Shown piece after piece: positions 1 to 64,000 of a stretch of DNA of 64,000 bases. Made by a program: the position numbers and the translations under genes. The stretch is taken from contig NC_043013.1 in assembly GCF_006345805.1 (NCBI RefSeq), positions 5,828,001 through 5,892,000 of the forward strand. Reading direction: 5' to 3'. Below the pieces are notes generated by a model. That model made no database searches. It saw only the letters and a program-made list of their open reading frames with translations, and had not been told where the DNA came from. Position 1 is the first letter of the stretch. Each line of letters begins with the position of its first letter. Origin of the DNA: Octopus sinensis. Lineage: Eukaryota.

Positions 1-411
1 TATATATATATATACCAAGTAAGTTAGGGGTTGTGGATCCAACGTGCTAAGGGATAATACTTAACCAATATACTGTTGATATAATACCCAAATTATTAAC
101 ACACAAGTGTTTTTAATTGCAATGCAATAAACTCACTTATTGTATTAAATGGGTGAAGGTAAAGAAATATTTTACCATTAATTTATATTACAAATAAGAA
201 AATGGAGAAACACATTAGTTGCCAAACTACAACCATAATAACATACATATATACAGTATAAAATTCAATACATTTAAGATAAGAATACAAGTAATTAATT
301 AAAAAAAATAATATAAATTGTTAGAATCATTAAATTTCTTTAAAATTTCCACCAGATTCTATGGATAAATTCGTTAATCCTAAATGTTAATTCCTTAATG
401 TAAGTGTTCTT

Positions 412-753
412 GTGAAGGCGCATGGCTCAGTGGTTAGAGCATCAAGCTTACGGTTGTGAGGTTGTAAGCTTGAATCCCCGACCGGGCTGTGTGTTGTGTT
501 CTTGAGCAAGACACTTTATTTCACGTTGCTCCAGTTCACTCAGCTGTAGAAATGAGTTGCGACATCGCAGGTACCAAGCTGTATCGGCCCCTTTGCCTTT
601 CCCTTGGATAACGATGATGGCGTGGAGAGGGGAGGCCGGTATGCATGGGCGACTGCTGGTCTTCCATAAAAAACAACCTTGCCCAGACTTGTGCCTCAGA
701 GGGTAACTCTCTAGGTGCAATCCCATGGTCAGTGTCTGACCGAAGGGGGTCAC
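412..753 (+). mobile_element. tRNA-derived SINE (family A), full length with 15-bp TSD
   Basis: A-box-like TGGCTCAGTGG, B-box-like GCTTGAATCC and a central GTGTTCTTGAGCAAGACACTT block. Flanked by AATGTAAGTGTTCTT at 397-411 and 754-768. Related copies at about 3974, 18465 and 20727. Confidence 0.9.
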
Positions 754-758
754 AATGT

Positions 759-975
759 AAGTGTTCTTAGTTGGTATTGGCATATCCTTTAGCGATGAAC
801 CCATCCATATTATCTCCGGTTTTCCAACAGTATTCATTTTGAGGGACTATCATACTATACTTACATGTACTCACTTTTACCAGCAAGTCCCTCAAAATGA
901 ATACTGTTGGAAAAATGGAGATAAATAGGATGGATTCATCACTGAAGGATATATCAATGCCAACTAAGGACACTT
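759..975. mobile_element. Foldback/MITE-like element with ~90-bp inverted arms
   Basis: 759-848 is the near reverse complement of 886-975 (e.g. TTCCAACAGTATTCATTTTGAGGGACT / AGTCCCTCAAAATGAATACTGTTGGAA), with a ~37-bp spacer. Confidence 0.75.
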
Positions 976-1035
976 GAACAGGCTTTAAACAGCATACTAC
1001 AAGGTGTATACTTGAATATGAAGCTATCACTGTAT

Positions 1036-1410
1036 TAGCTTGCTTTCCAACCACATGGTTCCGGGTTCAGTCCCACTGCGTGACACCTTGGGCAAGTGTC
1101 TTCTACTATAACCTTGGGCTGACCAGAGCTTTATGAGTGGATTTGGTAGACAGAAACTGAAAGAAGCCCATCGTACATATATATACATATGTAAGTGTGT
1201 ATGTACTTGTGTGTATGTGTATATTTGTGTGTCAGGGTTTGTCGCCCCATAATCGCTTGATAACTGATGTTGGTGTGTTTATGTCCCTGTAACTTAACAG
1301 TTTGGCAAAAGAGACTGATAGAATAAGTACTAGGCTTACAAAAAATAAGTCCTGGGGTTGATTTGTCCAACTAAAAGGCAGTGCTCCAGCATGGCCACAG
1401 TCAAATGACT
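1036..1410 (+). mobile_element. SINE family B with internal (TA/TG)n microsatellite
   Basis: CCACATGGTTCCGGGTTCAGTCCCACTG head, CCTTGGGCAAGTGTCTT core and GTGCTCCAGCATGGCCACAGTC tail. Matches the copy at 21932-22310. Confidence 0.85.
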
Positions 1411-1440
1411 GAAACAAATGAAGGAATAAATATATATATA

Positions 1441-1480
<40 letters not shown>

Positions 1481-1583
1481 GTAAAGGTAATAAACCTCAT
1501 TAAAGGATCATAAATCATATTTTACAATTTATAAATAATTTTATTAATTACCTCTCCATTCTCTCCTTATGTTATATATATAA

Positions 1584-1767
1584 AGATACATAAATAATCT
1601 ATTCTCAAACGTATGATAATGCTAATACAATAGCATGAACAGGATAAACTATCCATATATTGCAGAAAAAAAAAAACGGTTTTTTCTGCAATATATGGAT
1701 AGTTTATCCTCTTCATGCTATTATATTAATATCATCATGTGTTGGAGAATAAATTATTTCTGTATCT
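1584..1767. repeat. (TA)n-associated foldback with ~90-bp arms
   Basis: AGGATAAACTATCCATATATTGCAGAAAAAA is mirrored by TTTTTTCTGCAATATATGGATAGTTTATCCT around ~1678. A diverged single arm recurs at ~6720-6880. Confidence 0.8.
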
Positions 1768-1816
1768 CAATGCTTCTAAAGCAAACCTTGTTTGTTCACT
1801 TCCATCTTAAGTTGAA

Positions 1817-1881
<65 letters not shown>

Positions 1882-2237
1882 TTAAGTTGTTTTCGATTAT
1901 AAGTCGTTTTCAAAAATAATATATGGAAAAATAAAAATCAAGTCAAGTCATTTTACTTGACTTTACATCTGTCCGCCACAAATATTGGAATCGTAAAATC
2001 ACTAGAAAACCTTTAAAAGCACATAAAATCATGCTACATAAGGCTAGAGATGGGAGCGATGACCCCCTCTTGCAAATACTCACTAGACACAGAATGTGTG
2101 TCATTAGCCAGTCGGATGTGATGTCTTCCTGAGGCTACAAACATCAGTAGCACAGTCCTGTGTAGGATGCCACAGTTGGTTGGCAATTATATGTTAAGAT
2201 TCCGTATTGCTACTGTTTATATCTCCTCAGAGATTTA

Positions 2238-2291
2238 ATATATATACATATATATATATTATATATATATATTATTATATATATATATATA

Positions 2292-2345
<54 letters not shown>

Positions 2346-2409
2346 TTATATATATATAATATATATAATATATATATATATATATTATATATATATATAT
2401 AATAAATAT

Positions 2410-2457
<48 letters not shown>
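2238..2457. repeat. (TA)n microsatellite
   Basis: Direct reading; one of many TA tracts in the window. Confidence 0.95.
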
Positions 2458-2460
<3 letters not shown>

Positions 2461-2743
2461 ATCATCATCATCATCGTCGTTTAACGTCCGTTCTCCATGC
2501 TAGCATGGGTTGGACGGTTCGACCGGGGTTCTGGGAAGCCAGAAGGCTGCACCAGGCTCCAGTCTAATTTGGCAATGTTTCTCTACCGCTGGATGCCCTT
2601 CCTAACGCCAACCACTCCGTGATGTATGGGTGCTTTTTTACGTGCCACCTGCACAGGTGCCAGGCGGGGCTGGCAACGGCCACAGTCAGATTGGTGTATT
2701 TTGGTGCCCCGGCACGGAAGCCAGTCGAGGCGGTGCTGGCATC

Positions 2744-3320
2744 GGCCACGAGTCGGATAGTGCTTTTTACGTACCACCAGACCAGGGATCCTGTGGTTCA
2801 ATTCGATTTCGATTTCGCTTGCCCCAACATGTCTTCACAAGCAAAGGGGGTTGGCAAGGGTGCCTGTCGTACGGCTCGCATTGGAGTATTTTACGTGCCA
2901 CGGCCACGAGTCGGATAGTGCTTTACGTACACCAGACCAGGGATACTGGCTGTCAATTCGATTTCGATTTCGCTTGCCCCAACATGTCTTCAATCAAAGG
3001 GGTTGGCAAGGGTGCCTGTCGTACGGTCGCATTGGAGTATTTTAACGTGCCACGGCCACGAGTCGGATAGTGCTTTACGTACCACCAGACCAGGGATCCT
3101 GGCTGGTTCAATTCGATTTCGATTTCGATTTCGCTTGCCCCAACATGTCTTCACAAGCAAAGGGGGTTGGCATGGGTGCCTGTCGTATGGTCGATTTGGA
3201 GTATTTTACGTGCCACGGCCCCGAGTCGGATAGTGCTTTTTACGTACCACCAGGCCAGGGATCCTGGCTGGTTCAATTCGGTTTCGATTCGATTTCGATT
3301 TCGCTTGCCCCAACATGTCT
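2744..3320. repeat. ~155-bp tandem repeat (about 3.6 units) inside the RTE 3' UTR
   Basis: GGCC(A/C)CGAGTCGGATAGTGCTTT recurs at about 2744, 2902, 3053 and 3217. Each unit contains (GATTTC)n and GCTTGCCCCAACATGTCTTC. Confidence 0.9.
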
Positions 3321-3497
3321 TCGCAAGCATGGGGGTGTGGGGATTGGTGTCTGTCGTCGGATGAGGTTCTATATCGACTTCGCTTGCCTCAACCGGTCTT
3401 TGTGTCCAAGGGAGGAAAGGCATTCATAAGTGGGCTGGGCTCACTTGTCCTGCCTGGTCTTCTCACGTACAGAATATTTCCAAGGTCTCGTCTCTGG

Positions 3498-3937
3498 TCA
3501 TTCCTCAGTGAGGCCTAAAGTTCGAAGGTCGTGCTTCACCACCTCGTCCCAGGTTTTCCTGGGTCTACCTCTTCCACGGGTTCCCTCAACTGCTAGGGAT
3601 TGGCACTTTCTCACACACCTATCTTCATCCATTCTCGCCACATGACCATACCAGCGCAATCGTCTCTCTTGCACACCACAACTGATGCTTCTTAGGTACA
3701 ACATTTCTCTCAAGGTGCTAACGCTCTGTCGAGTATGTACACTGACATTACACATCCATCGGAGCATACTGGCTTCATTCCTCACGAGCTTACGCATGTC
3801 CTCAGCAGTCACAGCCCATGTTTCGCTGCCATGTAGCATGGCTGTTCGTACACACGCATCATACAGTCTGCCTTTTACTCTGAGCGAGAGGCCTTTAGTC
3901 ACCAGCAGAGGTAAGAGCTCCCTAAACTTTGCCCAAT
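3498..3937 (-). pseudogene. RTE retrotransposon ORF, C-terminal fragment downstream of the RT core
   Basis: Motifs LLPLL...KGRLY...MLHGSETW...MLRWM...RRLRWYGHVARM...RGRGRPRKTW, typical of RTE-clade C-termini. Truncated at the 5' end and frameshifted near 3500. Confidence 0.9.
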
Positions 3938-3944
3938 ACATACA

Positions 3945-3973
<29 letters not shown>

Positions 3974-3975
<2 letters not shown>

Positions 3976-4293
3976 GAAGGCGTATGTCTTAGTGGTTAGA
4001 GCACTGAGCTTATGATCGTGAGGCTGTGAATTTGAATCCCTGACTGACTGTGTGTTGAGCAAGATACTTTATTTCACGTTGCTCCAGTTCACTCACCTGT
4101 AGAAATGAGTTGCGATGTCACAGGTGCCAAGCTGTATCGGCCTTTGCCTTGTATAACACTGGTGGCATAGAGAGGGGAGGTCAGTATGCATGGGCGACTG
4201 CTGGTCTTCCATAAACGACCTTGCCCAGACTTGTGCCTGGGAGGGTAACTTTCTAGGTGCAATCCCATGGTCAGTCATGACCCAAGGGGGTCT
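3974..4293 (+). mobile_element. SINE family A
   Basis: Colinear with 412-753. Confidence 0.88.
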
Positions 4294-4430
4294 TGGCAGA
4301 TATGTATATATGTATGTATATGTATATAGTGGTGATTTTTCTAAATAATACAAGTTTTACTGATGTTGACCACCACCAGTATAACTGGATCCTATTTTAG
4401 ACATAAACATACATGCACAAATAAGTGGAG

Positions 4431-4533
4431 GTAAAGAATATGCACACCACCCATTTTTGGCGGAACCCTAACCCTAAATCTAGCTCTAACCCTAACCCCA
4501 AACCCCGAAACAGGTGGTGTGCATATTCTTTAC
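4431..4533. mobile_element. Small TIR element enclosing telomere-like CCCTAA repeats
   Basis: Perfect 21-bp inverted repeat GTAAAGAATATGCACACCACC at 4431-4451 and 4513-4533, enclosing AACCCTAACCCTAA...CTAACCCTAACCC. Confidence 0.65.
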
Positions 4534-4867
4534 TTTCACCCAAAAATATATAAAAGATATAATATATTATATATTTTGCTGTGTCTAGAGAGTGTCAGTA
4601 TGTCAAGATTGTTCACATTGAGACTGTTGCAAGCAGCAATGAAAGGGTTTTGACAAGCAAAAACAAAACAAAGAAAGCAAATTAAACAAACAATCGATCG
4701 GTTCGTTGGATATTTAACCAACTGATTAATAATAAAGAAGTGGAATTGAACCAGTGTGTGTGTTAATAATATTGGCGTAATGACCCTCCTTCAACATAAC
4801 AACATTTGTTTCAACACACAAATTCACATAAAGAATCCTGGAAGCCAGGTACAAAAATGAAATATAT

Positions 4868-6088
4868 TACTCACTTACTTACTTACTTACCTATCTTGCT
4901 TGCTTGCTGGATGGCGTGCTTACTTGCTTGCTTGTTTACTTGCTTGCTTCCTTGCTTGCTTACTTGCTTACTTATTTACTTGCTTGCTTACTTGCTTACT
5001 TACTTACATGCTTACTTGCTTGCTTACTTATTTACTTGTTTACTTGCTTACTTGCTTACTTGCTTGCTTACTTACTTCCTTACTTGCTTGCTTGCTTACT
5101 TACTAGCTTACTTACTTGTTTACTTACTTCCTTACTTACTTGTTTACTTGCTTACTTGCTTGCTTACTTACTTCCTTACTTGCTTGCTTGCTTACTTACT
5201 AGCTTACTTACTTGTTTACTTACTTCCTTACTTACTTGCTTACTTGCTTGCTTATTTAGTTGCTTACTTGCTTACTTACTTACTTGCTTACTTGCTTACT
5301 TACTTCCTTACTTACTTGCTTACTTACTTCCTTACTTACTTCCTTACTTACTTACTTACTTAATTACTACGTAAGCAAGCAAGTGAGTGAGTGAGTAAGT
5401 AAGCAAGCAAGTAAGTAAGTAAGTAAGTAAGCAAACAAGTAAGTAAGCAAGCAAGCAAGTAAGTAAGTAAGTAAGGAAGGAAGGAAGGAAATAAGCAAGT
5501 AAGTAAGCAAGCATGTAAGCAAGCAAGTAAGCAAGCAAGGTAGGTAAGTAAGTAAGTAAGTAAGCAAGTAAGCAAGCAAGGAAGTAAGCAAGTAAGTAAG
5601 CAAGTAAGTAAGTATGTAAGCAAGTAAGTAAGCAAGTAAGTAAGTAAGCAAGTAAGTAAACAAGCAAGCAAGTAAGCAAGTAAGTAAATAAGCAAGTAAG
5701 CAAGCAAGTAAGTAAGCAAGTAAGTAAGTAAGTATGTAAGCAAGCAAGAAAGCAAGTAAGCAAGCAAGCAAGCAAGCAATCAAGTAAGTAAGTAAATAAG
5801 TAAGCAAGCAAGCAAGTAAGTAAGTAAGTATGTAAGCAAGCAAGAAAGCAAGCAAGCAAGTAAGTAAGTAAGCAAGCAAACAAACAAGCAAGCAAGCAAA
5901 TAAGTAAGCAAGCAAGCAAGCAAGTAAGCAAGTAAGTAAGCAAGTAAGGAATTAAGTAAACAAGCAAGTAAGTAAGCAAGTAAGCAAGGAAGCAAGCAAG
6001 CAAACAAGCAAGCAAGTAAGTAAGCAAGTAAGTAAGTAAGTAAGTAAGCAAGCAAGTAAACAAGCAAGCAATCAATCAAGCAAGCAAG
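4868..6088. repeat. Inverted compound tetranucleotide array: (TTAC/TTGC)n then (GTAA/GCAA)n
   Basis: Orientation switches at ~5361-5371 (TAATTACTACGTAAG); the two halves use mutually complementary motifs. Confidence 0.95.
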
Positions 6089-6089
6089 C

Positions 6090-6526
6090 ATCTATCCATC
6101 CATCCGTCTGTCCGTCCGTCTGTCCATCCATCCATCAATCTGTCCATCCATCTGTCCGTCCATCCATCCATCCATACATTCATCCATCCATCCGTCCATC
6201 CCTCCGTCCGTCCATCCATCCATCCATCCGTCCGTCCTTGCGTCCATCCGTCCGTCCATCCATCCATCCATCATCCACCCACCCATCCATCCAGCCACCC
6301 ACCGACCCACCCATCCATCCATCCATCCACCCACCCATCTGCCCATCCATCCATCTATTCATCCATCCATCCGTCCGTCTGTCCATCCATCTATCCGTCA
6401 ATCCATCCACCCACCCTTCCATCCATCCATCCACCCACCCACCCATCCATCCGTCCATCCATCCATCCGTCCGTCCGTCCATCCATCCATCAACCCACCC
6501 ACCCATTCACCAATCCACCCAGCCAC

Positions 6527-6558
<32 letters not shown>

Positions 6559-6708
6559 CCATCCACCCATCCATCCATCCACCCATCCACCCATCCATCC
6601 AACCATCCATCCATCCATCTATCCATCCACCCACCCACCCATCTATCCATCCATCCGTCCATCCACCCACCCATCCGTCCATCCATCCACCCACCCATCC
6701 GTCCATCC
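6090..6708. repeat. (ATCC/GTCC/ACCC)n tetranucleotide array
   Basis: Direct reading. Confidence 0.95.
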
Positions 6709-6973
6709 GGCTGCCAACACTTTTTTCTGCAAAATAGGAGTAGCTTATCCTGTTCAGGCTATATTATTAGCATTATCCTGCGTTTGACAATTTAAAATCA
6801 TTTCTTTAACTTTCTAAGACATCTCAACGCTTCTAAAAGCAAACTTCGTTTGTTTGTTTAAGTTCATTGTAATTTGAATTTATATATATATATATATATA
6901 TATATGATGAGTACATGAATGTGAAACAAAGTGGAAAAAAGAGTACTCAAATACCAGTTGTAGAGTAATATGG

Positions 6974-7146
6974 TTTATTTAAAAGCAGCAGAAATAAAGC
7001 AAAAGCTGTTACTCAGAGTCTCACGTTCCTGTTCATTGGACAGTTTAGTTAAAAAAAAAAATTCTTTTAATAAAACTGTCCAACAAGGCGGGAACATGAA
7101 ACTCTGAGTAACAGCTTTTGTTTTATTTCTGCTGCTTTTAAATAAA
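6974..7146. mobile_element. Foldback of Penelope-pLTR-like units with decayed hammerhead motifs
   Basis: Arms at 6974-7046 and 7073-7146. The right arm reads CTGT-CCAACAA-...-GAAA-CTCTGAG-TA-ACAG (7076-7114). Confidence 0.65.
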
Positions 7147-7238
7147 GTATATATATATAAAAAGAAAAGAAAATGTTACAGAGATGTACTTGCATAGCAA
7201 GTGACCTGGTCTGAGAGTGTGTGCTGGAATGAAAACAA

Positions 7239-7527
7239 TTGCAGCATGGAAGGTGTTTATAAGCGATTAAAGAAACACACAAAACCCGTTAGATTCACTT
7301 TAACATTTAAATTTAATTTGCCAAAATATTTTCCTCGCTTTGAGACTGCAGCCAAAATATTAATTTGAATTTGCCAAAAATATTTTCGTCACTTTGAGAC
7401 CTCGACCTGTTCACTGACAAAATTCCGTGCTGCACAGAATTCTGGCAAATTAAATTTAAACGTTAAAGTGAATCTAACGGTTTTTGTGTATTTCTTAAAT
7501 GGCTTATAAACACCTTCAATACTGCAA
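7239..7527. repeat. Foldback element with ~85-bp arms
   Basis: GAAGGTGTTTATAAGC...CCGTTAGATTCACTTTAAC...TTTAATTTGCCA is mirrored at 7443-7527. Confidence 0.8.
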
Positions 7528-7844
7528 AAAGAAAATGGAGAAATTGATATGCCGTCTACAATTTATTGAAGCAAATCTAATTTTGAATAATATCAAACTC
7601 ATACATCCTACAATCATTTCCAAACCCAGTTAATTTGAATTAGAAAAATTAAATTAGATATTCATATTGAATATAGTTAATTGAACATTTCGTCAGGGTC
7701 AGAACTTGATAGGAAAAGGAAGTACATCCCAATGTCTTGTTATGTCATTGGTAAATTCAACATTAAATTCAGATATGTGCGTTAATGCATTCTAATGTAG
7801 TTTTAAAAAACCATTACTTGCGTATATGTGTGTGTTTGTCTCTG

Positions 7845-8150
7845 CTTATTTCTGCGTTCCTTTCTGTTGAAGAGCATAGACTCAAAATGTAAAAAGACTT
7901 TCTCACTTCCCGAGTGTAAAACTACTACATCTGATTGTTGTTTACACACCCATCTTCATCTTTTGTTTTGTTGTTTTGTAAATTCCAACTATATATATAT
8001 ATATATAACGGGAAGGTTTACGAAAATAAACAAAAGACGAAGGCAGGTGGAGTACAAACAAACAATGTATTAGTATGACGCTCAGGAATAGAAATAAAAC
8101 AAGTCTTTTACGTTTCGAGCCTATGCTCTTCGACAGAAAGATACACAAAA
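7845..8150. mobile_element. Tail-to-tail pair of pLTR-like units joined through (TA)n
   Basis: 7859-7990 and the reverse complement of 8008-8141 are homologous. Each begins with a hammerhead-like motif and ends in the shared TA tract. Confidence 0.7.
8104..8141 (-). ncRNA. Minimal type I hammerhead ribozyme-like motif
   Basis: UCUUU-CUGUCGA-A-GAGC(AUAG)GCUC-GAAA-CG-UA-AAAGA: stem I and stem II pair, stem III is the palindrome ACGU, and the triplet is GUA. One core deviation (A6 to U). Confidence 0.65.
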
Positions 8151-8422
8151 AAGAAACAAGGAGAGAAAAAAAATTGCGTGTAGGGGCTAACGATCCAACA
8201 TGTATGTATGTATGTGAGTATGTATATATATTATAATATATGTATGTGTCTATGTATAATATATATCATCATCATTATTTAACACACTTTTCCCCACACT
8301 GGCATGGGCTACATGGTGCAACAGGAAGTGACAAACCTGTACTGAAGGGCTGTGCTAGGCTCTATTTGTCTGTTTTGGCAAGGTTTCTACAGTTGTGTGC
8401 CCTTCCTAATGCCAACCACTTT

Positions 8423-8453
<31 letters not shown>

Positions 8454-8804
8454 TAAGGTGTTGGGTGCTTTTTTTCCATGGCACCAACTCTGGTGAAGTT
8501 ACCAGTATTTGCAAGACAAAACCTTCTCAACAGAGAAAGAATTATAATAGAGAGGGATAAGGAAATTATGATAGAGAGAGGAGCAAGAGTCTTGCTGAAG
8601 AGGTGAATGCATGACTGCTTATCAGGAAGAGAGATAGAGAGAGAGAGAGAGAGAGAAGAGAGAGAGGAGGATAGAAGAGAGATAGAGAGAGAGAAGAGAG
8701 ACTCTATGAGAGATGGATGTCAAGACCTCAGTCAAAACCGTCCAACCCATGCCAGCCTGGAAAACGGACGTTAAACAATGATGACAACGATGATGATGAT
8801 ATGA

Positions 8805-9040
8805 CAAATACCTACAATCCACTCTAAATTTGTTCTCTACTGAGGAGTGCAAAGCAATCTTCATTACAGAGCAAGAAATCTTAAGGTGATAATGATAATG
8901 AAATTATTGTGTGCTACAATAATTATTGCTCACCTGTACTACAATGCTCAGGTGCATTATAAGATACAAGATGATACGAAATTTGTAAATCTTCCTTGTT
9001 ATAAATAAAGAACAAATTTAGAGTGGATTGTAGGTATTTG
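8805..9040. mobile_element. MITE-like element with perfect 32-bp inverted repeats
   Basis: CAAATACCTACAATCCACTCTAAATTTGTTCT at 8805-8836; its reverse complement at 9009-9040. Confidence 0.7.
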
Positions 9041-9154
9041 ACATCTACTTTTAGCATATAGGCACTGACATTCCACTGGTCTTTATTATGATTATATCTT
9101 TATAATAATATACTTAGAAATGAATTTTACCAATGTATTTTTACACTTTTACAT

Positions 9155-9480
9155 GTTTTAGTCATTTTGACTGTGGCCATGCTGGAGCACTGCCTTTTAG
9201 TTGAAGAATTTGACCCTTGGACTTATTCCTTTTAAGCCTGGTACCTATTCTATCGGTCTCTTTTGCTGAACTGCTAAGTTATAAGGATGTAAACACACCA
9301 AGATCGGTTGTCAAGTGATGGTGGAGGGACAAATACAGACACAAAGACACACACACACACACACATATACAACAAGCTTCTTTCAGTTTCCGTCTACCAA
9401 GTTCACTCTAAAGGCTTTGGTCAGCCTGAGGCTATAGTAGAAGAGACTTGCGCCAGGTGCCATGCAGTGGAACTGAACCC
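9155..9480 (-). mobile_element. SINE family B
   Basis: Reverse complement of the family-B tail, (CA)n and head. Confidence 0.8.
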
Positions 9481-9581
9481 AGATCCTGCATCTATAGATA
9501 TGGCTGTTTTTTATATGCTGGCCCCTGATATAATAATGTTAATAATTATATCCCAATTTAAAAGTGTATATATATATATAT

Positions 9582-9890
9582 ATCACCATTTAGCGTCCGC
9601 TTCCATGCTAGCATGGGTTGGACGGTTCAACTGGGTCTGTGAAGCCAGAAGGCTGCATCAGCCGTCTGATCTGGCAGTGTTTTCTAACGCTGGATGCCCT
9701 TCCTAACGCCAACCACCCCGTGAGTGTAGTGGGTGCTTTTTACGTGCCACCCGCACAGGTGCCATACGAGCTGGCAAACGGCCATGAACGGATGGTGCTT
9801 TTTACGTGCCACCGGCATGGGGCCAGCGTGGTTGGCAACGGACACGAGCGATGATGTTTTACATGCCACCGCACCGGCACGGGGGCCAGG
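9582..9890 (-). mobile_element. Short RTE 3'-tail copy
   Basis: Matches 2461-2750 (CCATGCTAGCATGGGTTGGACGG...GGATGCCCTTCCTAACGCCAACCAC). Confidence 0.88.
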
Positions 9891-9899
9891 CGAGCTCGC

Positions 9900-10315
9900 G
9901 AATTAGGTAGTGGGTAGCGATTTTCTTCACTCTGTCAGGGAGTGACGCCCTGCCTGACATGAGTCCCTGGGCTCAGCTGCTCTTGGCTGACAGTACCCCA
10001 GTATGGCCCCTATCCAGGGTTATGGAAGGAGACAACCTTTCAAGAATCTCGGAGTGGAGCGCCGTAGGCGGTTAGTGTTCGATTCAACACTCTTCCGGCA
10101 GCTCCTGCAACCAACTGGTGCCAAGCGTAATGCTCTGCACACCTTTGGATTCTGTCAGCAAGGTCGAGAGAGAATCCTGATAATTAGGCTACCCAGGATT
10201 TTCTTACATAGCCCAGGCCTTCGCAAAACTGGAGAGGACATGAAATGTAAAAACCAGACTGGATTTGTTTATGCACCACTCCATTGTCTCCCGAGACAAA
10301 AGGATGCCAACAACA
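9900..10315 (+). mobile_element. Putative 5' UTR fragment of an RTE-like LINE
   Basis: GC-richer non-coding island with GGCAGCTCCTGCAACCAACTGGTGCCAA, resembling RTE 5' UTRs as I recall them (not verified). Local hairpins TGTCAGG/CCTGACA and GGATTCT/AGAATCC. Confidence 0.35.
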
Positions 10316-10323
10316 CTACACAT

Positions 10324-10363
<40 letters not shown>

Positions 10364-10604
10364 GGGGTTGCTAGTGTTCCCATGTTCTGACTTTGAATGA
10401 GAAACGTAAATAAGCATTACCGTTATACAAGTGGTGTCTTCCATTTCCAGTCCTCTGTAAAAGCATGGGAGAATGTTACCTTGCTTGGGGAAACGAATGT
10501 GGGCTGCCAACAGGAAGTGCAGCCATCCATAGAAAATCTGTTTCAATAAATTCAATCTGACCCATACAAGCATGGAAAAGTGAACTTTAAAACTATGACA
10601 GAAA

Positions 10605-11012
10605 CGATGATGATGATGGTGATGATGATGACGATGATGTCGATGATGATGATGGTAAAGATGATGATGATTATTATGATGATGACAACGACGACAATGA
10701 TGACGGTAATGATGATGATGATGATGAGGATAATAGTGATAATGATATGATAATGATGATGATGATAAGGATGGTGATGATGAAGATAATGGTAAGGATA
10801 ATGATGACATTAAAGATAATGAAGTTAATGATGATGATGATGATGATGATGATGGTAATGATGATGATAATGACGACGACGACGACGACGACGACGATGA
10901 TGATGATGATGATGATGATGATGATAAGACTCCTAATGGTGATGATAGTGATGATAATAATGACGATGACGACGATGACGATGATGATGATGATGATAAC
11001 AACGACGTCGAT
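10605..11012. repeat. (GAT/GAC/AAT)n trinucleotide array extending an RTE-type tail
   Basis: Direct reading; it follows a diverged RTE-tail copy at ~10370-10605. Confidence 0.93.
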
Positions 11013-11491
11013 GAAGCATTATTCTGTTGAAATTCCAAATCCATATAGCTCCTCCTTATTAAATTTTTTAAATAACGGCAGCAACAACATTGGTGAATAT
11101 TAATTGAAACCAAATGTCTCATGCCAAAAACAAAAGAACCCCCCCCCCCAAAAAAAAAAACCAAGTGACTTAGACAAAAAACAAAAAAAGACATGTAAAC
11201 ACAGAAAAAAATAATAACAGCCATGAATACAAGTCAAACCAATTTGTGTTGAGTATTTAACAATCAATAAAGTGTGTGCAAACAGATGGTCCCCATTGTG
11301 CTTTCACTCTATCTACTTTCCGCTTTCTCTCGTTACTCTTTCCCTTCCTCTCACGATATGCTTTCATTTATCTGCACCCTCTCCCCCTCCCACTCCTTCT
11401 CTTCATTCTTTCATTATTTTCATTCCTTTTTCTCTTTAACTCTTTCTTGTTCTTATTCTTTCTCTTATCTGCATTATACTTATTTGCTCTC

Positions 11492-12450
11492 TAAGGCAGC
11501 GAGCTGGCAGAACCGTTAGCATGCCGGGAAAAATGCTTAGTGGTATTTCGTCTGCCGCTATGTTCTGAGTTCAAATTCCGCCGTGGTCGACTTTACCTTT
11601 CATCCTTTCAGGGTCGATTAAATAAGTACCAGTTACGCACTGGGGTCGATATAATCGACTTAATCCATTTGTTTGTCCTTGTTTGTTCCCTCTGTGTGTA
11701 GCTCCTTGTGGGCAGTAAAGAAATAGGTATTTCATCTGCTGTTACATTCTGTGTTCAAATTCCGCCGAGGTCAACTTTACCTTTCATCCTTTCGGGGTCG
11801 ATTAAATAAGTACCAGTTATGCACTGGGGTCGATATAATCGACTTAATCTGTTTGTCTGTCCTTGTTTGTCCCCTCTGTGTGTAGCCCCTTGTGGGCAGT
11901 AAAGAAATAGGTATTTCATCTGCCGTTACATTCTGTGTTCAAATTCTGCCGAGGTCGACTTTGCCTTTCATCCTTTCGGGGTCGATTAAATAAGTACCAG
12001 TTATGCACTGGGATCGATATAATCGACTTAATCCGTTTGTCTGCCCTTGTTTGTCCCCTCTGTGTGTAGCCCCTTGTGGGCAGTAAAGAAATAGGTATTT
12101 CATCTGCCGTCACATTCTGTGTTCAAATTCTGCCGAGGTCGACTTTGCCTTTCAGCCTTTCGGGGTCGATAAAATAAGTACCAGTTACGCACTGGAGTCA
12201 ATGTAATTGACTTAATCCATTTGTCTGACCTTGTTTGTCCCCTCTATGTTTAGCCCCTTGTGGGCAATAAAGAAATAAGAAATGTTAGCATGCCGGGTGA
12301 GATGCCTGGTGGTTATTTCATCTGTCTTTACGTTCTGAGTTCAAATTCTGCCGAGATCGACTTTGCCTTTCATCCTTTCGGAGTCGATAAATTAAGTACC
12401 AGTTGCGTACTGGGGTTGATCTAATCAACTGGCCCCCTCCACCAAAATTT
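11492..12450 (+). mobile_element. Tandem array of SINE family C (Nin-domain-like), 184-bp period
   Basis: GTATTTC units start at 11543, 11727, 11911 and 12095. B box GTTCAAATTCC; GCCTTTCATCCTTTCGGGGTCGAT..AAGTACCAG resembles the Nin/Deu SINE domain. Confidence 0.9.
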
Positions 12451-12459
12451 TGGGATGTT

Positions 12460-12695
12460 GCTGCATCATCATCATCATCATCACAGCTATCACCATGATG
12501 ATAACTGCTACCATCATCATCGCCTTCATCCTCACCACCACCACCACCACCATCCTGCTCCTCCTCTTCCTTCTTGCTATTCCTCCTGCTCCTCCCATCA
12601 TCATCATCATCATCACCAGGATCTATACTCTCACTGCCACTGCCATCACTTCAGCTATTGTTACCACCACCACCATCACCACCACCACCACTATT
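12460..12695. repeat. (CAT/CAC)n low-complexity tract
   Basis: Direct reading. Confidence 0.9.
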
Positions 12696-12944
12696 ATTTC
12701 TACATCCACTTTTCTATGCTGGTATGTGTTGGACGAGGCTTTTTAGTGGTGGTGGTGGTGATGGTGGCAATTAATTCATTAACTGAACCATCCATTTTTT
12801 CACTGTTCTGTTTTTGTGACAGGGAAGGATTTCAACCAGAATGCATAAAGACCAGGGATAGACACCACAAGGCATCACACATCTTCAATGCTTTAACAAT
12901 TCTGCAAATTCCTCCCACTGCCCTGAAACTTTATCAGTCTCTGA

Positions 12945-15120
12945 AAGGATGAAAGGTAAAGTTGCCTTTAGCTGCATTTGAACTCAGAGTATAGCGGTTT
13001 GGAACAAATATTCTTTTCTAGAGTCCCAGCATTTTTGGGGGATTGGGGGTGTCAGTCGATTAGATCAACCTCAGTATGTAACTGGTACTTAATTCATTGA
13101 CCCCGAAAGGATGAATGGCAAAGTCAACCTCAGTGGAATTTGAACTCAGAACATAAAAACAGCCAAAATACTGCTAAGCATTTCACCCGGCGTGCTAACC
13201 ATTCTGCCAGCTTGCCACCCTGTTCAGAACAAATATTAAAACAACCGAAACACTCAGACCTCAAGGTGGACATGTTTAGTAGTCAATAAGTTGGCAAAAC
13301 TGTTAGAATGTTCAACAAAAGGCTTTCTGGCTTTTTAGATTCTGAGTTCACATCTAACTGAGGTTAATTTTGCCTTTTATCCTCTTAGGGTCCATGGAAT
13401 AAGTACCAATTAAGCACGGGGGTTGATGTAATTGACTAATCACGTCTCTTAAAACTTCAGGCCTTGTGCCTATAGCAGAAACGATTATTATTATTATTAT
13501 TATTATTTTCTCTTTATCACAGATTTTGTTGGAGCTCCTGCAGTCTTGCATGTGTAGCAGGCTTACTACCTGCACCCAATGGTACCATGCTATCCATTCT
13601 TTTCTGCTCTGTAATACTTTCCTGATTATTCTGGCCGTGCCAAGGAGGCAAACCTTTTGTAACACTTCTCCTGGGCACTCTATTCCAATTTCCTTTATAT
13701 TCCTCTTGATGCCTTCTGATACTCTTCCCAAGGACCCAACCATAATTGGCACTATCTTCACCTTCTTCATTTTCCATAGCTGGGCTATTTCATACTTAAG
13801 AGGGTTGTATCAATCTATCTTTTTGCTTTCCTTCTTGACTATTCGTGGGCCAAAGGGGTATGCAACATCAACTATATAGCATATCTGGTGCACCTTGTCC
13901 TCCACCACTAGGTCTGGTCTGTTATGCTCTTCTTCTTCTTCTTATTATTATTATTATGATGATGATGATGATGATGAAGGTGGTGAGCTGGCAGAATGGT
14001 TAGCATGCAAGGTGAAATGCTTAGTGGTATTTTGTCTGCTGCTATGTTCTGAGTTCAAATTCCACCAAAGTCGACTTTGCCTGTCATTCTTTTGGGGTCA
14101 ATTAAATAAGCCCAAGTTACACCTTTTTTGGCAAAATTTGAAATCATCATCATCATCATTATTATTATTATTATCATTATTATTCTTAAGATGGAGAGCT
14201 GGAAGAATTGTTAGCATGCTGGGTGAAATGCTTAATGGTAATTTCAACCATCGCTGTGTTCTGAGTTCAAATTTCACTGAGGTCGACTTTGCCTTTCATC
14301 CTTTCAGGGTTGATAAAATAAGTACCAGTTGAACCTTGTGGTCAGTGTAATTGACTCATCCCCTCCCTGCAAAAATTGATGCCCTTGTGGCAAAATGAAA
14401 ACCATTATTATTATTATTATTATTGTTATTATTATTGTTATTATTGTTATTGTTATTATTATTATTAAGGTGGAGGGCTGGCAGAATCATTAGCACACTG
14501 GGTTAAATGCTTAGCGGTATTTTATCTGCTGCTACGTTCTGACTTCAAATTCCGTTGAGGTCAACTTTGTCTTTCAGCCTTTCAGAGTCAATGAATTAAG
14601 TACCAGAGAAGCACTGGGGTCAAGGTAATTGACTTGTCCCCTCCCCTAAAATTTCCGGTCTTGTGCCTATAGTAGAAAGGATTATTATTATTAGTAGTAG
14701 TACTAAGATGGCAAGCTGGTAGGATTGTTAGCATGCTCGACAAAATGCTTAGCAACATTTCATGTGTCTTCACATTCTGAGTTCAAATTCCGCCAAGGTC
14801 GAATTTGCCTTTCATCCTCTTAGGGTCGATAAATTTAGTACCAGTGAAACACTGGGATCAATGTAATCAACTAGCCCCCTCCCCCAAAATTTCAGGCCTT
14901 CTACATATATTATTTTTACGGAATTGTTAGAATGCTGGTTAAAATCCTCAGTGATATTTTGTCGTTCTGTGCATTCTGAGTTCAAATTCTGCCAAGGTTG
15001 ATTTAGCCCTTCATCCTTTTGGGGTTGATAAATTAAGTACCGGTCGAGTACTGGGGTTGATGTAATCAACTAAACCCTCTTCCAAAATTTCAGGCCTGGT
15101 GCCTATAATAAAAAGGGTTC
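12945..15120. mobile_element. Cluster of SINE family C copies (minus at ~12945-13220; plus at ~13290, 13977, 14190, 14467, 14707, 14925)
   Basis: Repeated GAGCTGGCAGAAT..TTAGC / GAGTTCAAATT / GCCTTTCATCC blocks separated by (ATT)n. Confidence 0.85.
13485..13930 (-). pseudogene. 3' remnant of an RLE-type non-LTR retrotransposon (R4/Dong-like) with (TAA)n tail
   Basis: Minus-strand translation EHNRPDLVVEDK...IVDVAYP...KKID*YNPLKYEIAQLWKMKKVKIVPIMVGSLG...LQKVCLLGTARIIRKVL: a PD-D restriction-like endonuclease C-terminus with one stop, ending in TAA repeats. Confidence 0.88.
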
Positions 15121-15805
15121 TTCTTATTTATTTATTTATTCATTGACCCTTTATTACACATGATGCAATCTTAAATCTTATAGCAGGATAACCTCACCTT
15201 TTCTAGTATTAACCATTCAATTACAGAGTAGAGGTTCACATATTTAATGTCGGGAGAACCAAAACACCTCATTAGAAATAATTATGTAATGAGGAGAGGA
15301 CAACATAAAGCTCAATGAATAGATATTAATTTAATCCCATCAGCAAATATGGGAGACAACTCCAAACATATTTATGCCTTATTAGACCTCCTCAGTGTCG
15401 TATAGTTCACATCATATTTGCTGGAGTTGTGGTGAAGGAGACACTGAGTAGAATCATTGTATTTAAATCTCGGTATAAACACGAAGCATGAATACATTTG
15501 GAAAATCAATTTAATTTTTGCTATTTAAACAAGGGGGTGTAACTTGGTTTGTAAGCCTTGTAGTCGAGACAGAGTTATGTACCTTACCATAATCCAGGTC
15601 CACTGTGATGAAAGTATTAGTGAAATTTTGGCTCCCAGCCTTGCAATTTCTAGAGGACATGGTCACTCTACTTGCGAGAAATAGCAGCTAAATCTCTCCC
15701 AGATTATACCTTACCATGTTAAAAAAAGATGAAACTTGATGGTATAGTCTCAATATATTATATATGAATAAAAGACTGGAATGCTTTTGATTTCACATCT
15801 GCTGG

Positions 15806-15840
<35 letters not shown>

Positions 15841-15844
<4 letters not shown>

Positions 15845-16314
15845 GAGGGAATATTATTCCAAATTTACAGGGAAAAATTCAATTTAGCAATTCTAAATCA
15901 AATTTCACAAAATATAATATCTCTCTATATATAAATTAGAAAAAAACCCCACCTTCTATCAATTCAATAATGAAAAACTAAATTATACCATCTAGAAAAT
16001 TACATCTTATAGAAAGATTAAATATAAGATAAAACATATAACGATGATGAAGTAATGTGCAAAATAGTAAATAAAACGTTTTATTTATTATTTTGCACAT
16101 TACTTCATCATCGTTATATGTTTTATCTTATATTTAATCTTTCTATAAGATGTAATTTTCTAGATGGTATAATTTAGTTTTTCATTATTGAATTGATAGA
16201 AGGTGGGGTTTTTTTCTAATTTATATATAGAGAGATATTATATTTTGTGAAATTTGATTTAGAATTGCTAAATTGAATTTTTCCCTGTAAGTTTGGAATG
16301 ATATTCCCTCATAT
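15841..16314. repeat. Spacerless near-perfect 474-bp palindrome flanked by (TA)n
   Basis: Centre AAAAC|GTTTT at 16077/16078. Arms are 237 bp with three mismatches seen by eye. An arm-end fragment recurs at ~58050-58090. Confidence 0.95.
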
Positions 16315-16324
16315 TATATATATA

Positions 16325-17190
16325 TAGAGTGCGATGGGTAAATTGTCATCATTTTATATTTTTTATTTTGCTCATGCGCAGTGTTTGCTTTTTATTTTGT
16401 CAACTATACAGTATAGTTGGGCACCGTCTGTAAGAAAAAGAGCACCATGACACAATTCACTCTAACAAAAATTTGGAAATGACACACTGTGCTTAGATTG
16501 GCATTCATGCTGGAAGCTCCAATATGAACATTTCAGAGAGTTTTGGCGTCAATCTGAGGATATGTAGTGAGAGTGATAAAAACCAAACATCCAGTCAACA
16601 TCATGGTGTTTGGAGTGATCACTAGTGATGGTAGCTTTATGCCTCCATTCACCTTCCCACATGGCCTCAGACTCAACATGGAGGCCTACGTCAAGTGTCT
16701 GGAGGAAGTTGTGCTGCCCTGGGTCAAGAGGGTGGCTACTGGAAGATCTTATATCTTGCAATAGAACTCTGCACCACGTCACACAACCAGGAGAACTAAG
16801 TCGTGGCTGTCAGACAATTTCTGTGACCACACAACCCCTAACATCTGGCCACCTAACTCCCCAGACTGCAACCCCCTTGATTATTATGTGTAGGACACAG
16901 TTGAGCAAGAGACCAACAAAACTCCTTGTAACACCAAAGATGAACTGAAGCCAAAGATTATGACAGCATTCACCAACTTAAACAAGGAGACCATTTCAAA
17001 GAGTTGCAGGAGATTCCGAAGTCTTCAAGAGGCTGTGGTTGAAGCTAATGGCGATTTTATTGAATAAATTTACTCTTTAGTATTTCAAGATATTTTAAAG
17101 TAATTTTGGTAAATATATCTGTTAAAATGCGATGTCAGTGTTATTTTCATTTTTGTGTAATTTAGACAACAGTTTAGTCACTGCACCCTG
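16325..17190 (+). mobile_element. Internally deleted Tc1/mariner DNA transposon, DD37D (maT) family
   Basis: Degenerate TIRs TAGAGTGCGATGGGTAAATTGTC and (reverse complement) CAGGGTGCAGTGACTAAACTGTTGTC, TA flanks, transposase remnant inside. Confidence 0.88.
16567..17067 (+). pseudogene. DD37D transposase catalytic-domain remnant
   Basis: In-frame KHPVNIMVFGVITSDG...YILQ*NSAPRH...WPPNSPDCNPLDYYV*...VVEANGDFIE*. There are 37 residues between the mutated second D position and the final D, and two internal stops. Confidence 0.88.
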
Positions 17191-17241
17191 TATATATATA
17201 TATATATATACACACACACATAGATAGATAGATAGATAGAT

Positions 17242-17272
<31 letters not shown>

Positions 17273-17539
17273 TAGATAGATAATTTTCATCATCATCTTC
17301 ATCATCACCATTTTAATATCCACTTTTCCATATTTGCATTTCCATTCTTCTGCAAGAATATGACTCGTCACAGAAAAGTATAACCTTGCTTGGAAACAGG
17401 TGAGGGTTGGCAACAGGAAGAGCATCTGGCTGTAGAAAATCTTCTCAAAAAAATTCTGTCTGACCCATGCAAGCATGAACAAGTAGACATTAAAATGCTG
17501 CTGCTGCTGCTGCTGATGGTGACGATGATGATAATTATA

Positions 17540-18430
17540 TTTCTTTCCTACCCACAAGGGGCTAAACACAGAGGGGACAAACAAGGACAGACAAAGAGAC
17601 TAAGTCGATTACATTGACCCCAGTGTGTAACTGGTACTTATTTAATCGACCCCGAAAGGATGAAAGGCAAAGTTGACCTTGGCGGCATTTGAACACAGAA
17701 CGTAACGGCAGACAAAATACGGCTACGCATTTCGCCTGACGTGCTAACGTTTCTGACAGCTTGCCGCCGCCGATGATGATAATGTCTTCCATTTTTGCAA
17801 GTTCCTTCCACTTGGATTTGTTTCACACCTTTTACCCAACTTCCTTAGCATTAGATCTTCTCCCCAACACAGTCTTCTCTCATTTCTATTTGATCTGATA
17901 TCTCTTACACTCAGTTCTTTGTTTTCGTTACTGTCATTTGCCATTCTTCCTATACACTTACATTCCTCATCCAATGGAGCTTGTCAATCTCATTCCTTTC
18001 TTCCTTTCACACACCTTTTTCCGTATTTTTTTCCTACTCTAGGTACAAGGCCTGAAATTTTTGGGGAGAGGGGCCAGTTGATTAGATTGACCCCAGCATG
18101 CAACTGGTACTTAATTTATTGACTCTGAAAGAATGAAAGGCAAAGTCAACCTCGGCAGAATTTGAACTCAGAACATAAAGACAGACGAAATACCTATTTC
18201 TTTACTACCCACAAGGGGCTAAACACAGAGAGGACAAACAAAGACAGACAAATGGATTAAGTCGATTATATCGACCCCAGAGCGTAACTGGTACTTAATT
18301 TATCGACACCGAAAGGATGAAAGGCAAAGTCGACCTCGGTGGAATTTGAACTCAAAACGTAAAGACAGACGAAATACCGCTAAGCATTTCACCCAGTGTG
18401 CTAACGATCCCGCCAGTTCGCCACCTTGCA
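17540..18430 (-). mobile_element. SINE family C copies (monomer ~17540-17770; dimer ~18030-18430)
   Basis: Reverse complement of the 11492-12450 units. Confidence 0.85.
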
Positions 18431-18464
18431 CCTTTTCCTGTATTCAGTGCTCATGATTTGCTAC

Positions 18465-18785
18465 CATGGTTCAGTGGTTAGAGCATCGGGTTCACAATCA
18501 TGAGGTAGTGAGTTCGATTCCCAGACCTGGCTGTGTGTTGTGTTCTTGAGCAAGACACTTTATTTCACATCACTCCAGTTCACTCAGCTGTAGAAATGAG
18601 TTGCAATGTCATTGGTGCCAAGCTGTATTCGCCTTTGCCTTTCCCTTGGATAACATCAGTGGCATGGAGAGTGGGAGGCCGGTATGCATGGCTGACTGCT
18701 GGTCTTCCATAAACTGTGCCTTGGAAGTGAACTTTCTAGCTGCAATCTCATGGCCATTCATGACTGAAGAGAGGCTTTACCTTAT
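18465..18785 (+). mobile_element. SINE family A
   Basis: TGGTTCAGTGGTTAGAGC, GAGTTCGATTCC and the family-A body. Confidence 0.85.
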
Positions 18786-19594
18786 TATATCATATATATA
18801 TATCTCTCTATATATGCATGTGTACACTGTGTTTGTTCCCCCACTGATTGATAACCAGTGTAGGTTTGTTTACATCCCCTCCACTAAGTAGTTCAGCAAA
18901 AGAGAATGAAAGGGGTCTTTACCTTTAAATTTTACTCTAATCTCACACTTTGAGTGGAGGCACATGGCTTAGTGGTTAGGGCGTTGGACTCATGATTGTA
19001 AAGATGGTGGTTTCAATTCTGGGACCAGGCAATGTTGTGTCCTTGAACAAAGCACTTCATATTACATTGCTCCAGTCCACTCAGCTGGTGTAAAGGAGCA
19101 TTCCTGAAATGGAACTGGGGTCTCATCCAGAGAGGAATGTACATTCCAGAGAAGCTTGGAAACTGACCCGATGCTCCTTACAGAATCGGGTCGACTGACT
19201 GACATTACACAGGTATCATACAATCTGTCCTTCACTCAGGGAGAGAATGTGTGTGTGTTTGTGGTGGGGTAGTCTCTCTTTTTCCAATGCATTCTCCTGA
19301 TTCAGTAACTTCCTATAGTAGCAATCATTCCAAAACATTTTCTTTCATCTTGGCATTAGTGAAGATAAGAGCATTTCTGTTATTCCGTACACATTTCCTC
19401 CAATGGCATCTTGACTTTCACAGACACATCGCTCTATCATCAAGACCACTTGGTGTCTCTGATCCCTTCATTGTAAAACTTTGGCAAACACCTTGTTTCC
19501 GGCCCCTTGTTGAGCTCCCTGTTTACCTGATTCCTAGATTCTACTCTTGCTGATGTTATTCCTTGCCTCCTTACTTTCTTCTAATCTTTCCAGG

Positions 19595-20135
19595 AGTGAA
19601 GCCTCATGGCATAGTGGTTAGGATATTCAGCTCATGATCATAAGGCTGTGTGTTCAATTCCTGGTGGTGTGTTGTGTCCTTCAGCAAGACACTTTATGTC
19701 ACATTTCTCTAGTCCACTCAGCTGGCAAAAATTAGTTGTACCTTTAATTCAAAGGGGCCAGCCTTGTCACATTGTGTGTCACATTGAATCTCCCCGAGAA
19801 CTACATTAAACCCTTTTGATACCAACCCAGCTGAAACCGTTTCTGGCTCTGTAGTATAAATTTCTTGTTTGCAGAAGTTCGGAATTAAAATCTTCCACCA
19901 AACCTTAATCACAATTTATGTTCCAAACACTAGGAATTTATTTTATTAAATTCTTTGTTATGTTTAAAGTAATTGAAAGAAACACAAAGCATCTTAAAAT
20001 AAATACAGTAATGAAAGGGTTAAAGGTACATGTGTCTGTGGAGTGCTCAGCCACTTGAACATTAATTTCCTGAGCAGGCAGTTCCATTGATCGAAACAAC
20101 TGGAACCCGTGTCATTGTAACCAATGGAGTGTCAG
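19595..20135 (+). mobile_element. SINE family A variant interrupted by a TTAA MITE
   Basis: Colinear with the uninterrupted copy at 35695-36022 once 19806-20023 is removed. Confidence 0.8.
19806..20023. mobile_element. piggyBac-like MITE (TTAA TSD, CCCTTT...AAAGGG ends)
   Basis: TTAA at 19806-19809 and 20020-20023. Same family as 27872-28101 and 59869-60340. Confidence 0.8.
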
Positions 20136-20726
20136 TAAGTAAATCTTTCCAGGTCTGTCCCTTAGTTTTTATGGATCTGTCTATTGTACCATTCCACATC
20201 ATCATCATCGTTTAACGTCCGTTTTCCCTGCTAGCATGGGTTGGGTGGTTGGCTGGTTGGATGGATGGATGTTTTGATATTGCAAATAAATGCATCATTT
20301 ATACCAAAGACTTCCAGAAATAATAATCTCACTTTATTTTTTGTATTATATCCACATTTCCATGTATACTGGAATAGCCATCACAATGTGGCCCACATGT
20401 CCTATACGCCCGCGTCTCCGCCGCCATACCGTGCGTGAAATCGAAAGCACGAAACTAACCCATTAGCATTTAAACCAACCATACCTGGCCAAAATAATCT
20501 ACCTGTTTTATCTTCAAACTGGCCAAATTCAGCCTGCGATGTCACTGGTACCAAGCTGTATCAGCCCCTTTGCCTTTCCCTTGGGTAACATCAGTGTGGC
20601 ATGGAGAGATGAGGCTGGTATGCAGGGCTTCCATAAACAACTTTGCCTAGACTTGTGCCTCAGAGGGGAACTTTCTAGGTGCAATTCCATGGCCATTCAT
20701 GACCTAGGGGGGCTTTACTCTGTGTA

Positions 20727-21065
20727 GTGAAGGCACATGGCTTAATAGTTAGAGTGTTGGACTCACAATCACGAGGTAGTGAGATCAATTCCTGGACTGG
20801 GCTGAGCGTTGTGTTCTTGAGCAAGGCACTTTATTTCACTTTGCACTACTTACTTCACTAAGCAGTGGAAATGAGTTGCGATGTCACTGGTGCCAAGCTG
20901 TATCGACTCTGCCTTTCCCTCGGATAACATCAGTGGAGTGGAGTGGGTAGGCTGGTATACATGGACAATTGCTGGTCTTCTATAAACAACCTTGCCCAGA
21001 CTTGTGCCTTGTTGCAATCCCATGGTCATTCGTGATTGAAGGGGGTCTTCACCCTTTACCCTTTT
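20727..21065 (+). mobile_element. SINE family A (a partial copy precedes it at ~20535-20720)
   Basis: Colinear with 412-753. Confidence 0.8.
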
Positions 21066-21931
21066 CACATTTTACAGAAAAATCTGAATGCTTAAGGGTT
21101 AAAGTTTCCTACCTGTGATTACAAGGTCACTGCCAATTTGTCATTGAGGTCGTCATAAGTAGAACCCCATAGAAGCAGACCTTTCACTCATCCGTTAGTC
21201 TCACCAGGGGTCCTTATGCAGAGATCACAGCAGTTGCTATGCTTACTTATATTGCTACATCCTTTGATTACATCTTTTAATTATCAGCCCATTTTCAGCT
21301 CCCAATAATTCTATTCCATCCAGGCCAGTGCTGCTGAGAATTCAAAAGCATTTGTACTTTTGTTCCTCACCAATGGATAATCTGATCGAAGATCCTCCCT
21401 CTCTCTCTCTCTCTCTCTCACTTTACTTTCTGTACAGAGTATGCACTGACTTGCCTCCGTTCCAGCCTTACCTTTTATCATGCCAATGTTGATGGCTGAA
21501 ATCCTGAAGTTTTATACCTGATGGGATGAGAAGAGCTTCCGATGGCATGCGAGTGTTTTGCAACTGGAACAAAGAAGTTTGTGCAATCATTTTGTATGTG
21601 TGCGTGCACATGTGTGTGTGTGTGTGAGTATATGTGCGTGTGTTTATATATGGATGTTTTCGATCTAGTTTGAATTCTACGCAATCAAATTTGATTGCAA
21701 AGAATTCAAATTTGATGGCAAAGAATCCAAACTAGGTCGAAAATATCTATAATATCATCTGGGTTATCAACCTTATAATGCATGTTATCAACCTTATAAC
21801 ATGCATTTTAAAGCTCTTCAACAGTTATCGGCTATCATGTGCAGTCACACAGCAAGGATAATCCTTTTACTGGATATACATGTGGAAATCTGTTACTGTA
21901 TGCAGAATTCATAGAAAAAAAAAATTATGAT

Positions 21932-22103
21932 AGGCGTAGGAGTGGCTGTGTGGTAAGTAGCTTGCTTACGAACCACATGGTTCCGGGTTCAGTACCACTG
22001 CATGGCACCTTGGGCAAGTGCCTTCTACTATAACCTTAGGCCGACCAAAGCCTTGTGAGTGGATTTGGTAGACAGAAACTGAAAGAAGCCTGTTGTATAT
22101 ATG

Positions 22104-22142
<39 letters not shown>

Positions 22143-22310
22143 TTGTGTGTCTGTGTTTGTCCCCCATAACTTAGTAGTTCGGCAAAACAGACTGATAGAA
22201 TAAGTACTAGGCTTACAAAGAATAAGTCCTGGGGTCGATTTGCTCGACTAAAGGCGGTGCTCCAGCATGGCCACAGTCACATGACTGAAACAAGTAAAAG
22301 AGTAAAGAGT
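21932..22310 (+). mobile_element. SINE family B, full length
   Basis: GGAGTGGCTGTGTGGTAAG A-box-like and GGTTCAGTACC B-box-like motifs, internal (TA)(TG)n, and a GAGTAAA-type tail. Confidence 0.9.
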
Positions 22311-23016
22311 AATACAAGATTATAATACAATAAATTATGATGCAAGAAGTTCATTCATTCCATCATCTTGTATTATAATTTTATACATACATACATACAT
22401 ACACATAAGTACATATTTGTGTAAGTAAATATGTTTGTATGATTGATTGCTTTGCATTCATGAACCCCCTAAGAAAATGAATACTCACAAAGCTGAATGT
22501 ATTATTATTTGCCATATCATATGGAAGTTAGTATAACACGTATTCTGAGAAATACCAGTCAAGTCTCCCTCAAACCACACCCTATTGTCAGACAAGAAAG
22601 AGGTAGAGAAACAGTAAGTTGAAATGCAGTAAACGTAGCAGTCTGTCTGTCTCTCTGCTTGTATGTCTACCTGTCTGTCTGCCTGCTTCTCCCTCCTCCT
22701 CTCCCTGGAATGCTGTCAGTTATGCACAGCAGAGGAGACAGTGATGTTGCACAGTATCAAAGCTGCAAATACCTAGCTGAATGCACACTTGGAATTTTTT
22801 GGTAGATGCTGTCACTCACAAAAGTATTTAAAATTTTGGCAGCATATCAGCAGCATCATCACCACCACCAAACTAGATATAAGAAACAAATTAATCTTTT
22901 AGCATTTAAACTGGCCATATCCAGCAAAAATATTCTGTTTTATATTCAAACTGGGCAGATCCAATATTTCAAAGCAACTCTACAATATAATATATATAAC
23001 ACTACTAAATTAATAA

Positions 23017-23191
23017 ATACAGTTCTATATTTAAGAGATGAGGAATTATGTACTTTATTTACAATTGACAAATATTTGTCCTCATTTTGTTCGTTATTAA
23101 CACGTTTCGGCTGATATATCCTCCAGCCTTCATCAGGTGTTTTGGAGAAATTTCGATCCTGGGTTCTCATTCCTAAGGTATTTTTTGATGC

Positions 23192-23223
<32 letters not shown>

Positions 23224-23302
23224 TCACAGCCTGGAATTGAACTCAGAATCTTGGGGTTAGTAGCTTGCGCTCTTAACCACTACGCCATATGCCTGTGGGC
23301 AT
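23017..23302 (-). mobile_element. tRNA-headed SINE-like element with a hammerhead-bearing (Penelope pLTR-like) 3' half
   Basis: Minus strand: TGGCGTAGTGG (A box), GAGTTCAATTCC (B box), (AAT)n, then AACAC-CTGATGA-AGGCTGG...TCAGCC-GAAAC-GTGTT. Confidence 0.7.
23099..23141 (-). ncRNA. Hammerhead ribozyme-like motif with intact core boxes but missing cleavage-site nucleotides
   Basis: CUGAUGA and GAAA are intact, with a 6-bp stem II (GGCUGG/UCAGCC) and a 5-bp stem I (AACAC/GUGUU). Only one nt lies between GAAA and stem I, so stem III and the NUH triplet appear deleted. Confidence 0.65.
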
Positions 23303-23696
23303 GTAAATAATGTATAGAAATAAATAATCACATCAATGACAAGTGACTTAGTGACCGAGACTGTTGACAATATGCTGTGCTTGAGAAGACCTGTGAAACC
23401 AACTGAAATGATAGTCATGGCTGATGCCAGCTTCAGGTATCTGGCACCCATTCCACTGGCACATAAAGGGCTCCTTTCAAGCGTTGGACTTCATGGAGAT
23501 AGTGACAAATGACCAAGACCCTGGTTGATATGCTGTACGTGAGAAGAAGACCCATCAAGCCAGGTGAAATCATAGTTGTGGCAGAAACTGGGGTCATGCA
23601 ACTGGCATCCATGCTGGTGACATGTAAAAGCACCTATTTCACTCTCAGGGTGGTTTGACGTTAGGAAGGGTGTCCAGTCATAGAAACTAAACCAAA

Positions 23697-23885
23697 GGCA
23701 GCAAGCTGGCAGAAACTTTAGCACGCCGGGCGAAATGCTTAGCAGTATTTCGTCTGCCGTTACGTTCTGTGTTCAAATTTCTCTGAGGTCGACTTTGCCT
23801 TTCATCCTTTCGGGTTCGATAAATTAAGTACCAGTTACACACTGGGGGGGTCGATGTAATCAACTGAATCCCTTTGTCTGTCCTG
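23697..23885 (+). mobile_element. SINE family C
   Basis: Matches the 11492 unit. Confidence 0.85.
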
Positions 23886-24201
23886 CACCTTTAATTGCTT
23901 AGGTTTAAAATGATATTGTCGAGTAGATGTAAGAGGTCTGATCTGGTTGGTTTGAAAATAAAAGAAGTAGAATATTTTGGCTGGATGTGGCTGGCTTAAA
24001 TGGTAAAGGCTTACATGTGAAAAATTCCTTTTCTGTTTGGACACATTTTGAATTGCATTGAAATAAACAGAAATGCTTAATCATCAGTATACTTTAGTAC
24101 AAAATATAATTTCTACACACACAAAATACATACATATATAATGTATGTATGTATTTATATATCATTATTAATTTATGATACATGTCTCATTATTTTATGA
24201 T

Positions 24202-24594
24202 GTTGCCAGCCTCTCCTGGCCCCCGTGCTGGTGGCACGTAAAAAGCACCATCCGATCGTGGCCGTTGCCAGCCTCTCCTGGCCCCTGTGCTGGTGGCACG
24301 TAAAAAGCACCATCCGATCGTGGCCGTTGCCAGCCTCTCCTGGCCCCCGTGCTGGTGGCACGTAAAAAGCACCATCCGTTCGTGGCCATTGGCCAGCTCC
24401 GTCTGGCACCTGTGCCGGTGGCACATAAAAAACACCCACTACACTCACGGAGTGGTTGGTGTTAGGAAGGGCATCCAGCCGTAGAAACATTGCCAGATCA
24501 GACTGGGCCGGGTGCAGCCTTCTGGCTTCCCAGACCCCAGTTGAACCATCCAACCCATGCTAGCATGGAAAGCGGACGCTAAATGATGATGATG
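24202..24594 (+). mobile_element. RTE 3'-tail copy with a 62-bp tandem triplication
   Basis: GTTGCCAGCCTCTCCTGGCCCC starts at 24202, 24264 and 24326; the copy ends GGACGCTAAATGATGATGATG. Confidence 0.9.
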
Positions 24595-24618
24595 ATATAT
24601 ATATATACATGCATACAC

Positions 24619-24649
<31 letters not shown>

Positions 24650-25260
24650 TACACACATATATATATATACACATATTTACATACACACACACACATACAT
24701 ATATATTTATAAAATAATGATGACATATATATGCTGAAGATATGGACAGTTCAGCAAAGTCCACACCACTTCACTTTAAGGCATTATTATGACTTGAACT
24801 CAGCTCTACAAGCCAACAAAACACTAGTAAATTATAGAGTGTCCCCACTGCTTACAATGATGAACGTTACCTAACTGTATTTCCCATTTACAGTTATGTG
24901 CAATGAAGCAGAGACAGTTAAATGTCTAAGCCGTGGTGTAATGAGTGTGGTGGCTAAAGTACTGCAGATCCTTTGGTTGACTGGTCAACGTGCTTTTTGA
25001 CCATCAACCACACTTCTATACACACACACACATGAAGGAGTGAGCAAACAAACGAAAAAAAAAAGTAGCCCTCAACACATTTAGCTGGAGTTATATATAC
25101 TTAATAACAGTTTGACTCAGCATCACATTAAAGTTTCATGTTGCGTAGAACAAGTCCACATCATCAGATATTTTGAGTTAGGGTCATGCATAATTAACGA
25201 CCATTTTATTCTATTTTGGTGTTTTATTTTTGGATAAATTTAGAATACGAAAAACAATCG

Positions 25261-25562
25261 TTAACCCCTTATCCAACAATTATTTTGAAAATAAATGTAT
25301 TTTTTCAGGCATATTTTGTGACTAAATCATACTCGGTCTTCAATGCCTTACTCAAGCGAAAGGTGGCAGAAATCGTCACTGCCAGACGTATAAAGTGAGC
25401 GAATATACTCGTATATGTCAAAAAAGAGTTTATAATAGACAAAGGAACTCGTTTGCTGTCGATTTTGGCGAGTCTATCTTTTGACGAGTTAACTCGCCAG
25501 AGATAGAAAAAAACGATTTCGGTCAAAACGCATATATTCGTTTCTGCCGGGTAAGGGGTTAA
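25261..25562. mobile_element. piggyBac-like MITE
   Basis: TTAA-CCCCTTATCC...GGGTAAGGGG-TTAA; CpG-rich interior. Confidence 0.8.
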
Positions 25563-25611
25563 TTATGCACCCACCCAATATACACACACACACACATATA
25601 TATGTATATAT

Positions 25612-26014
25612 CAGGGATGCACTGCCAGGGTAGGCAAGGTAGGCAGTGCCTACCCTGAATAAAATAGATCGATAGTGACATTTTCCTTTTATGGCAAAAT
25701 ATGCACCTAATTCAATAAAACTGTAAATATTACTCTGATTACTATGCATAAAACACAAAATATTTTATTTTTTTGTAGATTAGGCAGGCATAATTTGCCC
25801 CTGCCTTTCAATCTCAGTATTAAGGCTGCACATAGAACTACTGTAGTACACATGCTGCATACATTCCTACAACAACGTTTTCTTTATGCACTATAAAGGT
25901 AGAAGTAAATCTGCCTTCAACTCAGTCACAGGCTTATATTTTGCTTATTTTTTGTTTTACTACATAAAGGTCACCAACTGTCTACCCTGGGTAATTACTG
26001 ACGGCACATGCCTG
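25612..26014. mobile_element. Possible hAT-like MITE
   Basis: CAGG...CCTG termini with repeated subterminal CAGGGTAG / CTACCCTG motifs at both ends. TSD not clear. Confidence 0.45.
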
Positions 26015-26725
26015 GTGTGTATATATATAAGGTGACATGAACTGGAAAATAGAACTCAAAATATGAGTATATGTAAATTTTTATTAATACTTAGCAGCAC
26101 CAACAGAGTGACTCAAGGACCAAGGGTTTCATGCATTGGCACTTCTGCTAAATATTAATATATGTAAGATTATTGAGGTTAATTATAACAAGAAATAATA
26201 TTGAGGAGTTAAAACATTAAAAAAAATAGTTGGTTTTAGTCCACCGTTATGTAAACTTAATGCAGCCATCTGCAGTTGTTGAATACCACACCACAAAGAC
26301 AACTACTACCGTTTAGGGTGGAAATCACCCCCCTCCATCCAACTACAAAGAGCATGCATTGCCTACATTTGACATCGATTTAGTTTCCCCACATGCAAGC
26401 TGTTTCATGTTTGATGTAGGCAAGAATGTCTCTCCTTACCAGAAGTTGTTAACTTTCTGATTTGGAACTGTACAAGAGTGGATGGCCTAATGGTTTGAAA
26501 CTAACAGCAGACTTAAAGCTCTGAATCCTTTATATATAATTCAAGTAATTTTTGTCAATAAATCTGTAATAATGTATCTAGATAATAGAATTCTTATCAT
26601 GTGAACCCTTCAACGATACAGTAATTCTGTACAAGCGAAAACACATAACAACATTAGAGACAAGATATTTGCTCCAGCAGGTCGTTATTTTGCTTTTATC
26701 TACAGGATAATACTTCCAAACTGAA

Positions 26726-27080
26726 ATCATCATCATCATCATCATCATTTAGCGTCCGCTTTCCATGCTAGCATGGGTTGGACGGTTCTACTGGGGTCTG
26801 TGAAGCCAGAAGGCTGCACCAGGCCCAGTCTGATCTGGCAGTGTTTCTACAGCTGGATGCCCTTCCTAATGCCAACCACTCCATGAGTGTAGTGGGTGCT
26901 TTTTACGTGCCACCGGCACAGATGCCAGACGAGTCTGGCAAACGGCCATGATCGGATGGTGCTTTTTATGTGCAACCTGCACGGGGGACAGACGAGGCTG
27001 GCAACGGCCACGAACGGATGGTGCTTTTTACGTGCCACCGGCACGAGGCCAGTCGGGGCGGCGCTGGCAACGGCCACGAA
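26726..27080 (-). mobile_element. RTE 3'-tail copy
   Basis: (CAT)n followed by the family tail and ~60-bp subrepeats. Confidence 0.9.
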
Positions 27081-27691
27081 CTGACAAAAATGTTGTACCA
27101 CTCTGCTATTTATACTTTAACCTGATGGTGCTTTGTTTTACTGGGAAGCAATACTACAGTATTGCACTATTTAATAATTTTTTCTCAGATGTTTACATAT
27201 ATATTTTCAGCTGGTTGCACCATGTCACCATGTGTGTGAGTGTGTGTATGTAAGATTAAAATGTCCAATGGAGAAAGAACCTCAAGATGGCCCATGGTTT
27301 GAGTCTTGTGGGTAGCTTTCAACCTTTTTTTCTACACAAGTGTTTTTTTTAATCCATTACAAGTTATAATTAATAGGTATATTCACCTTGAGACACACTC
27401 TTAAATGATCTCTCTCTCTCTCTCTATATATATATATCATGTTAGAACATGATATATATCAGGATGTGTATCAGACAAGCTAATAATTACATCTACATAA
27501 CTATGTGGTCAGTAGTCCAGGAGCAACAGCACTTTATTAAAGCAGCCACTGTGTCATGTCCCTGGACAAAGGATATGACTATATTTCTGTCACTGGGGGG
27601 TGTGTGTGTGTGATTGTAGGAAAGGTATTCACTCATCAGCATAATTGCTTTAACAATACAGAAACAAGCAAATTGCAAAAAAAAAAAAAAA

Positions 27692-27731
<40 letters not shown>

Positions 27732-27871
27732 AAAATACTGAAAAGGAAACGAAAGATGAAACCATACATTGGTGTATAGACAAGACCATCAGATGTTATA
27801 CACTGCTGGTCACAATGTGATTCCTATTCTTTCTTGATTGTGATTTCCTTTTTCATCTTGGCCCAAATTGT

Positions 27872-28101
27872 TTAACCCTTTTGTTACCATATTTTGGTTG
27901 AGATATTCTGTGTTTCTTTCAATTAATTTTAAATATAACAAAGAATTTAGTACAATAACTTAGTTATCATTCAGCTAGCGTTAGGAACATAAATTGTGAC
28001 TAAAGTTTGGTGGAAGATCTTAATTCAGAACTTCTGCAAACAAGACATTTGTACTGGAGAGCCAGAGGTGGTTTCAGACGGGTTGGAATCAAAAGGGTTA
28101 A
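27872..28101. mobile_element. piggyBac-like MITE
   Basis: TTAA-CCCTTTTG...CAAAAGGG-TTAA; inverted relative of 19806-20023. Confidence 0.85.
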
Positions 28102-28104
28102 ATT

Positions 28105-28350
28105 ATCTTGCCATCATTGAAGAGGCTTTTTGAGTGGCCCTTTCTGATCTCTCAGATACAACTTGGTAGCTGCATGTCTGGCCCATCTGTAGGTTGTGAA
28201 CCTTGCGACCCAATGTAACTGGCCCAATGTAACTTGTGGTTTCGGTATTCTGCGATTACGCCGTCCACTCTGCACCATTCTCAAACTACTTCATTTTTGA
28301 ACATGCTCTTGTAATAACATTCCATGGCCCTTTGCATCACAGCCAATTAA
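28105..28350 (-). pseudogene. Degraded RTE-like LINE C-terminal fragment
   Basis: Minus-strand LAVMQRAME...NEVV...VIAEYRNHKLHWASY resembles the RTE QRAMER...RNE...KxxWAGH region. Confidence 0.55.
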
Positions 28351-28938
28351 AACACATAACCTATTAAAAAAGGAATTAATGTTAACCATAAGTCCACTCC
28401 TAGAAAAATAAATAAAACAAAAAAAAAGGAAACTTTCGGATGTTTCCCTTATCTGTTAAGGTTCAAAATGGCTGTTAATAAAGATTGGATTTAGATATCC
28501 TGGTTCAATTCTCAAGTTGTCTCGACCGATCCCATGGATGTTGTTTTTTATGGCATCAACTCCATATATTCTGTATGAAGAACAAAAAAATACAAAATGG
28601 TTTTAGCGAAATTTTTATTCTTTTTAATATATTTCAATCTATTTAACCATATCCAAGGGGGTATTTTTAAAGAATGACAAAAGGATCTTTTATTTAAAAA
28701 AAAAAGGTTTTTTCTTCTTTTTCTCTTTTTTTTTTTTTTCCAAGTTTTAATTATTATTTTTTTTGTCCTTTTTAAATAAATCCAGTACGCTGCGTCTGTA
28801 TTTTTTTGGGAAATAACTGCTAACAATTGAAAAAAAAAAATAAATAAACAATTCAGTCACCATTGAAACAAAGCATCCAAAAAAATTTGCTTTGCTTTGG
28901 TTACTGACGGTGAGAGATAGATAGATAGATAGATATAG

Positions 28939-28989
<51 letters not shown>

Positions 28990-29607
28990 GTGAAAGAGAC
29001 AGATAGAAACGAAAATATACATATATACATACACATACATACATATATATATACATACATATATTTATAACATATATGTATACATATATATATACACATA
29101 TACAAATATATACATATATATTGAGATATATGTCCAATTGAGTTAATACTGGTAAAGATTGGAGTATAAGTGTAAGTAGCATTTCTATAGAGACTGGACT
29201 TGCAAGGAGATTTTTTTAGAAAAAAAAATGTACAGCTTTTCGAACCTAAAGAATTCAGTTTTTTGTTGTATTTTTTTTTTTGTCTAATTTCAACAAAGTG
29301 ATGAATCAAAATTGTTATGGGAAGTTCTACATATATCGACCTACATTGAGTTGCCCACCTTCAACAGAGTTTACTTCAATTGTTTTAATGGCTACGTAAA
29401 TCTACAGGTCACCATTTCTCAACACCATGCATCACTAACCAAGTCAGAAACTGTAGCGAAATTTTGTATTCCCCAGACATGAAATGGCGAAGAGGGAGAA
29501 GAAGAAAAGAAAAAAAAAAAACTAAGAAGGAAGGATGAAAAAGAACCCATAAAAGGACAAAAAACAATGGAATCTAAATGAAAATCATGTATATATAAAT
29601 GTGTGTG

Positions 29608-29643
<36 letters not shown>

Positions 29644-29976
29644 AATACACAAACATGTACTTGGCTTGTGTTTGTGTATCAAGTTATTTAAAAATTTAAT
29701 ATTATATATATATATATGATTATATATATATATATATATAACATACATATGTTTGCTTATGTATGTGTATATATATATATGCATGTATACATATGGAAGA
29801 AGGTAAAAAAGAGAGAAAATAGAAACCTTCTGGCAATGTGGTAAGTTTTATAAAGGTTTCAGAATGGTTTTATAAACTTTCTGCATTGTCAGAAACTTTC
29901 TGTTTTCTCTCTCTCTTTTTTTTTTTTTGCCTTCTTCAATATTACAATGCTTCAAGCAAACTACAATGCTCTTATG

Positions 29977-30014
<38 letters not shown>

Positions 30015-30036
<22 letters not shown>

Positions 30037-30591
30037 TATATAATGCTTCAATGTTTGCAAAATCAGAAAGAACGAGAATGGGATAAAGGGGGGGAAGAAG
30101 GATTTGGTAGGTTCCCACCGATGCAGAAAAGGACTATCCACGGTAGCAACTAATTAAATAAATGAAATAAATAGTAAAAATTCGTTTGTTTGTTTGATTG
30201 GTCTTCTCTTTCGTTCTTTCTTTCCAGCAATAAAAAAATTTGGGGTGAGGATGTTAGGGTGAAGTTTGTGGCAGGATGGGGTTTTTTTTTTAAGGGTTAG
30301 GAATTAGTGAGAGAAAAGGGAAAAAAAAAAAAAATAACATCAATGCACAGAAGAGTTGTTGAGTGTTTTTGTTGTTTGCAGTGACTTTTTTGTTTGTCCC
30401 CTTTATGTTTAAAACTTGTAAAAGAAAAAAAAATTGTTAAATTAAGACGACAGGAAATATTGTGCACAAAATTTGAAGTTTTTCTTTTGCATACATACAC
30501 ACACATAGAAATTGCACATACATATGTATTATGGCTGTGTGAGTGTATGTGTGTATATATATATATAAACAAACATATTGTGTCTGTGGAT

Positions 30592-30635
<44 letters not shown>

Positions 30636-31228
30636 CACACACACATATATAATGCTTCAATGTTTGCAAAATCAGAAAGAACGAGAATGGGATAAAGGGG
30701 GGAAGAAGGATTTGGTAGGTTCCCACCGATGCAGAAAAGGACTATCCACGGTAGCAACTAATTAAATAAATGAAATAAATAGTAAAAATTCGTTTGTTTG
30801 TTTGATTGGTCTTCTCTTTCGTTCTTTCTTTCCAGCAATAAAAAAATTTGGGGTGAGGATGTTAGGGTGAAGTTTGTGGCAGGATGGGGTTTTTTTTTTA
30901 AGGGTTAGGAATTAGTGAGAGAAAAGGGAAAAAAAAAAAAAAATAACATCAATGCACAGAAGAGTTGTTGAGTGTTTTTGTTGTTTGCAGTGACTTTTTT
31001 GTTTGTCCCCTTTATGTTTAAAACTTGTAAAAGAAAAAAAAATTGTTAAATTAAGACGACAGGAAATATTGTGCACAAAATTTGAAGTTTTTCTTTTGCA
31101 TACATACACACACATAGAAATTGCACATACATATGTATTATGGCTGTGTGAGTGTATGTGTGTATATATATATATAAACAAACATATTGTGTCTGTGGAT
31201 GGATATATATATATATATACACACACAC
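30015..31228. repeat. ~609-bp direct tandem duplication of unique sequence
   Basis: TAATGCTTCAATGTTTGC occurs at 30041 and 30650. The visible differences are homopolymer or microsatellite lengths, and the junctions lie in (TA)n(CA)n. Confidence 0.95.
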
Positions 31229-32019
31229 AAATAGATATTGTGTATGCATATATGTAGATATATACAAATGGTATATATACATACTCTTATTTGTTTCAGT
31301 CATTTGACTGCGGTCATGCTGGAGTACTGCCTTTAGTCGAACAAATCGACCCCAGGACTTATTCTTTGTAAGCCTAGTACTTATTCTATCAGTCTGTTTT
31401 GCCAAACTGCTAAGTTAAGGGGACTTAAAACACAAATTGCATATATGTAAATATATAGAAATGGTATATATATATATATTATATTAAATTATATATATAT
31501 ATATATACACACACACACATATATGATAATGATACATATTACACAAACACACACATCCATACGCAAACATAAAAACATACATACACACACACACACCTAT
31601 TTCATTATTATGCACAGAATTTACAAATATCAGTTAATAATAATAATAATCCAAGCTGAAGTTAGATTGACAAGGAATATCTGCTGTTGTGTTTGAAAAA
31701 CAGCTGGCAATAATCAGCTACAGTGCTGTTGATACCACTAAAATTATTGTGAAGCTTAAACGCAAACTACACCTAGAAATGCATCAGTTAACAATGAAAC
31801 GTATATCATAAGAGAAGAAAAGTTTCGTCCTGTTTTTTTTCTTTCTCTCTTTTGCTTAAAAATTTACTCTTTTTTGCTTTTCTTTTCTTTGAGGAAGTTC
31901 CTTGTAAGGCACTATTAGCAACCGAAAATTGTCTTTTTTTAATTATTTAAAAATTTTTTCGTTTTAGCTAACATGAAGTTTCAATAAGCGAGCACTACTT
32001 GATTTGAATTCTGACATAA

Positions 32020-32945
32020 TAATAATAATAATAATAATAATGATAATGGTTTCAAATTTTAGCACAAGGCCAGTAATTTTAGTGGGTGGGGATCAGTCAA
32101 TTACATCAACACCAGTACTTGACTGGTACATGACAGAATTTGAAATCAGAACACAAGGGGCGAGAAGAAATGCAGATAAGTATTTTGTTCTACATGCTAA
32201 CAATTCTGCTGGCATGCTGCCTTAATAATAACCCTTTCTACAATAGGCACAAGGCCTGGAATTCTGGGGGAAGAAGGTTAGTCAATTACATTGACTCCCA
32301 GTGCGTGACTGGTACTTATTTTATCGACCTCTGAGAAGATGAAAGGCAAAGTCGACCTTGGTAAGAATCTGAACTCAGAACTGAGAGAAATGTCACTAAA
32401 CATTTCATCCAACATGCTAATAATTCTGCCAGCTCACTGCCTTCAATAATAATAATAATAATAATAATAATCCTTTCTATTATAGGCACATGGCTTGGAT
32501 TTTGTGAGGAGGGGGACAATTGACCACATTGACTCCAGTACTCAACTGGTACTTAATTTATCGACCCAGAAAGGATGAAAAGCAATGTCGACCTCGGTGG
32601 AATTTGAACTCAGAACATAACGGCAGACGAGACACTACTAAGCATTTCGTCCAACATGTTAATGAATCTGCCAACTCACTGCCTTAATAATAATAATAAT
32701 AATAATAATAATAGTAATGATAATAATCCTTTCTACTATAGGCACATGGCCTGGATTTTGTGTGGAGGGGGAAATCGATCACATCGACCCAGTACTCAAC
32801 TGGTACTTAATTTATCGACCTTGAAAGGATGAAAAGCAAAGTTGACCTCAGCGGAATTTGAACTCAGAATGTAGCAACGGGCGAAATACTATTAAGTATT
32901 TCGCCCGGTGTGCTAACGATTCTGCCAGCTCACCATCTTAATAAT
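32020..32945 (-). mobile_element. Head-to-tail cluster of four SINE family C copies
   Basis: Repeated (AAT)n-CCTTTCTA..ATAGGCACA..GGTACTTA..GGATGAAA..TTTGAACTCAGAA..CTGCCA units. Confidence 0.85.
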
Positions 32946-33223
32946 AATTTGGAAATCTGTTAACAACTAGGAAACTGTTAAGGTATATAAAGTGTTTGTT
33001 TGGAGTTGAAACTGAAAACTCCTTTACTACTCTGATGCTCCTGGTTCTATTGTGATCCTCCTTTAAGAATTAGTCAGAGGAATGCAATGGAAGGAGGGAA
33101 ACATTTCCAGAGATGTGACAGTGTGAAGATCCAGCCTTTTGCATCAATGAATAAACTCAACTTTAGTTTTACTTTTACTTCTTGTTTGTACATCCAAACA
33201 TTGTGTGCATATGTGTATGTATG

Positions 33224-33255
<32 letters not shown>

Positions 33256-34429
33256 AACATACACTTGTATATGTGTGTATACACATATACACACACAATA
33301 TATATATACACATGTATACATATATACTCATACACACACACATGTATAAACTCGTATGCACATATACAAACACACACCTGTATACATATATACACACACA
33401 CACCTGTATTCATAAACTCATATACATATGTATACTCAGACATGTATATATACTCATATACATATACATACGAATGCTTGACTATTTCTTATGAATACCT
33501 GCACTATCCTTAAGGACAATATAGCTAAGACAAAATAGGAGGTGTGGTATTTTAGCGGAACAATTAGGGTAAAATTTGAATGAGGTTATAGTAACAGAAG
33601 AAGAAAAAATTACATTACCTTGATAGAAAATTTTTGATCAAAATAACAACACACACACACACACATAGACATTCATACACACAAGATGGTTAGAATTAAT
33701 TAATTAATCAAAACATTTGAGATAATCATTGAGAAGATTGGATTAACATGTTGGATTAACAATTTACAGATTTTTCAGGATAAACAACTTTTATTCACCT
33801 CCTTGACTTGTGAATAGCTTTGAAACAAACTAATTAATCGTAGAACTCCACAGAAGGAAAGAAGGAAATATTGCCCAGAAATTTAAAATATAAGTGTTAA
33901 AAATATGTTTTAAATAAAAATCAAAAGAAAACTCAGGAAGATTCATTAAATATCATCACCATTATCGTTATTATTATTATTATTATTATTGCTGTGTTTC
34001 TTATTTTTAAAAAATATTGTCACAATGTTGTTGCATGAAAAAAGAATGAAGTGAATAAGCTATTGTGTTGTAGAGAAACACCAGTTATCCTCAGTGGTGC
34101 CTGTTCCGACACAGGAAGTGAGACTACTGGAAAAAGGGGATGGGCAGAGCAGGAGATTTGAACACTGAATGCTAATGCTCAGTTCCTGCTGACAGCCATG
34201 CACTATTATTTATACATTCATTATTATTATTATTTTTTTTTTCATTTTGAAATTCACTGGCTCACCTGGAGTGGGCCATTTGAGATTTTTGGTACCTTTT
34301 GCCATCAACAGTGTTCAGTGCCAGTAACAAGATTCTCTTGCCCCTTCTACAGAAAAAATCTCATTACACACACAAAAGAAAAAAAGGAAAATCTCACGTA
34401 GGTACATGACCAGTTTTTTTTTTTGTCTT

Positions 34430-35560
34430 TATAAGGGAGGATAAAGTAAACTTTGGTGGGATCTGAACTCAGAACTGAGAGAGATAAAACTAAATACTAT
34501 AATGTATTTCGTCTGGTGTGCTGTCTCATTTTCCCTGTTGCACTTAATAATTATCCCTTCGACTATAAGTACAAGGCCTGAAATTTTGAGGGAGGGAGTT
34601 AGGTGATTACACGGACCCCAGTATTTGACTGGTATTTCATTCTATTATCCCTGAAAGGACGAAAGACAGAATTTACAACTAGAATGTAAAGATGGAAGAA
34701 ATGCTGTCATACATTTTGTTTGATGCGGTAACAATTCAATCAGCTTACCACCTTAATAATAATAATAATAATAACAATAATAATAATCCTTTCTCCTATA
34801 GGCACAAGGCCTGAAATTTTATGGGGAGGGGGCTAGATGATTACATTGACCCCAGTGATGTACAAGTACTTATTTCATCAACTCCCAAAAGGACAAACAG
34901 TAAAGTTGGCCTCAGTGGATTTTGAACTCAGAATGTACAGACGAATGAAATGTCGCCAAGCATTTTGTCTGGTGTGCTAATGATTCCGCCAGCTTGCCGC
35001 ATTAATGATAATAACAATAAATAATTTCTTATACAGGCACCAGGACAAAGTGTAGAGAAGAAATGGGGTCATATGGTGTTTATTCATGCATTATCATGTA
35101 AATTAAATGTGGCTGGGAATTGATACCAGTTTGTAGACTTGCCCGGCATGAGTATATCTCTGGTTCAAAAATACTTGCTGCTGCCAATAACAACAATAAT
35201 AATGGTTTCTGATTTAGGCACAAGTCCAGTCAGTAATTTAAGTGGGTGGGTGGGTGGTGGTTTAGTCAATATTGTCGACCCCAGTACTTACCTGGTACTT
35301 TATTTTATCAACTCTGAAGAGATGAAAGGCAAAGTTGACCATGGCAGGATTTGAACTCAGAATGTAAAGAGCTGGAAGAAATAACGTAAGGCATTGTTTC
35401 CTGCACTCCAACGATTCTGCCAGTTTGCCCGCCCTGGGCGAAGAAACAGTTGATTATATTGACCCTTCCCACCAAGAATGAAAGAGGCAAAGTCGACCTC
35501 AACAGGATTTTTGAATTCAGACGTAAAGGGTTGAAACGAAACATACCACAATACATTTTG
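34430..35560 (-). mobile_element. Cluster of diverged SINE family C copies
   Basis: Same motifs as 32020-32945, more diverged. Confidence 0.75.
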
Positions 35561-35694
35561 CCTGTTGCTCTACTGATTTGGCCAATCCACAGTTCTTTAC
35601 AGTAACTGTACAATTGATTCATTTGTTTTAAGAAAAAAAAAAGCCCCTAAAACAAATGGTGGAGGTAATTGAACAGACCAATAATATCTTAACT

Positions 35695-36022
35695 GTGAAG
35701 GCACGTGGCTTTGTGGTTAGGGTATTTAGCTAATGATTGTAAGGTCATGGGTTTGATACCCGGTGGCACAATATTGTCCTTGAGCAAGACACTTTATTTC
35801 ACATTGCTCCAGTTCACTCAGCTGGCAAAAATGAGTCGTACCAGTAATTACAAAGGGGCAGCTTTGCCACATTCTGTGTCACACCGAATCTCTTTGAGAA
35901 CTATGTTAAAGGCTATGCGTCTCTGTGGAGTGCTCAGCCACTTGCAAGTGAATTTCATGAGCAGGCTGTTCCGTTGATTGGATCAACTGGAACCCTCGTC
36001 CTCGTAACTGATAGAGTGCCAG
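35695..36022 (+). mobile_element. SINE family A variant
   Basis: tRNA-like head, CCTTGAGCAAGACACTT core and a distinct 3' tail shared with 19595-20135. Confidence 0.8.
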
Positions 36023-39000
36023 TAATATCCTAATTGGTAATTATTTAATTGAGCATGGATGGATGAAGGGTGGAAAACAATCACCTACTGGACTTGAACT
36101 CAGTATTACAAGTTAACGAACCAGCGTCAATCCCAGCATTCTACTGTCATAGTCGTCTTCAGTGATATGGTTATGTGGTCATACTGATTTAACCCTTAGA
36201 CACAAACAGGAAAGATTACAGCTTACAGGAATGACAAACTGGTATTTATTCTACTGACCATGGAAGGCTGAAAGGTAAAGTTGACCGGACAGGATCTGAT
36301 CCAAAGAAACAAAACTATGAGGCATTTAGTCTACTTCTCTCTCATTTCTGCCAATCCAAAACTGCCCACTCACCACCTCCCTGTTGCCCTCCTAATGTTA
36401 ATGAATTTTTGTTGAAAATAGATCTTTTTAAAAAAAAAAATCAACTGTGTCATTAATGATTTTTAATTAAGTTTAATAATAATATCATCCTCAGAATTAC
36501 TATGTGCATAAGGAAGTAAGATGAAACAATTATTATGAACACAAGGGTTAGTCTATGTGTGTGTGTGTGTGTATACTCATGCATGTATACATATTTAAGT
36601 GAATTCTAACCTGCCTGCAGGAGAATTCTTGTGGAGGTGTTTTAAAAAAAAACATTGGATTTAAAAAAAAAAAAACTTTGATTAAATTTTCGTTTCTTTC
36701 TTTTTTTGATAGTTTGTTCCATCTTACATAGACAACAATCAAACTTGCTATTTAATAATGGTAATAATAATCATAATAATAATAATAGTGGTAATAGTAA
36801 TAGGAGAAGTAATAATAGTGGTGGTGTTGGTGGTGATGATGACAAATGATGATAATGATGACGGGAATTTCATACATAGGCATGTAACCTCAGACTTATA
36901 AGTAGAAAGGGGAATTTTTTAAAGTGTTGTGATGTTCATGCCTTTCACACAAGGTGCTTTTAGCACAAGTGAAACAAACATTTCCAAGTGGAAAAATGAT
37001 AAATTAGGCATTTTATTTATACTTCATCGACAAACTTAACCAGTGCAAAGCATGTCAGTTTCCTAATGAAAACGATGATAATAATAAGAACCAGAAATCT
37101 AATTATAATAGTATAATTCATGAGAATTTATATATATATATATATATACACAAATATATATATGTATATATATATATACATACAAATATATATAAATCAA
37201 CATAAGAAAAAAAGAAATGCACAAAAAAAAAGAGAAAAAGACCCAATAGTTTTCTTTTTCTTCTGCTTTTAAACTCAATGTTATTTTTCTAAAAAAAACC
37301 CATATAAGATCTAAACTTATTTCTCACAGACTTCAAAAAAAAAAAAAAAGGGAGCAAGGAGGCTAGTTGGGGGCAGGGCAGGTAGGGCTGGGGTGGCGGT
37401 CATAGGAATAAAATAATTTGCAATGAACCATAAACTTGCTTAAATTACATGGTGGGGGTGGCGAGTGAGAGGTGGGGATGGAGTGGGGGTGGGGTGGAGT
37501 GGGACGCTCAACATGAGCGAGAACGATATGTCTAGGGAAAGGACAAATGACATTTTTTTAATTTTATATTTTTTTTTCTGATCTGATCATCACAATCGAG
37601 AGAAAGAGAGAGAAAATAGAAATCCCAACATTTTAAAAAACCTATTAATAATAATAGTAAAAAAAACAAATAAAAAAAAAAGAGAGGAGTTGAGCAGAAA
37701 GGATTTGTCAGGGTGGGGGGGATGGTAGGTGGGGCGGGCAGTGGCTCATAAAAGTAATCTCAGAAAAATTCTGCTGGGTCCTTTTTCTTTCTCTGTTTTG
37801 AAAGGTTGAGCGAAGGGTTAATAAAAGAAGCAAAAAAAAAAAAAAAAAAAGGATTAAGAGGAAGAAAGAGATGCATTGAATAATGCCTGGGAAAAGTGGC
37901 GGGAGAAATTCCATGAGTATTTGTTTTTTGTTGCATGTGTGTTTATGAAAGTATATTGTATTTGTTAGTGAAGAAATTTAGAACGTAGAATATGGTGCAA
38001 ACTGCTTTCTTTTGTCACTCACTACCCCCATACACACCCAGGCCAACTCTACTGATATATACAGTTTCTTTCTTTTTTTTTTTGCTAAAAAAAAGGTGCC
38101 TACAATGAGAAAAATATTAACATAAAAATCAAACTTCAAAAAAAAGGAGAAAGATTTTAGTCGAACTTTTCAAAGTTGGATTTGTTTAGAAAATAAATTT
38201 CCAGCGTTATCATAATAATAATAATTTTACTAACATTAAATAATTTTTTTTTCTTTTTGTACAATATAGGCCTCTTAAAGCCCGAGATTGTAAGGGGAGA
38301 GGAGGGGAGAAAAAATGGGAAGTTGTCACAATCATGCTTTTTCCAATGGCATCGGTAATGTAAGTGAAATGAAGCAGTTCTGTTCTAAATGGGAATCAAA
38401 ACTAGGTTGCAGCCTGAGCTCACCAGCAGCTGAATGCTGCACTACAGCACCAGCCACAATAATAAGTGTAGTAGGAGTAGTAGTCAGTAGTAGTAATAAT
38501 AAGAGATGAATTGAGTTACTTAGTAAGAGATGAACTGAGTTACAAAGATATTAATACCTGTGATTTTGTTTTTTATATTGTGTATGTGCATATACACATA
38601 TTCATAAACACACACACACATACACATAGGTATATGTGTCACTGTGTATATTTTAGAGAAAAATCCCTCTCATACAAGTGGTATTGTAATTAAAGCACAA
38701 AAGTCCATTTAAGAAATTTCATTTTTCAGATAAAAAGGTAAAAATATTAAACATAAAAGACAATAACAGCCTGTAAACACTTCTTGGTTTGTGGTGGTAG
38801 GTTTCAGGAACAAAAAAAAAATTCCAATTTCCTCCCAAAAGATGTTTCTATCAGTCAAAGCCACATATATCCGATTTTCAAACAAACAAGCATTTGGCAT
38901 TATGTAGTCAAGTGTGGCTAAAAAATATTAATAAATGTTTAGAGAGAGAGAGACACACGACACACACACAGGTGCCACATGGACACTTCATCACCACTGT

Positions 39001-39354
39001 CTCTCACCTTGCTGATACATCTGATATTCATTCTTACTCTCTCTCTCTCCTAAATGTGAGAAGCCATGTAGTTCTTCTACAACAAGAACCTGCTCTACTT
39101 CATCCTTTTCCCTCATATCTTAACCTCCATCTAGCATACAGAGGCAACATCCTCCTTTCCTGGGTATGGTGACTTGTGAGCTACATGGTGAGCTCAATAG
39201 TGCCAGTGGCACGAAAAAGAAAAAAAAAAAACAGTTGTAGAAATCATGCCAGAGGAGATATTGGTGTATAGGTCAGGCCTTGACTTACTGGATCCTTGTC
39301 AAACTGTCCAACCCGTACCTGCATGGAACATGGACATTAAATGATGACACACAC

Positions 39355-39398
<44 letters not shown>

Positions 39399-39399
39399 T

Positions 39400-39459
<60 letters not shown>

Positions 39460-41730
39460 CATACACACACACACACACATATATATAAAATCATTTAACA
39501 TCCACTCTCTATGATGTTATCGGATGAATAGCCAAACAGGATCCAATGAGTTGAAAGACTATGTCATGCTCCAGTGTCTGTTTTGGCATGGTTCTATAAG
39601 TGGATGCCCTTCCTAACATCAGATGTACAAGTGTATATGTGCCTCTGTATGTATATATTACGTATGCACATATATAATACACACGCACACACACACAATA
39701 TTCACTGTATTTAAGATACAGCTGAGTTTATTAAATCACTGTCATTGCTGCCTGATGAGGCGTTAGAAACCAGGCTCAACAGATTTTCATCCGTTAAACC
39801 AAATTGGCCAAACTAAATGAAAATTACAGTACCCCAAATACATATGTGCATACGTTGTGTGAAATACATACACATTTAATATTAGTTTCAAATTCTGGCA
39901 CAAGGCCAGCGGTTTTGGGGGACAGGCTAAGTCAATTACATTGATTCCAGTGTTCAATTGGTACTTATTTCATTGCCCCTCAAAGGATGAAAGGCAAAGT
40001 TGACCTGGGTGCTATTTGAACTCACAACGTAAAGACAGAGGGAATGCAGCTGAGCATTTTACCTGGCATTCAAATACTGCAACCGGCTCACTGCCTCACA
40101 TGCGTATATATAATATTACACAGCATGTTAGAGAAAGAATGAAACATTTAAAAAGTTTTATATTCAATACCTGACAGGTAGACAGACCAAAATACATAAT
40201 TCCGATTAATTAAATACATCCCACTGTATAGTACACACATACTTGATGTACAAGTACCTGACAGTGGACACTGTCCAAAGCAACTGCTCATAAAGTGTAG
40301 TAAATGCTCCAGAGACATTTCTAGCTTTCAATGGCTACATCAGTCTTTATTTTGTGTTTTTCATTGGAAAAAAAAACAACAAAAAAACTTGACTACTATT
40401 ATTTATTTTTTCTTCATTGCAAATCCTTTGAAAACGAGTGACACTGATTGATATCTCACACTTAACTTCGCACCCCCCCATTACCATCCAATCTGATCCA
40501 TTCATCACGACCACCACCATTAAAACCAACAAATGTACATGTATTCTGGAAAGACTTAATGAACTCATCGATTGGACTTGTGGATCATTTCTTACCAACA
40601 CCACACAGACGTAAGCACATGCACGCACACACACAGCCACACACAAATATATACATATATGTGTATGTATAAACACACACTTATAATATACACGTTTATT
40701 CGGATAAATACACAACTGGGCAAGCCCGTAGACTTTTTAAATCTCAATCTAAAAATCTGTAAGCTTAAATTGCAGAGGCATATTATTGGGAACTGGGGAG
40801 AGGGATATAAGAATGGTCACAAGTTATGTTTTATTTATTTATCATTCCCCCCTCCCCAAGTTTACTAAAATGGAGGGTTAAAATCGCCAAGAAATACCAA
40901 TCAATTATATGTTATATAGGTTTTAGTTAGTGGTGTTTTTTTTTGTATAATTTTATTCTTTTTTTAAGAAGAAAAAATGGAGAAGAACTGCAGTTTATAA
41001 TATAATGGAATCAAGATGGCTGTCTAACATTGTGGACATATTGAGATCAAATGATTCCCGACAAAAGGGGAGAGAGAGAGAGAGAGGGGGGTGGGGGAGA
41101 GAAGGAGGTCGAACATTTTTGATTTAAAAAGATGTCTGTGTTGTTCTTTTTGTTTCTTCTTCCCTAATAAAGAGTTTCATTGGTTATTAGAAGTAATTCA
41201 AAAGTAGTTGTGTAGACAAGAAAATATCAAGCCAGGAAGCTTGATTTTTTTCTTCTCATTTTTCTTTTTCTTCTAAACAAAAAAAAAAAAAAATTAGGGC
41301 CTTTATTTTATTAACAAGGTGTGTTAAAATAGATGTGTGTATGTGTGAGAGAGAGAGACGGGGGTGGGGCTAAAGTGAGAGTGTGTGAAACACAAATAAT
41401 ACTTAGGGTTTAGGGGTTTTTGCAAACCATTAACTCCACATTGTTTTAAAGGATTCTCTTCTCTCTCCACAAAGAATGAGGCCAATAGTGAGTGAACCCT
41501 CACTTCTGCAATATTATTCAAACAGTTAACATCTCAAAAAATATGGACAAGGAAAGAAAAAACAAAACAAGGCATTAAGAATTAGAAAAACAATTTTTTT
41601 TACCTAATTGAAAAAAAAAAACACAATAATAATAAATAAAAAAAGTTTCGTGAGGTCTTTTTTTTTGTAAAAAAAAATTTCTCCTTTTAAATCAACATTC
41701 TTTTTTTTTTTTTTTTAAAACGAAGTTGTT

Positions 41731-41788
<58 letters not shown>

Positions 41789-42035
41789 GTATATATATAA
41801 AATAATGTTTTAAAAAGTTATGAATTGTTGTCCTTTAAACCTCTGTCCTTTTTTTTTCTTGTTGCAATCAATCACCTCCAGCAGAGGTGATTGACAAAAT
41901 ATTCAAAGAAAAAACGGATTTCCTTGTCTTAAGTTCGTTAAGTTTCATTTGCATTTTTTTTTTCAGTTTTGTTTTGTTTTGTATCATCTCAGTGATAATT
42001 AGGAAAAAAGGAGGGGAGGAAGGAGGAATAAATGC

Positions 42036-42076
<41 letters not shown>

Positions 42077-42548
42077 TTTTAATAATAATAAGCCCAAATT
42101 GTATATAAAATCAGAATTTTTTTTACATTAATTAAAAAATATATCTAAAAAGAAAAAAAAAACAAACACCCCAGGAAAAAACTGCAACATCAACGGCAAC
42201 AACAACAACAACAACATTATCACATAAAGTACCTCTATGCTAATTTTTTTTTCCTTATTTCTTCCTTTTTTTTTTCATCGTTTTCTTTTGTTATTGCAGT
42301 CTTTATATATTGCAATAGAGAAACTATAACTAGAAAAAAAAGAGAAGGTGAGACAGAGAAATGTGTTAGGAGAGAGAGAGAGAGAGAGAGAGCAGTGGGG
42401 GTAGTGTCTAAGAGGAGGGTAGACCGTGGTGACAGGAAAGAATGAGCTTGGGTAATGTCCGAGAGAAAGAGAGATGCAAAAGGTATGGGGTGTTACATAA
42501 GAAACAAAGAGAGCGAAAGAGACCTGGAGGAGTGTGGTAAGAGGGATA

Positions 42549-42586
<38 letters not shown>

Positions 42587-42591
<5 letters not shown>

Positions 42592-43174
42592 GAGATGTGG
42601 AACACGAGTTGTGATATATAAAAAAGGAAATAAAGAAAATGCTGACAAAATAATTTCAGTAATTTCAGTAATTTAATTAGGTGAAAGTTCTTTTTACCGG
42701 TTGCGCATTTGTTATGCTTATCAAAAGTTTTTTTCCTCTTATCAGATAAGAGGAAAAAACTTTTGATAAGCATAACAAATGCGCAGCAACCGGTAAAAAG
42801 AACTTTCACCTAATTAAATTACTGAAATTACTGAAATTATTTTGTCAGCATTTTCTTCATTTCCTTTTTATATATATATATATTATATATATATATAAAA
42901 GGAGATGTGGAACACGAGTTGTGATATATAAAAAAGGAAATAAAGAAAATGCTGACAAAATAATTTCAGTAATTTCAGTAATTTAATTAGGTGAAAGTTC
43001 TTTTTACCGGTTGCGCATTTGTTATGCTTATCAAAAGTTTTTTTCCTCTTATCAGATAAGAGGAAAAAACTTTTGATAAGCATAACAAATGCGCAGCAAC
43101 CGGTAAAAAGAACTTTCACCTAATTAAATTACTGAAATTACTGAAATTATTTTGTCAGCATTTTCTTCATTTCC

Positions 43175-43180
<6 letters not shown>
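42587..43180. mobile_element. Tandemly duplicated (310-bp period) foldback with decayed hammerhead motifs, embedded in (TA)n
   Basis: GGAGATGTGG occurs at 42591 and 42901. Each unit holds a ~260-bp palindrome centred on CTTATC-A-GATAAG (42744 and 43054). An arm reads CTTT-TGATAA-GCAT(AACAA)ATGC-GCAA-CCGG-TA-AAAAG. Confidence 0.85.
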
Positions 43181-43215
<35 letters not shown>

Positions 43216-44412
43216 AGAGAGAGAGAGAGAGAGGTGTCTTAGAGAAGTGGACACATAAATAATAACTAAATGAATAAGTCACCTTAGAACTTAACAGCTA
43301 AAACACTGATTATGACATCAACAAGTTTGATAACAAGATGCCTGCAGTCTATTGGACAGGAGTGAAGGAGGAGGCAAATGATGTGGACAGAATCATCCGC
43401 TATCATCATCATCATCATCATCATCGTCGTCGTCATCATTATCAACGTAGTCCATTACCAGGAGTGATGGTATGTTTTGCCCTTCGAGCCAGTCTCATGT
43501 CTCACAGTCCAGTCATGAAGTTGTTGTTGTTGTTGTTGGTAGCAGTGATGCTAAAGGGTGTTGTTGTTGTTGTTGTTGTAGTCGTTTAGCCCAAGGTCAA
43601 GCCCGATTGAGTAGACCTATAATTAAAGACATTCCAGCCACAACCATTCTGTATTTTTAGCAGGCTATGCGGGACGATCTTATCCAAAGTGTCCTTCTCT
43701 TTACCAAAGGGATATTTGGCTGCTAATTCTACAATGTCAAGCGATGACACAGAGGCTATCCAATATGTCCTTCTCTCTACCAAAGGGAGATTTGACTGTT
43801 GTTTCTATTAAGTGATGATATAAAGGTTATGCATTGTTCTCTTTATCAAAAGGGGACTTGGCTGTTGCTTCTAGTAAGTGACCACATAACAGTTCCCTTG
43901 TTTTTGTTCTTGTTAGATGTCTTCTCACAGATGATGATGATGATGATTCCTTCACAGCTGTACATAAGTAGGTAGGTAGGTAGGTGGCAGTTTACAGTAA
44001 AAAGAGGAAGAAAGACAACAATAATAGTAATAACAGAGACAATGAGTGGTGACAAAAAGGATGTCAAAGGCTACAGAGGGATTAGTGGTTGCAGTAAGAG
44101 TAGGGTGGTCGTGGTGGTAGTAGTGTGGTGGTGATGGGGAGGGACAACCTCTAACATAGTAGTAGTAGTAATATAGTAGTAGTAATAATAGTAGTCGAAG
44201 TAGAAGTAGTAGTGTGCAGCACAGGTGGTAGTAGTAGTAGTAGTAGTAAGAGTAGTAGTAGAAGTAGTAGTAATGGTAGTGGTGGTGGTGGAGGCAACAG
44301 CTCGTCAGCCCAAATAAATTATGCCTGTAGTATTTTTACATTGTGTATGTTTGTATGTGTGTGTGTATATATATATTTGTGTATGTGTGTGAGAGAAAGA
44401 GAGTGTCTGTGA

Positions 44413-44443
<31 letters not shown>

Positions 44444-44468
44444 CACATATATATATATATACACACAT

Positions 44469-44499
<31 letters not shown>

Positions 44500-44507
44500 C
44501 ACAGCAG

Positions 44508-44581
44508 TCACCGATGCCTGTTCTGACCTGGAGAGCCTGTTGCTACACTGTCCTTAGGGGCAGAGTCATTTGTTGGTCCAT
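44508..44581 (-). CDS. Candidate terminal coding exon of an unidentified gene
   Basis: Strong acceptor TTTTTTTTTTCTTCTTTCATTTCAG followed by GC-richer unique sequence. Phase 1 gives xGPTNDSAPKDSVATGSPGQNRHR*, phase 0 gives MDQQMTLPLRTV*, phase 2 gives xWTNK*; frame undetermined. Confidence 0.55.
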
Positions 44582-44839
44582 CTGAAATGAAAGAAGAAAA
44601 AAAAAATATATACAAATATCATATATATATACATACAACGAAAATAGTACAATTTATACTAGTGGTTCTCAACCAGGGTTCATATGAGATTTTAGGGGAT
44701 CCAGGCAACAAAATAGTAAATCGGAGACCCACAATAGTATTTTAAGGGCTCCTGGAAAAATTTTTGCCTTAGATGTATAGATTGCAAGCTTAACTTACAC
44801 AATATGTGAATAACAATATTGGAATTTTGAAAAAAGTTT

Positions 44840-45237
44840 CTGTGGTAAGTAGCTTGCTAAACAACCACATGGTTCCGGGTTCAGTCCCACTGCGTGGCAT
44901 CTTGGGCAAGTGTCTTCTGCTATAGCCCTGGGCCGACCAAAGCCTTGTGAGTGGATTTGGTAGACGGAAACTGAAAGAAGCCTGTCGTATATATGTATAT
45001 ATATATATCATGGCCGATCATGGCCGTTTGCCAGCCTCGTCTGGCACCTGTGCCGATGACACGTAAAAAGCACCCACTACACTCCCGGAGTGGTTGGCGT
45101 TAGGAAGGGCATCCAGCCGTAGAAACATTGCTAGATCAGACTGGGCCTGGTGCAGCCTTCTGGCTTCCCAGACCCCAGTTGAACCGTCCAACCCATGCTA
45201 GCATGGAAAATGGACGTTAAACGATGATGATGATGAT
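44840..45237 (+). mobile_element. SINE B 5' half followed by an RTE 3'-tail copy
   Basis: The family-B head runs to a TA tract at ~45000, then an RTE tail ends in (GAT)n. Confidence 0.85.
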
Positions 45238-46276
45238 ACACACACACACTTACACCATCTTTAGAGTTAGATTTATGAATTATCATCCATGTTAAGATAG
45301 TTTAGTTGCAACACTTCACTCACCACTTAGGTGGGTGCTAGGCATAATAACTACTTAAAAGGAGGGTGGGGGCACTACAAAAACAAAAAAAGGTTAAGCA
45401 GCACTGTACGAAACTAGGTGTTCTGCCAAGACAGCACTGGGTGACAGGATCAGCACAGTTCTAAAAGTGTATCGGGCAATATCTAAATCACATCCCTTTT
45501 ATTTTCAGAGCTCAAGTCTTGCTAAGGGTTGACTTGTTCTTTTATTCATCATGGATGAATAAAAATAAGTATTATTATCAATTAAATTGATTAAATCCAA
45601 AGTCTAATCCATTATTATCATTATCATTGTTGCTATTTATTATTAGTGTCAATGCTATGCACAAGTAGGCAACATTCAGGATAGAACAACTGTAGTGCAT
45701 GTGCATATTCTAGACCGCATTAGCAGGTGTGTGTGTGTGTGTGTGTGTGTGTTGTGGTCCATTTGATGTGATCAATGGGCAACTTTTCAGCCATCAATAT
45801 CCATCAATCAATTGCCCACCAGTTGATATGTGTCTCATGTAACACATCTAAAACTAAAAACTACAGGTATTTCATGATTGATTATAATTGTTACTTCAAG
45901 TCAATAAACCTTTGAAGTCTATAGCTGCTTGCATCACCGTGCAACAACTACTGCTACTGCTACTACTACTACTACTACTACTACAGTAGCTGCCATCATC
46001 ATCACGGCCGCCGCCGCCACCACTGCCACCACTGTTTTCCGACTGTAAGTCTTGTCAATGAGTTAAACTCTTTTCACAGTTTACAGCTGTTGGGTAATGC
46101 TGTGTAATGGCTGACTAACATATACTTACATACACTTCTTATAAATTGTAAAGCATGTCTGTTACACTGACTGCTCTTCGGTAAATATGCCATGCAGGCA
46201 ACTTAGTAGTTCTTAGTAGACTAACGAGAGATGTCATCAGATGGTACACCAATGCTGGTAAAGTCTGTAACGTTAC

Positions 46277-46350
46277 CTCTCTCCATCCTTTCATCCATAA
46301 CCCGTCTCTGCTTCTCTCCACCTGGCCATGATTACGACAGGAATATGAAA
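46277..46350 (-). other. Possible 74-nt alternative exon
   Basis: CTGCATTTTCAG acceptor and GAG|GTAACG donor around purine-rich unique sequence; open in one frame (SYSCRNHGQVERSRDGLWMKGWRE). Confidence 0.25.
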
Positions 46351-46524
46351 CTGAAAATGCAGATTGGTCGACAAGTTGTGATGGTGACACTTGTGGTGCT
46401 TCGGCAGAAAAGGTAGAACCCCTGACTAAATTACCTTAAATAGTTCAGTGTTGTATCTCTCTGCACCCCAGCTTCAAATCCCACAAGTTTTACTTGCCTT
46501 TCATCCTTCACAAGTGATGAAATA

Positions 46525-46887
46525 AAATCGAAATCGAATTGAACCAGCCAGGATCCCTGGTCTGGTGGTACGTAAAAAGCACTATCCGACTCGTGGCCGA
46601 TGCCAGCACCGCCTCGACTGGCTTCCGTGCCGGTGGCACATAAAATACACCAATCCGACCGTGGCCGTTGCCAGCCTCGCCTGGCACCTGTGCAGGTGGC
46701 ACGTAAAAAGCACCCACTACACTCACGGAGTGGTTGGCGTTAGGAACGGCATCCAGCTGTAGAAACATTGCCAGATAAGACTGGAGCCTGGTGCAGCCTT
46801 CTGGCTTCCCAGATCCCCGGTCGAACCGTCCAACCCATGCTAGCATGGAGAACGGACGTTAAACGATGATGATGATGATGATGATGA
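46525..46887 (+). mobile_element. RTE 3'-tail copy, truncated at the (GAAATC)n motif
   Basis: Near reverse complement of 2461-2815. Confidence 0.92.
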
Positions 46888-47404
46888 CATACTGGAGTAA
46901 GTTTAAGAAATTGTAATCACTTCCATTACAAAACTTCATCTTTGGTTTCTTCAGAAAGCATCTCAAGTCAATTTTAAGATTTCAACTCTGAGCAATTATA
47001 TTAACTGTACCTCTTTAATAACTTGAGACAGTCGACCAGTATGCATTGTACCCCTTATTTGAAGTACAATTCTGATATTAACTTCAAGACCTCCAAAGTT
47101 AGTTGATCTACAGAAATACACTGAATCAACAATTGAGACAAGCATTTTCACTCCGATTCCAAATACAGAACACATTCCTCAGACAGCAAAGTTTTTGACT
47201 CAATCTTTGGAACTGAGTCAGAACAATTTCATGGCATTTTTCATTTGATGCAATTAATGCCCTCGATAACGAGAACTCCCAACTTGACACTCCAAACAAA
47301 ACATTCTAAGGCTGCATACTTAACAAGAGAAGGCAACAGGGAACAACATCAATGTAGCATTCTGGAGGCTATGACAGAATTACAGCAAACTATATCCAAT
47401 AATG

Positions 47405-47950
47405 TGAAAGCACATGGCCCAGTGGTTAGGGTGTTGCACTCATAGTCACTGGATCATGAATTCAATACCCAGGCTTAGCTGTGCATAGTGTTCTTGTGCA
47501 GAACACTTTATTTCATGCTGCTTCAGTCCACTCAGCTGCAAGTAGGCAACCCTGTGATAGACTAGCCTTCTGATTTAGGCGGAGGGAAATGTTGGCCTGT
47601 TTGCCTGGCTAGCAGGGTGGCACCATTTAAAAGAAAGTTAAAAACGATGTGAAGTGCATTGTGACCAGCGATGTGCAACAACATCCAACAGTCTGGTCGA
47701 TCACATGATATGTAGTAATAGTGAAGCTGCATGACCTAGTGGGCAGGGTGTTTCAAGATAATGATTTCAATTCCCAGACTGAGCAGGGCAGTGTTCTTGA
47801 GCAAAACACTTTATTTCACATTGTTCAAGTTCACTCAACTGGTAAAAACTGAGTAATCCTGCAACAGTCTGGCATCCCACTCAGTTGTGATCTCAGTTAC
47901 TTACACATCATGGAAACCCGGTAACTGACCCCAGGAGTCATAGGATTTGA
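47405..47950 (+). mobile_element. Two diverged family-A-like SINEs
   Basis: tRNA-like heads at ~47405 and ~47722, with GTGTTCTTG.GCA.AACACTTTATTTCA cores. Confidence 0.7.
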
Positions 47951-48404
47951 GGTAGTAAAGTTCAGGGGTTGATGATGATGATGATATCTAGTAATGGACA
48001 ATTGCTAAAAACAGACAAAATAGTGTTTAATAATGTCACCTTGAAATGATTAGAGACCAAGATGCTGAAATCTTCATGAAAACACATGAAAATAAGTGTG
48101 CACATGTGTGCATGTGTACACACAGACAAACACAGTGATGCATGCATGTACACACACACACACACACACACAGACACACACATCAAACCAGGTTCCCTCC
48201 AACAGAGATGGATACAACAAAACGATGATAATTTAACTGAAATTACATCAATTCATCTGTAGAAATAATACCACAAATTACATAACAGCATATATGGTTG
48301 AACAAATTACACACAGCAACAAAAATGCAAAAAATACAAAAAAAGGAAAATAAAAAAGGAATCTATTACACTCTCATGTAAAAAAGGAAACTCGAATGCA
48401 CAAC

Positions 48405-48455
<51 letters not shown>

Positions 48456-48805
48456 TAAACAATGTTAAAAGACACAACCACACACTTAACATTCAATTTT
48501 GTATGATACTGGTTGATATAAGATTTTTAGGTGACACCAATTCTGCATAAAGGAATATTATGTATGTGGCGTAGGTGTGCAAATAGATTTGAGAGAGAGT
48601 TTTAATCATATAATATTGATTAGAGTGGGTGATCACTTTAGATAATAATCCGCACTCTTTACAGCTCAATCAACAATTCTTGTCAAAGAAGCCCATGAGA
48701 TTGGATGGGATGTAGGCAGAATGATTAGACAGTGTTGCTGAATTTTGGTGTACATTAATAAGCAATAACAATGTAGAATTAAAACAAATTCAAAATCATC
48801 CTTAT

Positions 48806-49028
48806 TTAACTCTTTGGCATTCAGATTATTCTATCAAATGCTTATTTATTCACATTGTTTTTGAATGAATACTGCATTATCTGGTAGCTTTGAGATTTTG
48901 ATGATGTGATTGTTTATTTTTAGAACGACATAGTAATAGGTGCGAAGGGCTTGATCTGGCCAGTTTGAACATAAGACAGGTACAATATCTTGGCTGGATA
49001 TTGCTGGTTTAAATGCTAAATGGTTAAA
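48806..49028. mobile_element. Diverged TTAA-flanked MITE
   Basis: TTAACTCTTTGGCATTC...AATGCTAAATGGTTAA. Relatives at ~54950-55130, ~55740-56208, ~23900-24010, ~20455 and ~22890. Confidence 0.6.
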
Positions 49029-51434
49029 CGTCCACTTTTCCATTTCTACAGTCAGATGCCCTTCTTACTCCATTGCTAGGCATATTTTACACAAATCAGT
49101 AATGACCAACATTGCTTTACAGCCATCACATGATGTCAAAACAAGGCTAGACACACACACGATGGGCTTCTTCCAGTTTCCTTCTGCTAAATCCATTCAC
49201 AAGGCTTTGGTTGACCTGGGGCTATGGCAGAAGTCACTTGCCCATAGTGCTTCACAGTGGAACTGAACCTGAGACAACACAGCTTGTGCCTATTTATATT
49301 TTAAAAAAATACCAATTACTGCGTCTATTAATTATACCAATTAATACCAATTACTGCGTCAGGAAGAAATTCCACTAACCCATATTAACCCACTGTCCTC
49401 GTTTGAGGACACTTGTATTTGGTTTATTTACTGCAATAAAGGTTAACTAGATGCTTCAGTATGTTTGTTATACCTATCTTCAAAATTTCAACAGGGTTAA
49501 CCTGGGTAAAAATGGGTTAAACATTTGTCTGGTATGCTAATGATTGGCTAGCTTGCTGCCTTAGTAATAATACCAATGTTTAGTGATAAGCGTCCAACAG
49601 ATCATAATGTATGTGCTAACTTACCAACAGAATGATAAGCAGAATTAAAATTTAATGATTTCACATTTTAGCACGAAGCCAATTGCTGAAAATCAACATC
49701 AATATATTACTGGTACTCTTCTTATCTATTTTTCTTTTACTATGAAGGCATGAAAAGGATAATTAATTAAGACAAGATGTGAACATGGAAACAAAGGGGA
49801 CAAAACCAAACTGTTATATTGTATCAGTATTTAGCATAACAGGACTACTAGCAATAAGGGTTTATTACAAAAAGGAAAGGGTTTAGGTGCTTAGAGAAGA
49901 GGAAATGAAATGAAGTGACATTAATGGCTTTCTTGAGGGCATAAGCAAAATCAAGTGAATATGGCAACAACTAAAGGATAGAAACTGGATTTCAGAATTT
50001 GCTTACCCTGAGTTTATTTGTATTTCATATAAATTCACACAACAACAAACACAAAATCAACAACAGAAAAAAGTTATAAACAATAATAGGAATAAAAAAT
50101 ATTATTCTGCTTCTAAAAAAAAATCTCAACAAGCACTTGTCACTTATCAGATATTTTTTGAAAATATGTTTAAAATATAAGTGTTGTTTTTATTGTTTAT
50201 TTCCATTTTATTTCTTTTATTTACTTTTAAATAGAAGCCATTGTACTGGGTTTAAGTATTTTATTTCCAACAACTATAACTAGACCTTTAAACACCCACC
50301 ACCTGCCACAGTGTCTCCTTGGCATTTACCTTTCCCACCTACCCCCAAAAAGGGGTGAAGCACTACTACTCTGGTTAAGAACACCTGATGTATATAATAA
50401 ATCTATAACTATGGAAAGACATTGTAGACATGAATTATTTATTAGATAAACTGTGGAATGAAGCTGAAAGCATAATCTTCAATTATTCATAAGGTAATTG
50501 ACTAATGAACTATAGAACAAAATCAAAGGCATAACAATATATTATTTGTAAGAACTGATAAATATTTAAATTAAATACAAGAGATTTATTCTGATTTCAG
50601 TTGTTTGATGGTAGCCATAATCATGTATTCATTTTAGCATGAATTAAACTTTTATGAACCCTGTCTCCTCTTTTTTTAAAACAGTCTCCAGAATTTAGGT
50701 TTTCACAAAGATTCAGAATCAGAAAAATTTCTTTTGTTTAAATCAGAAACCGATAAAGGTTGGATAATTTATAGTCGTGCTATGTTTTTTTGTTGTTGTT
50801 TATAGTTGTAATACTGTTTCTTATATCTAAATACATTTTGTTAGCCTTTGAAGTGTATAAATATATTTTGTTTACACTTGGAAGCATTAAGTGGTTTCAC
50901 ATTTTTTTCTGAAAATAAAAAAAAAAAGCGGTGTTGTTTCAGTTTCAATTTATTAAAGTGAAAATGGAATTACAAATGCAGACAAAATATATATTTACAT
51001 ACTTCAAATGCAAACAAAAATATTATATACACACACACACATATATATATAGACATATATACACACACATACAAAAAAAAAGCACTGAAGCTATAAATCC
51101 TCAAATCAAAATCAGATTCTGATTAAAAAAAAAAGAAAATTATATTGAGAAAATAAGAAGTGTAAAATAAAATTTTGTTTTTGCAAATTCAAACTATAAA
51201 CCATACAAATCTGAAGAAAGGCATAATAAAAAAAAGTTATAGGAACATTAAAAAGATACATGCTGAAACAAGTGCCTGGCCATGCTGGGGCATAATCTTG
51301 CAGGTTTAAGTCATTCATATCAGCCCCAATATGTATTAAAGTCTGGTACTAACTTTATCAACCTCTATTTGTTGAGCTACTAAGTTGCAAGACAAACAAT
51401 AGCTCCAGTCTCTAAGCAGTGTAAGTCTATCCAG

Positions 51435-51493
<59 letters not shown>

Positions 51494-52739
51494 TCAATGG
51501 GCTCCTGTCTACTAATTGTCAATCTGAGGTTATAGCGGAAGATACCAGCCAAACAGCCATATAAATGTGTTTATTATTGGTATATTTGAGAATCCACAGC
51601 CCTGTGGGGCAGCTACTGTTGTCTGCTCTCTTGGACTGTAGGTTCAACTTTAGCTATATGCATTTTTCTGATATAGAAATATGTAGCACAGAGTATTAAG
51701 ACTTATTAAAGCTTCACCAACAAGGTTGTATTGTAGCAGAGTAATATTATAGATAGTGTCTTCAATTTCTTCTCTTAGTTAAAATTGCTTATTTTTGTTT
51801 TTATGTAAAGCTAAAAATAACAGCCAACAGCTCCCAAGTAGAAGAGACGAGAAGCATATAACAAAACGTATCATTTTCAAAGATGTTCCTTCCTAACACT
51901 CCATTTTCAACACTTTGGAGAATCAAATGTTTCAGAAAGAATACGGCCTCAAATGAAATTATGTGATTTCAAGGTTTCCTTAAACTTCTAAAAGTTGTCG
52001 TTTTCAAAGTAATGGTGCAATTTCAATAGGTATAGTTGGCAATAATTCTTTCTAATTTTGTCAAAAAGCCTGCAATTTTGAGGGGAGGGGTAGGTTGATG
52101 ACATCAATCTCAGTACTTGACTAGTACATGTTTTACTGACCCCCTAAAGGCTGAAAGGCAAAGCTAACTTGGTCACTGATTTGAATTCAGCATATAAAGA
52201 GTCTGCAGAAACATTCCTCAGCATTTTTCTGATAATGGGACCAAAAAAAAAACTCACTAGAATAAATTCTAACATAGGCACAAGATTGTTGTGATCATCA
52301 GATGTTCATCTTTGCCATGCAAGCATGGTTTGAATGGGTTTTCTATAGCACAGCACCTTATCGTTTATCATGGCCCTTATCTCTTTTGTGACATTCAGCA
52401 TTATCACTTCTTTCCGTGCTTTGTGCAAGTTCTTACTACTTAAATTGCTTATCAGTTTTTTTTTTTGCATTCAGCTGTTATATTACGTATGCATCACATG
52501 TCTATACCAGCTCAGTCTTCTCTTTTTCTCACCGCAACATATTCTTCTGATACCCAGTTTTACTCAGTTCAGCTCATTTGTGCTCCATCGTTCATTTGTA
52601 CCAACATCATACATCCAGTGCAGCATGCACTATAATAATTAATCCTTACCAACGACACAAATTCATGTAATTTAGGAGAAGGTGTAATTAATTGAATGGA
52701 CCTCAGGACAAGACAAGTCCACCTTGTGTACACTTGCCT

Positions 52740-53050
52740 TCATGATACGCTCAAAGCCTCACTGAAGAACTTTGAGAGCAATCCCAACAGCTGGGAAATG
52801 CAAGCAGAAGGCTGCCCTGCCTGGCAAAGCTGCACCAACAGAGATGTCACCTCCTATGAACAGAACAGGATAGCAAGGGCACAAAGAAAATGTGAATTGG
52901 GTAAGTCCAGAGTCAACTCATTACCTTCAGTCCCAGCAGACTACCAGTACACATCACACTGATTGGGCACAGCCAGACACACTGAATTCCATCTTCTCCC
53001 ATATAATATCCTTGGTCAGTGTCGACAACGATGGATGGACTAACTAACAA
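52740..53050 (+). pseudogene. 3' fragment of a second RTE-clade LINE
   Basis: DTLKASLKNF...SWE...AW...SYEQNRIARAQRK...KSR then LIGHSQTH*, typical of RTE (BovB-like) C-termini. Confidence 0.75.
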
Positions 53051-53179
53051 GACTAGTATCTTACTTTTTGTGGTTGAGTGGCAAAGGTGATCCAGACATG
53101 ATTTGCATTCAGGGCATAATTAAATATGGGGAGTCAGTTAGTCTAGCTCAGTTTCCATCAGTCACAAATTTCCCAACTG

Positions 53180-54460
53180 TTAATAAATAATAATAACAAT
53201 AACAATCCTTTCTACTATAGGCACATGGCCTGAAATTTTGGGGGAGGGGACCAGTCACTTACACCAACCCCAGTGCTCAACTGGTACTTTATTGACCCTG
53301 AAAAGGATTGAAAGGCAAAATTGACCTTCATGGGGCTCCAATTGAGAATGTAAAAATGGATGAAATGCAGCTAAGTATTCTGTCTGGCATACTGATGATT
53401 CAGCTAGCTTACTGCCTGAATAATAATAATAATCCTTTCTACTATAGACACAAGGTCTGAAATTTTGGGGGAGAGGACTATCGACCCCAGGGTTTCACTG
53501 GTACTTAATTTATCAACCCCAAAAGGATGAAAGGCAAAGTCAACCTTGGCAGAATATAATCTTTGAAAACATAAAGTCAGAAATTTTGAGGGGAAGGGAT
53601 TATTTGATACTATCAATCCCAGTACTTGACTGTTTGTTTATTTTATTGACCTTGGAGGGATAAAAGGTAAAGTTGGTCCCGGCGAGATTTGAACTTAGAA
53701 CATTCTTTTCTACTCTAGACACAAGGCCTCCTTTCGGGGAGGAAATTTTGGGGAAGGGGGCTAGATGATTAGATCGACCCCAGTACACAACTCGTACTTA
53801 ATTTATCGACCCCAAAAAGATGAAAGGCAATGTTGAACTCAGCGGAATTTGAACTCAGAACATAAAGAGACAAAAATCCTGCTAAGCATTTCACATGGTG
53901 TGCTAACGTCTCTGCCAGCTCACCACTTTAGAACATTAAGAGCCAAAATAAATGCCACTAAAAATTTTGTCTGATGTACTTATGATTCTGCCAGCTCATT
54001 GCCATAATAATAATAATAATAATAATAATAATCCTTTCTAAAATAGGCACAAGGCCTGAAATTTTGTGGGGAGGGGGCTAGTTGATCCCCTGACCCACTT
54101 CTTAAGTGGTACTTACTTTATCTATCCTGAAAAGATGGATGAAATGCCACTAAGCATTTTGTCTGATGTGCTAATAGTTCTGCCAGCTTGTAATAATAAT
54201 AATAATAAATAATAATAATAATAATGATAATAATAATGATAATAATAATAATAATAATGATAATAATAATAATAATTTCAAATTTTGGCACAAGGCCAGC
54301 AATTTCAAAGGAGGAGGTAAGTCAATTATATTGGGCCTCCAGTGTTCAACTGGTACTTATTTTATCAAACCCAAAAGGATGAAAGGCAATGTTGACCTCG
54401 GCAGAATTTGAATGCAGAATGTAAAGACGAATAATAATAATAATAATAATGATAATAAAA
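53180..54460 (-). mobile_element. Cluster of SINE family C copies with (AAT)n spacers
   Basis: About six partial or nested units carrying family-C motifs. Confidence 0.85.
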
Positions 54461-54536
54461 ATGAATGAAATTCACTAAAGCTGTGATAAGCCCCGGGAGA
54501 GACGGAAGCAATGAAGGGAAAAAGGAAAAAACTCAC

Positions 54537-54598
54537 CGATATGATCTCTGCTTGCCTGTCTTCATGCTGTGGCAGTGGTAGGTTCTTCCCAAACTACA
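54537..54598 (-). CDS. Candidate internal exon of the same unidentified minus-strand gene
   Basis: Acceptor TCCTCTTATCCTTTCTGCAG (alternative TAG 5 nt downstream) and consensus donor G|GTGAGT. Open as CSLGRTYHCHSMKTGKQRSY (62 nt) or FGKNLPLPQHEDRQAEIIS (57 nt). Confidence 0.55.
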
Positions 54599-55819
54599 CT
54601 GCAGAAAGGATAAGAGGAGGACCCTTTCTTAGAGAAACCCAACACACAATTACTTTATTTATTTTTTGTTTGTTTGATATTCAGTCTTAGATTTGTTTTG
54701 AAATGAAAATTTCTAAATTTATTTGAAATGAAAACTTCTAAAATTATTTTGTAAAAAAAAAAAAAAAAAAAAAGAAAAAAAAGGGAGGGAAAACAACCCC
54801 AGTTAAAAAAAAAAGGCATAAAAATCTTTGGGGGAAACATACCAATTCAAAAGCTATTTTCATCTAAAGATGTGGGGAAGTAAAGATTTAAGGGAATTGG
54901 TTAAATAGTTGGTGAAAAAATAAAAAATAGACAGATGTGATAATCTGTTGATTAACTCTTTGGTTTTCAGATTACTGTCAAATGTAATCCTTACTTATTC
55001 ACATTGTTTAAAATTAGTCAGGCATTATCTTGTAGCTTTGGGATTTCATTGATGCGGTATATTTTTACAATGATATTGTTGGGTAGGTGTGAGAGGCGGG
55101 ATATGACTGGTTTAAATGCTAATGGGTTTGATAAGTTGAGTTAAATCTCTGGTTTAGGGGCGCAGTTTGGGGATAAAAAAAAAAAAGGTTCACTGTCTCA
55201 GAAGAGATTGATAAAGGTTTAGTGATGAGCGGATATGAGGTAAATTTACCCTTCAGTAAGATGCCAATTTAGATTACTATGTCAAAGGTAATGCTTTGAA
55301 TTAGTCATGATCAAGAGGGTTATCATCAATATTTGCTTGTAACTTGATTTTTTTTTTTGTGTGCAAATTTCAAATTTTCTCAGCAGGTGTATAAATATCA
55401 ATGATTGACAATTATGTATTTACAATAAAATTATGGATTATACATTGGTGCTGTATTTAATTGACCATGTTGCAATATTTTGAATGCCACTGTGAAGAAC
55501 TTCATGACTTTTGCTATCAAAATACTTGTTCTTGTTGGACAAATTCAGAAACATCTATCTCTGATTCCTCCGAAGACAAATGTTTTCTTTCTCGTTTATA
55601 TTTTCTGAGTCTTCAAGTGTAATCCTTCCAAAGTCACAATTGCTACTTGCTGAAGAAGGCATATTGGTCATTAAAAAAGAAATTAAATGTCCACTTCAAA
55701 TGTAGATAATTCTAATAGTATTTACAATAGAGGCAGAAAGGGCTTTATCTTGCATTAATTTGAAGCTCTAATATTTTGATGACTTGCATCTTTATTTTGA
55801 GAATGATATCATTGGGTAT

Positions 55820-56124
55820 GGAGGTGCAATGGCCCAGTGGTTAGGGCAGCAGACTCGCGGTCGAAGGATCGTGGTTTCGATTCCTAGGCCGGGCGTTGTG
55901 TGTGTTTATTGAGCAAAAACACCTAAAGCTCCACAAGGCTCCGGCAGGGGGTGGTGGCGACCCCTGTTGTACTCTTTCGCCCCAACTTTCTCTCACTCTT
56001 TCTTCCTGTTTCTTGAGTAACGCTGCGATAGACTGGCGTCCTGTCCAGCTGGGGGGAACACATACGCCACAGAAACCGGGCTCATGAGCCTGGCTAGGCT
56101 TGAAAAGGGCGCAGAAATAAATAA
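55820..56124 (+). mobile_element. Distinct CpG-rich tRNA-derived SINE with 12-bp TSD
   Basis: TGGCCCAGTGG A box, GGTTTCGATTCC B box and (AAAT)n tail. ATCATTGGGTAT at 55808-55819 and ATCATAGGGTAT at 56125-56136. Confidence 0.88.
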
Positions 56125-56504
56125 ATCATAGGGTATATATGAGAAACTGGATCTGGCTAGTTTGAACATACAATGGGTAGAATATTTGGGCTGGATACTA
56201 AAGGGTTAAAGCAGGCAGGTAGCATATCAAAGATCTAAGGTTTCTATTTTCAGCAGTTCAGTGAATTAATCACTGTTTAAAAGCTTAGCTCAGAGATATC
56301 ATGCAACACTTGCAATATATCTGCTCTTAAGATTCACACATTGGCAAGTTAAATAACACCTCATCTTCATCACCCCTACTGAGGATTCAGTGCTATATAT
56401 ATATATATTATATATATATATATGAACTAAATGACACAGGAAGAGGTAAAATAGATACTCTAGCCTATCCACTTGGTTACTGTATTCCCCAAGAATAATA
56501 TTGT

Positions 56505-56688
56505 TTCTAATATAGGCACAATACATGAAATTAGTGGGATGAGGTCAGTCAGTACAACTGACCTCAGTACTTTGATGGGTACTTTATTTTATTGACCTAG
56601 AAAGGATGAAATTGGTGGGAGTTAAACTCAGAACATAAAAACAGCCAACAAGGCTTTTTCCCTGATGCTCCAATCTACCAACCAACCC

Positions 56689-56732
<44 letters not shown>

Positions 56733-56960
56733 TGATGATGATGATGTTTCAAATGTTGGCACAAAGCAAGGAATCTTTTAGGGAGAGGGTGTTAGCTGAT
56801 TACAATGATCCCATACTTGACTGGTACTATATTTTATCAACCCTAAAGGATGAAAGGCAAAGTTGACCTCAGCGGGATTTGATCTCAGAGCATAAAGAGC
56901 TGGAAGACATGCTGCTAAGCATTTTGTCTGACACTCAAACAATTCTGCCAATCCACAACC
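56505..56960 (-). mobile_element. Diverged SINE family C copies
   Basis: GGATGAAAGGCAAAGTTGACCTC and related motifs. Confidence 0.7.
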
Positions 56961-57131
56961 AAATAATAAATAATAATAATAATAATAATAATGAAAATAG
57001 TAATAATAATAATAATAATTTGCTATATAGGCAAAGTTGATAATATATTGTAATGTCAAAAATATGATTAAATATAAATATACCTTTAGTGTACATGAAG
57101 GTGCATATTTGTATATGTATGCATGTTTACC

Positions 57132-57166
<35 letters not shown>

Positions 57167-57900
57167 GAAAGATATAAAAATGAAATAAAAGCACAATTAA
57201 TATATAAACACACACAAATAAAGGATCTGAGGTTCAGAGTGCTCCAAAACCCTAATCACCTCCTTATATGGATAAAATACCTACTTTCTATAAATTTCAA
57301 GTGAAACTGATCACAGCTGACTCTTTCACTTACATTGATCCTGTTACACTCATCTAGCTTTCATAAAATTTATTGCAAGACATATCTTCTCTCTTTATCC
57401 TCACATCCCACTTCAGGTAATACTTGAAAAAAACTCCCCAAAACCCAACTTCAGTTTTTTCATTCTGGTTCTCTGTATGACCCACCATCAGAGAGAGGAC
57501 ATCTCCTAAACATCCTTGGTAAAGGGGAGTGGGGAAACAGGAGGGTGTGATCTTTACAATGTACCTGGTTGACACCTAAGCAACTTCTCACACTGTCTCC
57601 TTTGCATCTTAGACTTTCCTGCAGAAATTTATCTTAAACTGGTAATGCTCCTCCATCCAGTACTACAATGTCAAAGAACTTCAAAAAGCTCAACCCTGAA
57701 AGCCATCTTGGTAACATTATATCTATCTATCTATCTATCTCTCTATCATATATTAATGTGTTTTTATGTAATGGTTTATATAGAAACTATTAAATATTAA
57801 ACTTAAGGATTACTCAATACTTTGTGGTGGAGTACATATTTATTAACTTTCACAAAGAAAAAGGTGACAGTGACTTTGAAGTTCTAACTTGCTTTCCTTG

Positions 57901-57944
57901 ACAGTCTAATGAAAGTGAATAAGACAAAACTTCAAAGTCACTGT
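57901..57944 (+). ncRNA. Decayed minimal hammerhead-like motif
   Basis: ACAGT-CTAATGA-AAGTGAATAAGAC-AAAA-CTTCAAAG-TC-ACTGT: stem I is perfect and the triplet is GUC, but both core boxes carry G-to-A changes. Its 3' part is mirrored at 57867-57883. Confidence 0.5.
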
Positions 57945-57945
57945 T

Positions 57946-57987
<42 letters not shown>

Positions 57988-58590
57988 TTAGAGATAAAAT
58001 ATATATAGATATATATATTTATACTGTAAAATTAGATTTAATCCTAAATCTAATTTTTCCCTGTAAGTTTGGATTTACTCCCTAATATTATTATTATTAT
58101 TATATATATATATGTGTATATTAAAGACCATGTGTCAAAGACGAAGGAAAAGAATTGAGGAAACGAACTGCCGACAACATCAATAGGAGAGGAGAAACTG
58201 AACAAAACCTGGTACAAAGTAGAGGAGACCATTGAACCCCAGTGCAGACAACCTCTCTAAAGCCAGTGGCAAGATATAATAAAATGCCCCCAGTGCATAT
58301 GAAGTGGTTGATGATAGGAAGGGTATTTAGTTGTAAAATCCATGCCTGAAAATATGCCATACCAACAAAGACAGGCAATTTTCTTTGTTGTGAGATGTTG
58401 TGAGATTCATCTAATCCTTGCTAAAATGGAAAACTGGTCATACAACAATGATGGAGAGATGATGAGAGATCGCTATTAATTATTTTTTAATAAGCCTACT
58501 GGCTATGTGCGACATCTGTGCCTAAATAGACACTGGGATTCTATACATAGCACTGACAGAGGAATTGCTGTTATCTCTAGCCTTGGGCAT

Positions 58591-58637
58591 CTACCATTGA
58601 CAAGGCCAAAGAAGGCCGAAACCACATGATCTGTAAG
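58591..58637 (+). ncRNA. Decayed hammerhead-like motif
   Basis: CTACCA-TTGACAA-GGCC(AAAGAA)GGCC-GAAA-CCACATGA-TC-TGTAAG. Confidence 0.45.
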
Positions 58638-59868
58638 TCTTGACAGCAATAGCAGACAATTATCTCCTAGCAATATGAACATGTGTGCTTATATGCACCA
58701 CAGGTCCATATGAGAGGTTCTCTCATGGGGAATAATGCAGTATACTTGTTCTAACATGACATCCACTTAAGTGGGGATAAAAATTACTTTTTGGTATTTA
58801 TACTGCTTGTCACTAATTATTTTGTGTGTGCATGACGTGCACACACACACACACAGAAACGTATTCTTCACCAACAAAGAAATAGTCAGATTTATTGTCG
58901 AAGTGAAACTGGGTTCAAAAACCCTGAAGCTTAGAGGAATTGGGGGGAAAAGGAAAACTCAACAGAATAAAAAAATGTTAAGTTAATACAAACAATAATC
59001 AAAGCATTAGAGATGAAATAAAAAAAAATACCCCAATGTAATTACTTTATGACAATCAAATGTATCTACTGGACTGTAACATTAAAAATATACATCTCTG
59101 GTTGGTACACTAAAAGCTGAATATTAAGCCTGAAGATACTCTTTTGCTGGTTCCAGGCAGGGTGCTGAGGTCAAGCTGGGGCACCGCCATCATGAACACA
59201 TGGTTTGAATACGGTGGTGGTTAATTAGAGCTTGTGAAAAAAATGACAAAGAAAGCTGAAACTGAAAGATTTTTTTTTTATCATCATAACAGAAAACCAC
59301 AACCATCTCACTCCCAAAATCATAAATGAAATAAGATACAAAACATAACTGCACAATAGATAGAGACTTTGAAAAGGCTAATGATTACAGGACTTTTGAC
59401 TAAAACATTATATTATGAAGTTGGGAGTTCTGTGTACAAGAGACTCTTTTAGAAACTTCTTACAGAAAAAATCTGGTACAGGCAGATTGGTGTTAGGAAG
59501 GGCATCCAGCTGTAGAAGCCATACCAAATCAAAGATTGGGTGTGGTCCTCTGGCTCACAGGCTCCTCTTGCAACAACCAACTCATGACAGCATGGAAAAC
59601 AGACATTAAATGCTGATGATGACAAGGATGATGACATTGTGCAAACAATATCGGAAAAGAACAACAAAGTGACGACGATACAATAATCTTTTCATGCATA
59701 CAGAAACAAAGATGACATAATTAGAAATAATCCTGACGAGCCATGAGACAAATACTGCTACTAAGAACAACACCATGCTCAACAGATGAAATTTTGAACC
59801 TGATGTGGTCTATCAATTGGAGGGTTCAGATAATCACAATGCCATTCAACAAGTTACATGAGAGCTTC

Positions 59869-60340
59869 TTTAACCCTTTTGATACCAACCTACCCAAGAC
59901 TACCCCTAAAGCACTATGTTAATGATGACAAAGTTATTTTACTAAATTCTGTAATATTTTCAAAATCAACTGAAACATAAGTAGTCTATTTCAACAGAAA
60001 TATGATAGCAAAAGGGTTAAAGTGATCTAAATTGAAACCATCCATCAAAATTCCCTGCTAATTTATGTCCCAAACACCAGTTTAATAATGACAAAGTTAT
60101 TTTATTAAATTCTTTAATATTTTCTAAATCAATTGAAACATAAAAGAGTTATTTCAACAGAAATATAGTAATAAGACGGTTAAAGTGATTTGAATTAGAA
60201 CCATCCATCAAAATTTCCTGCTAATTTATGTTCCAAATGCCATATCAATAATGACTAAGTTATTTTACTAAATTCTTCAATATTTTCACAATTAATTGAA
60301 ACAAAGGCAATGTATTTCAACAGGAATATGGCAATAAAAA
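59869..60340. repeat. TTAA-MITE-derived tandem repeat, ~163-bp period, three units
   Basis: GGTTAAAGTGAT occurs at ~60015 and ~60178; ATGAC.AAGTTATTTTA.TAAATTCT occurs three times. Confidence 0.8.
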
Positions 60341-60811
60341 GACCAAAGGATTTTTGGCCTTAGAAGAGCAAATCATCAAAGAAGGTACATACATCTGTCA
60401 TTAACAAGAATGTCATTTCTGGAAACTTCTACCATTCTTCTCTGAGTAACCCTAGCTTTAGGTCTAGCAGAAACATGTCACTTACTGATCAAATCTTAAT
60501 GATTTCCAACAGGAAGCTGTCATCTAAATAGTCAACAGCCTTCATCCCATCTCTGTTAATGAGGCTCAGTGCAGCAGGACCCAGGGTCTTACAATAACTT
60601 TTGTGTACATAATATTTACACTGGCAACTCATTGTGCAGTTACTTGTGTGTGAGTGAGTGAAGTTCAATTGTGCTTGAGGCATATTCGAGCCTGTAAGGG
60701 GGCCAACTGGGTCTGCCTCAAACATACGTCAGGCATATTTGAGTTGGTAACAAATTTGTATTTATACACAACACTGCTTAGTGCTGTCACTCCATATATA
60801 TATATATATAT

Positions 60812-61105
60812 CGTGCTGGTGGCACGTAAAAGCACCATCCGTTCGTGTCCGTTGCCAGCCTTGCCTGGCCCCCGTGCTGATGGCACGTAAAAGCACCATC
60901 CGTTTGTGTCCGTTGCCAGCTCTGTCTAGCATCTATGCGGGTGGCATGTAAAAAGCATCCACTACACTCACGGAGTGGTTGGCGTTAGGAAGGGCATCCA
61001 GCTGTAGAAATACTGCCAGATCTGACTGGGCCTGATGCAGCCTTCCAGCTTCACAGACCCCAGTTGAACCGTCCAACCCATGCTAGCATGGAAAACGGAA
61101 GCTAA

Positions 61106-61140
<35 letters not shown>
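60812..61140 (+). mobile_element. RTE 3'-tail copy within (TA)n
   Basis: Family tail with ~61-bp subrepeats, a (GAT)n end and TA tracts on both sides. Confidence 0.92.
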
Positions 61141-63389
61141 ATATATATATATATATATATATAAAGTTGTCAGAGTCATTTCTCTAATGGCAGTGTATCA
61201 AAAAGTATATGCAATATCAACAGCTCAGCAATCTTTAATTGTGAGAAATATATGAAAATCTGTGTAATGTAACTGTACAATAAAACTTTCTAAAAACTTG
61301 TAATAACATTTATGTAATAGATAGACAGAAAGAGATTAGTAGGGGGAAAGAACTAATTTTATAGACAGAGAAAGAGAAAATTAATTATCTTTATCTTGTT
61401 TCCCAGATTTGAACCAGCTGACACTGTCTGACATCTCACTAGATGTTTATACTAACTGATCACTACTTTAAATTGGTTTCTTGAGGAGAAACCCAATTTG
61501 GTGTATACCAGCTTTCATTATATTACTGAATTGCAATGATACTTTTGCAGACTGAAGTTCTTTTTGTTTTTTTCATATCATAAACGGCAGTTATTGTGGC
61601 AAGGCACCCTAATGAGATGCTGAAGCAAAACTGGTGGCCATAAGAGTGAGAGCAAAGTGGTTTGACTACTGACAGCAAGATGAGAGGATCAAACCGGGTT
61701 AAAGCTGTTTACTCCTTAGACAGAATTCTATTTACTTCAAACACATTAGCTGAAAAACAGACACCCTTTTTTTCACACTGTAGAATGATTGGTATAAATA
61801 AAGCATAAACCAGTTGCTCCATCATTTCATATATGAAGGAATGAATTTACTACCCGAGTTAATATCAGTGTAAAAATGTAAAAACCATTGATAGGGATGA
61901 GGAATGTATTAAAATCATGTTAGTTTACTGATATTAGTAGAAAATATATTTTCTTAAGCTTAACTTAGTGTGTGTTTTAATAATGTTCATCCACAAAATC
62001 GATAGCTAACCAACGATGAGGGAAGATCAAAACTCACTGGAGTTCTTTGAGGACAGGCATGGTGGGATACGATCAATGCAGTTTAATGTGTTTAATTGTG
62101 ATTTCAGTCATGGGAAAATGTTTAAAGAAGAAGGTATGAATTACAGTTTCAAAGGCATGCGGCTCCACAGATGAAGATCTGAGACAAAAATATTCCAAGT
62201 AGAGAGCAAGACAGCATTGGTGGATTGTAGAATAGATCAAAATGTTTTGAAGTCGGTTTTATTTTTCACATTTTTACTGGTTTCAGTTGTTTGAGGCCAT
62301 GTTGGAGCATCACCCTGAAAGGTTTGGCTAAACAAATCAACCCTAGTACTTATCTTTAGGTCTGGTATATGTTCCCTCAGTCCCTTTCGCTGAATTGCTG
62401 GGTTATGGAGACATGGGAAAACCAACATCTGTTGCCACTTGGAAGTGAGGGACAAAGACACATATGTAGATAAAATGCACTCAGCACCCTCTGTAAAGTG
62501 GTTGGCATTAGGAAGGGCATCCAGCCATAGAAAGCTTGCCAAAACAGACAGTTTGGAGCTTGGTGCAGCTCTCTGGCTTGCCAGCTCCTGTCAAACCATC
62601 CAACCCATGCTAGCATGGAAAACAGACATTAAATGATGATGAAAGTACAGATTCTTACTCAGTAAGCAAGAAATGAAAAAAAATTCATTCTGTTTTCTTG
62701 TGTCTCTGTACACTTCCAACTGCTCTAACACTGCAATTTCAAAAAAAGAGCCTTAACAATGACGGGTTGATTTAGGTCCGTCATGAACTCTAGAGCTCAG
62801 AATGCTAGAGTTTACTTTGGTTTACATGGTGTATAAGTGACTGCGATTACATTACACCTACTGAATTGGAACACCAATCTATAACAGGGTTAACTTCCTA
62901 GCTATTGCTGGAGCTCATTTACAGCCAAGTGGACTGTGGTGGATGAAGTGTTTTGCTTAAGAACGCAACACACTGCCTGGCATCGAAACCATGATCCTAC
63001 AACTGCAAGCGCAACATCCTAACTACTAAGCTATGCAGTGCCTGAAGGGTTGGAAACAAAGAAGTCACAGATTTAAAAGTTTGAAGCAATCTAGGGATCC
63101 CACCCACCTCTTATAAGAAAATTTTACTTAAGAGCACAACAGTATTTTGGCTGAGTGTATTGAGAATTATCACTCACAAACACAGACATGTTCAACACTT
63201 AAAAATGATCGTTTATTACTGCACATGGATGTATGTGTATTCATTCCACATTCACACATGCTAGATGTCTGAGAAAATTCAATTGCTATCTTTTCTTTTT
63301 TTATCCTTGTCTCCCATGTTTACACAATCACAGAGAGAAGATTGACTAAATTAGCAGAGTACAACAGCACTAAACTGATAAGCTGACTA

Positions 63390-63640
63390 GCTCCTGTGCT
63401 GGTGGCATGTAAAAAGCACCGTTCAAGTGTGACTGATGCCAGTGCTACCTGACTGGCTCCCATGCCAGTGACACGTAAAAAGCACCCAGTACACGCTTGG
63501 AGTGGTTGGCGTTAGGAAGGGCATCCAGCTGTAGAAACACTGCCAGATCAGATTTGGGGCCCGGTGCAGCCTCCTGGCTTGCCAGTCCTCACTCAAACCA
63601 TCCAACCCTTGTCAGCACGGAGAGTGGACATTAAAATGAT
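63390..63640 (+). mobile_element. RTE 3'-tail copy (diverged subfamily)
   Basis: GGAGTGGTTGGCGTTAGGAAGGGCATCCAGCTGTAGAAAC block. Confidence 0.85.
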
Positions 63641-64000
63641 TATTATTATTATCATTATTATTAGCAAAGCAACAAGCTGGCAAAATTGTTGGTGTATCAG
63701 ATAAAATGTTTAATGACATTTCTTCCAGCTAGTCACACTCTGAGTTCAAATATCAACAAGGACAGCTTTGCTTTTTGTTCTTTTGGGAGTTAATATTAAT
63801 GACCCCAGTACTTGACTGATACTTTATTATCTAACCCATTCCTCCAAATTTCAGTCCTCATGCTTATGTTACAAAACAGTTGTTGTTGCTGTTGTTATTA
63901 ATTAGCTTCTGTATTTTGGGTTCAAATCCTGCTCGGGTTGACAGTCATCCTTCTTCAATGCAGAAGTTGATTCAATTAAAAAATTAATTTCTTTTGTTTT

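What the first reader, a model, noticed from the sequence alone, without database searches (positions are those of the whole stretch)
6974..58637. Recurrent minimal hammerhead motifs in unrelated (TA)n-associated foldback elements
Seen: the layout stem I - CUGANGA-like - stem II - GAAA-like - short near-palindromic stem III - UH - stem I recurs with different stem sequences. Sites: 7006-7043 and 7076-7114; 7859-7897 and 8104-8141; 23099-23141; 26112-26142 (3' half only); 42690-42727 plus its mirror and duplicate; 57901-57944; 58591-58637. Most lie in inverted repeats near TA tracts. Known: Penelope hammerheads have palindromic stem III and cleave as dimers, and these elements often leave inverted pLTRs. 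Inference: several non-autonomous ribozyme-bearing families colonised TA microsatellites here. No Penelope ORF is visible in the window.
Basis: partly seen in the sequence, partly recalled or inferred. Interest (0 to 1): 0.75.

Follow-up and report, generated by a model that had tools for sequence, protein, structure and literature searches.

The report
Penelope jumping-gene ends with hammerhead motifs
The nine motifs are decayed pieces of seven repeat families, four of them the ends of protein-coding Penelope-type jumping genes, each family carrying the hammerhead RNA motif already known for such elements; this is mostly ordinary, except that three abundant families carry a fixed change in the motif's core that would likely weaken self-cutting.

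Summary
The motifs are real, but the window alone does not show it: a blind scan recovers 1 of 9 sites and does not beat shuffles. Copies elsewhere in the genome settle it. The sites belong to seven repeat families, and each family's majority sequence folds as a minimal type I hammerhead with at most one core change, different stems and a self-complementary stem III. Four families (A, B, C, E) lie directly downstream of reverse transcriptase/GIY-YIG genes elsewhere, so they are truncated ends of coding Penelope-like elements, not non-autonomous families. G is a ~340-nt non-coding tandem unit, like a retrozyme; D and F are unlinked. B is two separate insertions, not a foldback, and C and G are not beside TA tracts. 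All this matches published Penelope anatomy. Less ordinary: fixed core changes U4C (A), A6U (B) and A13C (E), and a tRNA-like head in C's terminal repeat. The scan had already noted the tRNA-like head and two-armed TA insertions on other DNA of this genome. Cleavage is untested.

The parts
6906..7147 (.). Family A: head-to-head pair of terminal-repeat ends between TA tracts; left arm carries a ~67-nt tail (6906-6972), right arm ends at the short site
   Evidence: arms 87.7% identical over 81 nt; coding link in L252
7006..7043 (-). Family A hammerhead, decayed (3 core mismatches); family core CCGACGA..GAAA..GUA (U4C)
7076..7114 (+). Family A hammerhead, decayed
7835..7990 (+). Family B: 5'-truncated 3' end of a coding Penelope-like element, ending at the TA tract 7991-8008; hammerhead 7859-7897, decayed
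8009..8202 (-). Second, separate family B insertion into the same TA tract, tail-to-tail; hammerhead 8104-8141 with only the family-wide A6U change
23017..23301 (-). Family C terminal repeat with tail: tRNA-like head with A- and B-box-like motifs (23220-23294; box consensus recalled), internal (AAT)n (23192-23219), hammerhead 23099-23141 lacking 3 nt at the cleavage site
26035..26165 (-). Family D: long arm cut inside the hammerhead (3' half at 26105-26142) joined to an inverted stub (26143-26165); family core is the U3-A8 variant
42588..42870 (.). Family E head-to-head pair with a ~30-nt tail on the left arm; motifs at 42690-42727 (-) and 42760-42800 (+); U3-A8 core with GCAA in place of GAAA (A13C)
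42898..43180 (.). Identical second copy of the family E pair (283 of 283 nt, period 310): local duplication or assembly artefact
57748..57946 (.). Family F head-to-head pair: long arm on - (3' half of the motif at 57867-57895), short arm on + with hammerhead 57901-57944
58470..58823 (+). Family G: one ~340-nt non-coding unit of a family that occurs in tandems elsewhere; U3-A8 hammerhead 58591-58637

Best explanation
The nine sites are decayed copies of seven repeat families whose majority sequences fold as minimal type I hammerheads; four families are the terminal repeats of coding Penelope-like retrotransposons, and all seven were likely inserted by Penelope enzymes. Shown: family membership, the hammerhead layout, two fixed 3' end points in A, C and E (short end and tail), head-to-head arms, TA targets for A, B, D, E and F, and RT/GIY-YIG genes upstream of the A, B, C and E motifs in longer copies. 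Inferred from published work on the lizard Penelope protein (PMC11167929): the enzyme cuts both strands of an AT-rich target and starts copying at two neighbouring sites on the RNA, which gives one arm with and one without the tail. Inferred here: the two 5'-truncated copies join in the middle, often at a short palindrome, to make the foldback. The hammerhead would cut weakly, as a dimer or with protein help, and is likely not needed for insertion. G is likely a non-coding retrozyme-type passenger of the same enzymes.
For: Majority cores with <=1 change in 7 of 7 families, with stems that differ between families; stem III is palindromic or nearly so in six and a 3-bp hairpin in D. Many departures in A sit at CpG positions (G5 39/54, G8 42/54, C7 42/54), as expected from decay after insertion. 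E: locus L246 has an inverted arm, an RT (PF00078, E 3.9e-8) and GIY-YIG (PF01541, E 1.5e-6), both above Pfam cut-off, then a direct motif and tail, with TA on both sides. B: motif downstream in the same orientation in 16 of 30 GIY-YIG loci, one being the query's own place. C: head follows the ORF end in 27 of 30 loci by blastn, one being the query's own. A: collinear decayed ORF in 1 of the A loci (L252, best domain E 1.7e-8 with a profile that held no A sequence). Arms of one insertion are more alike than arms of different insertions: A 0.051 vs 0.080 (22 insertions, 0 of 5000 permutations), E 0.016 vs 0.020 (16 insertions, 3 of 5000). Inverted arm upstream in 9 of 27 A and 13 of 25 E loci picked by motif alone. 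Inverted 5' copy, one-sided tail and (TA)n bias are described for Penelope-like elements (bioRxiv 10.1101/2021.04.23.441226, passages).
Against: No excess over shuffles in the window alone. No coding link for D (14 other loci), F (19; one weak hit, E 0.002, not clearly linked) or G (25 other places). The A link rests on one locus. The B ORF scores below Pfam cut-off (E 0.011, 0.022) and the C fragment has no GIY-YIG Pfam hit; their assignment rests on blastp to the E proteins (1e-26 to 1e-30 for B, 1e-5 for C). E has only a 2-bp stem I under the standard reading. Within-family compensatory changes were not shown. RNA reads on C lie on both strands with no pile-up of ends. Arm similarity could also come from conversion after insertion.
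Confidence: 0.9

Rival explanations
1. All seven are non-autonomous ribozyme-bearing families that borrow Penelope enzymes.
For: Window copies are short and non-coding. G has a ~340-nt non-coding unit in tandems. Many C copies start at the tRNA-like head.
Against: Coding copies with the same terminal repeat exist for A, B, C and E, and 5' ends vary from tens of bases to 4.2 kb in E.
Confidence: 0.1
2. The foldbacks are miniature DNA transposons with terminal inverted repeats, and the hammerhead look is chance.
For: Short palindromic elements in TA tracts; no excess over shuffles in the window; Rfam lists no hammerhead among the best 150 of 196 matches.
Against: Arms are unequal by a fixed tail, centres vary, most motif-picked A copies have one arm only (18 of 27), majority cores pass the descriptor, and RT genes lie upstream.
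Confidence: 0.02
3. In families A, B and E the fold is kept but catalysis is lost; it serves as a protein-binding RNA element or is a tolerated relic.
For: Core changes are family-wide: C at position 4 in 92 of the first 100 listed of 1184 exact matches; T at position 6 in 41 of 41 B copies; GCAA in 100 of the first 100 listed of 1343 matches. Hammerhead mutants still inserted in vitro (PMC11167929).
Against: U4C keeps enough activity in a viroid and A6C still cleaves slowly (PMC3088659, passages); protein can assist cleavage. Position 7 varies freely in B while its neighbours hold, which fits continued constraint on the core.
Confidence: 0.35

Closest known systems
Minimal hammerheads in terminal repeats of animal Penelope-like elements (Cervera and de la Pena 2014, PMC4209133; text parts 1-2 of 4 read)
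   Same: Type I layout, extra base before stem II (B, C, F), palindromic stem III, U3-A8 core variant, many families per genome, mostly single truncated copies, some opposite-strand pairs close together.
   Different: Family-wide U4C, A6U and A13C cores; I saw none of these in the parts read.
Neptune/Nematis-type and Penelope/Poseidon-type elements (bioRxiv 10.1101/2021.04.23.441226, passages; PMC11167929, parts 1-2 of 4)
   Same: RT followed by GIY-YIG; inverted 5' copy; tail on one end; AT-rich targets. A, B and E have the CX2-5CxxC linker described for Neptune/Nematis; the C fragment lacks it.
   Different: No tree was built, so clade names are by motif only. Tail of A is ~67 nt against the 30-40 nt described. 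C has a tRNA-like head in its terminal repeat.
Animal non-LTR retrozymes (PMC7229834, passages; bioRxiv 10.64898/2026.07.22.740005, part 1 of 5)
   Same: Family G: ~340-nt, AT-rich, non-coding unit with one type I hammerhead, in head-to-tail repeats.
   Different: G is old (65-81% identity to the window copy), mostly 1-3 units, often with an inverted arm; circular RNA not tested.
Schistosome SINE-like hammerhead elements transcribed by RNA polymerase III (review PMC6765202, passages)
   Same: Promoter-like head followed by a hammerhead (family C).
   Different: In C the head is part of a coding element's terminal repeat.

Membership tests
Penelope-like elements | RT plus C-terminal GIY-YIG endonuclease in the element | tested here: met
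   E by Pfam; B by blastp to E, Pfam below cut-off; C endonuclease end only; A one decayed locus
Penelope-like elements | RT plus GIY-YIG for families D, F, G | tested here: inconclusive
   No linked ORF in 14, 19 and 25 other places; small samples
Penelope-like elements | Inverted 5'-truncated copy, head-to-head | tested here: met
   A 9 of 27, E 13 of 25; also seen in C, D, F, G
Penelope-like elements | Tail on one end only (two fixed 3' ends) | tested here: met
   A, E, C; long and short arms in F
Penelope-like elements | RT groups with Penelope clades in a tree | not tested
   Homologues carry PF00078, PF01541, PF26215 but almost none are named; no tree built
Minimal type I hammerhead | Core C3/U3-U4-G5-A6-N7-G8/A8-A9, G12-A13-A14-A15.1, U16.1-H17 in families C, D, F, G | tested here: met
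   F majority has G12A (8 of 13) at a CpG site, C lacks the cleavage site in 27 of 59 copies
Minimal type I hammerhead | Same core in families A, B, E | tested here: not met
   One fixed change each: U4C, A6U, A13C; they work like the family at best
Minimal type I hammerhead | Stems I and II paired, stem III self-complementary | tested here: met
   stem I only 2 bp in E and 3 bp in D
Minimal type I hammerhead | Compensatory changes within a family | not tested
   Stems differ between families, but no within-family pair count was run
Minimal type I hammerhead | Self-cleavage after H17 | not testable with these tools
   Needs a bench assay; fragmented cDNA reads show no end pile-up on C
Non-LTR retrozyme (family G) | Short non-coding tandem unit with a type I hammerhead | tested here: met
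   Units ~330-345 nt apart in L112; several units in L113; partial extra units in many of 24 loci
Non-LTR retrozyme (family G) | Circular RNA | not tested
   No reads laid on G
tRNA-derived promoter (family C head) | Match to a tRNA model | tested here: not met
   ARAGORN 0 genes in window and 7 loci; Rfam no tRNA match in 2 stretches; only A/B-box-like motifs at tRNA spacing, from recalled consensus

The most novel reading that the evidence does not exclude
Three independent, high-copy Penelope lineages in one genome each fixed a different catalytic-core change (U4C, A6U, A13C) while keeping the hammerhead fold, and kept spreading; the fold in these elements would then be a non-cutting or protein-dependent RNA element. 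With canonical families in the same genome as controls, this makes the open question of what Penelope hammerheads are for directly testable.
Probability: 0.25. Interest if true: 0.55.

Novelty: new member of a known kind. Interest (0 to 1): 0.3.

Why it matters
It corrects how such repeats are read: short TA-flanked foldbacks in this genome are ends of retrotransposons, not DNA transposons, and the hammerhead is a usable tag for them. The role of Penelope hammerheads is still open (PMC11167929 found cleavage dispensable in vitro). A set of abundant families with canonical and altered cores side by side is a ready test panel.

Tried and rejected
Rfam on the window gave only hairpin and simple-repeat matches among the best 150 of 196. 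The window-only shuffle test was negative. Pfam on decayed B fragments found nothing (one search was in the wrong frame). No solved structure matched the B ORF. The protein atlas was unavailable. tRNA models did not match the C head. Sequencing runs: no RNA holder listed for the C stretch; three raw RNA runs of a related label carried C reads on both strands with no end pile-up, and no reads at all for E, which is no test. The 3'-end classifier misplaced the short end for E, so its TA count for E is not used; one A locus (L251) is a tail copy scored as short. 'B is one foldback' was rejected (72.6% identity, tail-to-tail). 'C is a SINE' was rejected as the whole story, since the head follows the ORF. 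The Lunse et al. paper on dimeric variants was not held; I know it only through a review. Paper searches. One search listed no paper on natural A6U or A13C hammerheads, which is a narrow search; supplements of PMC4209133 and PMC3088659 were not read and may list such variants. Duplicate loci were dropped before counts (15; 22 own or duplicate loci; 3 A and 5 E loci).
Full report
Setting. The window lies at G000:C17:5828001-5892000 in a 2.72-Gb animal genome. It is AT-rich and full of microsatellites. An earlier scan note calls the organism an octopus; I did not check that.

Observation. On their own they do not beat chance: my descriptor found 0, 1 and 5 hits at up to 0, 1 and 2 core mismatches, against shuffle means of 0.008, 0.22 and 2.7 (394 shuffles), and recovered only 8104-8141. 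Rfam listed no hammerhead among its best 150 of 196 matches. I therefore judged the motifs by their families.

Families. Each site matched a repeat family in the own genome, with first-look candidates of 1758 (A), 2149 (B), 5494 (C), 1595 (D), 857 (E), 699 (F) and 342 (G); these are not copy numbers. From 54, 41, 59, 18, 34, 13 and 24 aligned copies, each majority sequence passes the descriptor with at most one core change, while 1-10 of 3000 shuffles per family pass. What is independent is that other copies supply the parts missing in the window: the cleavage site in C (present in 32 of 59 copies), the 5' half of the core in D, a 6-bp stem I in G, and G5, G8 and A13 in A. Stems differ between families while the core holds. 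D, E and G use the U3-A8 pair reported for Penelope hammerheads (PMC4209133). In 631,425 flanking bases with these families masked there were 3 perfect-core and 9 near-perfect hits against shuffle means of 0.03 and 1.7, so more families exist nearby.

Coding links. E: locus L246 holds an inverted arm at the short end, a broken RT gene (PF00078, E 3.9e-8) and GIY-YIG domain (PF01541, E 1.5e-6), then the direct motif with its tail, between TA tracts. B: 3 of 24 other loci run upstream into RT and endonuclease sequence; a search with that piece gave 12,856 candidates, and 16 of 30 fetched loci have the B motif downstream in the same orientation (read by hand; one is the query's own place). C: locus L091 runs upstream into an endonuclease-like gene end; in 27 of 30 loci found with it, the head of C follows the stop (one is the query's own place). 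A: one locus, L252, has a collinear decayed gene (best domain E 1.7e-8), and its upstream sequence is shared with three other A loci. D, F and G showed no link in 14, 19 and 25 other places. The window itself has no such gene. A, B and E have the cysteine linker described for Neptune/Nematis elements; no tree was built.

Anatomy. A, C and E end at two fixed points, so one arm has a tail (about 67, 35-40 and 30 nt). Among loci picked by motif alone, 9 of 27 A and 13 of 25 E have an inverted arm upstream, and 20 of 27 A copies meet a TA run within 14 nt of the scored end. The two arms of one insertion are more alike than arms of different insertions. In C the foldback centre sits on a short palindrome that the coding element already has. 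B in the window is two separate copies facing into one TA tract. C's neighbouring (AAT)n is inside the element, and G is not beside a TA run. G is a ~340-nt non-coding unit found in head-to-tail repeats, sometimes with an inverted arm, as described for non-LTR retrozymes (PMC7229834, passages).

Mechanism. Published work shows a Penelope protein cutting and extending both strands of AT-rich DNA and starting at two neighbouring RNA sites, the gap being the tail; its hammerhead cut only with protein and was not needed for insertion (PMC11167929, parts 1-2 of 4). The arms here fit that: two truncated copies, one from each start site. That they join at a short palindrome is my inference. Cleavage of any motif here is untested; RNA reads on C lie on both strands with no pile-up of ends, from a library type poorly suited to show them.

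Core changes. A has C at position 4 in 92 of the first 100 listed of 1184 exact matches. B has T at position 6 in 41 of 41 copies while position 7 varies. E has GCAA in all of the first 100 listed of 1343 matches and only a 2-bp stem I. U4C and A6C are known weak natural variants (PMC3088659, passages). One narrow search listed no paper on natural A6U or A13C hammerheads; supplements were not read.

tRNA-like head. C's terminal repeat starts with A- and B-box-like motifs at tRNA spacing (consensus recalled), but ARAGORN and Rfam do not call it a tRNA. Four earlier scan notes on other DNA of this genome describe a tRNA-headed Penelope element; I had reached this reading before that call, and their agreement is not independent support.

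Verdict. Real, largely explained by known Penelope biology: new members of a known kind. Interest 0.3. The altered cores are the part worth a bench test.

Noticed in passing
window 753-982: A ~230-nt foldback with no clear hammerhead core by eye; family unknown.
   Followed up: no
window 4867-6708: Three abutting 4-nt-type arrays, the first two forming a large inverted pair.
   Followed up: no
window 42588-43180: The E pair is duplicated with 283 of 283 identical bases; recent duplication or assembly artefact.
   Followed up: partly
window 60483-60530 (-): Hammerhead-like stretch with 2 core mismatches from the blind scan; may be chance.
   Followed up: no
L064 and L070 flanks; L114; L037; L099; L182: Further hammerhead motifs outside the seven families, including a second U4C type seen twice.
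   Followed up: no
L273:1200-1500: A different endonuclease-like gene end sits directly upstream of a family A motif, without A's usual upstream sequence; possible chimera.
   Followed up: partly
L044, L071, L074, L124: Remnants of other Penelope-type genes in the flanks.
   Followed up: no
window 11469-18436, 32445-32948, 53303-56992: Many copies of other short interspersed repeats, some in 184- and 254-nt tandems.
   Followed up: no
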